A stretch of 64,000 nt of DNA from Epiperipatus broadwayi (GCA_028023455.1 JAQFVV010000008.1:15810001-15874000); one strand, 5' to 3'. Counted from the stretch's first letter, positions 1-64,000 are shown. Numbers and translations are program-made. Notes: a model not told the origin generated them from the sequence alone.

Positions 1-1292
1 AAATGAATATCTATATTTTATTTAAGATATGATTTTATATGGTTATTAAATTTTTTTTTGATTTGTAAATATATAGATATATATTTACATTATCTTAGAA
101 CGTATTACATTCAAATATTAGCCTTTCAAGCTAATTGTGCATACGCTTTGCGAGTGTTAATAATAAATAATTACTTTGTAATATTTATTATTATAAAGTT
201 AAGAAAATATTTTAATGGCATGAAACACTGAGATATTCACAAAAACATTTTATTGAGTGGATATATGAATAAATTTAACTCTTAATAACAGAATCCTTGG
301 AGATGAACTGAATTTGAATTATTGTGTCATGGTAACAGTATCTAGGATAATGGTATAAATATGATATCATCAAAAAAAAAAAAAAACTATATAAACCCCA
401 GATCTTAGTTTGGAAGTTCTCAATTTTCACTTCAATAGATAGCTACATAAAGTTTATGTGGTATGAATATTAATAATATTCTTCAAAATTTTAATTATGA
501 ATATGATAGATTAAGCTAATAAACATTTGCTCAAAAGACATCATGTCTTTTGAAAATCTGCATACCATCAGATAAAATCATCTCATTGTGGAATATAATT
601 TAAGTGCTACAATTCAACTCATGGAATACACAAAAATTGATAAATGCTGTAAATCAATATTAACATTGTGATATTTTATTAGGGAATATTTTGTTTAAAA
701 ATTGGAAGCATCGTAAAAAAAAAAAAATGAATAAAATTTTCAATGCTATTAAGTTGAATATACCTGAATTTAAAAGCAACATCTATCTATGTAATACAGG
801 AAATATGGGATTTCTAACAGATTCTTCAAAGAATTTTAAAATTTAAATTTATTGTTTTGTTTGTATTTATATAAAAATATATAAATTAATGATAAAAGTT
901 TGATGTATCTAATAAATATTATTTCAATGGAATTATACTTTAAAAAATATTCCATGTAGGTATTAAAATAAATTCAACAGGTAGATTTTTTTTTATCCTT
1001 TATTTTTTTTTTTTAGTATGCATATATTTGTTTATAGTACAGAAAATATAATATTATCATTAAAAAAAGAGGTTAAATTATATAGTAAATAAAATTAAAA
1101 TATTTTTTAATGATAATATTAATTTAAGCCAATAAATATCACATGATCATCATTTCTTATGCCTGCTTATAACTGTTACTAAAACAGGCAAAACTCTCCA
1201 TTTAGTAATGCCACTCAGTGCAAGCCAGAGTAATCAATGGATGCCAGAAAGCTTGTGCATAAAATCCCCATCTAGTGCCTACTCATCTAACA

Positions 1293-1334
1293 TCCCCAGA
1301 CTAGTTTCTGTCTTGTGGCCTTTGTCAGTGAGGA
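1293..1334 (-). ncRNA. Type I hammerhead ribozyme, degenerate copy
   Basis: Minus strand reads TCCTCA CTGACAA A GGCCACAAGAC A GAAA CTAG TC TGGGGA. The core G is mutated (CTGACAA) and stem II is damaged. Confidence 0.6.
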
Positions 1335-1756
1335 GCCTTGAATCTGAGAGCAATGTGCCTACTCCAGCAGCCATCTTTTATCTCTACTTAACTACAAAAC
1401 TGAGTCTTAAATTGAAAACCCAATAATATTTTCAATCCAAGCTCATTAGCCTATATAGTCATATAGGTCTGAAATCATAAAAAATGATGATCATGTGATG
1501 TTTATTGGCTTAAAACCAATCCTACCTAATAGGATAATAGTGGCTATGGTTATTAAAAAATCAAAGACACCAAAATTTATTGGTACTGAACTGAGTTCAG
1601 ACCTATATGACTATATAAGCTAATGAGCTTTGATTAAAAATATTATTGTGTTTTCAATTTAGACTCATAGTTTTGTAGTTAAGTAGAGATAAAAGATGAC
1701 TGCTGGAGGTTGCATTAGATCATAAGATCTAGGTGCAGTGCTCTCAGATCCAAGGC

Positions 1757-1798
1757 TCCTCACTGACGAAGGCCACAAGCCAGAAACTAGTCTGCGGA
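1757..1798 (+). ncRNA. Type I hammerhead ribozyme (core intact)
   Basis: TCCTCA-CTGACGA-A-GGC CACAA GCC-A-GAAA-CTAG-TC^TGCGGA shows the CUGANGA and GAAA core, a palindromic minimal stem III (CUAG) and a GUC cleavage triplet. Stem I extends as ATCCAA/TTGGAT and ATCTAG(G)TGC/GCACTAGAT (1727-1821). Confidence 0.8.
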
Positions 1799-2228
1799 TG
1801 TTGGATGTGTAGGCACTAGATGGAGATTTTATGCACAAGCCTTCTGGCATAAATTGATTACTCTGGCTTGCACTGAGTGGCAATACTGTATGGAGAGTTT
1901 TGCCTGTTTTAATATTAATTTATTTATATGAAAGTATGTTTATTTGTTTTCATTAAATATATATTTGAAAGAAATAAGTTTTACATACAAATATTTACGG
2001 ATAACCTTTATGATAGTGTATATTTAATAAACATTTAATATTTTATATATGCAAATTAATAAGTTTATGCTTAATATTATAAGAAAACAGTAAACAAAAT
2101 AAACATACTTATTAAATTGTCAAAATATTTTTTTATGTATTTATTTGACAATATTTATGCTAGTATATTTTTTATTAGGATTTTCTTGGTGTATCATTCA
2201 CAGCACACATTAGTTATCTTTATAAAAC

Positions 2229-2836
2229 TGTAATATCCGCACTTACGACTGTGCCAAGGTTATAACTGCAAGTCATACTGTGCGGTCAGCAAATAACGTT
2301 ATACAATTCCCACGCTGTTCTTTTCCAGCAAAGCTCTCCAACGAATTGGTCTGCCACGAAGCTCTCCAAACGAATTGGTCTGCAACGAAGCTCTCCAATG
2401 AATTGGTCTGCAACGAAGCTCAGCCACGGATGCTCTCCAACGAATGATCTGCACCGACTGCTCTCCAATGAATGGTCTGCAAGCAGATGCTCTCCAAACG
2501 AATGGTCTGCAACTTGCTACTGCGTGACTGCTCTCTACTACTCTCTATTACACTGCTCGATGTTCTCCCAATATGGCTGCTAATAACTGCCTTCCCCTGC
2601 GTAATTGTTACACCGTCTTTTATTGCTTGCTGATAACTGTAGCAATTAATCCTTGTCCAATCAGGTAACGTCTTTTATCCAGAAATATTTGCAATAAGCA
2701 AATATCTCTTGGAATTATCGTCCGCCATTATGTTACTTAACTTCCTCCATTATCAGCGCACGATCTACAACAACCACTCGAACAAATTCTAGTTTTTCTA
2801 GAGTGCACAATGTCTGCCATTTTTACAAACACTACA
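2229..2836. mobile_element. Solo LTR (608 bp) with internal minisatellite
   Basis: Starts TGTAATA and ends CTACA. 5-bp TSD AAAAC at 2224-2228 and 2837-2841. A truncated homologous copy lies at 52653-52865. Confidence 0.8.
2331..2513. repeat. ~28-bp minisatellite (GCTCTCCAACGAATTGGTCTGCAACGAA), about 6 units
   Basis: Tandem units read directly inside the solo LTR. Confidence 0.9.
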
Positions 2837-5190
2837 AAAACCATGCAATAGCTACAAACAGATAAATGATAATTAATTCATGATTAAATTTACTAAGCAA
2901 GGAATATTTTTATTTGCTTCTTAATTTTATATTTTTTGTGTGTTATTATTGTTTATAATAATATATTTTTATTTGTTAATTAAATTGGATTTCATGATTA
3001 TTCTAGTTAAATTATTATACTATACTTTAATATAAACTTTGAGAGTCTCAATATATATATATATATATAAAAGACCCACAAAATATGTCTTTTATATATG
3101 CTACCCGTGAAAATCTTCGTACCAACATATATATATATTGAAACATTAGGTAGCCAAAATATTAAATAAGAACATTTTTACATGTTTTAATCATTTTATT
3201 ACATGATATTTAGCAGTCTGAATAAGACTTTTTTTTTTTATCATAGATAAATATTATTATATTTAGTGGTCTTAAATGTAAAGTTGATTTAATATTTATT
3301 TATTTATGCTATTACATTTAGGTCCTACAACACATCATCTAATGATAATTAACCTGAGAACAATTCATCAGTAACCTTTTGCTAGTATAATAAATAAATG
3401 ATTAGTCAAGATTAAGATAATATTTTATAAATCAATATCCAGTTAAGTTAAAATAATAATTTATTCTATTATGTTCTGATGTCCAAAGAATTCTCATAAG
3501 TCATTTGATTATATATTTTATTATATTCTATTATAATTTGGTATCCAGTTAGTTTGACCTATCATTTGAATATTTTATACAATCACAATTTGGCGCTTAA
3601 CATTATGGGATATTGCTAAGTCATTCATTTGCTTATTTTTATTTTATACCATTATAATTTGGCATTCCAACTGAGACCTGAGAAATATTTTTTATACTGT
3701 TATAATTTGGCATCCCAACTAAGGCATGAAAAAATCATTTATTTATTTTATATATTTTATACTGTTAAAATATATATACACACATTGTAACAGTACAATA
3801 GTGTACATCTTATCTTTGTTCAAGTTGCCAATTTATGTGGAGATTCACAATGTGGTATGTGTGGCTAGCAAATATATCACTGTTTAATTCCTTGTTGGAT
3901 ATTTATTTGAATGATGTCATTTTTGAGCAAATAAAATTATGTAATAAATTTCTTTTGCTAGCCTATATTATGCTTAAATTTTACAGTACAGTAATTATGA
4001 TAGAAGCAGTTTTCTTTAGATCATATTTATTGATTAATTTATAATTATATAAGATGTCACAGCAGTTAAAGCAGATCGGTATATCTACAATGAGAATATA
4101 ACTCTTATACCTACCTTTTCATTACTATATCCCAGAATTTCTGTTCATGCAAAGAATAGAGCAATAAAAAAAACTGAAATTTTATGTAATACAACATGAA
4201 TTTAATTAATAAAAAATTTAAGAAATAATTTGATTCCAAAACTATTAAATATTAAAATTATAACAAAAATTAATATACAAAAGCTGTCTTTTGATAATTG
4301 GCAAAGTAAAATAAATCTATAATCTAACTTGAGTTAATTATTGAAATATTATCACACTCCAGTCATAGAACATCAAGAAAGCAAGATTCACTGTTTAATA
4401 TTCTCATCTTAGTCCAGAATGAAGATGACTTGATTTATGACTGAATTATTAAATAAAATATAGAATTGATTTTAATTAACATAATCATTCTTTTTAAATT
4501 AACATATAATTATAAAAAAAAAATCTTTTTCAATAGAAAAAAATAAATAAGTAAATAAATTAATTTTAAATATATGTCAAACTTTCCTTTTTTCATCTGT
4601 TGTTCTTTTATTTGTTACTCTTCCTCTCAAACTTGAAAATTCTTTCTTCTGATTGATTTATCATTCTGATTTGAAAATGAAATAAATGTAAAGGCTTCTA
4701 TGCAGCTTCAGTAGACATTTTACATTGGTACGTCTCTTTGAGCACGTTATGCGCTTGTCAGATGATGTTTTGTTTTCTTCTTTATTGACGTAAAAAGTAT
4801 AAACATGATGTCAATCAAAATATGGGCATTTGATAGCTCAATGACGTAGCTTTCCAAAGATGTCTACCTCAAAAAAAATCTGGTGAAATTTTGCAGCAGT
4901 TTTAATTGACCACAGTATTTATTTATTTTTTTGTTTTTTGTTAACTTTTGTAATTATCATGAAGCGATAAAAGAAAAAAAATGGTTTACCGAATGCAAGT
5001 CAACATTTCCGCATGTTATTCACAAACAAGACCTAGAGCTTCAATGTAATGACATGTAAGTATAAAATTTTAATTTTTTTAATAATATTTAATTTTTATT
5101 TTTAAATTTTTGAAAAAATTATCTTTTTTATTAATTTTAATTTGTAGTTAGTAACTTATATATTTATTTATGCTCATATAGAATTCATAT

Positions 5191-5256
5191 CTACCATAAT
5201 TTTCTAAAGTTCTACCGTAATTTTCTAAAGTTCTACTGCAATTTTCTAAAGTTCTA
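5191..5256. repeat. 21-bp tandem repeat x3
   Basis: CTACCATAATTTTCTAAAGTT / CTACCGTAATTTTCTAAAGTT / CTACTGCAATTTTCTAAAGTT. Confidence 0.9.
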
Positions 5257-5578
5257 ATCCATTTATTTTATAAAAATAATGATTTTCAAAAAGTTTAATA
5301 ATTTATTATTTATAATTATGTTTATATAATATGTTTGTGTTTACAAGTAATGAGTTATAAAACTAATAATCAAATGTATAGAAAGATTGCATACGCAGGC
5401 ATATAATCAAATTCTGATTCTTGTTTATGTTTTTTTTTTTTTTTATTCTTGTTCATGCTTTAAAGTCACTCTGTTTTTGCTATATGTTTCATAACATTAT
5501 TTTCAAGTCTATACCTAACAAATAAACTATATGCAAATAAATTAAATCTATGTGATACAATAAATATAACAAGATAGG

Positions 5579-5705
5579 ATCACTTGTGTGCATAAAGAAT
5601 ATAAACATCACTTGTGTGCATAAAGAATATAAACATCACTTGTGTGCATAAAGAATATAAACATCACTGGTGTCCATAAAGAATATAAACATCATTGATG
5701 TACAC
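5579..5705. repeat. 28-bp tandem repeat x4.5
   Basis: ATCACTTGTGTGCATAAAGAATATAAAC repeated; the last units diverge. Confidence 0.95.
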
Positions 5706-6229
5706 AAAAATATATAAAATGAAGAGATGAAACTCATTTTATCAGTGATAGAGATGTAGCCTACAATTTCTAATTTTAGACAGACAAGAAGCCAATTGCT
5801 ATGATGATTTCTTTTGTATCTTTTATTATGATGAATCTTTTTCTTTATAGATGCCTTTGACATTTGGAACTGTTGGGGTACAAGATAAAAATGAAGAATT
5901 CATATTCAACTTCTTTTGGAGATTGTGAAGCTACGGATTATCTCAGGTAAGACATGTTATACATGTTTAGAAAGATAATTTTGCGAGAAATACAAAGAAA
6001 TTATCACTGAAGATGATATTTAAATTTTAGTTAATGTTAATTTCCAAATTATGAACAAACAATAAAATAATAATTATTTCGGATGTGAAAATTTCTTTTT
6101 TTCCTTATTTTTTATATAGTTATTACTATTTATCTTATGCTTATTGTTTGCCTTAGTTTTTCTAGTTTCTATTGATGTAATTTTTTTGCTCTAACATAAT
6201 TAAAACTGAAGTTATTGTGAAAATTGTGT

Positions 6230-6780
6230 CTCAGGTCAGTATTTTAAAAAATTCAATATGGCGTTTTAGACCGAAGCAGTTTAAACAATTGATTAGTCAA
6301 ACCCATTTGAGTGAATCATGACAAAAATATTATCATCAGTAATATATTTGATTCACAGCCATTTGAAGATTTATTAATGCTGTATCTCACTGGAAGATTT
6401 CTCCAATAATCTCTGCCCTGCTATATGTAGTTTCGAAAGGCCTCAGTTCTATGATAAAAGACTACCTAAAGTTATTTTCCTTTCAAAAATAGATATAAAA
6501 TTTTGAATTGAAATTCACTATTGAATAAATAACTTTTCATTAGATTGATATTCTATCTATAGCACAAGTGAAAATCTTGCATGTTTTTGCTCTACATGAT
6601 ATGATTCAGAGATAGACCTTGTAGAATCTGGAGTTCAAAATCCATGCATCACAGTTCAGCATAGTCATTTCTGATGTTAATCCATTTGATTATTTATTTT
6701 GCATAGTTTGGTGCAGAGATAGAGTAGCAAACTAGAAATCATGGCTCATGGATTACAGTCTAGATCTGTGATTTCATGTT
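6230..6780 (+). mobile_element. Degenerate Tc1/mariner-superfamily transposase remnant
   Basis: ~6670-6700 translates SDVNPFDYLF, resembling the SPDLNPLDYxxW motif. Heavily interrupted. Confidence 0.35.
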
Positions 6781-9479
6781 AATTCTAATAAAGCAATTTA
6801 ATTATATCATAATTATTTTTACTGTTTCTTTTTATAATATGACAAATACTATTTTTCTTATTCTGGATGTTTTCCAGACTTACATTTGCAAAATAAAACA
6901 TATTTTGTTTAGTAATGTTGCTTATTTATCAAATTTTAACATGTCTTTCTTTTATAACACACTTTGTTTAACAAGACTAATTATTGATCAAATTTTAATT
7001 AACTTGCAATTACTAATACGCTAAAATTAATTGCATTACGGTGAAACTTTTAAGTTTACTAATTAGTAGGCTTACACACAAAAGAATTGGCTTGGCACAA
7101 CTTTTAAATATTTTTCTATAATTGATCATTTACTTTTTAACTCAATTAATTAAGAAAAGACATTCACTTTAAGATTCTGCCTCATATCCCTCTACTTAGA
7201 ATAAAAAATAAACTATCATTTTCCTTTTTCTTATATGAATTAGTCAAGATCTGACTTTATATGATTTGAGATTATGGGAATTATAGGTCTGTTTTGTCCT
7301 TTTATTATTTTGCACAGAAAATAATGATTATCTACTATTATACCTGCTTCAATTTTATCATCAACAAATTCAAGTGCTGAGGAGATAAAAATTTGACCAA
7401 CAATATATTTCCATGAAAAATCTTGGTGTTTATGATTATATAAACTATTGTATTTCTTTATTCCAATCTAGTAAACTTTCATTGTATCTATGAGTTGAAT
7501 ACAAAAAAAGAAAAAAAAATTTCATATATAATATGACTAACACAAATATCACAAATATATATATATGTTTTCAGATAAAACATTTTTCTTTATATGATCA
7601 AAAATAAAATCTTTTGGAACTTCATTATTGTAAGACCACAATTGTATTACCTCTGTAACAGTTTTATTATCTCTGAATATTTCAATAAGTATAAAAATAA
7701 ATAAATAAATATTATATCAGTACTCAGAGGAAACAAAACTTGGATCCTTAATATATAAATTTCCATTACCAAATTCAGTAGAATATACTTACAGAACACT
7801 TTATCTTCACTTTCCAACAAGAACTTGTAAGTTTCACTTATGAATTTCACTTATCACATCATCAATAAATCTTAATTTTTTACTATATTTTTTTTTTGTC
7901 TTTTTTATTTTTTTTGAATCTATAATTATCTGCACACAAAATTTTGAAAGATTTTCAGCATCAAATATCTTATAATCAAATATAATATACTTAGTTTTCC
8001 ATGAGTATTTTGGAGTATTTGATGACCATAAGTATGCAAGTGAGTAATCAAAAACAAAGAATACATTTAATTTCCATCTATTTCCCTTTTTCAATTGCCT
8101 AACACCAAATGTTTGGTCTTTCCAGATATAGAACATATTTAATAAATAATTCAATTACATTATCTTTCCTAAATATAGTGATAATAAATCAAAGCTGAAT
8201 GGTTAGGTTACAAACCTTCTTTCATTTATATAAATTAGTTAAATTTTATCATTAGTAGAATAAAATGATGTATTATTCCCATAATTTTTGAAAATGATTA
8301 CATAACATAGTAACTTCTCTCCAAAAAAAAAAAGAAAATCTGAACTAAACTTCACTAATTGGCTGAATAACCGTTTCTTTTTGGACAAATTCTACTTTTC
8401 TTATTGCAAGATAATTATCAATCTTATTGTTAGCTGAATAAAACAACATATTTTATTTACCAATTTATCAAATTTAAACTAAACATTCTTTTGTTTAACA
8501 ATATTAATTATTGCCAGTGTTTTATAACAAAAATAAATACATTTTCCAATTTTAAAAAAATGAAATTCAAAATACTGTGTGAGGATTATTTTTAATTGTA
8601 CTTGAAATAAATAACAAACAATTAATAGAAAAAATAATTTGCATATACAAAATTGAATTAGTTAAAGTTTTTAAATATTGTTCTATCATTTATCATTCCA
8701 ATTTTCTTTAATTTTCTAATTTATTAAACAGATACAATCATCATCTATAATGATACAGCCTCAATATATAAAGTGACATTAGCTTAATTAATTATGTGAT
8801 GGTCTATAATATTTTCTGGATGCTTTTATAAATAGAATCGATATCTATTGTATCAGTAATCAGATTAATAATTAAAAATCAAGACCTAATTTAATAAAAT
8901 ATAATATATTGAAACGATAATCTTCCAAGCCCTTATCATTTCCCATCAACCTAATGATCCACTCGTCTGTGCTAAGTTCGAACCTCACTTTTTAATGTTA
9001 ACACTCTTAAAATTAGTTTGTAAAACCCACTATCATGTCTGTCTAAACAGTATTATATATTTACATGCAAACCAACGCTATAATTGGATAGGAGTAATAA
9101 AATTATAGTGTATTTCTATTGCGAGATATCTTAAGAAAATATTTATTATATAGAGTAATGTTAAAAAAGTCAATTTATTAATAATTTTGTTATTATAAAT
9201 TCATATGTGGGTATATAATCTGCCCTATATATAATGTATATAGAGGTCGCATGATTTAAAATATTAAAAGTTGTACTTAAAATGTTTAAAAGTTGTTCTT
9301 TAAAAATATGTTAAAAGGTTTTTCTTAAAATATGTTTTAAAAGAGTTTCTTATTTAGTAATTAAAATAAAAAAAGTTCTGGTCAAGTAATTAAAATAGAT
9401 TTGTTGTAAACAAGAATTTACTTTAACTGCCGCACCCACAGTAGGTAAAAATAAAAATCATCTTTTAAAATCTAACTAA

Positions 9480-10000
9480 TGGAAAGTTAAAAAAAGTTTG
9501 CAACAGAATGTAATACAGAAAAAGCATTGGACCAGCCCTATTTTTAATAGCCTAAAGGGAACTATAGCACCTCAGAAATTCAGCAATAGATTAAAGTTAA
9601 AATTTATGTAATTTTGTATCAGTAAAGCAAATACTTGAGTTAATGGGTTCTGAGGCGATATAGATTCCTAATGTAAGTGCGTGTAGGACAAAACATAGAA
9701 ATACCCTGTATTTTAAACCCAGAATAGTAAATAGCCATTTTATGAAAGCAGTTGCAGCCAAAATTCACATCAGTTTAATTTCTAAAATGTCCAGCTAAAA
9801 TCGGGTTTCCTTGCTGTTACTCCACGGGAAGAACGGAGGTTTCTCTCATCGCAATGCCTAACAACTATCATGCGGCTAGAAGACTCAAAGCCTAACAGAT
9901 CGGGGAAGAAGATGATGCTACCAACCACCCAGTCAAGCTCACCAAACCTACAGCTCAAGCAATTGCAGTCCAGATAAATAATAACTAGTACAGTTTTATT
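9480..10000 (+). mobile_element. Non-LTR retrotransposon (Jockey/I-like) 3' ORF2 remnant
   Basis: VKQILELMGSEAI resembles VRPILxYGSEAW. NYHAARRLKA resembles the C-terminal RRLKR motif. Contains stops and frameshifts. Confidence 0.4.
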
Positions 10001-10879
10001 TTCAAAACCGCAGAGCTCTGTGTAATTCTTATATAAGTCATAACCTAAATCCAAGTTAGCTAACTCTCCCTAAAATATTTAAATGTGACTTAATTGTAAC
10101 CCCAAGTGTAACTATAATTTAAATCCGTTTAATATTTAAAATAATGTATAAAGTGTTATCAAAATTAGTATTTCTAAAAAGTTATAATGATCTGCCTATT
10201 TATAATTTCTTTTCACTTAAAAAGTAAATTAACACTTTTTAATTTAAAGTTATATCATTGTGGTTGTGTCTATATTTCTTTTGCTTATTTTAATTAATGT
10301 TTATTGTGTTTTATATGCCAATGCTTCGAAACAGCGAGCATTTAATTTAATATATTCTCAAGAAGATATTAGTTAAACATCTTCACGTAATTATTTTATA
10401 GTGTCACCTTTCTGTGCGCTGTTTCAAAATCCTATTATTTTTATAAATAATAACAACTTGCCTTGCGCTCATTATTATTCTTATTAATTTGCTTTAAAAT
10501 GAGAAATGTGGCTCATTTCAATCAACAAGTTGCAAGCTTATACTTTATATTTTTATTAAGAATTAAACTAGCCTTGAGGATAGTTATAAATATATTTGCT
10601 AGTTAAGTTATTCCTAAGTCCATATAAATATATTTTTCCCTCCTTAAAATATTAATTAATCGTAGAAGTAACCAAATAGATCGAATGTGTTAAAGTAAAG
10701 ATGTTATAAATATTCCCGACAGTAGAATATATTTATTATCATGCTATGCAAGGGCTGGCTTCGATTGATAGAGCTGACATGCTATTGTTCTTGTATTTCA
10801 TAGTATGAAATATAATATTCTTTGCTTGGCAGATGAGATCCATTAATTGTTAAATATTTTCTAGTTTTGCTGCTACATA

Positions 10880-12243
10880 TGTTACGTATATTAAGATGGA
10901 GCCACGGTGAAGCCAGCACATCTTTTCTTATAGGAAGTGTAGTAGCAAAGCCCGAGTTGAGACTAGGTTAGGACATAAGTCCCCCGCCACTTCTGAACAA
11001 AAATGTTCCTTTCATTCGCAGCATGACGATCAGTCCCAGGGTACCGGCTTTTGTCGCAAGAACCCTTGAGTTACTCATCCATCTGCAGAGTGACTTTTCT
11101 TATTGTTATTTACCTGTGCCATAGTGCATTGGTAAAATCTTATGCAGCCAACTCTACCTCCTTAATATATCACTTTCAGCATTGATCTGAAAATTCTCTT
11201 GAAAGCCAGGTTCGATCTAATTTTATTTGAGCTGGTTTATTCGCTCGCCTTTAATAGAATATTTGTAATAATAAATTATTCGTTTTGATCAAGGCTTAGT
11301 ATGATTTCTTACGTATAATAGCCACAAGCTAATAGGAGTTGGCATAACTATATTGATAGACATAACATAGTGATTATTTATGTATTCTTTGTAAATATTA
11401 ATTCTTATTAAGCGCAATGTCAGCACGTAATACTTATATAAAGCTAAAGCTTTAGTACATGCGCCTTGAATGCTTAATTTTAGCAAGAGAGATCTCTACA
11501 AATCATAACACGAGATTCGACTTTATAAAGATAAGAGGGACCCTCTTATCTCTAACCTATTTTTCTTAATTATATAGGATTTGCCTATATAATTAAGAAA
11601 AATAGGTTAGAGATAAGAGGGTCCCTCTTATCTTTATAAAGTCGAATCTCGTGTTATGATTTGTAGAGGTATTCCTTGTAAGTAAATTTAGAAGATGAGA
11701 ATCTGTTAAACTCATCTGTTCTAAAACATTAATTACTGCTCGTATAAACACATCCTTAAATTAATCTGTAAGAAGAGTTTGTTATCTCTTCATCTCTCCA
11801 AATGCCTGCGTGCATTGTTTATACTCTAGTAATTCTATATATGGGTTGCTTGATTTATGATTTACTATTGCAATAAATACATTGTTAAATTAATCTAGTC
11901 TTTCTCCGTCTCATTTATTCAATCCAATTCTAATTATTGATCCTATTAATTTATGAATCTATGCATTAATAAATCTTTATTAGAAATAGTATTAGATTTT
12001 AGGTAATAGCACTGCATAGTCAGGAGTCTTCATGTTTCTCCCTGCCCTATGCCGGCTGCGAATAAAATTGTATACTACATGTAACTTCAAGTGTATTTCT
12101 TCGTAGAGTCTTGAGTCGTGGAGTACCGGCAAACGAGTTGAAATGTGGTCAGATTCCGGATGTCACATCCTGGTCTGGTCGATTTTGGCCTCTTTGTCTG
12201 GAGTCTAGACTCTGTTATGCGAACGTACGAAACTTGTGGTACA
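10880..12243. mobile_element. Probable long solo LTR
   Basis: Starts TGTTACG and ends GGTACA. Flanks ACATA/ATATA are a near-identical 5-bp TSD. AATAAA at ~12060; GC and CpG richer than the flanks. Confidence 0.5.
11494..11668. repeat. Perfect inverted repeat: 85-bp arms, 5-nt loop
   Basis: 11494-11578 is the exact reverse complement of 11584-11668; the loop is ATTTG. Each arm contains the nested palindrome GATAAGAGGG-N-CCCTCTTATC. Confidence 0.97.
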
Positions 12244-15200
12244 ATATATAAAATAAGCCTAATATGATTTTATTTTCTAGATAATTTGATTTTCATCACT
12301 GATTAAAGAATCAAACAGTGATGAACTTTATTCACTACAGAATATAATATGTGATATGATAAAAACTGATTGCCCCTCCTTTGCAATATTTTTTTCTTCA
12401 ACAAAGTAAAGCAGTAATGTTTAACATCATAATATTTTCTTTATGCCTGCTTCTCACAATGTTTCCAAAGCAGCCGTCATAATTTCAATCAATTTATCCA
12501 CTCCCTGTATCTTTAAAATCCTCAATACCTATGCTTATGTAAATAATTCTATCATATCAACTATTAATAGATTTCTAAAATCACACATTCCAAAATAAGG
12601 TGCTTTACATTTTTCTTTTTATCATTATACAACTTATATTTCCTATCTCTTACATCATTCTATTTATGCAACCTTTCCTAATTTTCAAAGATCCTGTTAT
12701 AGTTTTAAATAAACTATTTTCCCATTTATATATTGTGACCATCTGGATGGGCATAAGGAATTGACATACTTTGTATCTGCATTGAATAGTTACATTATAT
12801 TTAAAAAAAAATGAAATAGCCTTAGAATTTTAGAATTCTTTGCTGGAGATTGTTTAAAGCTTGGATATGGATCACTTATGCAGTTGATTGGCCACTTTAT
12901 AAGCATTCATTATTATTATTGTGGTTAGTGAAGTATTTAATGCCAGAGAGAGGGGTTGTCATTGTAGGAATTGGTATATTTGGGTAGGAAAATGCAAGGT
13001 TATTTTATATTAGTGTAGTATTGATTGAATGGTTTCAAAATCCTTATTCTTTAATACTTATCGTTTTGTCAACAATTAATAGCCATTTCAATTATATTTA
13101 GTTAAGATACTTTAATATTTATAGTATAGTCTATGTGCATGCATGTATGACTCTGCATCGTTTTCACTTCATTTTCATCTTCTAAAAACATTAAGCAATA
13201 GTACATGTACAATAAAAACTTTTAAATTACAGTAACTATCTTAAATAATTTAACAAATATATATTTCTTTCCAATGATCAATAGATAGTTGAATCAATTT
13301 TTGTTTAATAGTTAATTAATATTCATTTTTCTTTCAAGTTTGTAAAAGCTATTTATTTTATTAATTTTTTTTCTTGATTTAATCAAAATGGTTTTTTTTT
13401 TTTTCTGAAAATATTTTTTTTTTGAATATGTAATTAGCCTAGATAGAGAGGAAGCGTGGGAGTAACCTTGTGAAGAAAAAAATGACCTTTTTGCTAAAGA
13501 GAGCTTTTTAACAAAGATCTCCAGTAAAAAATTTGCATATGATGTAAGGTAATGGTAGCCAGAAAACAGTGACTCATTTTTTTTATTGTGAAAATTTAAA
13601 ACCAATTGCTGAAGTTAAATTGATTTTAAAGAAAAGACTGGAATAAAACATCGAAAGGATTTTAAGAATTTATTATGGGACAAGTTAATTTCAGAATGCA
13701 GTTCTAAATTTTAAAAGGTACTCGGTTTACTTTACTCTCCTCAATTTAAACGTTTTTAAAATAACCCTTTCATAACTATTGCTCTTTTAAAAATGTATGT
13801 TGATAACGTCTAGTCTACACTACTCCATTTAATTGTCATTTTAAACAGAAATAAAATGTACGAATATTATTGTTGTATCACTAACCAACGTGTGTATTTT
13901 AATATATCTGGGAAATGCATGCAGAACTATTTTACAGAATGTATTTTAATTCTTCACTATTTTCCGTGTTGTGTTTTTGTGAGGATGAAACATAGAATTA
14001 AGAATACGCATATGTGGATAAATCATACCATGTTCAAATTCACCATAAAGAGATAACACTATTCATTTATCTGGTGTCTCTGGAAATAATACATATTTTA
14101 AATGAAGGAAATAAAACGTGAGTTCCTTCAAATTAAGTATTTGCTGAGATCGAATGGAAGAATAGAAATGCGGGTAATTTCTGTTCTCTTCGATAAAGAT
14201 GGAAAATAAAACAAAATATTATTGGTTGAAGAATTACTAGGGAAACACGGTATCTTAATGGACAATATTTAAGAATAAACTAGGCATATAATAAATCATA
14301 AGTGTTAAATGCTATTCAAGAAACTACTAAAATAATTACGTATTTAATTTAGAACTACAACGGAATAAGGGAGATAATTCCTGTCCAACAGTAGTTAAGA
14401 ATTTATTATGTTCTCATCATAGTAGAAGACAAATTGATTGCTTATGTATGATACAGTAACTTAAATAACTTTGTTATGAACATTGAAGATGCTGAGTCCT
14501 ATTTAAGCATGATTATATTTGTTTGGTTACCCTGCAGCAGTTTATTTTAATTTAAATTCAGTTTGGAATGTGTCCCATATTGTTCCATAAATCTGGAACC
14601 GAGCTTTGTAAGTGAACTTTTATTTTTAAGTTACAAAACTAATAACTTTTGTTTCTTTATTTTTTTTTTTATATTGCTTGTCATTATTAATGTATATTAT
14701 TGATAATAGGCTTACTTATTATTATGTTTTATTGATAATTTAGGTCATTTTGATCTTCTAGACCGTCTCGAAGCGTATCCAAATGAAGAATACGCTGGTA
14801 ACAATTGATTGTGTACTAATAGGTCTTATTGTTCTTTTACGAAGGTAAAAGAAAAAAATATTTTTTTTTATGTATTATTAGAGAGGTTTATATTTATTTT
14901 GTATACTTTATTATCTCAAAGTGAAAAAAATTTTTTTTTTCAATCAACGAACGTATAACAGAAATAGTTTACTAGATATGAAAGAAAGTTCATTCGTAAT
15001 AATTATAACCATTAAATTTTAAAAGGTAACCTAAAGTTTATTCTGAATTAAAAGTTATACCTTGATGCAATATTTAATTACCATGTTGCCTGCATAGTGT
15101 GTAATTTAGAGTTAATTTTATATATATTTTTATTCACGGGTGTGTGTCTGTTTTGCACATTTATGATATTTGTTTGATAAAGTTCAGTTTGTGAATATTT

Positions 15201-15423
15201 TTATATATAAATTTCGGATGCTGTTGTATTCTACTGAATGGAACGGATTAGTATGTTATCTGTATGTATTTATCTGCCAGCGTGTATTTATAATGTTCGA
15301 TATTTAAAAGAGCTTTGAGAATGGAAAGAAATCTGATTGCGTTATAATGTTTGTAGGGATAAAAGATTTTGCTTATTTAGTATATGTTTTTCCATGAGTA
15401 GAGCCTAGTTTGTATTATATGCG

Positions 15424-15648
15424 TATGATTAAATGATATTTTTTGAAGTTGAGTGATGTTTTCTTAGAGCCCTGGTAATGAGGAAAAGATTCCCCACCAA
15501 TAGCGTATTTAGAAGTAGATGAATTATTGTTGAAGTATGATTAAATGATGTTTAGGAAGTTATGTGATGTTTCTCTTATATTCTTGGTGATGAGGAAAGA
15601 AGTTCCCCACCAACACTGTATTTAGAAGCAGATGAATTATTGTAGAAG
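15424..15648. repeat. Diverged tandem duplication, 112-bp unit x2
   Basis: TATGATTAAATGAT...GATGAATTATTGT at 15424 and 15536. Confidence 0.85.
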
Positions 15649-17759
15649 TGTTCAGTAAGAGTTATCTGCTCCTCATGTAGATTCCCTTATAACGTATAGT
15701 CTGTATAACCATGAAAATATAGCTCTGTGTTAATTAAAATGTGGCCAGATAAATTGTTAAATTAATTCTTGATGTAATATTAGAGTCTTATTTTATTGAT
15801 GAATTACGACATTGTCCGAAATAAAGTAATTGTATGATATTTTCTTATTGAATGGAGAATTTGTAGAAAAGATTATTTTCTATCATTGTTGCTTGACACA
15901 CGCACACACGCGTAATATAAATAATATCGTGTATATAAAGTATAGAGTTATTGAAATTAAAATGAGAAATAAATGTTTTGAAATACATTACATCCATTTA
16001 AATAGAAGTATAAAGTTATTGAGATTAAAACGGGAAATAAATATTTTAAACTACAGTGTATTTATTTAAATAAGGGTTATAAATCATCAAATCATCAGAA
16101 TGAACATGATTTTGTAGCTATGCATGAAAGATATTCGTAATTGAAAGTGATTATTTAGTCAATTAGAGAAAGTTGCTTGGTTGAGAGCCAAATATAATTA
16201 ATTTGATTTATTTTATTAATCAATGGTAATATCCACTCAAGAGTATTTTTTTGTGTGTGTTAATAATATAACATGTTGTTTATTTAGTGTCATGTAGATG
16301 AAACATGTAGGCAAAGCATGGCATGTGTTTGAAGTCAGAATATTTAAGTTTGTTGTTAATTTGCTTTGGTAATAGGGATAATCCCGAACTGATGCTTAAA
16401 GTTTGATAATTTAAAAATCTGTAGGACAAGTAGTCCAATTGTAAATATGTTAAACCAAATTTATTTTATTGTAATAAATGATTTATTTGTTTAAAATCTT
16501 AAAATTTTGTCTGGAGTTATTATTGTATACATTCGTGTTTTCAATTTCCACATCTCCACATTTCATAAATCTACCATAAAATAGATATATTATTTTAGAG
16601 TTATAATATTAAATCTGATGGTGTCTGACAATACTGTTTTTACTTAATCCAAAAATTATAAGGAACATTTGCCACTGGATAAATGTATTAGAAAAGTTGC
16701 TAAGTTAGTATATTTGTTAGATGATGATATGAAATTAAAATACCCTATTTCTGTCATTATCTTATCATTGAAACACAGTGGAATATTTTAGTCAATTTGT
16801 TTCATTACATTTTTATCATACTTTAGAATTATAACTTATGGGCCAATGTAGTTTATTTAATTCAACTGTGTTTGTTAAATTCCCTGAGATCTTATTGTTT
16901 ATTTCTTGATTGGCATTAAAGTAGATGTTTAGATTGTGATATGCCAAGTCATAAAATTGTTTAGTATTATAATTATAGCAAGCTGATATATGTTATATTT
17001 GGATGAAGGAAGAAATTAAGTTTAAAGTATATTTTAATAGACTGTATGGATAAACATGATTCTTTATCATACAAATAATTAATAAAAAGGATTTACATTA
17101 TATTTAGTGTTTTGTAATATTTCTTCTTTCATTTATTTATCATCATATATCTTATGAACTGCCTATAGCCTCCCACTGAGCTGAGCTGAACATAAACTTA
17201 AATATAGAGTCTCAATAATAGTTTTTTTTTGTATTATATATCTTGTTATATTGTTCTATTTATACATAGAACTGGCGCCTGGGCATTTTGCTCATGTAAT
17301 GCATATGAGCAGTGTTGGGAGTGTAAGTTATAATATATATATATATTCTTAGTCATAATATTCTTGGGTACAAAGCATTATTAGCTTTCATATTTTTATT
17401 CCATATTTTTCATATTCATTACCACATTGTTTATTCTTCTATTCTAATTTTCATAATTATTTATTCCTAAAATCTATCCTACTACTTAAATATTTATATA
17501 AAAAGCTGCTATCAAACAATGTAGTTAATTTTATTAGGTTTTACAACCATCTTATTTTTCTCCCTGTCTAAGATTTCTGAAATTTTTTTTTCCATTATTC
17601 ATACAGTTGCTCATAGTAGACCATCTTTAATTTTCCCATATTTTTTTCTGTCACATTCATTATTCCAATCGCCAAATACCACCTTATTATCATATATTAT
17701 CACCAGAACATGTATTTTCTGCCATCATATTTAACAAATTTCGGAAATAGTATGAATAG

Positions 17760-18370
17760 TGAACCCTACCGTTTGATGGTGGTTTTTCACAAAACGCACA
17801 TCAATATACCATTTTAGTGGCTTTAATTTATGGCTGACAGTACAATAGGTGTTTTTTGAGCTGTAACAGGCCACCTGAGGGCGATGTATTCTATGATTAT
17901 GTAACAAAATACTACGCCCATTGCATTGCGACAGTATTCATCAAATGAGCACTCTTGAACTCTCGCTATGGTCTGATTTGATGGTGGCCATATTTGAAAG
18001 AGACGAAACTCTGCAAAAATTCATTGTGGGAAATTTTTTATAAAGTGTAGTGGAATTAGTATTCCATATTAAGAATTGTCATGTCATCACACATGCTTCC
18101 CTATGCTTTTGAACTGCACACAACTTGAAAAGGTTCTTTTCAGCAGAGTTTTTTTCCGATTTCATGCGCAAATGCCAGTTTACGCATGAATCCGTGCGAG
18201 AACTGTAAAATGTCATCTGCAAGTTGTCCAAATTGGTCAAAGCCGAGTGAATTGCCAGCCGGCCACACAAGTGGATGCACAATAACGTGTTTTCCCAGAA
18301 AGAGAAATCCTGCCGGATGCAAAGGTATGCGGCTTGCGGGAGAGACATGTTTTTAGTGTCCAAAGTTTCA
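17760..18370 (+). mobile_element. Degenerate piggyBac-like transposase remnant
   Basis: Frameshifted motifs LMVVF, GFNLW/ADSTIG (cf. GFKLWxLADSxTGY), VELVFHIK (cf. WWxxLFFH) and a Cys-containing C-terminus (KEKSCRM...AACG). Confidence 0.45.
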
Positions 18371-20039
18371 TTTATTTTGGATTCAATAAATTATTTTATG
18401 GGAAACTTGTTGTTGTTGTTTTTGTTGTTCACGTGATTATAAAGTACGTAGGTAATATTTGATAAGTTTCATTAACAGTTAAAGTAGGTAATATTTTATT
18501 ATACCAAAAAAAAAAAGGCTCCACCAAAAAAAAATATTATAATAACAATAAAAAACTGTGTGGCAACATAATAAAATGTTCAAAAAGAAAATCCAAAAAG
18601 AAGTCAATAATTAAAAATCAAAACAAATCTATATATATAAAATAAATGAATTTAAAATATCACGTACACATTTTTTCTTTTCAAAATAGTTCATGTTAAT
18701 AGAAAAGAAAAAAGAAAATAATAGGCTTGTTAATTAAATATTTTTAAGGTATTTTTTTGGATAGGTATATAAATGTAAAAAAATTGATTAAGTTGAGATT
18801 GTTTGTAATAGAAAAATTGTTGAGGTAATGAGAATTTTTAATATTTTTGCATTTGTTTGGAAATGTGATATTTATTATTATATATTTGTATTTTTTAGTG
18901 TTCCTTAAAAAAGACTACATAAAATAGTCGAAATGTTGGATGAATTTTATTTTTATTATAGTCATATAAAAACAAGTTTTAAAAAGAAGAAGTTTGATAT
19001 ATTCATTGACATATACACTATAAAATAAATCATATCTCTTCATTTCATTATTTTTTTCATTTTTATTGTTGTTTTTTTTTTCTTTTTCTCATTTCGTAAT
19101 TTATTTTGATTTTTAAATATATTTAATTGAATACAATCTCTATATTCACCTTTTTCAACATTCAAATCCAGTTCATAATTAATTATCAATATCTGTGACT
19201 TATCTTTACTAACACTTTATTTGTTCTTCCAAACTCTATGACTAACATACTATACAGGTAAGAGCAAGCCCAAGAAAAAGTGGGGACCTAAGCAATATTT
19301 TCATGCAGAGGAGTGTCCTTTATATATGATAAAAAAAATACTTTGATATATATTAAAAAAAAATTATATTATGTGCAAATGTAAATATATTGGTCTACGA
19401 GTAGTATAAATCAAGCCGAGAACAACTGATTCTTTTCATTAAAAATTTTATATATTATAAATGAGAATTCACTAAAAAAAAATATCCAAAAAAATAAAAT
19501 ATAATTGTTTGCATTATATGTATTTTATTTTGTTACACAAATACTGATTCAATAAAACTGCACAAATTGGTATTTATGTATAAACAATTACTTTTAATTA
19601 TTATTTATAAATTGTAAATATAATTTTGTAAGTTTATTGAATCAATATTTGAGAAAACAAAATAAAATGCATATAATGCTGATAAGAATGTCGATGCTTA
19701 AATGCACATGACATATAAAGGTATAAATTACAAATGGAAATGAATATTAAGTTATAAAAGAATCATAAAATTTTAAAAGACTGATCCTTTTAAAATAGGG
19801 AAATAAAATTTAGTTATAACTTTGTCAGATTAGAATAAAGATTATTTTCTAAAAGTAAAAGCAGTTAAATTAACAGAGAAGAATGCAGTATTAAAATGGG
19901 ATATTGAACAATTAAAGTAATTTGAGCTTTAGATTTCCTCCGTGATAATAAACTGTAAGCAGAAAATAACTCATTAATTAAAGTTATAAATATATAATGG
20001 TTAGTATCCAGCATAGGAGCAGTGAAAGAAAGTATCATC

Positions 20040-20330
20040 TGAGCTGATGGATGGGAATACCAGCCAGTCAGCATCAAGAAAGAAAACAATGAAGGGAGTC
20101 AGTGCAAATTGGATCAAGAAAAGGACACTTGATTCTTGGAGCTTCACCTATGCACAAGAACTTATAAGTGGGTGCAGAATGTCACCCGAATGCACAGGAA
20201 CTTCAAGTGCTGAGAGTTGGCCTCCAAAAGTGTGAATAGCCAGCTAGGAGTCATACAAATCATATTGATCTTGATTATTTTTGCATGCCTATGGGTTTAT
20301 GGATATATGTAATGTATATAGACACAAATA
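20040..20330 (+). mobile_element. Tc1/mariner (maT/rosa-like) transposase remnant
   Basis: WPP...LDYF..LW..GYM across frameshifts resembles WPPRSPDLTPLDYFLWGY. Confidence 0.35.
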
Positions 20331-21179
20331 GTTTGTAACTTTTAGTTAACAATTATTAAGATATTACAATTATTAAGAGTATTATTATTAAATGCAATTA
20401 ATCTCAACCTAATAATATCAAGCCGTTACTGGGCAATTATTATTAGTTAAGTCAGTTTGGGAACGGTTAAGCTCACAGACAAGATAGATGTCCAGCAGCA
20501 CAGTAAGGCAAACATATCAAATACAAAAAAATATAGTTTATTAATTTGAATGTTTTATTGAGGATCAGTTAATAAATGTCATAATTGAATTTTTTTTGTG
20601 AATTCTGATTTAGTAGTAATGAAGAGAAGCATTCTTGACTTATGCTGATTTCACATTAACATGATCACAACATTGCAAAATATTAATTATACATTGTACA
20701 CAGCTGAAAAATTATGCCACCATACAAAGTGTTTAAGCAATTGTATTACTTCACATGTGGTAGTTAATGTAAGGTCTTCAAATTACAGAGTTTTAGCAAA
20801 AAAAAAAGTTACATTTAGCAAATGATAAATATTTTATTTTTTGATCTTCATAGAAAACAAAGACCATGCAAACACAAGGGCTTGATAAGTGTGGAAAGTC
20901 TTGTGCCATGCCACCATTTTGCAGCTCTCCCAGGTTGGCTCTGATTCAGATTTTCTGTATTCAACAAAAGAACAATAGCTTCAAAAAGTAATGTTTTAAA
21001 ATACATTTTTCCCAAATTCAACCTCCTGGAATTTAATACCTCACATCTATCACTTGCAATTCAAATTCTAAATCCTGTAAATATAAATCAGATTGGAGTT
21101 AAATAGTAGCACTGTTTCAAAGATTCTAATTAATAAAATATCATATTACATGTATTTTAATCAAACTTATAATCATATT

Positions 21180-22620
21180 GTTCTTTTTCAGACTCTTCCA
21201 CAACATATTCTTTATTACCTTATGACTGGATTTTTCTTTATTTAAATAAGTAACAACAAGCTCTTATCAAATTAATTGCACCAGAATAACAAATATACTA
21301 TTTTCTCATTCTTCCTATAACCATTTTGCATTTTGTCTAAAATACTACTATTTTTCATCTAGTACACACTCTTAACTTCATAATGTATAGCATATAACAC
21401 AATGGACATTTTCCATCAGCATATTAGCCCTATATTTAATAATTATATCACACTTGAGACAGCTATAGGACTACCAGATTATACTGATTTTTTTCTCTTC
21501 ATTTTTAAGACACAATCTCATATTTATAATTTTCCAACTTTATATAAACACATTTCATATTTTATTTCTATATCCCATTCTTATCATATTTTCATTCAAC
21601 ATTATAAAATTATTCTCTCCAAGTCTATCTTTTATTAGTAACTTCATCAATTAATTTCAATTTATTCTTAGTTTTGTTCAGTTTTATTAGTTTCCAAAAT
21701 CTCTGGCTCGTTTTTTTCCTTTCCTAATTTCCTCTGCAAATATTCTGTGAATATTTCAATCCTTGCTTTTCCCTTTTTTTCTGAAGCATTTGTTATGACA
21801 TTTTCTCCTCTTAATAGTTATTTATATTTATAAAATGCTTGTTTACAAACCTCACCATTATTATGTATATATGTCTATTCCACTTCATTCAGCTTTCTAT
21901 TTAGACACTTGTTTTCTCCCAGCTATTTCTCTGCAAATTAATATATTACTTTTATCAAATATCATAAAGGATTCCCACTTTCATTAGATATCACATTATG
22001 CACACCATTAAAAATATGTCCATGATTTCTCTATCATTTATTGCTCATCCTTTCTTAGTGACTCACTTACTTCTGATTAAACATTCTATCTCCATCTGTA
22101 ACTTTAATAAATCATTATTTCCTATTTTTTCCTCATTACATTTCTTAATTTTATAATGTTACATGTGTTATTCAATGCAATAACTCTAAATATTTAGACA
22201 AATGTTTTGCCCATGTAAATTGACACTACGTCTATTATATTCTTGATAACCATATTCATTTCCTACAAAAATCTTTGAATTTTATCCCTTTATTGTTTAT
22301 TCTATATAAACAATAAATAGCATTCCCTTCTCTTTTCCAATTCATTCACTTCCTAACCCTTTCCTGCATCAAGACATGAACTATATTTTCTATTTTCCTT
22401 ATCTTATTTTTTTTTTTTTTAAATTATAAAATTCCTAGATAATCCTCAACCACTCTGTTATAACATTTCTTCAATTGCCAAGATATATTTGATACACTGA
22501 CATTTATAAAAGCACTTTTCTCTCCTTATATATTCCAAAACATTTTTAATAAAATTTTTGACATACCTTTAATCACTATATCTAAAATTCTTTTTTGCTA
22601 ATATTTATTCTTTAATAACT
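21180..22620 (-). mobile_element. Degenerate non-LTR retrotransposon RT region (RTE/CR1-like)
   Basis: Purine-rich minus strand with decayed GVRQG/SPxLF-like and FADD-region motifs; many stops. Confidence 0.5.
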
Positions 22621-23437
22621 CAAATATAAATCATATATTCATTCAGTCAGTGGGATACTTGATTTGGAATCACTCAATAAAAAAATTTTCTTCACAAAAA
22701 CAATATTTAAAAAAATAATCCTATAAATATATTTATTTTGGAATGTGTGATTTTGTAGAAATAATTATGAAATAAATGTAAAATTAACAGCCATACTAGA
22801 GCTACTGATGACTAGATATGATGCTAGAATTTTTTTTAAAAAGCTTACCAAATAAAATTAGCTAACATCCAGAGATCCCCAATAGAACATTAGAAAAATA
22901 AAATTAACTTTTTTTTTATAAATACTATTTCAGCAAAACCTCAAACTTTTAGTTTTATGTGTAAAAGTTTTTTTTACAATTTAGTAGAATATAAACGTAA
23001 CTATATGATGATTCCTCTGAAGAGGTAAAAAGGACATCGTGAAATCTTATCATTATTACTGTACCGGATGAAAGATTTTGGTTTTGCATATATTGACCAC
23101 AAGGGCGCCACTAGTCGAAAAATTCGGAACTAGACATTTATTTGAAGGGTGGACAGGATATACGAACCTGAATGCGCCAGACTAAACCCAGAGAGAGCAA
23201 GAGCTTGTGAATGTTGTTCAGACAATTGAGAAAACCCAGGGACAAATATCAGCCAAAATAATTGTGAGAACTTTTAAAATTTATTAAACATATAACCAAA
23301 ATAAACATGAAAACTTGATCTACATTTTCTTAGCAGATCTTAACCTTGAGTGTAGGCGAGCATTAATACGTTAAATACCCAGGTGGACAAGTTCATTTCT
23401 CATCCATAACATAATAAGGGCTTATATCTCCCTGCTA

Positions 23438-23540
23438 GTGGTTCACTTAAACCAATTCCATTTTTTATACAGATTTAGAAAGATGGATAGCGGTTCACTT
23501 AAACCAATTCCATTTTTTATACAGATTTAGAAAGATGGAT
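23438..23540. repeat. 52-bp tandem duplication
   Basis: GGTTCACTTAAACCAATTCCATTTTTTATACAGATTTAGAAAGATGGAT occurs twice. Confidence 0.95.
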
Positions 23541-24179
23541 GCTTGTGGAGGATAAACGGAATAATGCAGATGAGCTTTTCTTAGTCCGGAAAAAAAAACA
23601 TCGGAACTAAGAATGTCCTAATTCTGCAAAACGCTCATGGACAAGTACATTTAAATGAGCCAAGGTTAGTCTCACACAAAAAAAGGTAAGATTATGGACT
23701 ACGTAATCTGAACTATAGAAATAAATCTCTACCAAGAAAACAAAAACATATATTTGATAATCCGCCAGCCAAAAGATCAGCAGTCTGCAGAAAATGCAAA
23801 CCAAGTTTGATTAAATTTAACGACAAATAAAACAAACAAAAGAACAGGTGAGTAAAAGAAAACTACTAAGATCAGCCTGAGTATTTATGAAGGGTTAATC
23901 ATAGAGCAAAGAAAACATTAAGCATATAAAGGATCACTCACCATATGCTCTCAAATAAATAATATTTTAAGATGGAAAATCTTGCCACTAAAATTCTAAT
24001 ATTAAAAAAATACATTAATGTTTAAATTAATAGGTCACACATCATAAATATAATTTCTTTTAAGATTAAGCTGAGATTTGTTAGAGACTTAATTAGAGAT
24101 TTAGCCCTGATTTTAATATGGAAGGTAAGTTACCTCGAGATAATATTAATTTCTGTTGTTCACGCAAAGTTCGGTTTAT

Positions 24180-24480
24180 AAAAAGTCCTATATGGTGGCT
24201 TTAATTTACTCCAGGTTCAGAAGAATGGAAGCACTATCGGGATCAGATCTGGACTTGTCACTTAGGTCATGATTGAGGTCTCAATTTCGGAGCTCCAGAG
24301 GTTCATCTTAGGAAAGGTTTAGCCCATCAAGTTGTGGAGATTCTTCATGGCATAGATTATAGGCATGGCATCTGAATAGCCGCTACTATCATGGCAAATA
24401 GTAGAATTATTGTCGGTCAACAGAAATCCAACTCAGTGATTCCCATGGAACAAATATCGAATAAAATCAGAATCACTTCA
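24180..24480 (+). mobile_element. Possible BEL/Pao integrase C-terminal remnant
   Basis: QVVEILHGIDYRHGI*IAATIMANSRII resembles IxExxxGxDGxxRxAxV in BEL pol C-termini. Confidence 0.3.
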
Positions 24481-25626
24481 ACAATGCAGCAGTTCAATAA
24501 CAGAAAAATCAAGATGAATCCTCAATAACAAGAAGTTGGATAATCTGAGCAATCAGAATAAATAAGGTAGTGACTAGAATATCTCTCTGAATCTGAATGA
24601 ATGAATCAAAAAAAAAAAACCCCCAGAGCTATTTATGTCCATCGTTATCTCCCATGCAATCTTTTATTGCAAGTTTCAACCAGGGTAAATCTCTACCTCC
24701 CGCTCAATCTTTATTAGAAAAGCAACATCTGACAGGGCTTTATCTTACAAAATTAATTTTTTTAAAAAAAAACATGCCAAACTAAATCTCAGCTTTAAAA
24801 ATAAATCAACTTTTTTTTTTTTAAATTAAATACTTTTAAAAAAAGTTTAATTAAACTTTGCTTGTTTTTAATTATTTTAAAAGAAAACAAGCGTCATAAA
24901 AAAAAATAATTTATACTAAAATCAATTGAGAATTAAAAATGTAAGATTTCAATATAAATAAGTATGTGTATTATTGCACACATAAAAACTTGATTTTAAT
25001 TTACTTGATAGAATTTTTGAATCGGATAATATATCCGGTTCATTACTAATCTACAATATTTTTGTAAAGTAGATTATACTTTTCCCTAGAGTTAATATAT
25101 GCACAACTTTCTCTTATTGATATTTACAGAAGTAGATTAATTATCAGAAATTAGATGAATAGATATCAAATAGTGTCATAACTTTTAATGGAGTCAGTTA
25201 TGTTTAAAAAAGTTTTAATTTTAATCAGTATATTTTTGTTTTATCAGTGCCTCTCTCATCTCAATTAAACCAACCATATTACAATCATTCATCATATAAT
25301 TCTCTTTTAGTATTGCCTATTTCCTTTAGGTGAGGTAGAGATATTATATACTTTATTCTATATGCTCATATTGACAGTTTCAAAAATTTATATTATTTAA
25401 GTCTATATTTCATTTGATATGATTAAGGTCTTTAGTTAACTGAGCTGAATAAAAAATTAATATACAATATAATCAGTGATAAAGATTTGCAGTTAAGCAC
25501 TGAAAACATTACTAGTTGGTCTATGTGCAACACAAGTTAGGCATTATTCACAATGTTTTAATTCTTGAAAAAAAACATATTTAAGAGGAAATTATTTCAA
25601 CTTAACTCTTACAGACATTTAACTAT

Positions 25627-25949
25627 TGCTATGTTCTGACTTCATACAATAATTTGCGATCAGGCCTATAGAAGTATGAGTAACATAACATATATAAATA
25701 TCTTGAAATAACCATTAGACTCTCAGAGCATGGAAAGCAAAAAGAAAACAACTTCTATTTTAGTATACTTGTTATTTATTACCAGGTCCCCATCCAGACT
25801 GTAAACATTTGGATTGAGTGAGCATCATTGTCTACTGGTTTATTTAAATCAATGGCTAATGTACTATCTAATAATATGCATATTGGTTCTTGGCAATGAA
25901 TACTCAATTCTGATCTAAGATAAAATAATAGATGGTTCTGTCACATACA
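25627..25949 (-). repeat. 3' LTR of gypsy element
   Basis: Aligns with 32739-33101. On the minus strand it starts TGTATG, ends ...CATAGCA, and is preceded by the purine tract TTTAAGGGATTA (25950-25961). Confidence 0.9.
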
Positions 25950-26399
25950 TAATCCCTTAAATATGCCGGTGGGCGACGATGTCGGGGGCATCTACTTTCT
26001 TCTTGAAAATCAGTAGCTTCTATTTGGGGCTGTAATGCAACAGTTTCATCTGGAACTTTTGCTGCTTCATTAGGTTTTCCTGTATGATCTTCTGTGCAGT
26101 GTTTTTCAGGTATCTTATTGGTTCCAGATAAGTTTTCATCATTGTCTAGGTTTACTTCTGCCCAATTTTTCTGAACGTGGTTTATATGCTGATGGTAGCA
26201 TGATTCTGTTGTTGTTTTTACTTCAACTGTTTGGTCTGAAATAATTTTAGTTATTTAACTTTCTACCCATGTCTTATGTATATTGTCACATATCCATATG
26301 TTCTCTCCAACAGCGTAGATATTTTTCCCCAATTTTATTGTTTCTTGGACTGTTATAAGAATGGACAGCTTGTTGTGTATACCTTCCTGCCCATCACTA

Positions 26400-27131
26400 T
26401 TTCTTCAGGTGATTTTCCTGTAGATGTGGAAAGCGTAATGTATTGATATAGCATTGCCATGTCTAATGCTTTGACAATGTCTGTATAGTTTTGTTTACTT
26501 AATATCAACTTCAATTATTGCATTGCTTTTTCAGCTATCCCATTGAATTCTGGGTGATACGGAGTACAAATACGTTTCACTTCCCATTCATCTAAGAATA
26601 ATTTTATTTCTTCTGAAATAAAGCCAGTTCCATTATCCGAGACCAAGACTTCCGGTGAACTATGGCATGAAAATATTTTCTGTAATATCCTGATGGTTTC
26701 TGCTGCACTAGCGCTTCTTGCTAATTTATATTCGGCCCACCTAGAGCCAGCATCTATTAATACAAAAAAACATTTTTCCATTTATTGGACCTACATGTTC
26801 TATGTGCACATGGCTCCATGGACTGTTAGTTTTAGGCTATGATGTAAAAATTTTCTTAGATGCTTTTGCAGTAGATTGACAAGGCTTGCATTTTTTTATA
26901 TGTTTCTAGTTCTGCCCCCATACCCGGCTAATAAATATAAGTGTGAGCTAAAGCTTTTGCTCTAACTATGCCCAGATGCCCTTCGTGCAGTATTTCCAAT
27001 ATTTTAGGACGAATACAGCCCTTTGCCATTGATAGATGTTGACGCACACTCCATAAAGATTTATTTAAACAGTAAGGACGTTTTCTGGGCCATCCCTCTC
27101 TGATCAAGTTGATAGTGTCTCTTGCGTTCAT
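26400..27131 (-). pseudogene. Gypsy integrase (HHCC + DDE core)
   Basis: ILEILHEGHLGIVRAKALA (zinc-binding region). FFVLIDAGSRW...LVSDNGTGF...PYHPEFNGIAEK (D,D,E). Confidence 0.9.
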
Positions 27132-27289
27132 CTAGCATTAGTTGCACTATTTATCATTTTAGTCTTCCAATGGTCTAAGTAACATATTTCTACTTCATTT
27201 TCAGTTTTTTCTGTTGAATCCAGTACACGAGATAAAAGTGTCTGCATGTTTTATTTGTTTACCCTTCAGACAAAATTAAGTCGTAATCA

Positions 27290-28660
27290 TATGCTGATAA
27301 AAAAATGTATCAGCGAATCAGAACTTACGTGGTCAGGAGCTACATTTTTAATGGCAAAAATTCCCAATAATGGGCGATGGTCGGTTATTATTTTAAAAGA
27401 ATGACCACAAATGTATTGGTGGAATTTCCAAACTGCTGCTATTATAGCTAACGCCTCTTAGTCCAGTTGGCTGTAGTTTCTTCCAATCTTCATTAATGTA
27501 CTAGACATAAAACCTATAGGGCATTCCCCATTCTGTGATGGATGACTAAGCACTGCTCCAATTCTATAATCAGATGTGTCAGTGGTTATTGTTATAATAA
27601 ACCAGTAAACGAGTTGATGTAAGCAACACCTTGTTTTTGAAAAGCGCCCTCTTGTGTTTCTGTCCATTTCCATCGCTGATTTTTCTGAAGTAAATCATAT
27701 AAATGAGTGGCTACATGTGGTTTTCCTTTTAGAAAATTTTCAAAAAAAATAATCAGTTCCAAGAAAGTCTGAAGTTCTTTAATATTCTTGGAAGTTTGAG
27801 CATTCATAATTGCTTAATTTTTTCCAGGTCAGGTCTGATTCTGGCGCTTGAAATAATATGACCTAAAAATTTAATTTCTGTCTCGTTCCAAATACACTTT
27901 TTCTGGTTAAGTTTTGCTCCAAATGTTAGTAACCTTTCACATATCTTTTTTAATTTTCTATGCAGCACTTGCTCAGAATCTGCTATTACGAGGATGTTGT
28001 CAAAAAAAGGTGCTACTCCCTCCAATCCTTCTAATAATTTGTCGATCTTCCCTTGGAATAGACCCAGGGTGATTGTTATGCCAAATGGCAACCAATTGTA
28101 TTTATACAACCCTTTATGCATTATTATAGTTAAAAATGCAGCAGTTTCTTCCAACACCGAGTGGCATTCAAATCTTGTTTTGCAAAATATATTGTTCTAC
28201 CAAGTCCATCTATTATCTCTCTAACATTTGATACAGAATAGGGACTTTTGTTATGCACTTAATTACAGTTACTCTGTAGTTCCCATATATATAGATTTCT
28301 CCATTCTGCTTCGTTATTACCACTATAGGTGTAGCCCAGTCTGTATCTTCAACAGGCATCAGTACCCCTTCTTTACTAATATGTTTAATGCCTCTTCGAC
28401 CTGTAGTCTTTGTGCAAAAGGTATTTTTCTCGGCTTAAAATGGATGGGTTTTGCACCTTCGCAGAGCTCAATTTCAACAGGCTTAGTATTGATTTTACCT
28501 TGCCCCTCTGTGAACAGTTTAGGAAAATTAACCTTTATCTCATACTCTATATTAATTTTATTTATTACGTGTACTTTTATGCCTAAAGGTGTAAACCATT
28601 CCCTGCCTATTACGAGCCCTATATTTCATTTAACTATATATAGATTTAGCTTTTCTTGGC
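27290..28660 (-). pseudogene. Gypsy protease C-terminus, reverse transcriptase and RNase H
   Basis: GREWFTPLG, KPRKIPFA, DWATPIVV, YKYNWLPFG, FFDNILV, FLGHIIS, TDTSDYRIGAVLSH, RNYSQLD. Confidence 0.92.
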
Positions 28661-28665
28661 AGCTA

Positions 28666-30746
28666 TTTATAGTATAACAGTCGGTGCCTATTGGAAGTTG
28701 TTGGAGTCTTACCGTATTTGCCATACAAGGGGGTTACCAGGCCATTTGAATCTGGAAAATTTATATAGTAGGCAGATACATGCTGTTAAGATCCAACTTT
28801 TACATATATATTTTATTACGACAGTTAGCCCTTGCCACCAGCTCAGAGAGATACAGAGATTTATAATATATAAATTCTTATTTAACATATATTTTCAATA
28901 TCAAAAAATAAAAGCCACTACCAGTAATAACACATAAAAAACATTTATTAACGCACATATATAAATATTTATAATTGAGAAATAAAATTTATCTTGTTTA
29001 GATTTTAATATTAATTTTAAATGTAAGTTTAATTCGCACAGATGGACATTTTATAATGTTGAGTACAGATTGGCTACATAGATTACTCAGTTAAAAACTT
29101 TTCAAAACAATCATTCAATCTCAGACTAAAAGTTCGCAACCAGACCAACGCTTGCTTCCTGCTATACAAATGCAACCAATGCAATGTGAAGATGCTAGCA
29201 TAAAACCACGCAGTCAGGAATGTGCGTCTGCTGCATGATATTATTTGAAGGACATGATCTTCATCCAGTACAGGAAAGTGTGTCTGTCTGGCGAAACAAT
29301 CATGTATATAAAAAAATTAAAGAGAAATGCTACTTATGGGGGGGAGCGGTCTTACTGCCGACTTATAGTCCCTATCCATAGAGCTAAAAAGGGGTCAATG
29401 GCACAGGAAATATGTCTGCATCCATTGCAACGCAATGACTACAACTTTGGATCATGCATTTAATTGGGCTTTTCCATGTATGCTAACACACTTCACATTA
29501 CATTGATATAAACACCCATATATCCCTCCACCAGCATCGGCCTTAAACGATTAAAATATAAAATTATTGATGGAATTGCTGAGGGAAATTTACAATAAAC
29601 CCAAAGGCACTCATCATAAGATGCCGCATTGACCCCAATAACTTAAAAGATATATGAATAAATACGTTTGGACACTCAGCATGAGGTGTCATATTTACTG
29701 ATATCTATATATTTTAATCAAAAAAAAAATAACTAAATGTTAATGAATCTATGCAGCTATCTACACCCAATTTAAATTTAATACATTTAAATAATTTAGG
29801 CAATAAATATTAATAACAAAAAAAAATGGAAATGATTAAATTAACAAATTCAAATATATAAAATTAAACATTAATAATTGATTTTCAAATCTTAAAAGTC
29901 AGATAAAAGTTCATTTTAAAAATTAGGTTTAGTTGATTATTAAAAACTTATCAAATCTTGACGAAAGTTCTTAATTACTTTTTAAAATTCTACAGTTCAT
30001 ATCTTACAGTAGAAGAGCTCCCGGTTCCTGGTGCCAATTCCCGTGAAGTCTTTATTGGTCATACTTTCATGGAAGACTGGTCCAATCCTGGTACTATTTT
30101 ATTGCAGTACCCATATGATTCCGGGTCTGCAACAGTACCATTCATAATTCAACAGTTACTTCATTTGAAATAAGTAAGAGGGTAAAAGTGCGTCTTTTTA
30201 CCCTCCTCCTCAAAAATCAAGCTGGAACTGTTCTTAATTTGAATATTTTTCTTTTTATACAAATCGTCCGGATTCACTGTACAATAGTTTCCTGTTCCAA
30301 TGATTTTCATTCGGGTCCGAGCGTTGGTTGCTGCTTCTATTGGACATTCTGCTTCAGAGCGAGAAACAATCTTTGATTTTTATAGCCCCAAGGGCTAATT
30401 TGCTTTTCATTTAATTAATTAAACAATCATTTCCATTTACTGAGATTACATAGGAATCTTAAAATAGAATTTAACATTTATTTCTATTTTCATTTATGTT
30501 ACTTAAAAAAAAAATATTAATCTTTACTTTATTTTTTTTTTATTTATAAAAAAGTACGATCAAATATTTTTTATTTTAAAAAAACGAAAAAATACTTTTA
30601 AAGTTTTCCATCTGTGCGAATATATACACGTTAAACAACTATTTTTTAATTTTAGCTTTTAGTTTTTAATAAATTTATTTTTATTTCCGAATTTGTTTTT
30701 ATTTTAATTTTAAATTAATGTAAAGGCATATGTATACCGTTATAAT
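28666..30746. mobile_element. 2.08-kb unidentified insertion inside the gypsy protease
   Basis: Flanked by AGCTA at 28661-28665 and 30747-30751. Removing it rejoins protease sequence (GVVKVLV...EKLNLYIV, with a 1-nt slip). Confidence 0.7.
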
Positions 30747-30759
30747 AGCTACCAATACT

Positions 30760-31519
30760 TTTACTACCCCAACAATATCAATGGAATTTCTGTTTGCATC
30801 TTTTGCTTTTAGATCTGTTTTGTCCATCCTTGTCTGTAATTTTTCTTTTTAACTCAGACCAGTCCTTCTGTGATATGATAGATATACCGGCACCACTATC
30901 TATTTCCATTTCTATGGGATTATCACATATTTTATTCACAAACATTATTTGCTGTTCATTTTTTTGTCTCTGCTTTATTTAGTTCCGTCAATTTTTCTGG
31001 TTTTTGAAATTTTTTTCCCATCAGCTTTATAGCAAAGTTTGATACACCCTTAGTGTGGCAGAACTTGCCTAGGTGATCAATTTTTCTGCAGTTGTTACAT
31101 TTTGCACTTTTCCATCTGCATTCACATGAAAAATGTCCAACTTTTCTGCAGGGTAACATTCACTTTTCATGTTTGGGGTCTTCTCCCTTGCTTCTCTTGT
31201 TGATTGTCATTTGTTTGGTACTGTTCATATTTGCCTGTTGGATTTCTTTAGCATTACTTGCAACTAACTTGTAAGTCATGCCTCTTTTTACAACCTCAGA
31301 ATGTTAGGTCTGAGATAGTTAATAATTGCTGATGGAGCCTGTCATCACTCATCCCCCATAAGAACTGTTCCAACAATGCTTCTTCTATGCACTCTCCAAC
31401 TGCACAATCTCTTGCAAAGTCTCTCAAGGCATCACAATCCCTGCAATTTTCTCCCCTTACTTGGCATCTATTCCATAAATGTAGGCGAGATATGTGTTTA
31501 GATGGCTCCGGGCTAAAAT
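30760..31519 (-). pseudogene. Gypsy gag (double CCHC knuckle) and protease N-terminus
   Basis: CRKVGHFSCEC...CNNCRKIDHLGKFC; protease active site EMEIDSGAGISIIS. Confidence 0.9.
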
Positions 31520-32399
31520 CCCCCCTAATTTTCTCGTGAGTACATTCGTCCTTTTAGCAATTTGCGCCCTGGTGAATTTTTCCATAAGTATTATATGTCA
31601 AAATGTATATTTTTCAGTATATTTTATTGTATAAAAATTTCATTCAAAAAATTATGATAGATGGTGAGAAATTCAAAAAAGACCAGCTTAGAATAGACAT
31701 AAGCCCTGACCTGACATGTTCATCCATTGTTTGAAGGCAAGGCCATAAAATGTTTGGCATTTTACGACATTGTTTAAAGAAAATAATTCTAATGACCAAA
31801 AATGTGTTTATTTGCAAATTTATTAAGGTTTTAGATTTTTTTTTACAATAATTTACACTATATTTATTAGATATCAAGAAATATAAATTATTAATAACTT
31901 ATTTTGGCTGGAAATACTTTATTTTCAAAATTATGTTATATTAGCAGCTAAAGTGAATATGGCCTGAAGTAATTTACAAGTTTAGCTTCCACATAAGCAA
32001 TCTACTTATATTTACGAGAATTAAAATACCGCAATATTGCAATAAATATTCAAAAATTTTAAACTTTTAAAGCATAACTCATTAAATATAAGAGAAATAA
32101 ATAAATATTCATTTACATTTTTAAAAATAATGAGAAATAATGAAGATTTCATTGATTTTGAAAAATTAAAAATAATCTTTCTGAAATGATGATGTGTAAT
32201 CTTTTTGTTTTGATTACGATCTCATTTTTTTAATATTTATAGAAACAAAATGTAAACATTTAAAATTTATTTCAGTAGTAAACAAAAATATCTATCAAAT
32301 GAAGTCAAATTTATTATTTTCTGATATGTAATAATCATTTGATCATATATTTTACATTGATTTGTGAGATAAAGAAAAACGTCAGAAAATGCACTACGG
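31520..32399. mobile_element. 880-bp non-autonomous DNA-transposon-like insertion in gag
   Basis: 3-bp TSD AAT (31517-31519, 32400-32402) with CC...GG termini. Excision restores the in-frame gag peptide RLNHFSPEP. Confidence 0.75.
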
Positions 32400-32639
32400 A
32401 ATGGTTAAGTCGTTTAAGTAATTCACTATAAGGCAGACTCTTGGGATCTTTGGGTTCACGTAATCGGTTTGAGACCTCAAGTTTCTCGATCCTCCGAAAA
32501 GAAGTAATGTGGCAATTTTTGTTACATCATCCTTAATTTTATTAACTATAAAATATTTCTCTATACGTTTTGTATATATAAACCACTTGGAAGAGTTATT
32601 TACTTCGAATTCACCTTTACCTAATTGTGCTGTAGCCAT
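32400..32639 (-). pseudogene. Gypsy gag N-terminus
   Basis: MATAQLGKGEFEVNNSSKWFIYTKRIEKYFIVNKI...IATLLLFGG is typical of Mag-type gag starts. Confidence 0.8.
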
Positions 32640-32717
32640 ATTTTTTACTACGACTTAGCTGGTCCTTTTATTGATTATTTGTGCTCTGACTATAATTACT
32701 GTTTGAAAGTTATTTCT

Positions 32718-32735
32718 ATCCTGTCAACTGCACCA
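32718..32735 (-). promoter_or_regulatory. Primer-binding site (tRNA-Ser-like)
   Basis: TGGTGCAGTTGACAGGAT lies 3 nt after the 5' LTR. It differs from TGGCGCAGTCGG(T/C)AGGAT (complement of an insect tRNA-Ser 3' end) only by transitions. Confidence 0.7.
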
Positions 32736-32738
32736 ATT

Positions 32739-33101
32739 TGCTATGTTCTGACTCCATATAATAATTTGCGGTCAGGCCTATAGGAGTATGAATAGCACAA
32801 CATATATAGATATCTTGAAATAATCAACACACTCTCAGAGCATGAAAAGCTTAAAGTTATTATTAGTCCATAATTTTAATGCACTCTGCATGATAATAAA
32901 AAGGAAAACAACTTCTAATTTAGTACACTTGCTATTTATTGTCAGGTCCCTATCCAGACTGTAAACATTTGGATTGAGCGAGCATCATCGCCTATTGGTC
33001 TGTTTAAGTCATTGGTTAATATACTATCTAATATTATGTGTATTGGTTCTTGGTGATGAATACTCCATCCGATCTACGATAAGATAATATCTGGTTCCTG
33101 T
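32739..33101 (-). repeat. 5' LTR of gypsy element
   Basis: Homologous to 25627-25949, with a ~50-bp extra segment. The outermost few bases are missing. Confidence 0.9.
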
Positions 33102-35930
33102 TAATTTTTAATGAGTGTGGGCATTCTTCCACATACATTGCAACTTTCATCTTAAATACTGTCTACTCTTCTATAAATTTGTTGAAAATGCAATAAAAAA
33201 ACTTATATTATATAATTCTCATGCAAAGACAATTTTTTTGCTAAAGTGATAAAAAAAATAATAATTTAATATTATTGCATTTTTGTATTTACAGATAGAC
33301 ATCTTAAATCATTAAAAATAAAAAGATTGGCATTCTATTTAAAAAGTGAAGTACACATTTTTACTGCAGTGAAAGCATATATTTATACATGTTCATTTAG
33401 GAAAATCAAAATTTATTGTAGGGTTTATACATATATTGGCATCATTAATTTATCATAATAAAATTAAATTACTTATTAGATAAAATCCAGAAAAATCCTG
33501 AACAGTTCTAAAATTTTCTAAGCCTACACTTCTCTTGAATTTGCTATTAGGGGCCATGTTTTTTACTGCAGACATTGTGAAGGTAATGGTATATTTTAAA
33601 TTTAATGATATATATGTTATCTTATAGGAACAAAATATTTTTATGCTTAGATTGCAAATGTTTGTATGGGCATGATAATTGGTGATTAATTTCACAGTTG
33701 TTTTAGAAATCACAACTTTTTTCTAGAATGCAATTAAATGTACATTTCCTTGGGAAATTTTAAAGAAGCTGATATTCTTTTATAACACAAAAGAATCAAA
33801 ATAAATTGTAATCACAAAGCAAACATATTGATATATATATATTTTAAAATAATATATTTACCTTTTATGATAAATTCTTTTTCAATGTGCGACCCTGCTG
33901 CTTGTATAATAGCATTTGATATGGTTCCATCTAATAAAAAGTTGTGAAAATACATATTATTAAATAACAATCATTTAGAATTTTAATATTTTGCTAAATA
34001 TTTCTTGAACTTGTTATATTTATATGAAATCAGATCTTTCTTCTAAAAACTCAATGATTTATTTTATGTTAAAAAATATAATCATAATTCTGTCATAATT
34101 AGAATGCCCATGTTGTATAATAAGGTATTTTTGGACATTGATATATTTCATTTGAATTTTCATGATTTCTTAAATCAATGTAAACTAAATTCTTGGTTTG
34201 TAAAAGCTGTACTATATTGGAATTATTACTAGTCTGTTATTACATGCTTAATAATAAAATTGAATTGAACTTTAATTCTTTATGAGTTTTCTGCTATAAA
34301 ATTTTTCATTACTATTATATTGATAGATTCATATTTTTAGCTTTTACAACATCTCTGTTTAATAATATTTTTATTAATCACAATTATGAGAAATTATTTA
34401 ATACTTTTAATTAAATTGTAATTTATTAGAGACAAATGGTTGGAATGGTAATTACATTTAAAAAAATGCAGAAAATTAATAATTAAAAATAATTTTATTA
34501 ACAATAACAAAAAAAACAACAATCTGCAAACTCATAATCAGTTTTAAAATTAAATGAAGGGAAAAAATAATAATAATAAATGTCATAAAAATACATTTTT
34601 AATAACTTAGGTCTAAATGCTTAATGCTTTGATCAGGTTAATTAGTTAAGCAATTGGCCATGTGCTTCATCATTTAACATTTGTAATATCAATTTTAGTA
34701 TTTTTTCATGATTATTATATTATCTACATAAATTATTTATCTTCAGTCCATGCATTGATTTTCTCTACATTTTTCCTTGATCTTATCAATTATTCTTTCC
34801 AAATATATTATAAATATACCTGATGGGATTATATTTCCTCAGCTTGAATTTTTTCTAATTTAAAACCAGTTTCCATTTTTCCATCTATTCTCATGGTTGC
34901 TTATAAATTATCTTAGATATTCCACAAAAAATTAATTAGTATATTTATCAACTCCATATGAGTTAAATATAGACCAAGTCATCCTTTGGCCACTGCTCTC
35001 AAAAGTTTTCTGAAAATTAAAAACAAGCACATATATATTCTTTGTTTTTTTTTTTTTATGTTTTTCTCTGCAAAATGATAAATATCTGTTAGATGGTACT
35101 TCTATTTTTTCTAAATCCTCCTTTTTTTCTTTGTAGTTTTTAGTATTCCATTTAACATGTTCATTAATATTTTTCCTAAAATGCTAATTAACCCTAAAGT
35201 TTTGTTATCTTCTCATTCAGTCTTGTTTTGGTTTTAGTAGATAGCATTAACATATGACTTTGTCCATGCTTTGAGAACCGTCCTTTCTTCCTTCTCAATA
35301 TTTAAACAGGCTATAATTTTCTTTAATAAACTATTTCATCCATGCCAGACCATTTACTCAGTTAATATATCATTTCATGGGCTCCAAATAATTTCTTCCA
35401 ATAAAATATCTTCACTATTATAAGTCAATAATAAAAACAGGCAAAACACTATATATATTGTCACATACAACAAGCTAGAGTAATCAATGGATGTCAGAAG
35501 GCCTTCGTCAGTGAAAAACCTTGGATCGGAGGCATTGCACTTAGATCTTAGGATCTAATGCAACCTTCCAGGAACCAACCTTTTATCTCCATTTAACTAC
35601 AAAACTATGAGTCTTAAATTGAAAACACCTTAATGTTTTCAATCCAAGCCCATCAGCTTATATAGTCATATGGGTCTGAATCCAGTTCAGTACCCATACA
35701 TTTTGGTGTCTTTGGTTCTTTAATAACCATAGCCACCACTACCGTATTAGGCAGGATTGGTTTTAAGCCAATAAATATCACATGACCACCACCTCTTATG
35801 CTTGTGTATAACTGTTATTAAAACAGGCAAAACTCACTATATATATTGCCACACACAACAAGTTATAGTAATCAATGAATGCCAGAAGGCTTGTGCATAA
35901 AATCCTCATCTAGTGCTTACTCATCCAATA

Positions 35931-35972
35931 TCCCCAGACTAGTTTCTGGCTTATGACCTTCATCAGTGAGGA
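35931..35972 (-). ncRNA. Type I hammerhead ribozyme (core intact)
   Basis: TCCTCA CTGATGA A GGT CATAA GCC A GAAA CTAG TC^TGGGGA. Confidence 0.8.
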
Positions 35973-36227
35973 GCCATGGATCTGAGAGCACTGCACCTAG
36001 ATATTAGGATCTAATGCAACCCTCCAGCAACCACCCTTTTTCTCCATTTAACTATATAAGCTGATGGGCTTGGATTGAAAACATTAAGGTGTTTTCAATT
36101 TAAGACTCATAGTAAGGTGTTTTCAATTTAAGACTCATAGTTTTGTAGTTAAATGGAGATAAAGGGTGGTTGCTGGAGGGTTGCATTAGATCCTAAGATC
36201 TAGGTGCAGTAGTCTCAGATCCAAGGC

Positions 36228-36269
36228 ACCTCACTGACGAAGGCCATAAGCCAAAAACTAGAGTGGGGA
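36228..36269 (+). ncRNA. Hammerhead ribozyme, inactivated copy
   Basis: CTGACGA is intact, but GAAA has become AAAA and CTAGTC has become CTAGAG. Confidence 0.55.
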
Positions 36270-37884
36270 TATTGGATGAGTAGGCACTAGATGGAGATTT
36301 TATGCACAAGCCTTCTGTCATCCATTGATTACTCTAGCTTGTTGTGTGTGGCAATACACAAGCATAAGAGGTGGTGGTCTTGTGATTTTATAAGTCAATA
36401 ATGTTGAGCAAGTTTTGCCTGAAATTTTTTCATTAAGTTATTCTATATAATTCAACACAGTGTTCAGACCATTGTTTTAAAATTTCACTTTTGTGTGAGA
36501 ACATTTTTCCATGTTCATTTTTTATTATGGTTTTGATGCCATTTTTGATAAAGATATCTTTACAACTTTATATTCATTTCTCTGAATTTACATTATCCAT
36601 ATTTTTTATATCTCTACATTGAACTTCCAATATTTTTTTTTATCTTTCCTGACTCCTTTTATTTAAATTATACATTGACTTATACTAATGCTCTGTAAGT
36701 CTCAAAAAGTCCCTTTAACTTTTCTTAATTCCCTTTTTCTAGACTAGCATACAGTGTTTCGCATAATTCAATCTTTCTCAACCTTTTTTTATTCTGGTCC
36801 AACTTTAACAAATAGCTTCCAGTAAAACCTTATAGCACAATCTTATTAAGATTTTCAACTCTTGAATCTAATTTTTTTCTCTTTGTCCAAATTTTTGATT
36901 TTTTCTTTAAGTGCTGACTAATAATTTTACACTATTTTTGCATCTGAAACCTTAATTAAACCTTTTCATTTTTGAAATAAAATTTTATTCAATTTCTTAA
37001 ATTCTGCTTGATATATACAATTACTAGATCATGATCTGAAACTTTAATTATCTCCTAAAAGATGTGATATTTATGTACTGATACTGACTATCTTGTATTT
37101 GGTAGCATTATGATTTCATGACTCTTGTTTTTTCCCCATCATTCAATCTGAATGTTTATTTTCTGACATCTTCTATCGGAATTGTGTCTTGGAAATTGTC
37201 ACATATTCTAAAGCTGTTGTGTTTGTAAAAATATGTACACTGCAATGCAATAATTAGAAGCCTTTGGGTACTCCAGAAAAAGTAAGAAAAATATATTAGA
37301 ATATATTTTTTTTAGATCATTAACTGATAAGAGTATAATTAATGAACGTTCGGGTAAGTAATTTAAGAAATGCGAACGTTATATAATTAAATCAGATAAA
37401 AAGTAAAAAAATTTAATTAATGCATAATTTTGCATAGGAATTAATAATAGGAAATATTCATTTAATATGTGATAAGAAAATTGTATTTGGTAAATGCAAG
37501 AAATATTTGCTAATTAAAAATATTTTTTGATACAATAGAAGTGGAAGTGACTAATTAAAAACACCAAGAGAAAAACAAGACTGATAAGAGTCAAGCATGA
37601 ACTCTGGATTGCCGGATGTCCAAACTGCGTGAATAAATAGTTTGTGCAGCAAAGTACGTCATTTTCATTCCGGTGGAGTTACTAAATGAACTGTTGGTGG
37701 ATGACTTTAATGAACAATGGCTGAAAAAAGCTTAAATGATGGAGTAGTGCTCTTGTCTGAACCCAGCATGATTAAACCAGGCAAAACTCTCTACACATAT
37801 TCCCACTCAGTGCAAGCCAGAGTAATGAATGGATTCCAGAAGGTTTGTGCATAAAATCCCCATCTAGTGACTACTCATCCAATA

Positions 37885-37926
37885 TCCCCAGACTAATTTC
37901 TGGCGTGTGGCCTTCGTCAGTGAGGA
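37885..37926 (-). ncRNA. Type I hammerhead ribozyme (core intact, stem III U-G)
   Basis: TCCTCA CTGACGA A GGC CACAC GCC A GAAA TTAG TC^TGGGGA. Confidence 0.75.
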
Positions 37927-38278
37927 GCTTTGGATCTGAAAACACTGCACCTAGATCTTAAGATCTACTGCAACCCTCCAGCAACCACCTTTTATCACTA
38001 CTTAACTTCAAAACCATGAGTCTTAAATTAAAAACACTATAATATTTTCAATCCAAGCTCATTAGCTTAGGTCTGAACTCAGTTCTGTACCCATACATTT
38101 TGGTAACTTTCGTTCTTTAATAATCATAGCTACCACTAAGCTAATGAGCTTGGATTGAAAATATTATAGTGTTTTCAATTTAAGACTCATGGTTTTGTAG
38201 TTAAGTAGAAATAAAAGGTGGCTGTTGGAGGGTTGCATTAATCCTAAGATCCAGGTGCAGTGCTCTCAGACCCAAAGC

Positions 38279-38320
38279 TCCTCACTGACAAAGGCCATAA
38301 GCCAGAAACTAGTCTGAGGA
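38279..38320 (+). ncRNA. Hammerhead ribozyme, core-mutated copy
   Basis: TCCTCA CTGACAA AGGCCATAAGCCA GAAA CTAG TC TGAGGA has a perfect stem I and a core G-to-A change. Confidence 0.65.
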
Positions 38321-38689
38321 TATTGGAAGAGTAGGCACTAGATGGGGATTTTATGCACAAGCCTTCTGGCATCGAGTGGCAATACATACAAAGAGTTTTG
38401 CCTGTTTTAATAACAATTATAAGCAAGCACAAAAAATGGTGATCATGTGATGTTTATTGACCCAGCATGATTGTAAGCAGCAGCTAAATGTAGCCAAAAA
38501 ACTCCATTAGTTTGAGGAGTCAAGCCAAAGTGCTTTGGAAACTGGAATCAAAGGAAACTGTGCAGAAAGCAGCAAATTGTTACATGGGTCGTGGGAATTG
38601 AACCATAAGTGAATTATATATACTGTGTTGGAGTGCATCAATAACTTTTCGCTATCAATAATATTTTATCATTACCCAGTCCTTATCTA

Positions 38690-39140
38690 AATTTCATTTA
38701 TTGATTTATTTGTTGGTATTCTGACTGCCTGTATCCGAATACACAACAAAAGCAAATTCTAATAATTTTTCACAACCTACACTACTTTCTTTAAAGCCAT
38801 ATTTGTTCACAATTTATTCTGTTACTCCATTATCATTTGCAGTCTTAGTGTTCCAATCTTTTCCATAATAGTAAAGTCATTTTGAAGTCCATCATCAAAA
38901 ATAATTGTTTTATCTCATCATCTGTGACATTAAAAGAGTTTGCTTTGAATATATATGTCATCATTCTTATATTGACAGCCTTATACACTGGTCCAAAAAA
39001 TCTTACAAAATTATTTAATTCTTCATTTTCAGTCCAGTATACTTCAGTTAATCTAAGAATAATAAATTTGTATCTATTCGATTTCTTTTTGAAGTAAGAT
39101 TTAATTTAAAAGTTATCTGTTTTGAGATTCCAAGATGAAG
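38690..39140 (-). mobile_element. LINE APE endonuclease remnant (RTE-like)
   Basis: IFDDGLQN resembles IIMGDFNA; KYGFKESSVGCEKLLEF resembles KYGLGERNERGEKLLEF. Confidence 0.55.
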
Positions 39141-40469
39141 CAACTGTTAGGGTTATTTAACTAAAAATGACATGCAAATAAAATGACATCCAATGTAAAT
39201 TTGATATCAAAATCTTTTATATTATTGTAATAAGCATTTATTTTATATAGTGCATTTTGAAAGGCTGATCTTTAATGTATTACTGTAATAGTAAATTTCT
39301 TTTCTAATCAGAAAAAGGTGTTATTCTTTTAAATTTAAGATTATCTTTTCTAAGTCTATATTTTTTGGCTAAATTTAATACAAAATTAGACAAAATAGGA
39401 TTTAGCCTTTTATATTACTTTATAGATCACTATTCAGCTATTTCACAATATGAAATAGATTTAAATACCATGTCTTTATTTTAGATTTAAATTATAATAT
39501 ATAAGTAAAGTATATAAAAAAATAACCTAGCTTGAGCTCATTGTACTTCTTATCCAATCTGTGGTGAATGAAGATCCAAGGATGATTATAGGTAACAGAA
39601 TTTTTATAAAATTCAACCAATGTTTTCAAAATAGGTAGCTTTTCTGACAAACCAGAGGTTGTCAAAGTTTGAATGAACAGTAAAAATATCATTACAGTTA
39701 AATATTGTGTCAGACCATGTATAACGGCCATGCACAAAATGGCTGTTGCTGAAGATTCAGCACAGCTAATTTTTATCGTATCAAAATTATGTAATTTTAA
39801 TAGATCAAATAAATCATAATTTAGATACATATTGGAAGTATTTATATATGGTACATAAATGAATGGGTTTGGTCTATACTATATTCCTATTTACATCCAT
39901 AGTATAGTGTATGTATTATATTAATAAATTTTATTCGCACAGCAAAACTATATAAAAAGAAAAACAGCTTGTAATAACATTTGTTTACATGTGGAACACT
40001 TTTTTGTTCCGACACACGTATATATAAATGTTTTTTTTTTTTCTGTTATTTCTAAAAAATTGTTTAAATAGAATTTAAATCTTCTATTTATTATAATGAG
40101 ATTTTTTTGTTAATTAATACTGATTTATAAAGGAAAAAACTTTTTGTAAATTGTAATTTACTTTTAGCAAAAAAATGTTTTGTATTAAAAGAAATTTGTT
40201 CTTTTTGATCGTTTGTAAAAATAAAATCAAAAAGTTGATTTTATCTAAAGAATGAAAGCATAACGGGTGATTTATTTAGCCAAGATGGAAACTATATAAT
40301 TTCCAATATTAGTAAAAGGTATACTTTGATACACAAAAAGTAAAAGAATGTATGTAAAGTATATAAAAATTAAAATTAAATTATTGGCTGATGCAATAGC
40401 TCGTAGGGGGTATTAAAATTAGATTGATAAGAAAATCATATGTGCTACCTACTAGGTGCATAGAGTTTA

Positions 40470-40820
40470 ATTGCTTTTTGCTGGTCCCAGGAATTGAACT
40501 GTATATGTTTGCTGAGAAAAAAAAAGTTTGTCTCCAGCCTGTCCAAGTAAGGAGATGGTAGATGTTTGCTAAAAATAGTAAGTTGCTTTTTGCTTGTCCC
40601 AGGAATCGGACTGTATATATTTGCTGAGAAAAGAAAAGTTTGTCTCCAGCCTGTCCAAGTAAGAAAATTGAGATGTTTGCTGAAAATAAAGTTGTCTCCA
40701 GCTTGTCCAAGTAATTGGATGATATATGTTTGCTGAAAATAATAGTTGTTGCCAGCTTGACCAAGTAATCAGATGGTAGATGTATGCTGAGAATAAGAGT
40801 TTCCTCCAGCTTATCTAAAG
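40470..40820. repeat. ~55-bp tandem repeat x6-7 with a 112-bp dimeric higher order
   Basis: TTTGCTGA anchors at 40508, 40565, 40620, 40676, 40729 and 40783. Confidence 0.85.
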
Positions 40821-40889
40821 AGCAGAAAGAAAAAAGAAATGAGATTCGAAACTAACCATTCGGATATGGTAGTACTGTTAAATAAATAT

Positions 40890-41230
40890 TAGAAAAGCTA
40901 TTGAAAGTATGAATCATCTCTCCGTTAAAAATCATATTAGAAACTTTAAGTCTTATTTAACAACTTGCTAGGCGTAATTTCCAATCCTAAGAAATTATAA
41001 GTAAAGCCGATTTTTCTACGGGAAAATCGATGTGAAAAAAAAAATATCTACATGAAAATTATAACCACAGACCTTAGAACAAATACTAGAGCGAGATGGC
41101 CTTAATGTTTGCTAAATTCTACCAGAAAATCATGGAGTAGACTTCTAGCAGCAGTACACCGCCCATTCATCCCTGAAGTCCGAAAATGCTGTAGGAAAAG
41201 CAGCATACCCTGATGGAAGAAAGACTCTAA
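40890..41230 (+). mobile_element. Jockey-like LINE 3' remnant
   Basis: LSVKNHIRNFKSYL resembles LSLxNKLxIYKxxI; also AKFYQKI. Confidence 0.3.
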
Positions 41231-42149
41231 CACATATATTGGTGAAAGTTTATTCACCCTAGTTAGTACCCGTATGGTCCACTTTGAAGTCGAACTTAAT
41301 GGAATTCAGAAGAATGAGTGTATATTTTCTTATAATATTAATTCTGTGTTTCTTTTATATATAATTAATTTGTTCTCACTTACTTATGTATTATTAATAT
41401 TAACCCTTTTATTTAATTTTTGTAATATGCATAATATTTGTTGGTATTTACATGCATGTCTGACCTAAATCCGCCAAGCGCAGAATTATTTTTTTATTTC
41501 CTAATCTTTAAACTACTACGGTGACACCTCATGCTGGGTGTCCGATGACCATATTCATTAAGCATCATTTTATGCATCCAAAGTAGATGTAGATGTTTAG
41601 TATATATAAATATAATTGAGTACGAAAATATTGATGTGTTTATAATGTCAATACTTATAAACTTTGGGAATAGCCGTTAGACATGCGTGTAAAACATCAG
41701 ATTATATTTCTTGTTGAATACATTTGTTATATACACTTGATTTTTTAATTTATAACTTTAAAGTGAGAAAGGGGGTATAGATCACAACCATTATGTGATC
41801 ATTTAAAAAAATTTTTTTTTATATATGTGCATTTATTTTCTGTAAATAAATATTTAATTTAATCAAGCAACTTCTCATTAATATTATATTTTTCATTATT
41901 TGAAATATTAATTAGATTAAATTATTATTTTTTATATGTAATTGGTGGAGGGTGATAAGACAAAAAAAAAGGGGGGGGGAATAATAAATAGTAGATTTCA
42001 CTTTTAAATCGTTTGCCGTTTCACTTAATTAGTTTGATAAATTATTTGTTCGTTAGTATATAACTATAATTATTTAATCATTACTGATCCACTTATTAAC
42101 CTGAGATAGAAAAAAAGAAATCATATAATGAGCTAGACAGGGATAACTT

Positions 42150-42590
42150 ACTGGAGAGTTGGATTATTTCATTATTCATGTCCGAACTATTTATTAAGAT
42201 AAATGACAGTGATCATTCATATTTTGCACACTCTCTCGTGGAAAGAAAAAGGAGAATAAACAATAATAAAGTTCTTGAGCAAGGGTGGCGCAAGAGGCTA
42301 AATTAGAATATTTCAGTATTTTTAAAGGTGTGCAAAATCCAAAAGTGATCAACGTTTAGTTAATCGGCCGATTGTGGGATAATTTAAAAAGGAAGGCTTC
42401 GATTTACCTAATTTTAGGCTGAATCTACTTCCTCTAATAATTATTTTGAGATATGTTCTTCATATTTAACCAACAATATTTTCAGGGAATTATTATCGAT
42501 TTTTCATTCAGCAACATACGTCACTTTATGCTCTGTGCGTATGGAGGTCAAAGATAGATAATACCTGGGTGGAAAAATCGGACCGGTACA
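42150..42590 (+). mobile_element. Possible Tc1-like remnant
   Basis: LWDNLKR-like motif (~42375) and a terminal-like CCGGTACA (~42583). Confidence 0.25.
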
Positions 42591-42769
42591 ATATGAACAA
42601 ATAAATATTCACTTTTTTCTTTTTGGCAAAAATTGAGAATTATGCATGTCAATATTAATATAATTCAAAATGTCTATAAAAGTAAATAAGTATATTTTGT
42701 TTGTTTCTTTCAAAATATTACTGAATATTGATCATTAATGTAAATGCATACCCACAGCATGACAAAGCA

Positions 42770-42957
42770 TCATATGATCAACCATTTCTTATGCTTCCAC
42801 AAACTGTTAAAACAGTATCAATTCTTTCAATAGAGTAGTGCCAACCAATGTCAGTTAGAAACTAATCTGGGGATATTAGATGAGTAACACTAGATAGAGA
42901 TTTTGAGCACAAACCTTCTAGCATCCATTAATTACTGTGGCTTGCACTGTGTGGCAC
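42770..42957. mobile_element. Rep-A fragment (short forward piece plus inverted piece)
   Basis: CATATGATCAACCATTTCTTATGC...AAAACAG, then the inverted GAAACTAATCTGGGGATATTAG...GGCTTGCACTGTGTGGCA. No TSD found. Confidence 0.75.
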
Positions 42958-43314
42958 ATAAATAAAAACTTTATCAAATTTATTTTTTTGTTAAAATGGA
43001 AAAAAATAAATTAAATTTCATAAACTAATGAAATAGCATTATATTTTAGATGATTATTTGTTTATTAGTATGGAGAAAGCACATATTAATCACAGATAAC
43101 TGGTAAAATCTGTCCATTATATAATTAATAAATAAATAAGTAATAATATAAAAGACAGTCCACTATCTTAAATAATATTTTTTATAAATAATTCTTTCTG
43201 TTTCTAGAAATATTGAGCATAATTATTAGTACATTGATTCCTATCATGAATTTCTCTACAGCACTTTATTATTTGCCTCTCTTTGTATGAAATACAAAAT
43301 TCAAAACTTTTTAA

Positions 43315-44148
43315 TGAATTATATTTTTGTAGTGTTATTTTCACTATACCACTCTTGTGCAAAACAGGAACTGGTTTCTATCCACTTTTAACACCTTTTG
43401 GATGCATGCAATGTGAACAAAGACATGTGAAAAAGATATATGATCCCCAAAATAGACACTTCATACTGAACCAGCATCACATTCTCTTACATATATCTTA
43501 GTATCACTATTCACTATATATAAAGGGGGAATTACTACAGTTTAATTGATAAATGCCAAACTTACTGCCCTCACCATTTTACTAAAAACCACTTGATGGA
43601 AATATATTATTAATTTTTATTAATCATTCATTAGACTACAGATTATCCATTTAAGGAATATTTCTGTAGTGTTATTTTCATTACAACACTCTTACAGAAG
43701 GGGACTGGTGTAGTGAAAATAATACTACAAAAATATTATTCATTAAATGGATAATCTCTAGTCTGACGAATAAAAATTAATAATATATTTCCATCAAGTG
43801 GTTTGTGTCAAAATTGTGAGGGCAGTAAGTTTGACACTTGTCAATTAAACTGTGGTGATTCCCCATCTATATATAGGGAACAATGATAAAGATATATCTA
43901 AAACACTATTTATCTGGACCAAACAGATGAATGCTGGTTCAGCACGAAATGTGCATCTTGGGGATCATATATTTTTTTCATAAGTCTTTGTTCATATGTT
44001 TGATTACATCTAACAATAAGGTGTTAAAAGTGGATAGAAACCAGTGCCTTGCGTAAGAGTGGTGTGGTGAAAATAACACTCCAGAAATATTATTCATTAA
44101 ATGGATAATCTCTAGTCTAATGAATGACTAATAAAAATTAATAACACT
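43315..44148. mobile_element. Rep-B palindromic insertion (second family, ~340-355-bp monomer)
   Basis: About 1.15 monomers forward, inversion at ~43708, then about 1.25 monomers inverted. 11-bp TSD AAACTTTTTAA (43304-43314, 44149-44159). No evident homology to Rep-A. Confidence 0.85.
43919..43963 (+). ncRNA. Degenerate hammerhead-like motif in Rep-B
   Basis: CCAAA CAGATGA A TGCTG GTT CAGCA C GAAA TGTGCA TC TTGGGG: one core change (CTGA to CAGA) and a perfect 5-bp stem II. Confidence 0.5.
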
Positions 44149-45227
44149 AAACTTTTTAAATATTATTTTTTTTTACAAAAATCTAAAATTAAATGAATAT
44201 ATGAATACTATATTAAATTTTGTATTCATATACAATTTAAACATACTTTTATGCTTTGTAGTTGAATATATATGTATAAAACATTATTTCTAATCCACAA
44301 ATAAGAACACAGGTTCTTTTTTAAAAAAAATTCATTACTTCTCCTGCTACAGATTTGTTGCATGTAATTTTTTTCTTATGACTATAATGCTTACAAATAT
44401 AAAAAAAAAATGATTTGGATTTATTTGTTCATACAATTATTAGAGAGAAGCAAATAAATGTTTAAGAACATTAATGACTCAGCTTACCTAAAAAGAATTA
44501 GAATGATTTGTTAATCATATATTTGTCATATATGATTACCACAGATTATATAATTAATTATATAACCTAAAAAATAATCAAGATGAAAAAAAAAAAGTCA
44601 ATGACAAGTATTATAAAGGTTTATAAACAAAGCCTACTAATACTTTCTTAAATGTAAATTTAAAATAAAAAATGCTAAAAATTATGTTTGAGTGAGACTT
44701 GTATAAATTTTTAAACATTTAATGTAAATTGGATTGCTATTATCCAGTCATTTAAACAGTTTTAAATTCTGATAATCTGATAACAAGCAATCAAAATCAG
44801 ACTAATTTGCAGAGGTTTCTTAGTCCAAAAACATTGTCTTCTCTTCCACTATTCATCTGCGAAAAAATACTTGAGATGATTTTACCTTGTAGTAGGCTAT
44901 TTAAACATACAATTAAATATAAACTGTGACTAAAACATTTATTTACTGTAATCTGTATTTTAGCAAAAAATTTTTTTTACTATTTTCAATAAAAAACACT
45001 AATAATAAGTGAACTTCCATAGCCTTTCATTCCTTTTTACAATCCTTATATTAAATAAATCTCAAAAAATCCATTTCTTTGTACTCTTCAATAATTTTTA
45101 TTCAATTCAATCAATAAATAAGAAATAATACAAAGTAATTGTATTTTAAGCTCTGGAAAAAATTATTACAGCTGAAACAGTCAGATAATTGTGAAAAGAA
45201 AAAGGAGATTTTTTTAAGTTAACTTAC

Positions 45228-45323
45228 GTTTTAATGAACCATAGTATCCATTCACAATAATATCTACATTTTCCTTTGTAATATCTCCACGTTTAAATTG
45301 TAATTTAGCAGGAAGTCTGGATT
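45228..45323 (-). CDS. 96-nt exon encoding a macrodomain N-terminal-like segment (SRLPAKLQFKRGDITKENVDIIVNGYYGSLK)
   Basis: Acceptor ttttatatttAG and donor GTAAGT, phase 1-1 and open. GDIT-x3-VDIIVN matches the macrodomain beta1-beta2 signature. Confidence 0.6.
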
Positions 45324-45628
45324 CTAAATATAAAAAAAAAAAAAATTTAAATCTTGTAAACACTATAAATGATTATTTAAAAAAATGTTTTGACAGAATC
45401 ATACAAATAGGAAAACATTCAATTAAATTTATGCGTCAGATTAAATAAATCTCAAAAATCCAATTCTTCTTTGCTCTTTTCAATATTTTTATTCAATTCA
45501 ATCAATCAATAAATAAGCAATATTATAAAGCAGAAAAGACTGCTAGACCTTTGAAACAGTGAGATAATTGAATTAAATAAAAATTATTGTGAAAAGACAA
45601 AGGAGGAGATTTTTTAAAGTTAACTTAC

Positions 45629-45724
45629 GTTTTAATAAACTATAATACCTATCCCCCAAAACATCTACATTTTCCTCTGTAATATCTTCATCATTAAATT
45701 TTAACTCAGCAAAATCTTTGAATT
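45629..45724 (-). CDS. Paralogous 96-nt exon (FKDFAELKFNDEDITEENVDVLGDRYYSLLK)
   Basis: Part of a ~400-bp tandem duplication that includes intron flanks. Same splice sites and phase, open frame. Confidence 0.5.
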
Positions 45725-48489
45725 CTAAATATAGAAAAGAAACATTTAAAAATCTTGTAAATATTATGTTTATTTAAAAAATGCTTTGACTGAATCATCC
45801 ATATTCTATAGCTTTGTTTCCTTAAACAAATAGGAAAACATGCTCTCAATTATAATTAGGCATAAGATTATAATTGAAAAGTGACTCTCAGACAGGTGTA
45901 TTCAATGGATCGTAGATGAAAATTCTTGATACTAACTCACACCATTGTTATGTTTTAAAGTATTAAAATTAATATTTAGATGTTTTTGTATATTTTTGTG
46001 TTTGTTTTGTTAACTATGTTTATCATAATTATATTATTTTTATCTCAAGAGAACATATAATTTTAATCTAAAAAAAATAGTCATTCAACTCACATTACAT
46101 AAAATATTGGAGTACAAAGATTTATATTTCATCACAAAGATAGACCCACACTTTTTTCCCCACAATGAACCAGCACTTTTCCTTATTTCACCTTCCAGTT
46201 CAAAGATCATTTCTTTCAATGCCATTTTTCATTTCTTGGTAGGCTGTTGAGAATTGATCTCCTTCATCAGCTGTCATCTTTCAGATTATGTATTTAACTT
46301 TTGGCATTTAACAAATTCTTAAGCTATGTAAATATATTTTAAAATTTCTACCTTGAATGAAAGTATCCATTTATTAAAGTTTTTCAAATCTATATACTGC
46401 ATATAGAATTATTCCACACTAGTTAAATTTTTCCACTTTAATATTAGTAAAACAACTGGCCTCTTAATTCAATGAACTTTACCAGCATTAAAGCTATTAA
46501 GAATTATCATATCTTATCCAATATTCTTATTGTAAACAAAATAAAATAGACATCCTTCTAAATGCCACTAGAACCTCTTCACATCCATTTTTGATCAATA
46601 TATTTCCTGAAAAAAAAAAAAATTAAAATAAACAAATGATTACTTTTTTGTTAATTCAGTTTCCTTCTGATTTCTATTTCAAAACCAGATACTTGTACAA
46701 GATTCATTAACAAGACAAACTTCAATTTTTGCATTAAAATCTCATATCAATGCTTTAAAATAGGAATTACTACTATCAAAGTAATTTTTGAATATTCTCA
46801 TAAAATTATCATTTTCTTCAATTAAATGATTGAAATATAAAGAATAAGTTTGTATAATTTATAGATTGTATTAACTATGAGATATTAACAAACAAAAACA
46901 TCTAAGCTACCAGGAAGTTTCATAAGTCCGTAATAATATTTATCTGTATTTATTTTCAATCATAGATTATTTTTTTTATAAAACATATTTAGTTTTCAAT
47001 TCTATTTTTTTATTGAACTGCATCTAACTACATATCTGTTAAGTTTCTTTAATTCTGTTATGTCTTGCTCAAATCTGGGCTGTGAAACTTGGAAATTTTT
47101 TTAGAATCAGTTTAGGACTTTTCTTTCAGATAAGTAATCCACAGCCAATCCAATTAGCCATCTAATTTTTAATCAATAAATAAATGTTAAGCTATTCTTA
47201 TGTAAAAAGAATAAAAGATAACTTTTAATTCTTACCACTTAACTAGCCAGGTAAGTAATATTTTTGGATAATTGTTGGAATGGTCTTTTCCTGTAGATGA
47301 AAATATTTAAAATATCTTTTATCTTACCTATCTATATATAAGTAGAATTTTTACAAATGAATAGAACATATTTCATCATCATATATATTGATTTTACTTG
47401 AGCAGTTTATAGGGTGACCACAAATTGAAGGAGTTGGAAATGAAAGATAAAAAAAAAGTCAGCTAATGAAAAAGAAAAGTTCATTGCTAAGTTAGAAATA
47501 TTACAAATTTTAAATGATTTGATCACATGCAACAGGCACAAATTTTTGGATGAAAATGTGTATATGAAGATCATTTTTAAATATTTTGGTATTTATTTAT
47601 TTTTTCTTTTCTAATATTATTTGGTAAACATAACTAACTTGGTTTATATATTTTATTGTTTCACTGTTTAATTTAAATCAAAAGATTGCTTCCATTTTCT
47701 TATGAAAATAAATAATAGATAGGATATACTCTAGAAATAGCAAATGATTTCAACAGATAATTTTAAATAAATAAAAATAACTCTTTCACCTTATATTCTT
47801 TATTAAAAGTGGTCAAAATACTTTTAAAAATAATTATAAAATGCACCAAATCTTTTAAAAACTTGTTTTTAAATTATAATTTAATTAAAATAAAATAGAG
47901 AAAAGCCACACGGCTACATTATATCAATATATTTTACTTCAATTATATACTTTTCAAGAAAAAATATAAATAAATAAATAAAAATGTAAATAAGCAAACA
48001 AAAAAAAACATTAAAATTCATAAATTTGACATAATTTACAATATGCAAGCATTTACTTTTCCATCTCTGAAACTGAACATGATCATATTTTTAAAAAATA
48101 AAATAAAATTTGTAAATAAATTTTATAATAGGCCTGCAGCTGTTTTTCCATTTCAGAATGCCATAGGTTTCTTTTTTAATATCTTCAATTTATATTGAAA
48201 GCATATCTTACATTTCATTCTTTTTTATTATCCTTTTCGAATTGGATGTACAATATTCTGCTTAATAAAATATTTTCTAGGCATAATATTAACAATTTTA
48301 CAAATACATTATTGAAAAAAAAAAAGAATATTGCCCAGAGCCTACTTATCTTATCTTTCAAAGCAACCTTTATTGTTAAAGATTACATAAAAGTTCTTCG
48401 GGTCTAATTGCCTGATGTGATTGCAAAGCATTCAATGTACAAAAAAAACCCAAACAATTATTTTTTTTTTTAAAAAAAAAAATGTCATA

Positions 48490-48572
48490 GCATCGACCAG
48501 GACGCGAACCCGCAACCCGGGCAACTGCCTGCAAGTGCAAGGCAGTCACGCTGACCTCTCGACCACCAATGC
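48490..48572 (-). ncRNA. tRNA-Gly-like Pol III element (tRNA pseudogene or SINE head)
   Basis: GCATTGG...TCGATGC acceptor stem, A box TGGTCGAGAGG, B box GGTTCGCGTCC and a 9-bp central stem, followed by TATGACA and a long T run. Confidence 0.65.
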
Positions 48573-51500
48573 AAGACAAACCAAACAAATTATTAATCTT
48601 GTTTATGAAAAGACACATTCCAGACAACAATTACGTCCACAAAAGGGTTTCTATAATCTTGCCCAATGTGTATCTATACAGAGCATACTTATTTGTGATG
48701 AAAGTCAAACATTTTCCTTATTCTTTTTAAATATAGTAGTTATTTTTTCTTCTTATTCTTATTGTTTCAGTGAATTTAATAAATGAACACACAATCAATA
48801 AAATATATATAAATGTATCACCTCAATTTATTATTAATGAGTATATTATTATTTTAAAATTTTGTTTCTATTATGATCTTAATTTATAACTGCATTCTAT
48901 ACAAATAAAAAGCATGAGTTATGTACATTATGAAAAGTAATATAGACTTGCAGTTCAATAAACAATGTGTATTCTATTCTAATCAAAGTTTTTTAACAAA
49001 ATGTGAGCTATTATATGCCGTGTATGATGTATGTGAGGGGAGCTTCAAACAAAATGCAGTGGGAGATATTATGGCTCCACTGAAAAACTAAAAAAAAAAT
49101 CTCCAGATTATTTATTAGAGATAGTGAATTAAAAATAATGTTCTAAAAAAAAAAAACAAAGATAAAAACAGGATTATTATATAAAAATACTTTAATTGAA
49201 TATAAAGATTCTTTCTATAAAACAATTTTTTTTTGTAATTAAATTTTTCATAGTATTGAATTAATTAATTCATAAATAGAACAGTTTTTTAAAAAGTAAA
49301 AAAAATAGAGTCCATTCCATGTATGAAGAAGAAATTGTTCTAAAAGTAAAAAATGCAAGATTCAAACTTCTAAATTATTCAACAAAATGATTCCATCAAT
49401 TAATATATAAAGTACAGTGAAATAATGATGGACTAGAGAAAAAAATGTTCTCCTTGGCTATGAACCTTTTCTCAAGAAAAAGGTATTTTAAATGCACATA
49501 GTCACTTCCTTTCAAACAAAATGGCCAGGCAAAGATTACAACTAAAGTATATCTACAAGCACTACCAATTGATGAAAATAGCATTTCTACCAAATGTAAG
49601 TATACTAAACATTGAAAACAATCCATGAATAATAGTAACACAAAAAAGGAAATTTTATCTGCCATAAATCAATATATATTTGCATGAAACTTTAAAAATG
49701 GTAAGAAAAAAAATCTGGATGTTCTAAATTTTTATTTCCACTGGAAGCCTTCACAATTCTTAAGTTATCTGAAATTCACAAATGTTTAAAATCTATAAAC
49801 ACTTTTAATTAAAGATAGATTTTCCAATTAATATTATTGTTTATTTATGTAATATTCACAAACATTGTTCGATTATGACTCAAATAGGTTACTAAGTTTT
49901 TTTTGGTATGTTATTTTATTAGCATATTTATATTGAAACAGTAAGATTCGTATTCGAATCTTAAGTTTCACCTTTTTCTGTCATCTCTCACTGACCGGTC
50001 TATCCCGCCCAAATTTAAACTTTTTGATATCGAATTGTGTGTGTAACAATATTAAAAATGTATAAATATATGTAGAATTCAGCATAAACACGCACACATT
50101 TCGATCTCAAATTATACGCAATAAATAGGGATAAAATAATATAATTTAGATTTATTTTAGTTATATAATTTTGTATAATTTTAATCATTTATTTTGGATT
50201 ATAAAGTTCGTATTTATTGCTTTGTTTAAATTTCATTTAATAATAATTCTAAAAATATCTGATGTAATATTTAATTAAAAGTTAAAATAATCTTATGTTC
50301 CCTTTTTGTTTTTGAAATTTAAAAGCATCGGTCAGTGATAGATAATAGATTAATTAAAGAAAAATTCCCCAAAATATAATTAGTAAATGTAAAATGTAAA
50401 CAATAGAACGGCAGCTGTCTTTAATTAAAAAAACCAACTAAATGCATTGATTATCCTCAGGGCAGATTAAATAGAACCTAAAAATATCTTAACAAAAATG
50501 TGAAAGATCAAGATAAAAAAAGAGGCCATCTTAGACTTGCTGGAGACATTCACTTAAACTTTAGCTTTGCTCTCGATCACTGAGAGTCTCCAAAAATATA
50601 AAAATAATTTGTTCCTGCCAAGGTATGACCGAGTAAAGCACCTAGATTATTCTCCACCGGGAGATGGCCTATCGGATGCTGAACTTTCCATTGCCCGTCA
50701 TAAATCCACCATGAAGATCTGTTGCCTGAAATAAATGAAAAAGCTGCTGCTGCCACGAAATTAAATGAATATCTAAATACAAGAAAGACTTGCCACTCGT
50801 GAACTTTTGCTGCTAAATTAATGGAATCAGAAAACTTCTTATAAAGCAGGTACCTGTCTGTGTTCAAACTCTAGAGTACTCTAATAATATGCTATAGCTC
50901 TTCTTCATACTACTTATCTAAATTATAAAATGTAAAAACTACCATTTGTATAACTAAATTGAATAATTAATTTAATATGTAAATTTCTCTAATAATCTAG
51001 CTTACCTCACTCTATCTGGGGTGCGTATTTCTAAAATCTACATTTTATCTATATTTATTATTTAATTATTGCATGCTCACAATTGTCTCTATTTTCAAAG
51101 TTTAAATCTATGATCGTTTAAAACAACGAATGCGTGTCATATTTTCATTAATGTGTACTTTCCTAAATAACTTAACTTTCATATAAATCGACACGCATTC
51201 AGTGCATCATTTATTGTAATGCAGGGTCTACTACTTCGCAAATGGCTGGATATTAGTTGTCATAACTCCCAGTTTATATATATTTTGTATTTATTAAATT
51301 TAATGAATAATTCTAGAAAATCCCATTTCTTTGAGAGTCGCCAGAGTTCTTGAGTAAATGTTGATAATGTAGGACCAAGTTAGAAGTCTGTTGAAATCTC
51401 ATCATAATCGTTTATACAGTATACATGTGTTACGTTTTAGAGACGCGATGATCTATTCCGCCGTAAATTTCTGGATTCTTCAGGGTTGAAATTAACCCCC

Positions 51501-51970
51501 GTCGTCCTACACAAGCGGACATAATAAATGCTCCCGTAGGATTTGACAATGTCATGCAGCCAGCCGGCAAATCGCGCCACGTACCGCTTGTCCCTGGTTA
51601 TGCTTATGTGACACCTTACTTCGTCGGACCGAGGCAGAGACCAGTCTGATATTCTTATAAACCCATTCGTGGCATTGCAGTTTCGATATACTGCCATTCC
51701 ATATCGCCTTTCTAAAGCGTACCATGTGTTCCTTTGCTCAATTCTATTATTCTATATATCACTCCGCCTCTGCATTATCTTCATAATTCACTCTCAAATA
51801 AATGTTTGCCCTTAGTTATAAATAAATATTTTAATTAAATAAATATATGTCCACCGCCACTCTTAAATCTTACTTTAGACTCTTGCATTGCAAAGGTATA
51901 AATTCCCCAAGGCATGCATTAAAAATACTTACTCGAGAATTTTAGGTAGCTAGATTACGCTTTCAAATAA

Positions 51971-52140
51971 ATGTATTCCTTTTGTAAACATTACAGTATC
52001 GGAAATACCGCTACTGAAATCCTCAAGATAAAATAATGTCTAAACAAATTAATGTATTCCTTTTGTAAACATTACAGTATCGGAAATACCGCTACTGAAA
52101 TCCTCAATACAAAATAATGTCTAAATAAATAAATGTATTC
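51971..52140. repeat. 81-bp tandem duplication
   Basis: ATGTATTCCTTTTGTAAACATTACAGTATCGGAAATACCGCTACTGAAATCCTC... at 51971 and 52052. Confidence 0.95.
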
Positions 52141-52652
52141 TTTAAAATATAATCATGTCGCCAATTCTGCTACTGAAGCTTTCAATCCCTAAAATATTAT
52201 TAGTCAATGTTTTATTAAAATGTATTAATAAATAATTTTAAACTATACGTCTGCAATTACGTTTCATTTATTCGATACCCATTTTATCTAATATTTCCTC
52301 GATTATGTAAATATGAATGTTTAATTAATATTAGTTTGATTATTGGCTAGCTCGAGAATAAAATCATGAGTCTCTTGCATATCCCTGACCACCGTGCCTA
52401 AGGAAATATTTACTAATGTCGCATCAGATGCGTTGTTTCGTGGATTGTATTGTGGAACCGATAAACTATGTTCGAACTCAGTACCACGGGTGGCTTCACT
52501 ACTCGATGGTGCTGCTGTTCTGTATGGTGGTTGAATTCTGCACTATGTTTACGAGTCACACGTTTCCTGACCGTTACAATATGTCAAGAGAGAATGAATT
52601 ACTCTGCATAAAACTAATGAAATAAATTATTTTCTAAAATGCTATTGCATAA

Positions 52653-52865
52653 TGCAGACCAATCCGTTGGAGAGCTTCGTTGCAGACCAATTCGTTGGAG
52701 AGCATTCATTGCAGACCAATTCGTTGGAGAGTTTCGTTGCAGACCGATTCGTTGGAGAGGACTCGTTGGAAAAGAACAGCGTGGGAATTGTATAACGTTA
52801 TTTGCTGACCGCACAGTATGACTTGCAGTTATAACATTGGCACAGTTGTAAGTGCGGATATAACA
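52653..52865. mobile_element. Truncated copy of the 2229-2836 LTR (opposite orientation) with an 11-bp flanking direct repeat
   Basis: Reverse complement of the first ~210 bp of the solo LTR, including four 28-bp units. CTATTGCATAA at 52642-52652 and 52866-52876. Confidence 0.85.
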
Positions 52866-54311
52866 CTATTGCATAAGAATAAATAGTCTTTTTGATTGGA
52901 GAACTCATTTTCCTTTATTCCAAGAGAATGGAAAAAAAAAACTTTCAATCTAATGTGAAAATTTAAATTATTTCAAACTCAACAGGGATAAATCTTTAGA
53001 TGACTAATAAATTGAAAATGAAATTTTCTTATAGAATTAAAGATAATCATGAAATCCCAATATATATTGTAATGTTAGCGAGATATGTATTATAAAACTT
53101 ACACATATCTGCATTACATATTTTTATAATTTAAAAATAAATTATCAAAAGCAAATCAAATAAATGAGAATAGTTAAAGAAATAATTATTTAAGTTGTTT
53201 TAAAATGTAGTTTTGTAAAAATAAAAAAAAATTGCATTATATTTTCTTGTAAAAAAGAATAAAGTTTTTAGCATTAAAAGCGGGTGGGAGAGAAATCTAA
53301 AATAAAAAAAATTAAAACTCATTCTTGCCTTTTTATAAATTAAAAGAGTAAATCTAAAAATAAGACTTAGTAAAAATGTAAAATAAAAAAGATAAATTAA
53401 TTAATTAGAAAATGCCAGTAAATCTCATGCTGATAATGATATTGAAATTGTAATAATTACAAACTATGTAAGCTATCTCTTCGGAATAAATGCAAGAGAT
53501 GGTAGTTAATCTAGAAAAAGATTAGATTAGGGGAAAATGTAAAAATCAATAAATTAAAGAAAAATGTAAATTTAATTAAAAACAGACTTAAGTTGCAATC
53601 AAAATTAAAAAATAATGATAAAGAATTAAAACAATGAGAAAGAGTATAAAAAGTCGCAGCTGCTATTATTATTCATTACCGGACTTCATTTTGTGACTGA
53701 ATTGTTCTGGTCATTTCATTATTGAGTTATTTCAGTCTTCATGCTGTTACATTATTCATTGCTCCAGAGATTCAAAAATCCAAGAACAGCATAGAGCCCA
53801 TCATTACTGCTATGGAAAATGCCAATGCAGAAGCCACAGAACTAGCAATGTGTTACTAGACCACTTTAGAAGTGTTCAACTGAGCTTTGGGTCCCTGGTC
53901 ATCAGCAAAAAAAAAATCAACTGGCCTCACCTGGAACCAGTGCCTGGAACAAATGCCTAGGTTGTAAATAGACACTGCCACATATTTTCTCTCTCTCCCA
54001 CTGTTTGACAAAAATCTGTAAAGCCATGAAACCATCGATGGAGAATCAAAACCAATGGAAAATATACACAAATGAAATCCTGGGTAAATATACTTTTAAA
54101 TAATAGTCTAGACCCTTTATTTTAAATGAAATGAACTTTAACAAAGGACTATTATAAAAATTTTCCTGAACTAATCATTTATATTTCTATATGTAAAATA
54201 TTATATTAGGTATGTGGGTGTGAATAAATACTAATGTTTGCTTAATTGTTATTTAGTTTACTCTCTCTTGTCACTGCATCACCATTAATTTAAGAGTATA
54301 GTTATTTTTTA

Positions 54312-54654
54312 TGTGTTAAATAAATGTGCTGGATCCGATACAGAGTATGAGCTAGCTTGAGATATTTCAAGTGCTAGATTTGTGGCCTGTCATTTGAGCA
54401 TGTTGACCATATATAATTACAATGGTCAGCTGGCATCTGAGTTGTATACTCAAAACAAATAAAGTGATCTGGATGTAGTGTGTTGATCTAGCAGTTGAAG
54501 AGTACTATGGTCTGGAAACATGATTGTTGCACTTTGTATAATCTCAATCTGGCCATAGGTACCGTTGATGGTTAATCTATCAATGGTATTCTACTCCTCT
54601 GCTTGAAGAGCTGGTCTGTCACCGCAGTCACAAAGTTGCCAAACGTTAGTTACA
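54312..54654. mobile_element. Possible solo LTR
   Basis: TGTG...TTACA bounded, GC-elevated block with an internal AATAAA. No clean TSD. Confidence 0.3.
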
Positions 54655-57600
54655 TATTTTAAAAGTTGCAATTAAACATGCAACTTTGGTGGACTCTGTT
54701 TAATATATATATATGTTATTATTTTCAACCATTAGTGATTCACTATAGAATGAATCTAACTCCAATTTTAATCCAATTGCTCAGATCTCTAGCCTCTTAT
54801 CTTTACAACACCCAAACAAAATTTATTTCATTGATCCATTTCACATGTGACCTCTTTATAAATCATTAACAATCTCTTGATATATATATATATAATTTTA
54901 AAATCTCAGAAAGAGAACGATCTCCATATATATAATTTTTGCAAACTATTATATAAAAATGAAAAGGATTAGATAAATTTTAGATACACTAGATTAAAAT
55001 TATAATAATCTGAATTAAAATATATTTAATGCAAATAAGAGCATTATAAATAGTAGAATGCATTTATATGTACAACAATCAATTATAATTTTATAGAAAG
55101 GAAGGTGTTATATGTGTTGAATGGCTTTTTTTGAAATTGAAGTTGATAAACAAATACAATAAGGATCTGGATTTTAACTGAAATTTACCTTAGTTTAAAA
55201 AGTTAAGTATTCATGATATTTGGGTTGAGCTTCTTTGAAACATCTTAATGTTGTAAAGAAGTAATTTGGTTTATTTATCAGAACATGCATATAAATCAAA
55301 GTCTTAATAAAATCTTTGAAAAATATGTATGAGATCAAACTAGTTTATTTATTAATAAAATCCAGTTTGCTTTACAACTCTTAAAATTGTTTATATATGG
55401 AATAATTTTTAAGGCTTGTTTGGTTGATATGTTTATATCATAGTTAACCAAGCCTTGCTTTCCTAATTAAACAATGAAGATACATATTGATGATAGAGGT
55501 TATTTTTAAGTTATCATATGTAGCAATTAAAAAGAATGTCCTCAATGATTTCCTTTGTTTCTGTTTAACAGTGTATCAAGTAAAACATAGATTTGTATTC
55601 ACATTAAGGGTCTAACACTTAGCAGAGTTATATTTAATTGATGAAAAGATTAGTTTAAAAAATGCATATATGTAGATTAAAAGATGATGGTCCAAAATAC
55701 CAATTCTGTCAAAAATAGTTGAATTTTAATATGAAACAATGGCCCACACAGATACATGTTCACTTTTTAAATCTAACATTCCTAGGATTTAAAACTGATT
55801 ATAATAAGGAATCTAATGGTTACAGCAATAATCTATGTTAACAATCCATAATTTTTAGAAATGTTAATTAATTTAACTATCACTAATCATGTGATCATAG
55901 CATGCAAAAACACCAAGGTCTATCATATTCATTGTCTGATGATCCAATTCTTTTTGAAGGATATATTGTGATAATTGTTTGGTATGTCTAAATTAATAAT
56001 AATAATAAACATAACTTCAAAAAAAATTTATTGGCTTATTATTACTATATTATTATTACAATTACTACTACTACTATTATTATTAAAATAATATTAACCT
56101 TATAGACTTAGCTACCTTATAAAGAAAATCCAAGATATCCTGCCAGTATATATCTTTTTAATAGCATTTTAAAAAACTTGTAGCAATTTTAAAAATCGCA
56201 GTTTTATATTTAATTATAAATGCACACACACACACACACACAAAGTTAGCTTTTAAAAGAACAATACATTGATAAAAATACATATTACTGTCAATATAAG
56301 AATAAATTAATTACAATAGGATCAGTGAAAAAATACTTATATTATTGTATGCATATTAAAACTACACACGATAGTATTTTTAGTGTAATATTTGAATATG
56401 TATGTGCATGTATGAATGTGATACATTTAAAATTAAAGGAGTATTATCTTAAAATATTTAAGTAAATTTATTATTTGTAATAAAATGCAATTTACAGAGA
56501 GAACAATAAATAAAACAAAATGATTTATTTTAATATCCACACTGTAAATATTTATTTTAACATTATAATGTATATATTAATTTTTTTTATTATTTAAAAT
56601 ATTTGTAATTTCAAAATGGTTTCACTGTTCAAATTGCAAAAATTTCTTCAAAACATTGTCTGTCAACATAACGGATATTAGCAATGCCATGACAACAGGA
56701 CCAAGATTTTGCATAAAATACTAAAAGTGAGAAAATTTGAGTGAGGATGACGATGGACTGGTCATGTGACTATAACCTATAAATATACCTATTCAAGAGA
56801 AATCTTTCACTTTCATTGCTATCTACAGGAAAACTGCATAAAGCTTGAATTTAATTTTAATCATCTTGGCATCGGAAACTATGATGGGGGGGTAGACTTT
56901 ACAATCATTTGCCCTAAGTGCCAAAATGTATCTTCTCTAAACTGTCAAAATAAATAATCAAATCATATAAAAATATTCATCATCTTTAAGTGCATAAAAA
57001 CAAAATGAAACATAAAAATTTTATTGAAATGAAAATTGTTTAAATTACTTCGGAATGCTGTTTTTTATTTAAGCTATTTTGGAATGCTAAGACTTCCTAA
57101 CTTATTTCTAAAATTGCCTGATACTATATTTACTACAGTTAACTTATAAGCTTTTAGATAAATACCTGCATATGGTATACTTATTGTTAAACCATATTTT
57201 AAAACTAATGGACTTTCTTAACATAAATAATGTTTTTTTTTTTTTAAGAAATGCTACGATTAATGAGTCACTCTTGAGATTATTAACTATACGTTCCACA
57301 TATAATAAAATTTAAGAAAACAATTTGATTTTCTTGAATATTTTAAAACTCACCATAATGGATTTAATTCAAAAATTAAAACTTCATCATTATCTATGGT
57401 TCTGTAAGGATTAAATTTTGCTTCATTTGCTGGCAATTCATAAGTAAAATGTCTAATGGTTTTAATCATTTTAAAACATTTGAAAAGATTGTGCCAGAAT
57501 AAAAATATTGGAACTTCAAAAAAAAAAAATTAAGTGAACTTTAAATTATAGGGGATATATACTTATTTATCATTATATATAGTTGTCTTGATTAAATAAA

Positions 57601-59759
57601 AGTTCTCACAAGAAGAAAACAAGAGTAAAACTATTATACAGGTAGTATGTTTAAATTGCAATATTATAATTTAGCACTTATAACTGAAGTGTATATGTGT
57701 GTATTAAATATATTTTGGAGACAGGCTGGTAATTAATTAATAGTAATTACTGTCTATAATTAAAATATATTTTATATGTTCCATATGTTTTATTGATGTC
57801 AAATCCAGTTTAAGCTGTTGTAATGAAATGCTATAATGTATCTGAAGTATTTGCACAAATGAGTATATTTATATATAGTTGAAAGATTTTATAAGAATTA
57901 CCTTTTGTTTATCAATATAGATATGCTAAAGTTCTTATGAAGAATATTTTGTATAATAAATCATGTTCGTGGCAATAACCTTTCATAACAAAATTGTTGT
58001 TTAGTAAAGAAAGCTCCTAACAACATGCATTATAGTCTTTTATTTATAAATGTGGTATTAGATAAGCATCTAACATACTACCATCTGTACCTACATCAAT
58101 TAGGCAAGATACTGCTGCATCTTTAGAAAATTATATTATAGTATGGTAAATGTTCTCAAAAATTTAAGCAACAACTAAATTTATATCAGCCAGATACTTA
58201 GAAAAAAAATGGATTAAACTATTTTACTTAGAGATCAAATAAACATTTTTTCACCTTGATAATTTATAGTTATTAATACTTGTTTCTTTATCCATTGCTT
58301 AACAACCTTCTTCAATGATGTATTTGTTCTACATCATGTAAAGCTACATTCACTCCATTTATTTAATAAGAAAGTAAGGATCAAGCTTCCCTATTAACAT
58401 CACAAAAAAGTATTTACCTCAAGAATTCAGAGCTTAAATTATTATTCTTATCTTTTATTTTATTTTTTTTTGATTAATAAATTGATTTTATATTTTGTTA
58501 AATTATCTGGTCATCTTTCATTATTTTAACATTCATCATCTATCTAGTAAATAAATGTGATCACATGGTTTTACTACTACTATTGTGAATTTTTTTAAAG
58601 GTTCATTATTTTAGTAGTAATATTATTTATACTTATTACTAATACTTACACATAATTTACAATTTAGTGTTTATTTATTTAAGATATGGATTAAATACAA
58701 TATTCTTTGTTATTTAGCCATATTAATAATAAAGGTTTATAGTTATTAAGATTAAAATTTTAAATCTTATGTATTATATGTAAGTATTTTAAACCCTGAG
58801 ATAATTTGACTTGATTTACATAATATGAAACTCAGACTGAATACAGCTAGCCAAATATAAATATTTTTATTTTATTTATAAATACAGTTATGCTTTAAGT
58901 TTACTACAACCATGAAATATTTTTATTTATTAATACACATTTATAGGTTTCTTAGATATAGTGCCTATTAACTTAGTAAAAGTTAAGCTATTGTTTAGAT
59001 CTGTTACTATTTGGTTAATTCTGTATGAATCAGTCTTAATATGCAACCATTATTATCTATATTACATACAAGTTGTTATAATACAGAAAAAGAATCAGAA
59101 TTAACACCAATTATTTTTTATGTTGCACTTCAAGTATACAATAGTCAAATATGTTTAAAAATACATATATACAAGCAACAAAGATCACAAATTATAAAAT
59201 TATCATAAAAAAGCCTTTTTCGGCAAATTGTTTTTTGCCCTTTTCAATATGTCTCCACGATTTAAAGCATATACAGCAACATCTATATCAATACATGAGA
59301 GAAGAGAGATAAACAAATGGATATCATTATAAATGATTCATTATTATAAGAAATAACTACATGAAAATTAATATGAAGATGAGATTAGTAAAAAAAATCC
59401 TACAGAAAGTTTATACTAAAATTCTAAGTCCATATTTAATTGTTAATTCTTTAAATAGTATTGATAAACTGTTTTAAAAAAAAAATTGTTAGTCTCCCAT
59501 GGCTTATACCAAAGGAATCTACTATCCATATTGGTTCTAAATGCTTGTATCTTTATAATAAAATACTGTATTAAATTAATTATTATAACTTATTTTGTTT
59601 TTTCCAATGTGATAGGATGGAAAAAAAGAATGAGTAATATTGAACAATGCTGACATATGATGAAAAGGTAAAGGAAAAAAACTAAGATAATGTGCAGTTT
59701 TATTATTATCTTGTTGCTTTTATAGGGATTATATGTTGATTTTACTCATACATACATGA

Positions 59760-59960
59760 GAGTAATATCTATGCTATTAAATAACAATCTTGAATCAATA
59801 ATTACCACTTACTTATTGAATCTGGATATCTCATTAAGGAAATGTAGGTATCATCACATTATTTTCCAAGTTCACTGGCTTCATCTTGTTCATTCTGCTA
59901 GTGGCAACATTGATATTATTAGTGGAAGCTTTTCAGATTCCAAAGAACTTCAAACCTAGA
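59760..59960 (+). mobile_element. Possible mariner transposase C-terminal remnant
   Basis: SGSFSDSKELQT resembles LxGxxFxDxEEV. Confidence 0.25.
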
Positions 59961-60338
59961 ATCTTATGATTTTGATTTATAAGATGATTGATCAAAATAT
60001 TGATCAATAAAACATCAAATCAGTATTAAGAGAATTTGTATATAGAAAATGTGTTTGTATATACTGAAAAAGTTCAATTTTTTTGAGTAATTTCATCACT
60101 TTATTTAATTAAATACATTCCTATTCTTATGATCTATTGTTGTCTTTGTGGTAATTTGTAATGCTGAAGTTGCTTTTTTTATTAACTAATTCTATATAAG
60201 ATAGCAAATGTTCTATTTTTATTTAATTTGCAAGTAATTTAACAGGATATTTGTTTAAATTGTAACAGTTCTCAAGCATTCATGTTTAGATGTACAGATT
60301 CTAATCTTGTGTTTCTTTAAAAATGCTTCAATAAAAGG

Positions 60339-60416
60339 CCTATATTTTAATCAATAATTAATTCCCAGAATTTTCTACCTATATTTTAATCAATAATTAA
60401 TTCCCAGAATTTTCTA
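60339..60416. repeat. Exact 39-bp tandem duplication
   Basis: CCTATATTTTAATCAATAATTAATTCCCAGAATTTTCTA occurs twice. Confidence 0.97.
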
Positions 60417-60559
60417 CAAAGTCTAATATTAATTAATCTTTTTGGAATGGCTTCATTCAAATTTTAATTTTATCAAATAAATAATTGTGGAAAGTGTGAA
60501 CTTCTGATTCCTGATTTAAATCTCAAATAGTCATAACTACTTATTTTCTTAAAATTATG

Positions 60560-61460
60560 TATCAACTTTTATAAATTTATTTTTCTTTCTTTTATCTTCC
60601 TCAATTCCTCCTAATATAACTTCCATAAAATATTTTTTCCTTGAAATACAGATCCAAAACAATTACTAATTTTGTTAAAAAATAGCATTTTCCCCTTATT
60701 CTTTTTAATACTTTTGCACTGCTGATCTTAACTTTCCATCATATATTTTACATTATTTTCCAAATCCAACTGTGCATACTTCTGGTTTCATATAAAATGA
60801 TGTTTCATATAAAGTATTTAATGTTTCTTAAATCTAATTTCAATCGACTACTAAATGCTCCCTCTCTTATTATTATTAATAAGTTTCTTTAGCCATTTCA
60901 ATTTTTGTTCTAATTTCCTTGTCATTGCTTCCTACATTAGGTAACCAACAATGCAAATATTTAAAAGCATTCACTTGCTCTACAATTATTTGTTCAATAT
61001 TTAATCTTTTAAATACACCATTTATTTATCTAAATCTATTTTTATTCTCTTGCATATTCTGCCAGTTCTAAACTTAACCACGTTATCAACAAGTACTGCC
61101 ATGCTATCGGTTAATCTGATGTAGTGAAATCTTCTATTTCCAATACCAATGCCATCTATACCAAAACAATTATCACTGAACAATTCATCAAAACATATAT
61201 GATACAAACTAAAAGTTAAATAAAATCCCTCCCTAGTCCCAATACTCATAATTATTTCTTAATTACAAATATCTTTTGATTAATGCATAATTTTTCTATA
61301 AATAAATATCTTTCCAATCTGACATTTTTTCTTCAAAATATTCAACCAAGTCACTTAATTTATTCTACAAAATGCTTTTTCAGATCAATGAAACAAACAT
61401 CAATTTTTCTTATTCTTTCTATACTGCAAAGGTAGCAATTTGTTTACAGTTCAAATTGGT
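60560..61460 (-). mobile_element. LINE reverse transcriptase remnant
   Basis: IGTREGFYLTFSLYHICFDEL resembles GVRQGxxLSPxLFNxxxDE; HYIRLTDSMAVL resembles the FADD motif. Confidence 0.65.
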
Positions 61461-63299
61461 TCTATTACAAAGCTGAATGGTTAAGAAAACTTAATGAAAG
61501 ACTTTCATACATTGACTAGCAAATTTTTATATTGCCATGTGTGAATGCATGTATATTTAATATAGATGTATAATTTAATTATATAAGTGTAAAAAATTAA
61601 AAGAAAATTGATCTATAAAGCTAATCATAATTTTATTAAGAAATATATTATGGAAAATTATAATTAGTAAAATGATAACAAAGAGAATGTATGGAAATAA
61701 GAGAAATTAGTTAAGTTGTTTAAGTTTTATTGCACTCTAATATATATCAAAAAATATTGCATTTTGTAACCATTCAGATTTGCCTTCCGAAATAGATTTA
61801 AACAAATAATTTGTCTTTTTCTAATAGTAAATTGAATGGCTAATCTGAATATATTGTTAAAAATTATAAAGCAATATAATTGAGAAAGTTAGAGAATGAA
61901 TGTCACAGTTCAGTCATAATTTTCATCTATTTATTTGTAATTCTTGGCAGCCTAAATAAAAGTTATTTTTATATAAATATAATCATAGGAATGTAAAAGT
62001 ATTTATGAAAAAAACATGTTGTATAAAAAATATATTAAATCCAGTCATTAATTTTAGATAAAGATATTGTAATAGTAATATTAGCGCTATATAAAATAAT
62101 ATCTCATTATAAAGATATTGTGTAAAAATATTCTAAGTTAATACAAACTTAATTATTTGACATGTTGACAAAAGGTATAAATAGATCTGAACAAAAGATT
62201 ATTGCATCTTCAAATCTGAATCGAGAAAAAAGCAATGCAGATTGATTCCATGAAGGAAATTTAATAATTAAATTAACTTCCCTCAGAATAGTTTCAAATA
62301 GTTTTATTTTACAGACTTTAAAAATATTTTTGAATACTACATCCAATGCAGTCAAAACGATGTTATCTAACAGAAAAATATTTATTATGCATGTCTAATA
62401 CAACAGAAGACAAGCTGATCAAACAACTTTGAACTATGCAGATGTATCCAGAGACATATGTTGAAGTTGCATAGAATGCAACATGATATGCTTTAAAGAA
62501 AAAACTATGCCATAAGGAAATATGAGAACAATGCTATAAGACTTAATGTACATCTATTTCTAGTGGGATTCATTTACATTGTCTACTGTCACTAATACCC
62601 AAAATCGATAATCATCATCAAAACTGAATGAATAAAAACTATTGTTAAAGATGTGTGCATATACAGTAAGCTTAAACTTTACAAAAATTATGGTTCAAAA
62701 CATTTTTATTAATGATAATATCTTTCTTTATATTTAACTATAAAGTCTTAAATATAATGTTTATGTTTAATCGATTCAATATTTTGTATTTTTCTATTTA
62801 TTTACTTCCTTTATTTTGTGATAGTTCTAGAAAGTATAAGTAATGATTTCCTATTTTGTTTATTGCAAATAAATTAACTTTTTATTAACCAATTTAGTTT
62901 GTTTATGCTGTCTGAATTCCTTCCAAACATGAAAAGCTACACAATCCATGAGGGACAGGTAAATATAATGGAATTATATATAAATGATGATGATCAGCTA
63001 TAGTAAATTATATAAAAGTAATCTTTTTATTTAAAAGAGATTGACATCTAAAGATTAATTTCAAAGTGAATATAGCAAAGAAATTAATAATACTTTTGGA
63101 ATCATTATACTTAACTTGAATGTATCCATTTGCATTTGTAACTATATTTTAAAGTTATATTTGATGTTCATATACACTTCATACCATTACAATATATATA
63201 TCCTGCATCAATAATTTTCATCATTCAACCATCATTCATGTTCTTCTACCTTTTTCAACACCAAACTGCTCTTTAAACATAAACATTGTCTAATCTAGT

Positions 63300-63700
63300 G
63301 AAAGTTATGCTTGTAAACATCAGAGCTCCAAAGAATAGGTGAATCATTCTATTCTTGATCCTTTGTTCAACATTTAGTGCTTTTAGTTCAGTCTGGGGGA
63401 GGATTTATTTCTCTTGTTTACATATACATTGAACTATATTTAATTTAAAGTTTATATATTAAATCTTATTTAATTATTACAATCAAGGTGTCAAGAGAGA
63501 TGTTGCCTGCAGCCTTGCATAATTGATTAAATTTAATAACTTTTAAGTGTCACATTTCATCTGGAAAATTAATTTCTCTAAATTACCACCAATGCTATGC
63601 TTATAAAGATCAGAGCTCTCAAGAATAGATGAATTCAGTCTATTCTTGATCCTTTGTTTAACATTTAGAGCACTTTTAGTTTATAGCCTGGTGGAGGATA
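63300..63700. repeat. Two diverged ~110-bp copies spaced 290 bp apart, each with an internal hairpin
   Basis: TATGCTT..ATCAGAGCTC..AAGAATAG-loop-CTATTCTTGATCCTTTG at ~63305 and ~63595. Confidence 0.8.
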
Positions 63701-64000
63701 GTTTACTCCATTTATTCACCTATCCAAGATTCAATAACACTTTTTAAATATACATGAAATTAGTCAACTGTTATAAAATTTCTATACTGTACTGCATTAG
63801 AATTATTCTCTCTGGACTTCATAAATATTAAAGAAATATTTAATGATCACTCTTCTGTATCACATATTATACTAAAACATTAATTTAATCTCTTGAAATC
63901 AAACTTTTTTTTACAATCCTTAATAATTCTTATGAATTTCACTATTTTCTTTTTTTTTTTTTCATCTCAATTAATACTTCTTTCATTATTGCACAATAAA

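Follow-up and report, generated by a model that had tools for sequence, protein, structure and literature searches.

Inverted hammerhead-bearing insertions in the window

How did short non-coding repeats carrying a hammerhead motif come to be inserted as pairs of inverted arms, and which machinery inserted them? This question is raised by the window (the whole 64-kb stretch of Epiperipatus broadwayi DNA that was analysed), which contains three complete insertions of a repeat termed Rep-A (insertions 1–3) and one of a repeat termed Rep-B (insertion 4). A first-pass annotation had described these as palindromic, tails-out dimers of hammerhead-ribozyme elements, and had attributed them to reverse transcription primed at both nicks of a staggered cut. 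The four insertions were confirmed position by position, with inverted arms between exact target-site duplications (TSDs) of 13, 15, 13 and 11 bp.

Insertion 1 lies between exact copies of the 13 bp TAATATTAATTTA at 1114–1126 and 1910–1922. Its left Rep-A arm (1127–1477, minus strand), delimited by BLAST against the sense monomer and end sequence, is antisense on the plus strand and runs from an outer end of the long, tailed type (T; monomer position ~176) to an inner end at monomer position ~254. The right arm (1478–1909, plus strand) is sense, terminates at an outer end of the short type (S; ..GCCTGTTT) and contains a hammerhead core at 1763–1792 with a predicted cut after 1792. Insertion 2 is flanked by exact copies of the 15 bp TTATAAGTCAATAAT at 35418–35432 and 36388–36402. 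Its left Rep-A arm (35433–36083, minus strand) is a partial tandem of ~1.4 monomers with an S outer end, an internal deletion of ~68 nt in the outer unit and an intact hammerhead pattern at 35937–35966 (minus strand). The centre and right Rep-A arm (36084–36387, plus strand) comprise a 28-nt tandem duplication at 36085–36140, an internal deletion of ~35 nt, a mutated hammerhead at 36234–36263 and a T-type end inside the tail region.

Insertion 3 is bounded by exact copies of the 13 bp ACCCAGCATGATT at 37761–37773 and 38460–38472. The left Rep-A arm (37774–38140, minus strand) has an S outer end and a hammerhead remnant at 37891–37920 (minus strand) with an altered loop III, while the right Rep-A arm (38141–38459, plus strand) has a T outer end with tail and a hammerhead at 38285–38314 in which G8 is changed to A; the central ~20 nt could belong to either arm. 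Insertion 4 consists of Rep-B between exact copies of the 11 bp AAACTTTTTAA at 43304–43314 and 44149–44159. Its left arm (43315–43698, minus strand; ~1.1 monomers) has a short, S-type outer end and a decayed hammerhead remnant near 43440–43475, and its right arm (43699–44148, plus strand; ~1.3 monomers) carries a hammerhead at 43924–43957 and extends ~50 nt past the end point of the left arm, the extension forming the tail. Each of the four TSD strings is present exactly twice in the 64-kb window, in the flanks only. An isolated Rep-A fragment, recognized by similarity to monomer positions 1–90, is located at 42868–42956 (plus strand).

Relative to the hammerhead motif, all four window insertions have an antisense arm on the left and a sense arm on the right, with the RNA-sense 3′ ends outermost, as the tails-out description requires. 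The arms are inverted, but the insertions are not true palindromes, as their two arms are unequal in length, inner end point and outer end. At one outer end only, a tail adds ~35–55 nt, an asymmetry absent from the first-pass annotation. The sole reverse transcriptase (RT) in the window is of the Ty3/gypsy type (26.5–28.2 kb, minus strand), in agreement with the earlier statement that the window holds no RT/GIY-YIG partner from a Penelope-like element (PLE). A LINE-like repeat of 2.9 kb is located at 39.7–42.6 kb.

Hammerhead motifs of the two families

Rep-A (monomer ~454 nt) and Rep-B (~340–355 nt) are both non-coding and, as had been proposed, are unrelated families with a hammerhead motif in each. 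The Rep-A motif, CTGAYGA-AGGCCACAAGCC-A-GAAA-CTAG-TC, is found at 1763–1792 (plus strand) and 35937–35966 (minus strand), with mutated versions at 36234 (plus strand), 37891 (minus strand) and 38285 (plus strand); none is expected in shuffled sequence. Most hammerhead copies in the window are mutated, including that of Rep-B at 43924–43957, which reads CAGATGA (U4 to A). The majority sequence of 82 Rep-A copies has every core base (C3U4G5A6N7G8A9 ... G12A13A14 ... A15.1-U16.1, H17), with a fully intact core in 36 of the 82, and the majority of the Rep-B family (2,844 genomic pattern matches) has the canonical CTGATGA...GAAA.

Helices I and II are present in the minimum free energy fold, and helix III consists of 1–2 bp closed by a loop that is (quasi-)palindromic, ACUAGU in one hammerhead and AUGUGCAU in the other. 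Fold energies of the hammerhead stretches were no better than those of shuffles, and Rfam hammerhead covariance models gave no match for Rep-A or Rep-B at the gathering score or E≤10, including searches with the 161-nt and 121-nt stretches. The designation of these repeats as hammerhead-ribozyme elements is based on a core motif read by hand in both families, not on any Rfam model match; self-cleavage is a prediction from this motif. Minimal and canonical PLE hammerheads resemble those of Rep-A and Rep-B in the core CUGANGA...GAAA...UH, in an extra nucleotide after A9, in a helix III of 1–2 bp with a palindromic loop, which implies dimer action in tandem transcripts, and in being overlooked by standard models (PMC4209133). 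However, G10.1-C11.1 is usually conserved in PLE hammerheads (PMC4209133), whereas at 10.1/11.1 Rep-A carries A.A and Rep-B carries A-U, and helix I of Rep-A differs in being interrupted and unusually long (~20 bp).

Genome-wide architecture of the insertions

A sample of 32 complete Rep-A insertions, unbiased with respect to end type, was obtained with a query from which the tail had been removed. Tails-out inverted dimers comprised 81 % of these insertions (26 of 32) and the remaining six were single-arm. An exact TSD of at least 9 bp was kept in 18 of the 32 (mismatched-flank control, 2 %); Rep-A copies are old, with ~12–15 % pairwise divergence, and an exact TSD persists in only about half. 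Oriented TSDs (n=28) were AT-rich and 9–17 bp in length (median 12.5), and enclosed the whole dimer. Identity between the two arms of a dimer was 87.5 % as compared to 85.3 % between loci. The earlier claim that each dimer arrived in one event is supported by TSDs that flank the entire dimer and by arms that are about as diverged as the family overall.

The outer ends of Rep-A dimers follow a strict pattern, with one S and one T end in 24 of 26 (binomial P=5e-6). The S arm ends at monomer position ~115–125, within a few nucleotides of ..GCCTGTTT(TAA), and the partner arm ends ~35–55 nt further, within ~20 nt of ..TTTATTGGCTT. The one-sided tail is attributed to a start at S for one end and at T for the other in almost all insertions. 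Comparison of end sequences detected no poly(A) or simple-repeat tail at either Rep-A end, and the junctions fall in two fixed zones. Arm lengths ranged from 45 to 1298 nt, equivalent to 0.1–2.9 monomers in tandem, and no ORF separated the units. Inner ends were scattered across the whole monomer, were unequal between arms and showed no enrichment at the predicted hammerhead cut. Two cDNAs joined centrally, as had been suggested, would account for this anatomy, but microhomology at the join is at most compatible with the data, the central junctions having a median overlap of 2 nt and filler in 19 of 56. Rep-B, as represented by the window insertion and one tails-out genomic pair, has the same plan, with an 11-bp TSD and a one-sided tail of ~50 nt. 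No empty insertion site was found for these elements.

Relationship to Penelope-like elements

PLE insertions comprise a partial tandem (pLTR) and an inverted 5′-truncated copy, with a tail of 30–40 bp that is often at one end only (PMC8557442, PMC3846280). A partial tandem, a head-to-head inverted copy, a one-sided tail and a variable duplication together make up the PLE footprint, and Rep-A and Rep-B are therefore interpreted as PLE-mobilized hammerhead elements. The likeness to PLEs (PMC3846280; PMC8557442; PMC11167929) encompasses the outward 3′ ends of the arms, 5′ truncation that is extensive and differs between copies, TSDs that vary between about 8 and 17 bp and lie in AT-rich DNA, a short extension confined to one end, a hammerhead that precedes the RT start zone by a comparable distance, and the sufficiency of pLTR-type sequence for mobilization in trans. 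In vitro, a PLE protein was reported in 2024 to cleave and extend both strands, with two internal start points for reverse transcription, which flank the tail and lie ~85–92 nt past the hammerhead cut (PMC11167929). Rep-A and Rep-B differ from PLEs in having no ORF, a non-coding monomer of 340–454 nt being directly repeated between the start sites, and in having a tail of 35–55 nt as compared to the published 30–40 nt. A further difference is the one-S-one-T rule, whereas in vitro neither DNA strand showed a preference between the two start sites (PMC11167929); because of this lack of preference, the strict pairing observed here is not accounted for by the published biochemistry.

PLE endonuclease genes are abundant in this genome. 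A search for GIY-YIG (PF01541) identified 10,242 helper candidates, defined by this domain alone, of which 150 were scored and all 150 passed the curated cut-off, and some of the candidates lie in open frames, of up to 901 aa. Approximately 20 neighbouring inverted GIY-YIG pairs were observed and all were arranged minus-then-plus (tails-out), with none in the reverse order. The proposal that Rep-A and Rep-B are non-coding and non-autonomous fits these data, and it is highly probable (roughly 85 %) that the RT/GIY-YIG protein encoded by resident PLEs copies them in trans.

A sense RNA, multimeric or circular, would be bound by the PLE protein, whose endonuclease would nick both strands of an AT-rich target at positions 9–17 bp apart. 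Each 3′-OH may then prime reverse transcription within the RNA at one of the two start zones, which for Rep-A would be located downstream of the hammerhead cut, at distances of ~115–125 nt (S) and ~150–177 nt (T). The two cDNAs would extend differing distances toward the 5′ end of the RNA and be joined head-to-head, with minimal homology at the join, if any, and gap repair would duplicate the target. Double priming at staggered nicks is supported by the insertion anatomy from which it was deduced. However, the novelty implied by the first-pass annotation did not hold, as the structure is that of a textbook PLE insertion (PMC3846280, PMC8557442) and priming on two strands was demonstrated in vitro in 2024 (PMC11167929); the mechanism is supported but not new.

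Form of the RNA template

PLE machinery could act on a linear multimer that is transcribed from genomic tandem copies and left unprocessed or, in a full retrozyme cycle, on a circular RNA processed by the hammerhead, ligated and copied by rolling-circle reverse transcription. A circular template would fit the observation that nearly all arms cross the predicted cut site and that some are 2–2.9 monomers long. Both hammerheads, with their short helix III and palindromic loop, belong to a class that acts in dimeric form within multimeric transcripts, and metazoan retrozymes of 170–400 nt accumulate as circRNAs (PMC7229834). However, successive units inside one arm were on average 86.6 % alike, with several at 76–83 %, and were no closer than unrelated copies. 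A single-circle template is disfavoured by this divergence because a circle would give identical units. In addition, the anole PLE mainly used unprocessed RNA and its hammerhead mutants inserted normally (PMC11167929). The circular form of the template is thus a possibility, though a rather doubtful one.

Alternative origins of the inverted arms

Mobilization of the repeat as a SINE by a LINE RT, with the second nick priming internally to leave the 5′ segment inverted in the manner of L1 inversions, was considered very improbable. Twin priming of L1, reportedly described by Ostertag and Kazazian in 2001, has a signature of variable TSDs, an AT-rich target and an inversion with both 3′ ends outward. 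This signature is shared by the Rep-A insertions, with their 9–17 bp variable TSDs, AT-rich targets and outward 3′ ends, and the genome contains LINE fragments, as shown by an Exo_endo_phos_2 match and by the LINE-like repeat noted above. Priming of cDNA from both nicks of a staggered cut and a microhomology junction would be further points of likeness. However, Rep-A has no poly(A) or simple-repeat tail at either end, and its ends lie in two fixed internal zones instead of at one defined 3′ end and a random site. Inversion is the rule for Rep-A, far exceeding twin-priming rates, and a hammerhead followed after ~100 nt by a start site is the arrangement of PLEs (PMC11167929). The helper would be a GIY-YIG/telomerase-like RT element and not an APE-type LINE.

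The two arms might instead be products of one cDNA that primed itself by snap-back, or a single arm might have been inserted in the ordinary way and only later doubled by inverted duplication or by palindrome-forming repair. An origin by self-priming has been suggested for those inverted junctions of PLEs that contain palindromes (PMC3846280), and single-arm insertions do occur (6 of 32). However, arm lengths are up to several-fold apart, outer ends differ systematically (S versus T), the TSDs enclose the whole dimer and arm divergence is about equal to that of the whole family. The inner ends lay within 25 nt of each other in seven of 56 dimers, as compared to 6.3 expected by chance, indicating that they are unrelated. 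Snap-back and later duplication, including the formation of palindromes after insertion that the first-pass annotation had named as a refuting case, are therefore excluded, and are rated as improbable as a LINE origin.

Least credible is a foldback or long-TIR MITE type of DNA transposon moved by a transposase, which would explain long inverted arms with flanking direct repeats but not TSDs varying from 9 to 17 bp inside one family, the lack of fixed terminal inverted repeats (because the termini differ by 35–55 nt), a different arm length and centre in every copy, arms made up of tandem monomers or an orientation rule that follows the ribozyme strand.

Relationship to animal retrozymes

Mobilization by PLEs places Rep-A and Rep-B alongside the metazoan non-LTR retrozymes (PMC7229834; Li, Clavereau and Pollet 2026, bioRxiv 10.64898/2026.07.22.740005), which are likewise non-coding AT-rich repeats of 150–450 bp with a type I hammerhead and a tiny palindromic helix III, present in thousands of copies per genome and co-occurring with PLEs. 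Retrozymes have been described as tandem arrays that range from dimers to large multimers and whose TSDs are noted only 'when present', and the available portions of the two accounts make no mention of inverted dimers or of a tail, whereas dispersed inverted arms of 0.1–2.9 units with TSDs predominate here. A further difference is that the present elements were read from DNA while retrozymes were seen as circRNA. Animal retrozymes have been proposed to be PLE derivatives. Rep-A and Rep-B are very probably of the animal retrozyme type, as hammerhead elements mobilized by PLEs, with the resident PLEs as their putative helpers.

Structure of the insertions in the window

The window (C8:15,810,001–15,874,000, in an assembly of 5.6 Gb) is AT-rich, with a G+C content of about 28 %. 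All four insertions in it have inverted arms, and each is bounded by an exact direct repeat whose sequence occurs exactly twice in the 64 kb, both times at the insertion flanks. For Rep-A, a non-coding family with a hammerhead motif, these target-site duplications (TSDs) are 13 bp at 1114/1910 (insertion 1, 1127–1909), 15 bp at 35418/36388 (insertion 2, 35433–36387) and 13 bp at 37761/38460 (insertion 3, 37774–38459); for the unrelated family Rep-B the TSD is 11 bp at 43304/44149 (insertion 4, 43315–44148). A 454 nt sense-oriented monomer from insertion 1, starting directly past the predicted hammerhead cut, served as the Rep-A reference. All Rep-A insertions in the window mapped to it with the left arm or arms antisense and the right arm or arms sense, which places the RNA-sense 3′ ends outermost (‘tails-out’). 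The Rep-B insertion has the same layout. The first-pass annotation had reported four insertions with inverted tails-out arms and exact TSDs of 13, 15, 13 and 11 bp, and this was confirmed.

Insertion 2 carries a perfect 28 nt tandem duplication (36085–36140) precisely at its head-to-head junction, which may be a trace of the joining of two cDNAs. No other large inverted repeats were found in the window except one small hairpin at 11.5 kb (11484–11678), near-perfect with 95 nt arms, 96 % complementarity and a 5 nt spacer. It gave a weak sub-threshold match to mir-1422 (33.6 bits) and probably represents a small repeat of foldback or MITE-like type.

Hammerhead motifs

Rfam detected no hammerhead, at the gathering score or at E≤10, in the whole window or in stretches of 161 and 121 nt, and hammerhead fold energies were no better than those of shuffled sequences. 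The pattern CTGANGA..GAAACTAGTC matched twice in the window and not at all in 100 shuffles. The majority sequence of 82 aligned Rep-A copies contains all core bases (CUGAYGA, A-GGC-CACAA-GCC-A, GAAA, CUAG, UC, then the cut) adjoining a long interrupted helix I. Helix III is a single A-U pair with the palindromic loop CUAG, and the base of helix II is A.A, not G-C. The core is fully intact in 36 of the 82 copies, with losses mostly due to CpG-type changes at N7/G8. The Rep-B copy in the window reads CAGAUGA; the family majority, from 2844 genomic matches to a degenerate pattern, is CUGAUGA-AUGCUG-GUU-CAGCAU-GAAA-UGUG, with a canonical core, a helix II of 5–6 bp and a quasi-palindromic helix III. 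Type I hammerheads of Penelope-like elements (PLEs) and metazoans have a tiny palindromic helix III and an extra base after A9, are missed by standard models and are thought to be active as dimers in tandem transcripts (PMC4209133). By motif, Rep-A and Rep-B carry putative hammerheads with traits like those of these published ribozymes.

The Rep-A palindromes also produced strong yet spurious sub-threshold matches to plant miRNA precursors (MIR7533, MIR1023 and MIR2606; E-values down to 6e-18) at 35909–36291 and 38018–38188. Foldback insertions of this kind are a trap for automated annotation as miRNA.

Rep-A across the genome

A search with a left-arm query returned at least 6806 candidates, and the majority of 30 fetched loci were tails-out dimers. 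As this query included the tail and so biased the sample, a second search used a 241 nt internal segment without the tail, yielding 29 new loci with 32 complete insertions. Inverted tails-out dimers comprised 81 % (26 of 32) of these and single-orientation insertions the other six. An exact direct repeat of at least 9 bp flanked 18 of the 32, including 16 of the 26 dimers; among deliberately mismatched left and right flanks, used as a control, repeats of this length occurred in 2 % of cases (mean 5.6).

The outer ends of the dimers are not equivalent, a feature missed in the first-pass annotation. The short (S) end lies at monomer position ~113–125, no more than a few bases from ..GCCTGTTT(TAA), and the tail-bearing (T) end lies 35–55 nt beyond it, at ~150–177, around ..TTTATTGGCTT. 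In the sample from the query without the tail, 24 of 26 dimers had one S and one T end, with one S/S dimer and one unclear (binomial P=5e-6). The tail was found on either side. Within the window, insertions 1–3 of Rep-A keep this S/T rule, as does the Rep-B insertion, whose right arm extends ~50 nt past the end point of the left arm. The S and T zones allow small local hairpins, with fold energies not better than shuffles.

When 28 TSDs were oriented from S end to T end, their lengths were 9–17 bp (median 12.5) and no target motif beyond AT-richness was apparent. A genome-wide search for the empty site of insertion 3 (left flank, one TSD and right flank, with up to three mismatches) gave no match, and the sole matches to a 13 kb query for an allelic contig were further copies of repeats. 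The claim that these elements insert as inverted dimers with TSDs is favoured by the genome-wide tabulation, with 81 % dimers and TSDs of 9–17 bp.

Arms, centres and template

Arms were analysed by re-mapping 56 Rep-A dimers with a trimer query. Arm length ranged from 45 to 1298 nt, with a maximum of 2.9 directly repeated monomers. Arms of several direct monomers indicate that the template was a tandem or circle of the non-coding unit rather than a pLTR-ORF-pLTR structure, in which pseudo-LTRs (pLTRs) flank a coding region. Between circular retrozyme RNA and multimeric linear RNA the choice is closer. Successive units within one arm were 86.6 % identical, and several only 76–83 %, which tips the balance slightly towards heterogeneous linear multimers and away from a single rolling circle; a PLE protein from anole likewise uses unprocessed RNA (PMC11167929). 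We therefore lean towards a linear template.

Inner ends were scattered over the monomer, with no relation between the two arms of a dimer: they differed by no more than 25 nt in 7 of 56 dimers, against 6.3 expected by chance. Nor did they cluster at the hammerhead cut (3 of 112 within 7 nt, 1.7 expected). Run-off of cDNA at the cut was rejected, as the trimer re-mapping places the arm ends that had seemed to lie at position 1 15–18 nt beyond it. At the centres, 37 of 56 dimers had 1–21 nt assignable to either arm (median 2) and 19 had 1–28 nt of filler. Identity between the arms of one dimer was 87.5 %, compared with 85.3 % across loci (P=5e-4), indicating that the arms are as old as the insertion and not a recent duplication. 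A trailing-polymerase model, in which a single RNA templates both cDNAs and the S arm is never overtaken by the T arm, was rejected by arm lengths; one fetched locus (L002) has a T arm of 681 nt and an S arm of 245 nt.

Match to the Penelope-like insertion footprint

The combination of features in the Rep-A and Rep-B insertions matches the typical structure described for PLEs. A PLE insert in Adineta vaga consists of pLTR-ORF-pLTR with an adjacent inverted pLTR, a 9 bp TSD and a 31 bp tail carried by one member of the inverted pLTR pair; the arrangement seen most often is head-to-head, and pLTRs alone are enough for mobilization in trans (PMC3846280). With the anole PLE protein, both strands of the DNA are cut and extended, and reverse transcription starts at two internal sites in the RNA, one on either side of the tail, 85–92 nt past the hammerhead cut (PMC11167929). 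Rep-A shares this geometry, with the cut site followed by S at +113–125 and T at +150–177, and Rep-B is similar (S ~+140, T ~+190). Given this footprint and the two-strand biochemistry, the earlier proposal of double priming with central joining is well founded and its interpretation supported. Double priming with central joining is an already published PLE model, and the insertions reveal no new class of element.

Other mechanisms fail on the same anatomy. L1-type twin priming, which could also yield inverted arms, would not account for the absence of poly(A), the two fixed start zones or inversion as the rule. Snap-back or self-priming is rejected because the dimer centres are not symmetric; together with later palindrome formation, it is also opposed by the unrelated inner ends, the unequal arm lengths, the S/T rule of the outer ends and TSDs placed around the entire unit. 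A foldback DNA transposon is at odds with variable TSD length and non-identical termini.

Helper candidates

As previously stated, no PLE ORF is present in the window. Its sole reverse transcriptase (RT), at 26.5–28.2 kb on the minus strand, belongs to a degenerate pol (26518–28196) and is assigned to the Ty3/gypsy type because RNase H (27461–27694) and an integrase core (26518–26781) accompany the RT domain (27807–28196). It was rejected as a helper, not being a Penelope-type RT; it sits in a G+C-richer stretch at 26–32 kb. A dispersed non-coding repeat of ~2.9 kb (39700–42617), with dozens of genomic copies at 76–86 % identity, was also rejected, being without coding capacity. Two fetched loci around some of its copies (L031 and L033) contain open frames with motifs that look LINE-like by eye; Pfam gave no match to these frames.

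Genome-wide, the Pfam GIY-YIG model gave 10 242 candidates, and all 150 that were scored exceeded the curated cut-off. Several matches lie within open frames of 800–901 aa, for example those of 871–901 aa on C12394, C6326, C135 and C12455. PLE polyproteins are of this size, and the frames hint that some Penelope-like elements may be intact. About 20 neighbouring inverted GIY-YIG pairs, 0.4–5 kb apart, were all minus-then-plus (tails-out) and none the reverse, indicating that autonomous elements of this genome share the architecture of Rep-A and Rep-B.

Rep-A in other samples and relation to retrozymes

Rep-A words were detected in 14 public runs (nine organisms, five studies), at 7–38 % of the words sampled; the matches are to contigs, none recorded as RNA. 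Four of these runs (organisms A, B, F and H) contained thousands of short contigs matching Rep-A; in many of them the match breaks off at 1900–1912, corresponding to the S end, and is followed by unrelated AT-rich sequence. In the contigs of these runs the hammerhead-proximal ~160 nt (window 1210–1305 and 1722–1785; monomer ~384–454 and 1–90) was covered 10–30 times more deeply than other parts of the monomer. PLE pLTRs, or other families of greater abundance, may contain this ribozyme module too. These matches show that Rep-A, or at least its ribozyme module, is present at high copy number in several related samples.

Animal non-LTR retrozymes are described, in the available parts of the literature, as tandem arrays with TSDs ‘when present’ (PMC7229834; a 2026 preprint, bioRxiv 10.64898/2026.07.22.740005). 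Those parts make no mention of inverted dimers or tails, both of which are features of Rep-A, and to that extent a full PLE footprint on hammerhead repeats adds modestly to the published picture. The footprint supports the proposal that animal retrozymes originated from PLEs, tying retrozyme-like repeats to PLE machinery by integration anatomy, beyond shared ribozymes. With copies in the thousands for each family, the repeats also offer many short insertions that can be counted and that bear the whole Penelope-type footprint without an ORF. For annotation, foldback insertions of this type should be masked as PLE-derived retroelements, not as miRNA hairpins or DNA transposons.

The one-sided tail rule is now quantified, and its strictness is the sole point that could carry new mechanistic information. 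In the PLE in vitro system both strands used both sites (PMC11167929), whereas strict pairing of one S with one T end is a feature of Rep-A; the strictness is left unexplained by the in vitro behaviour. One speculative explanation, which we consider rather unlikely, is that the pairing reflects a coordinated, asymmetric two-protomer PLE complex using a different RNA initiation site at each DNA end. If this were true, these abundant short non-coding elements would offer a natural view of how the second half of PLE integration proceeds.
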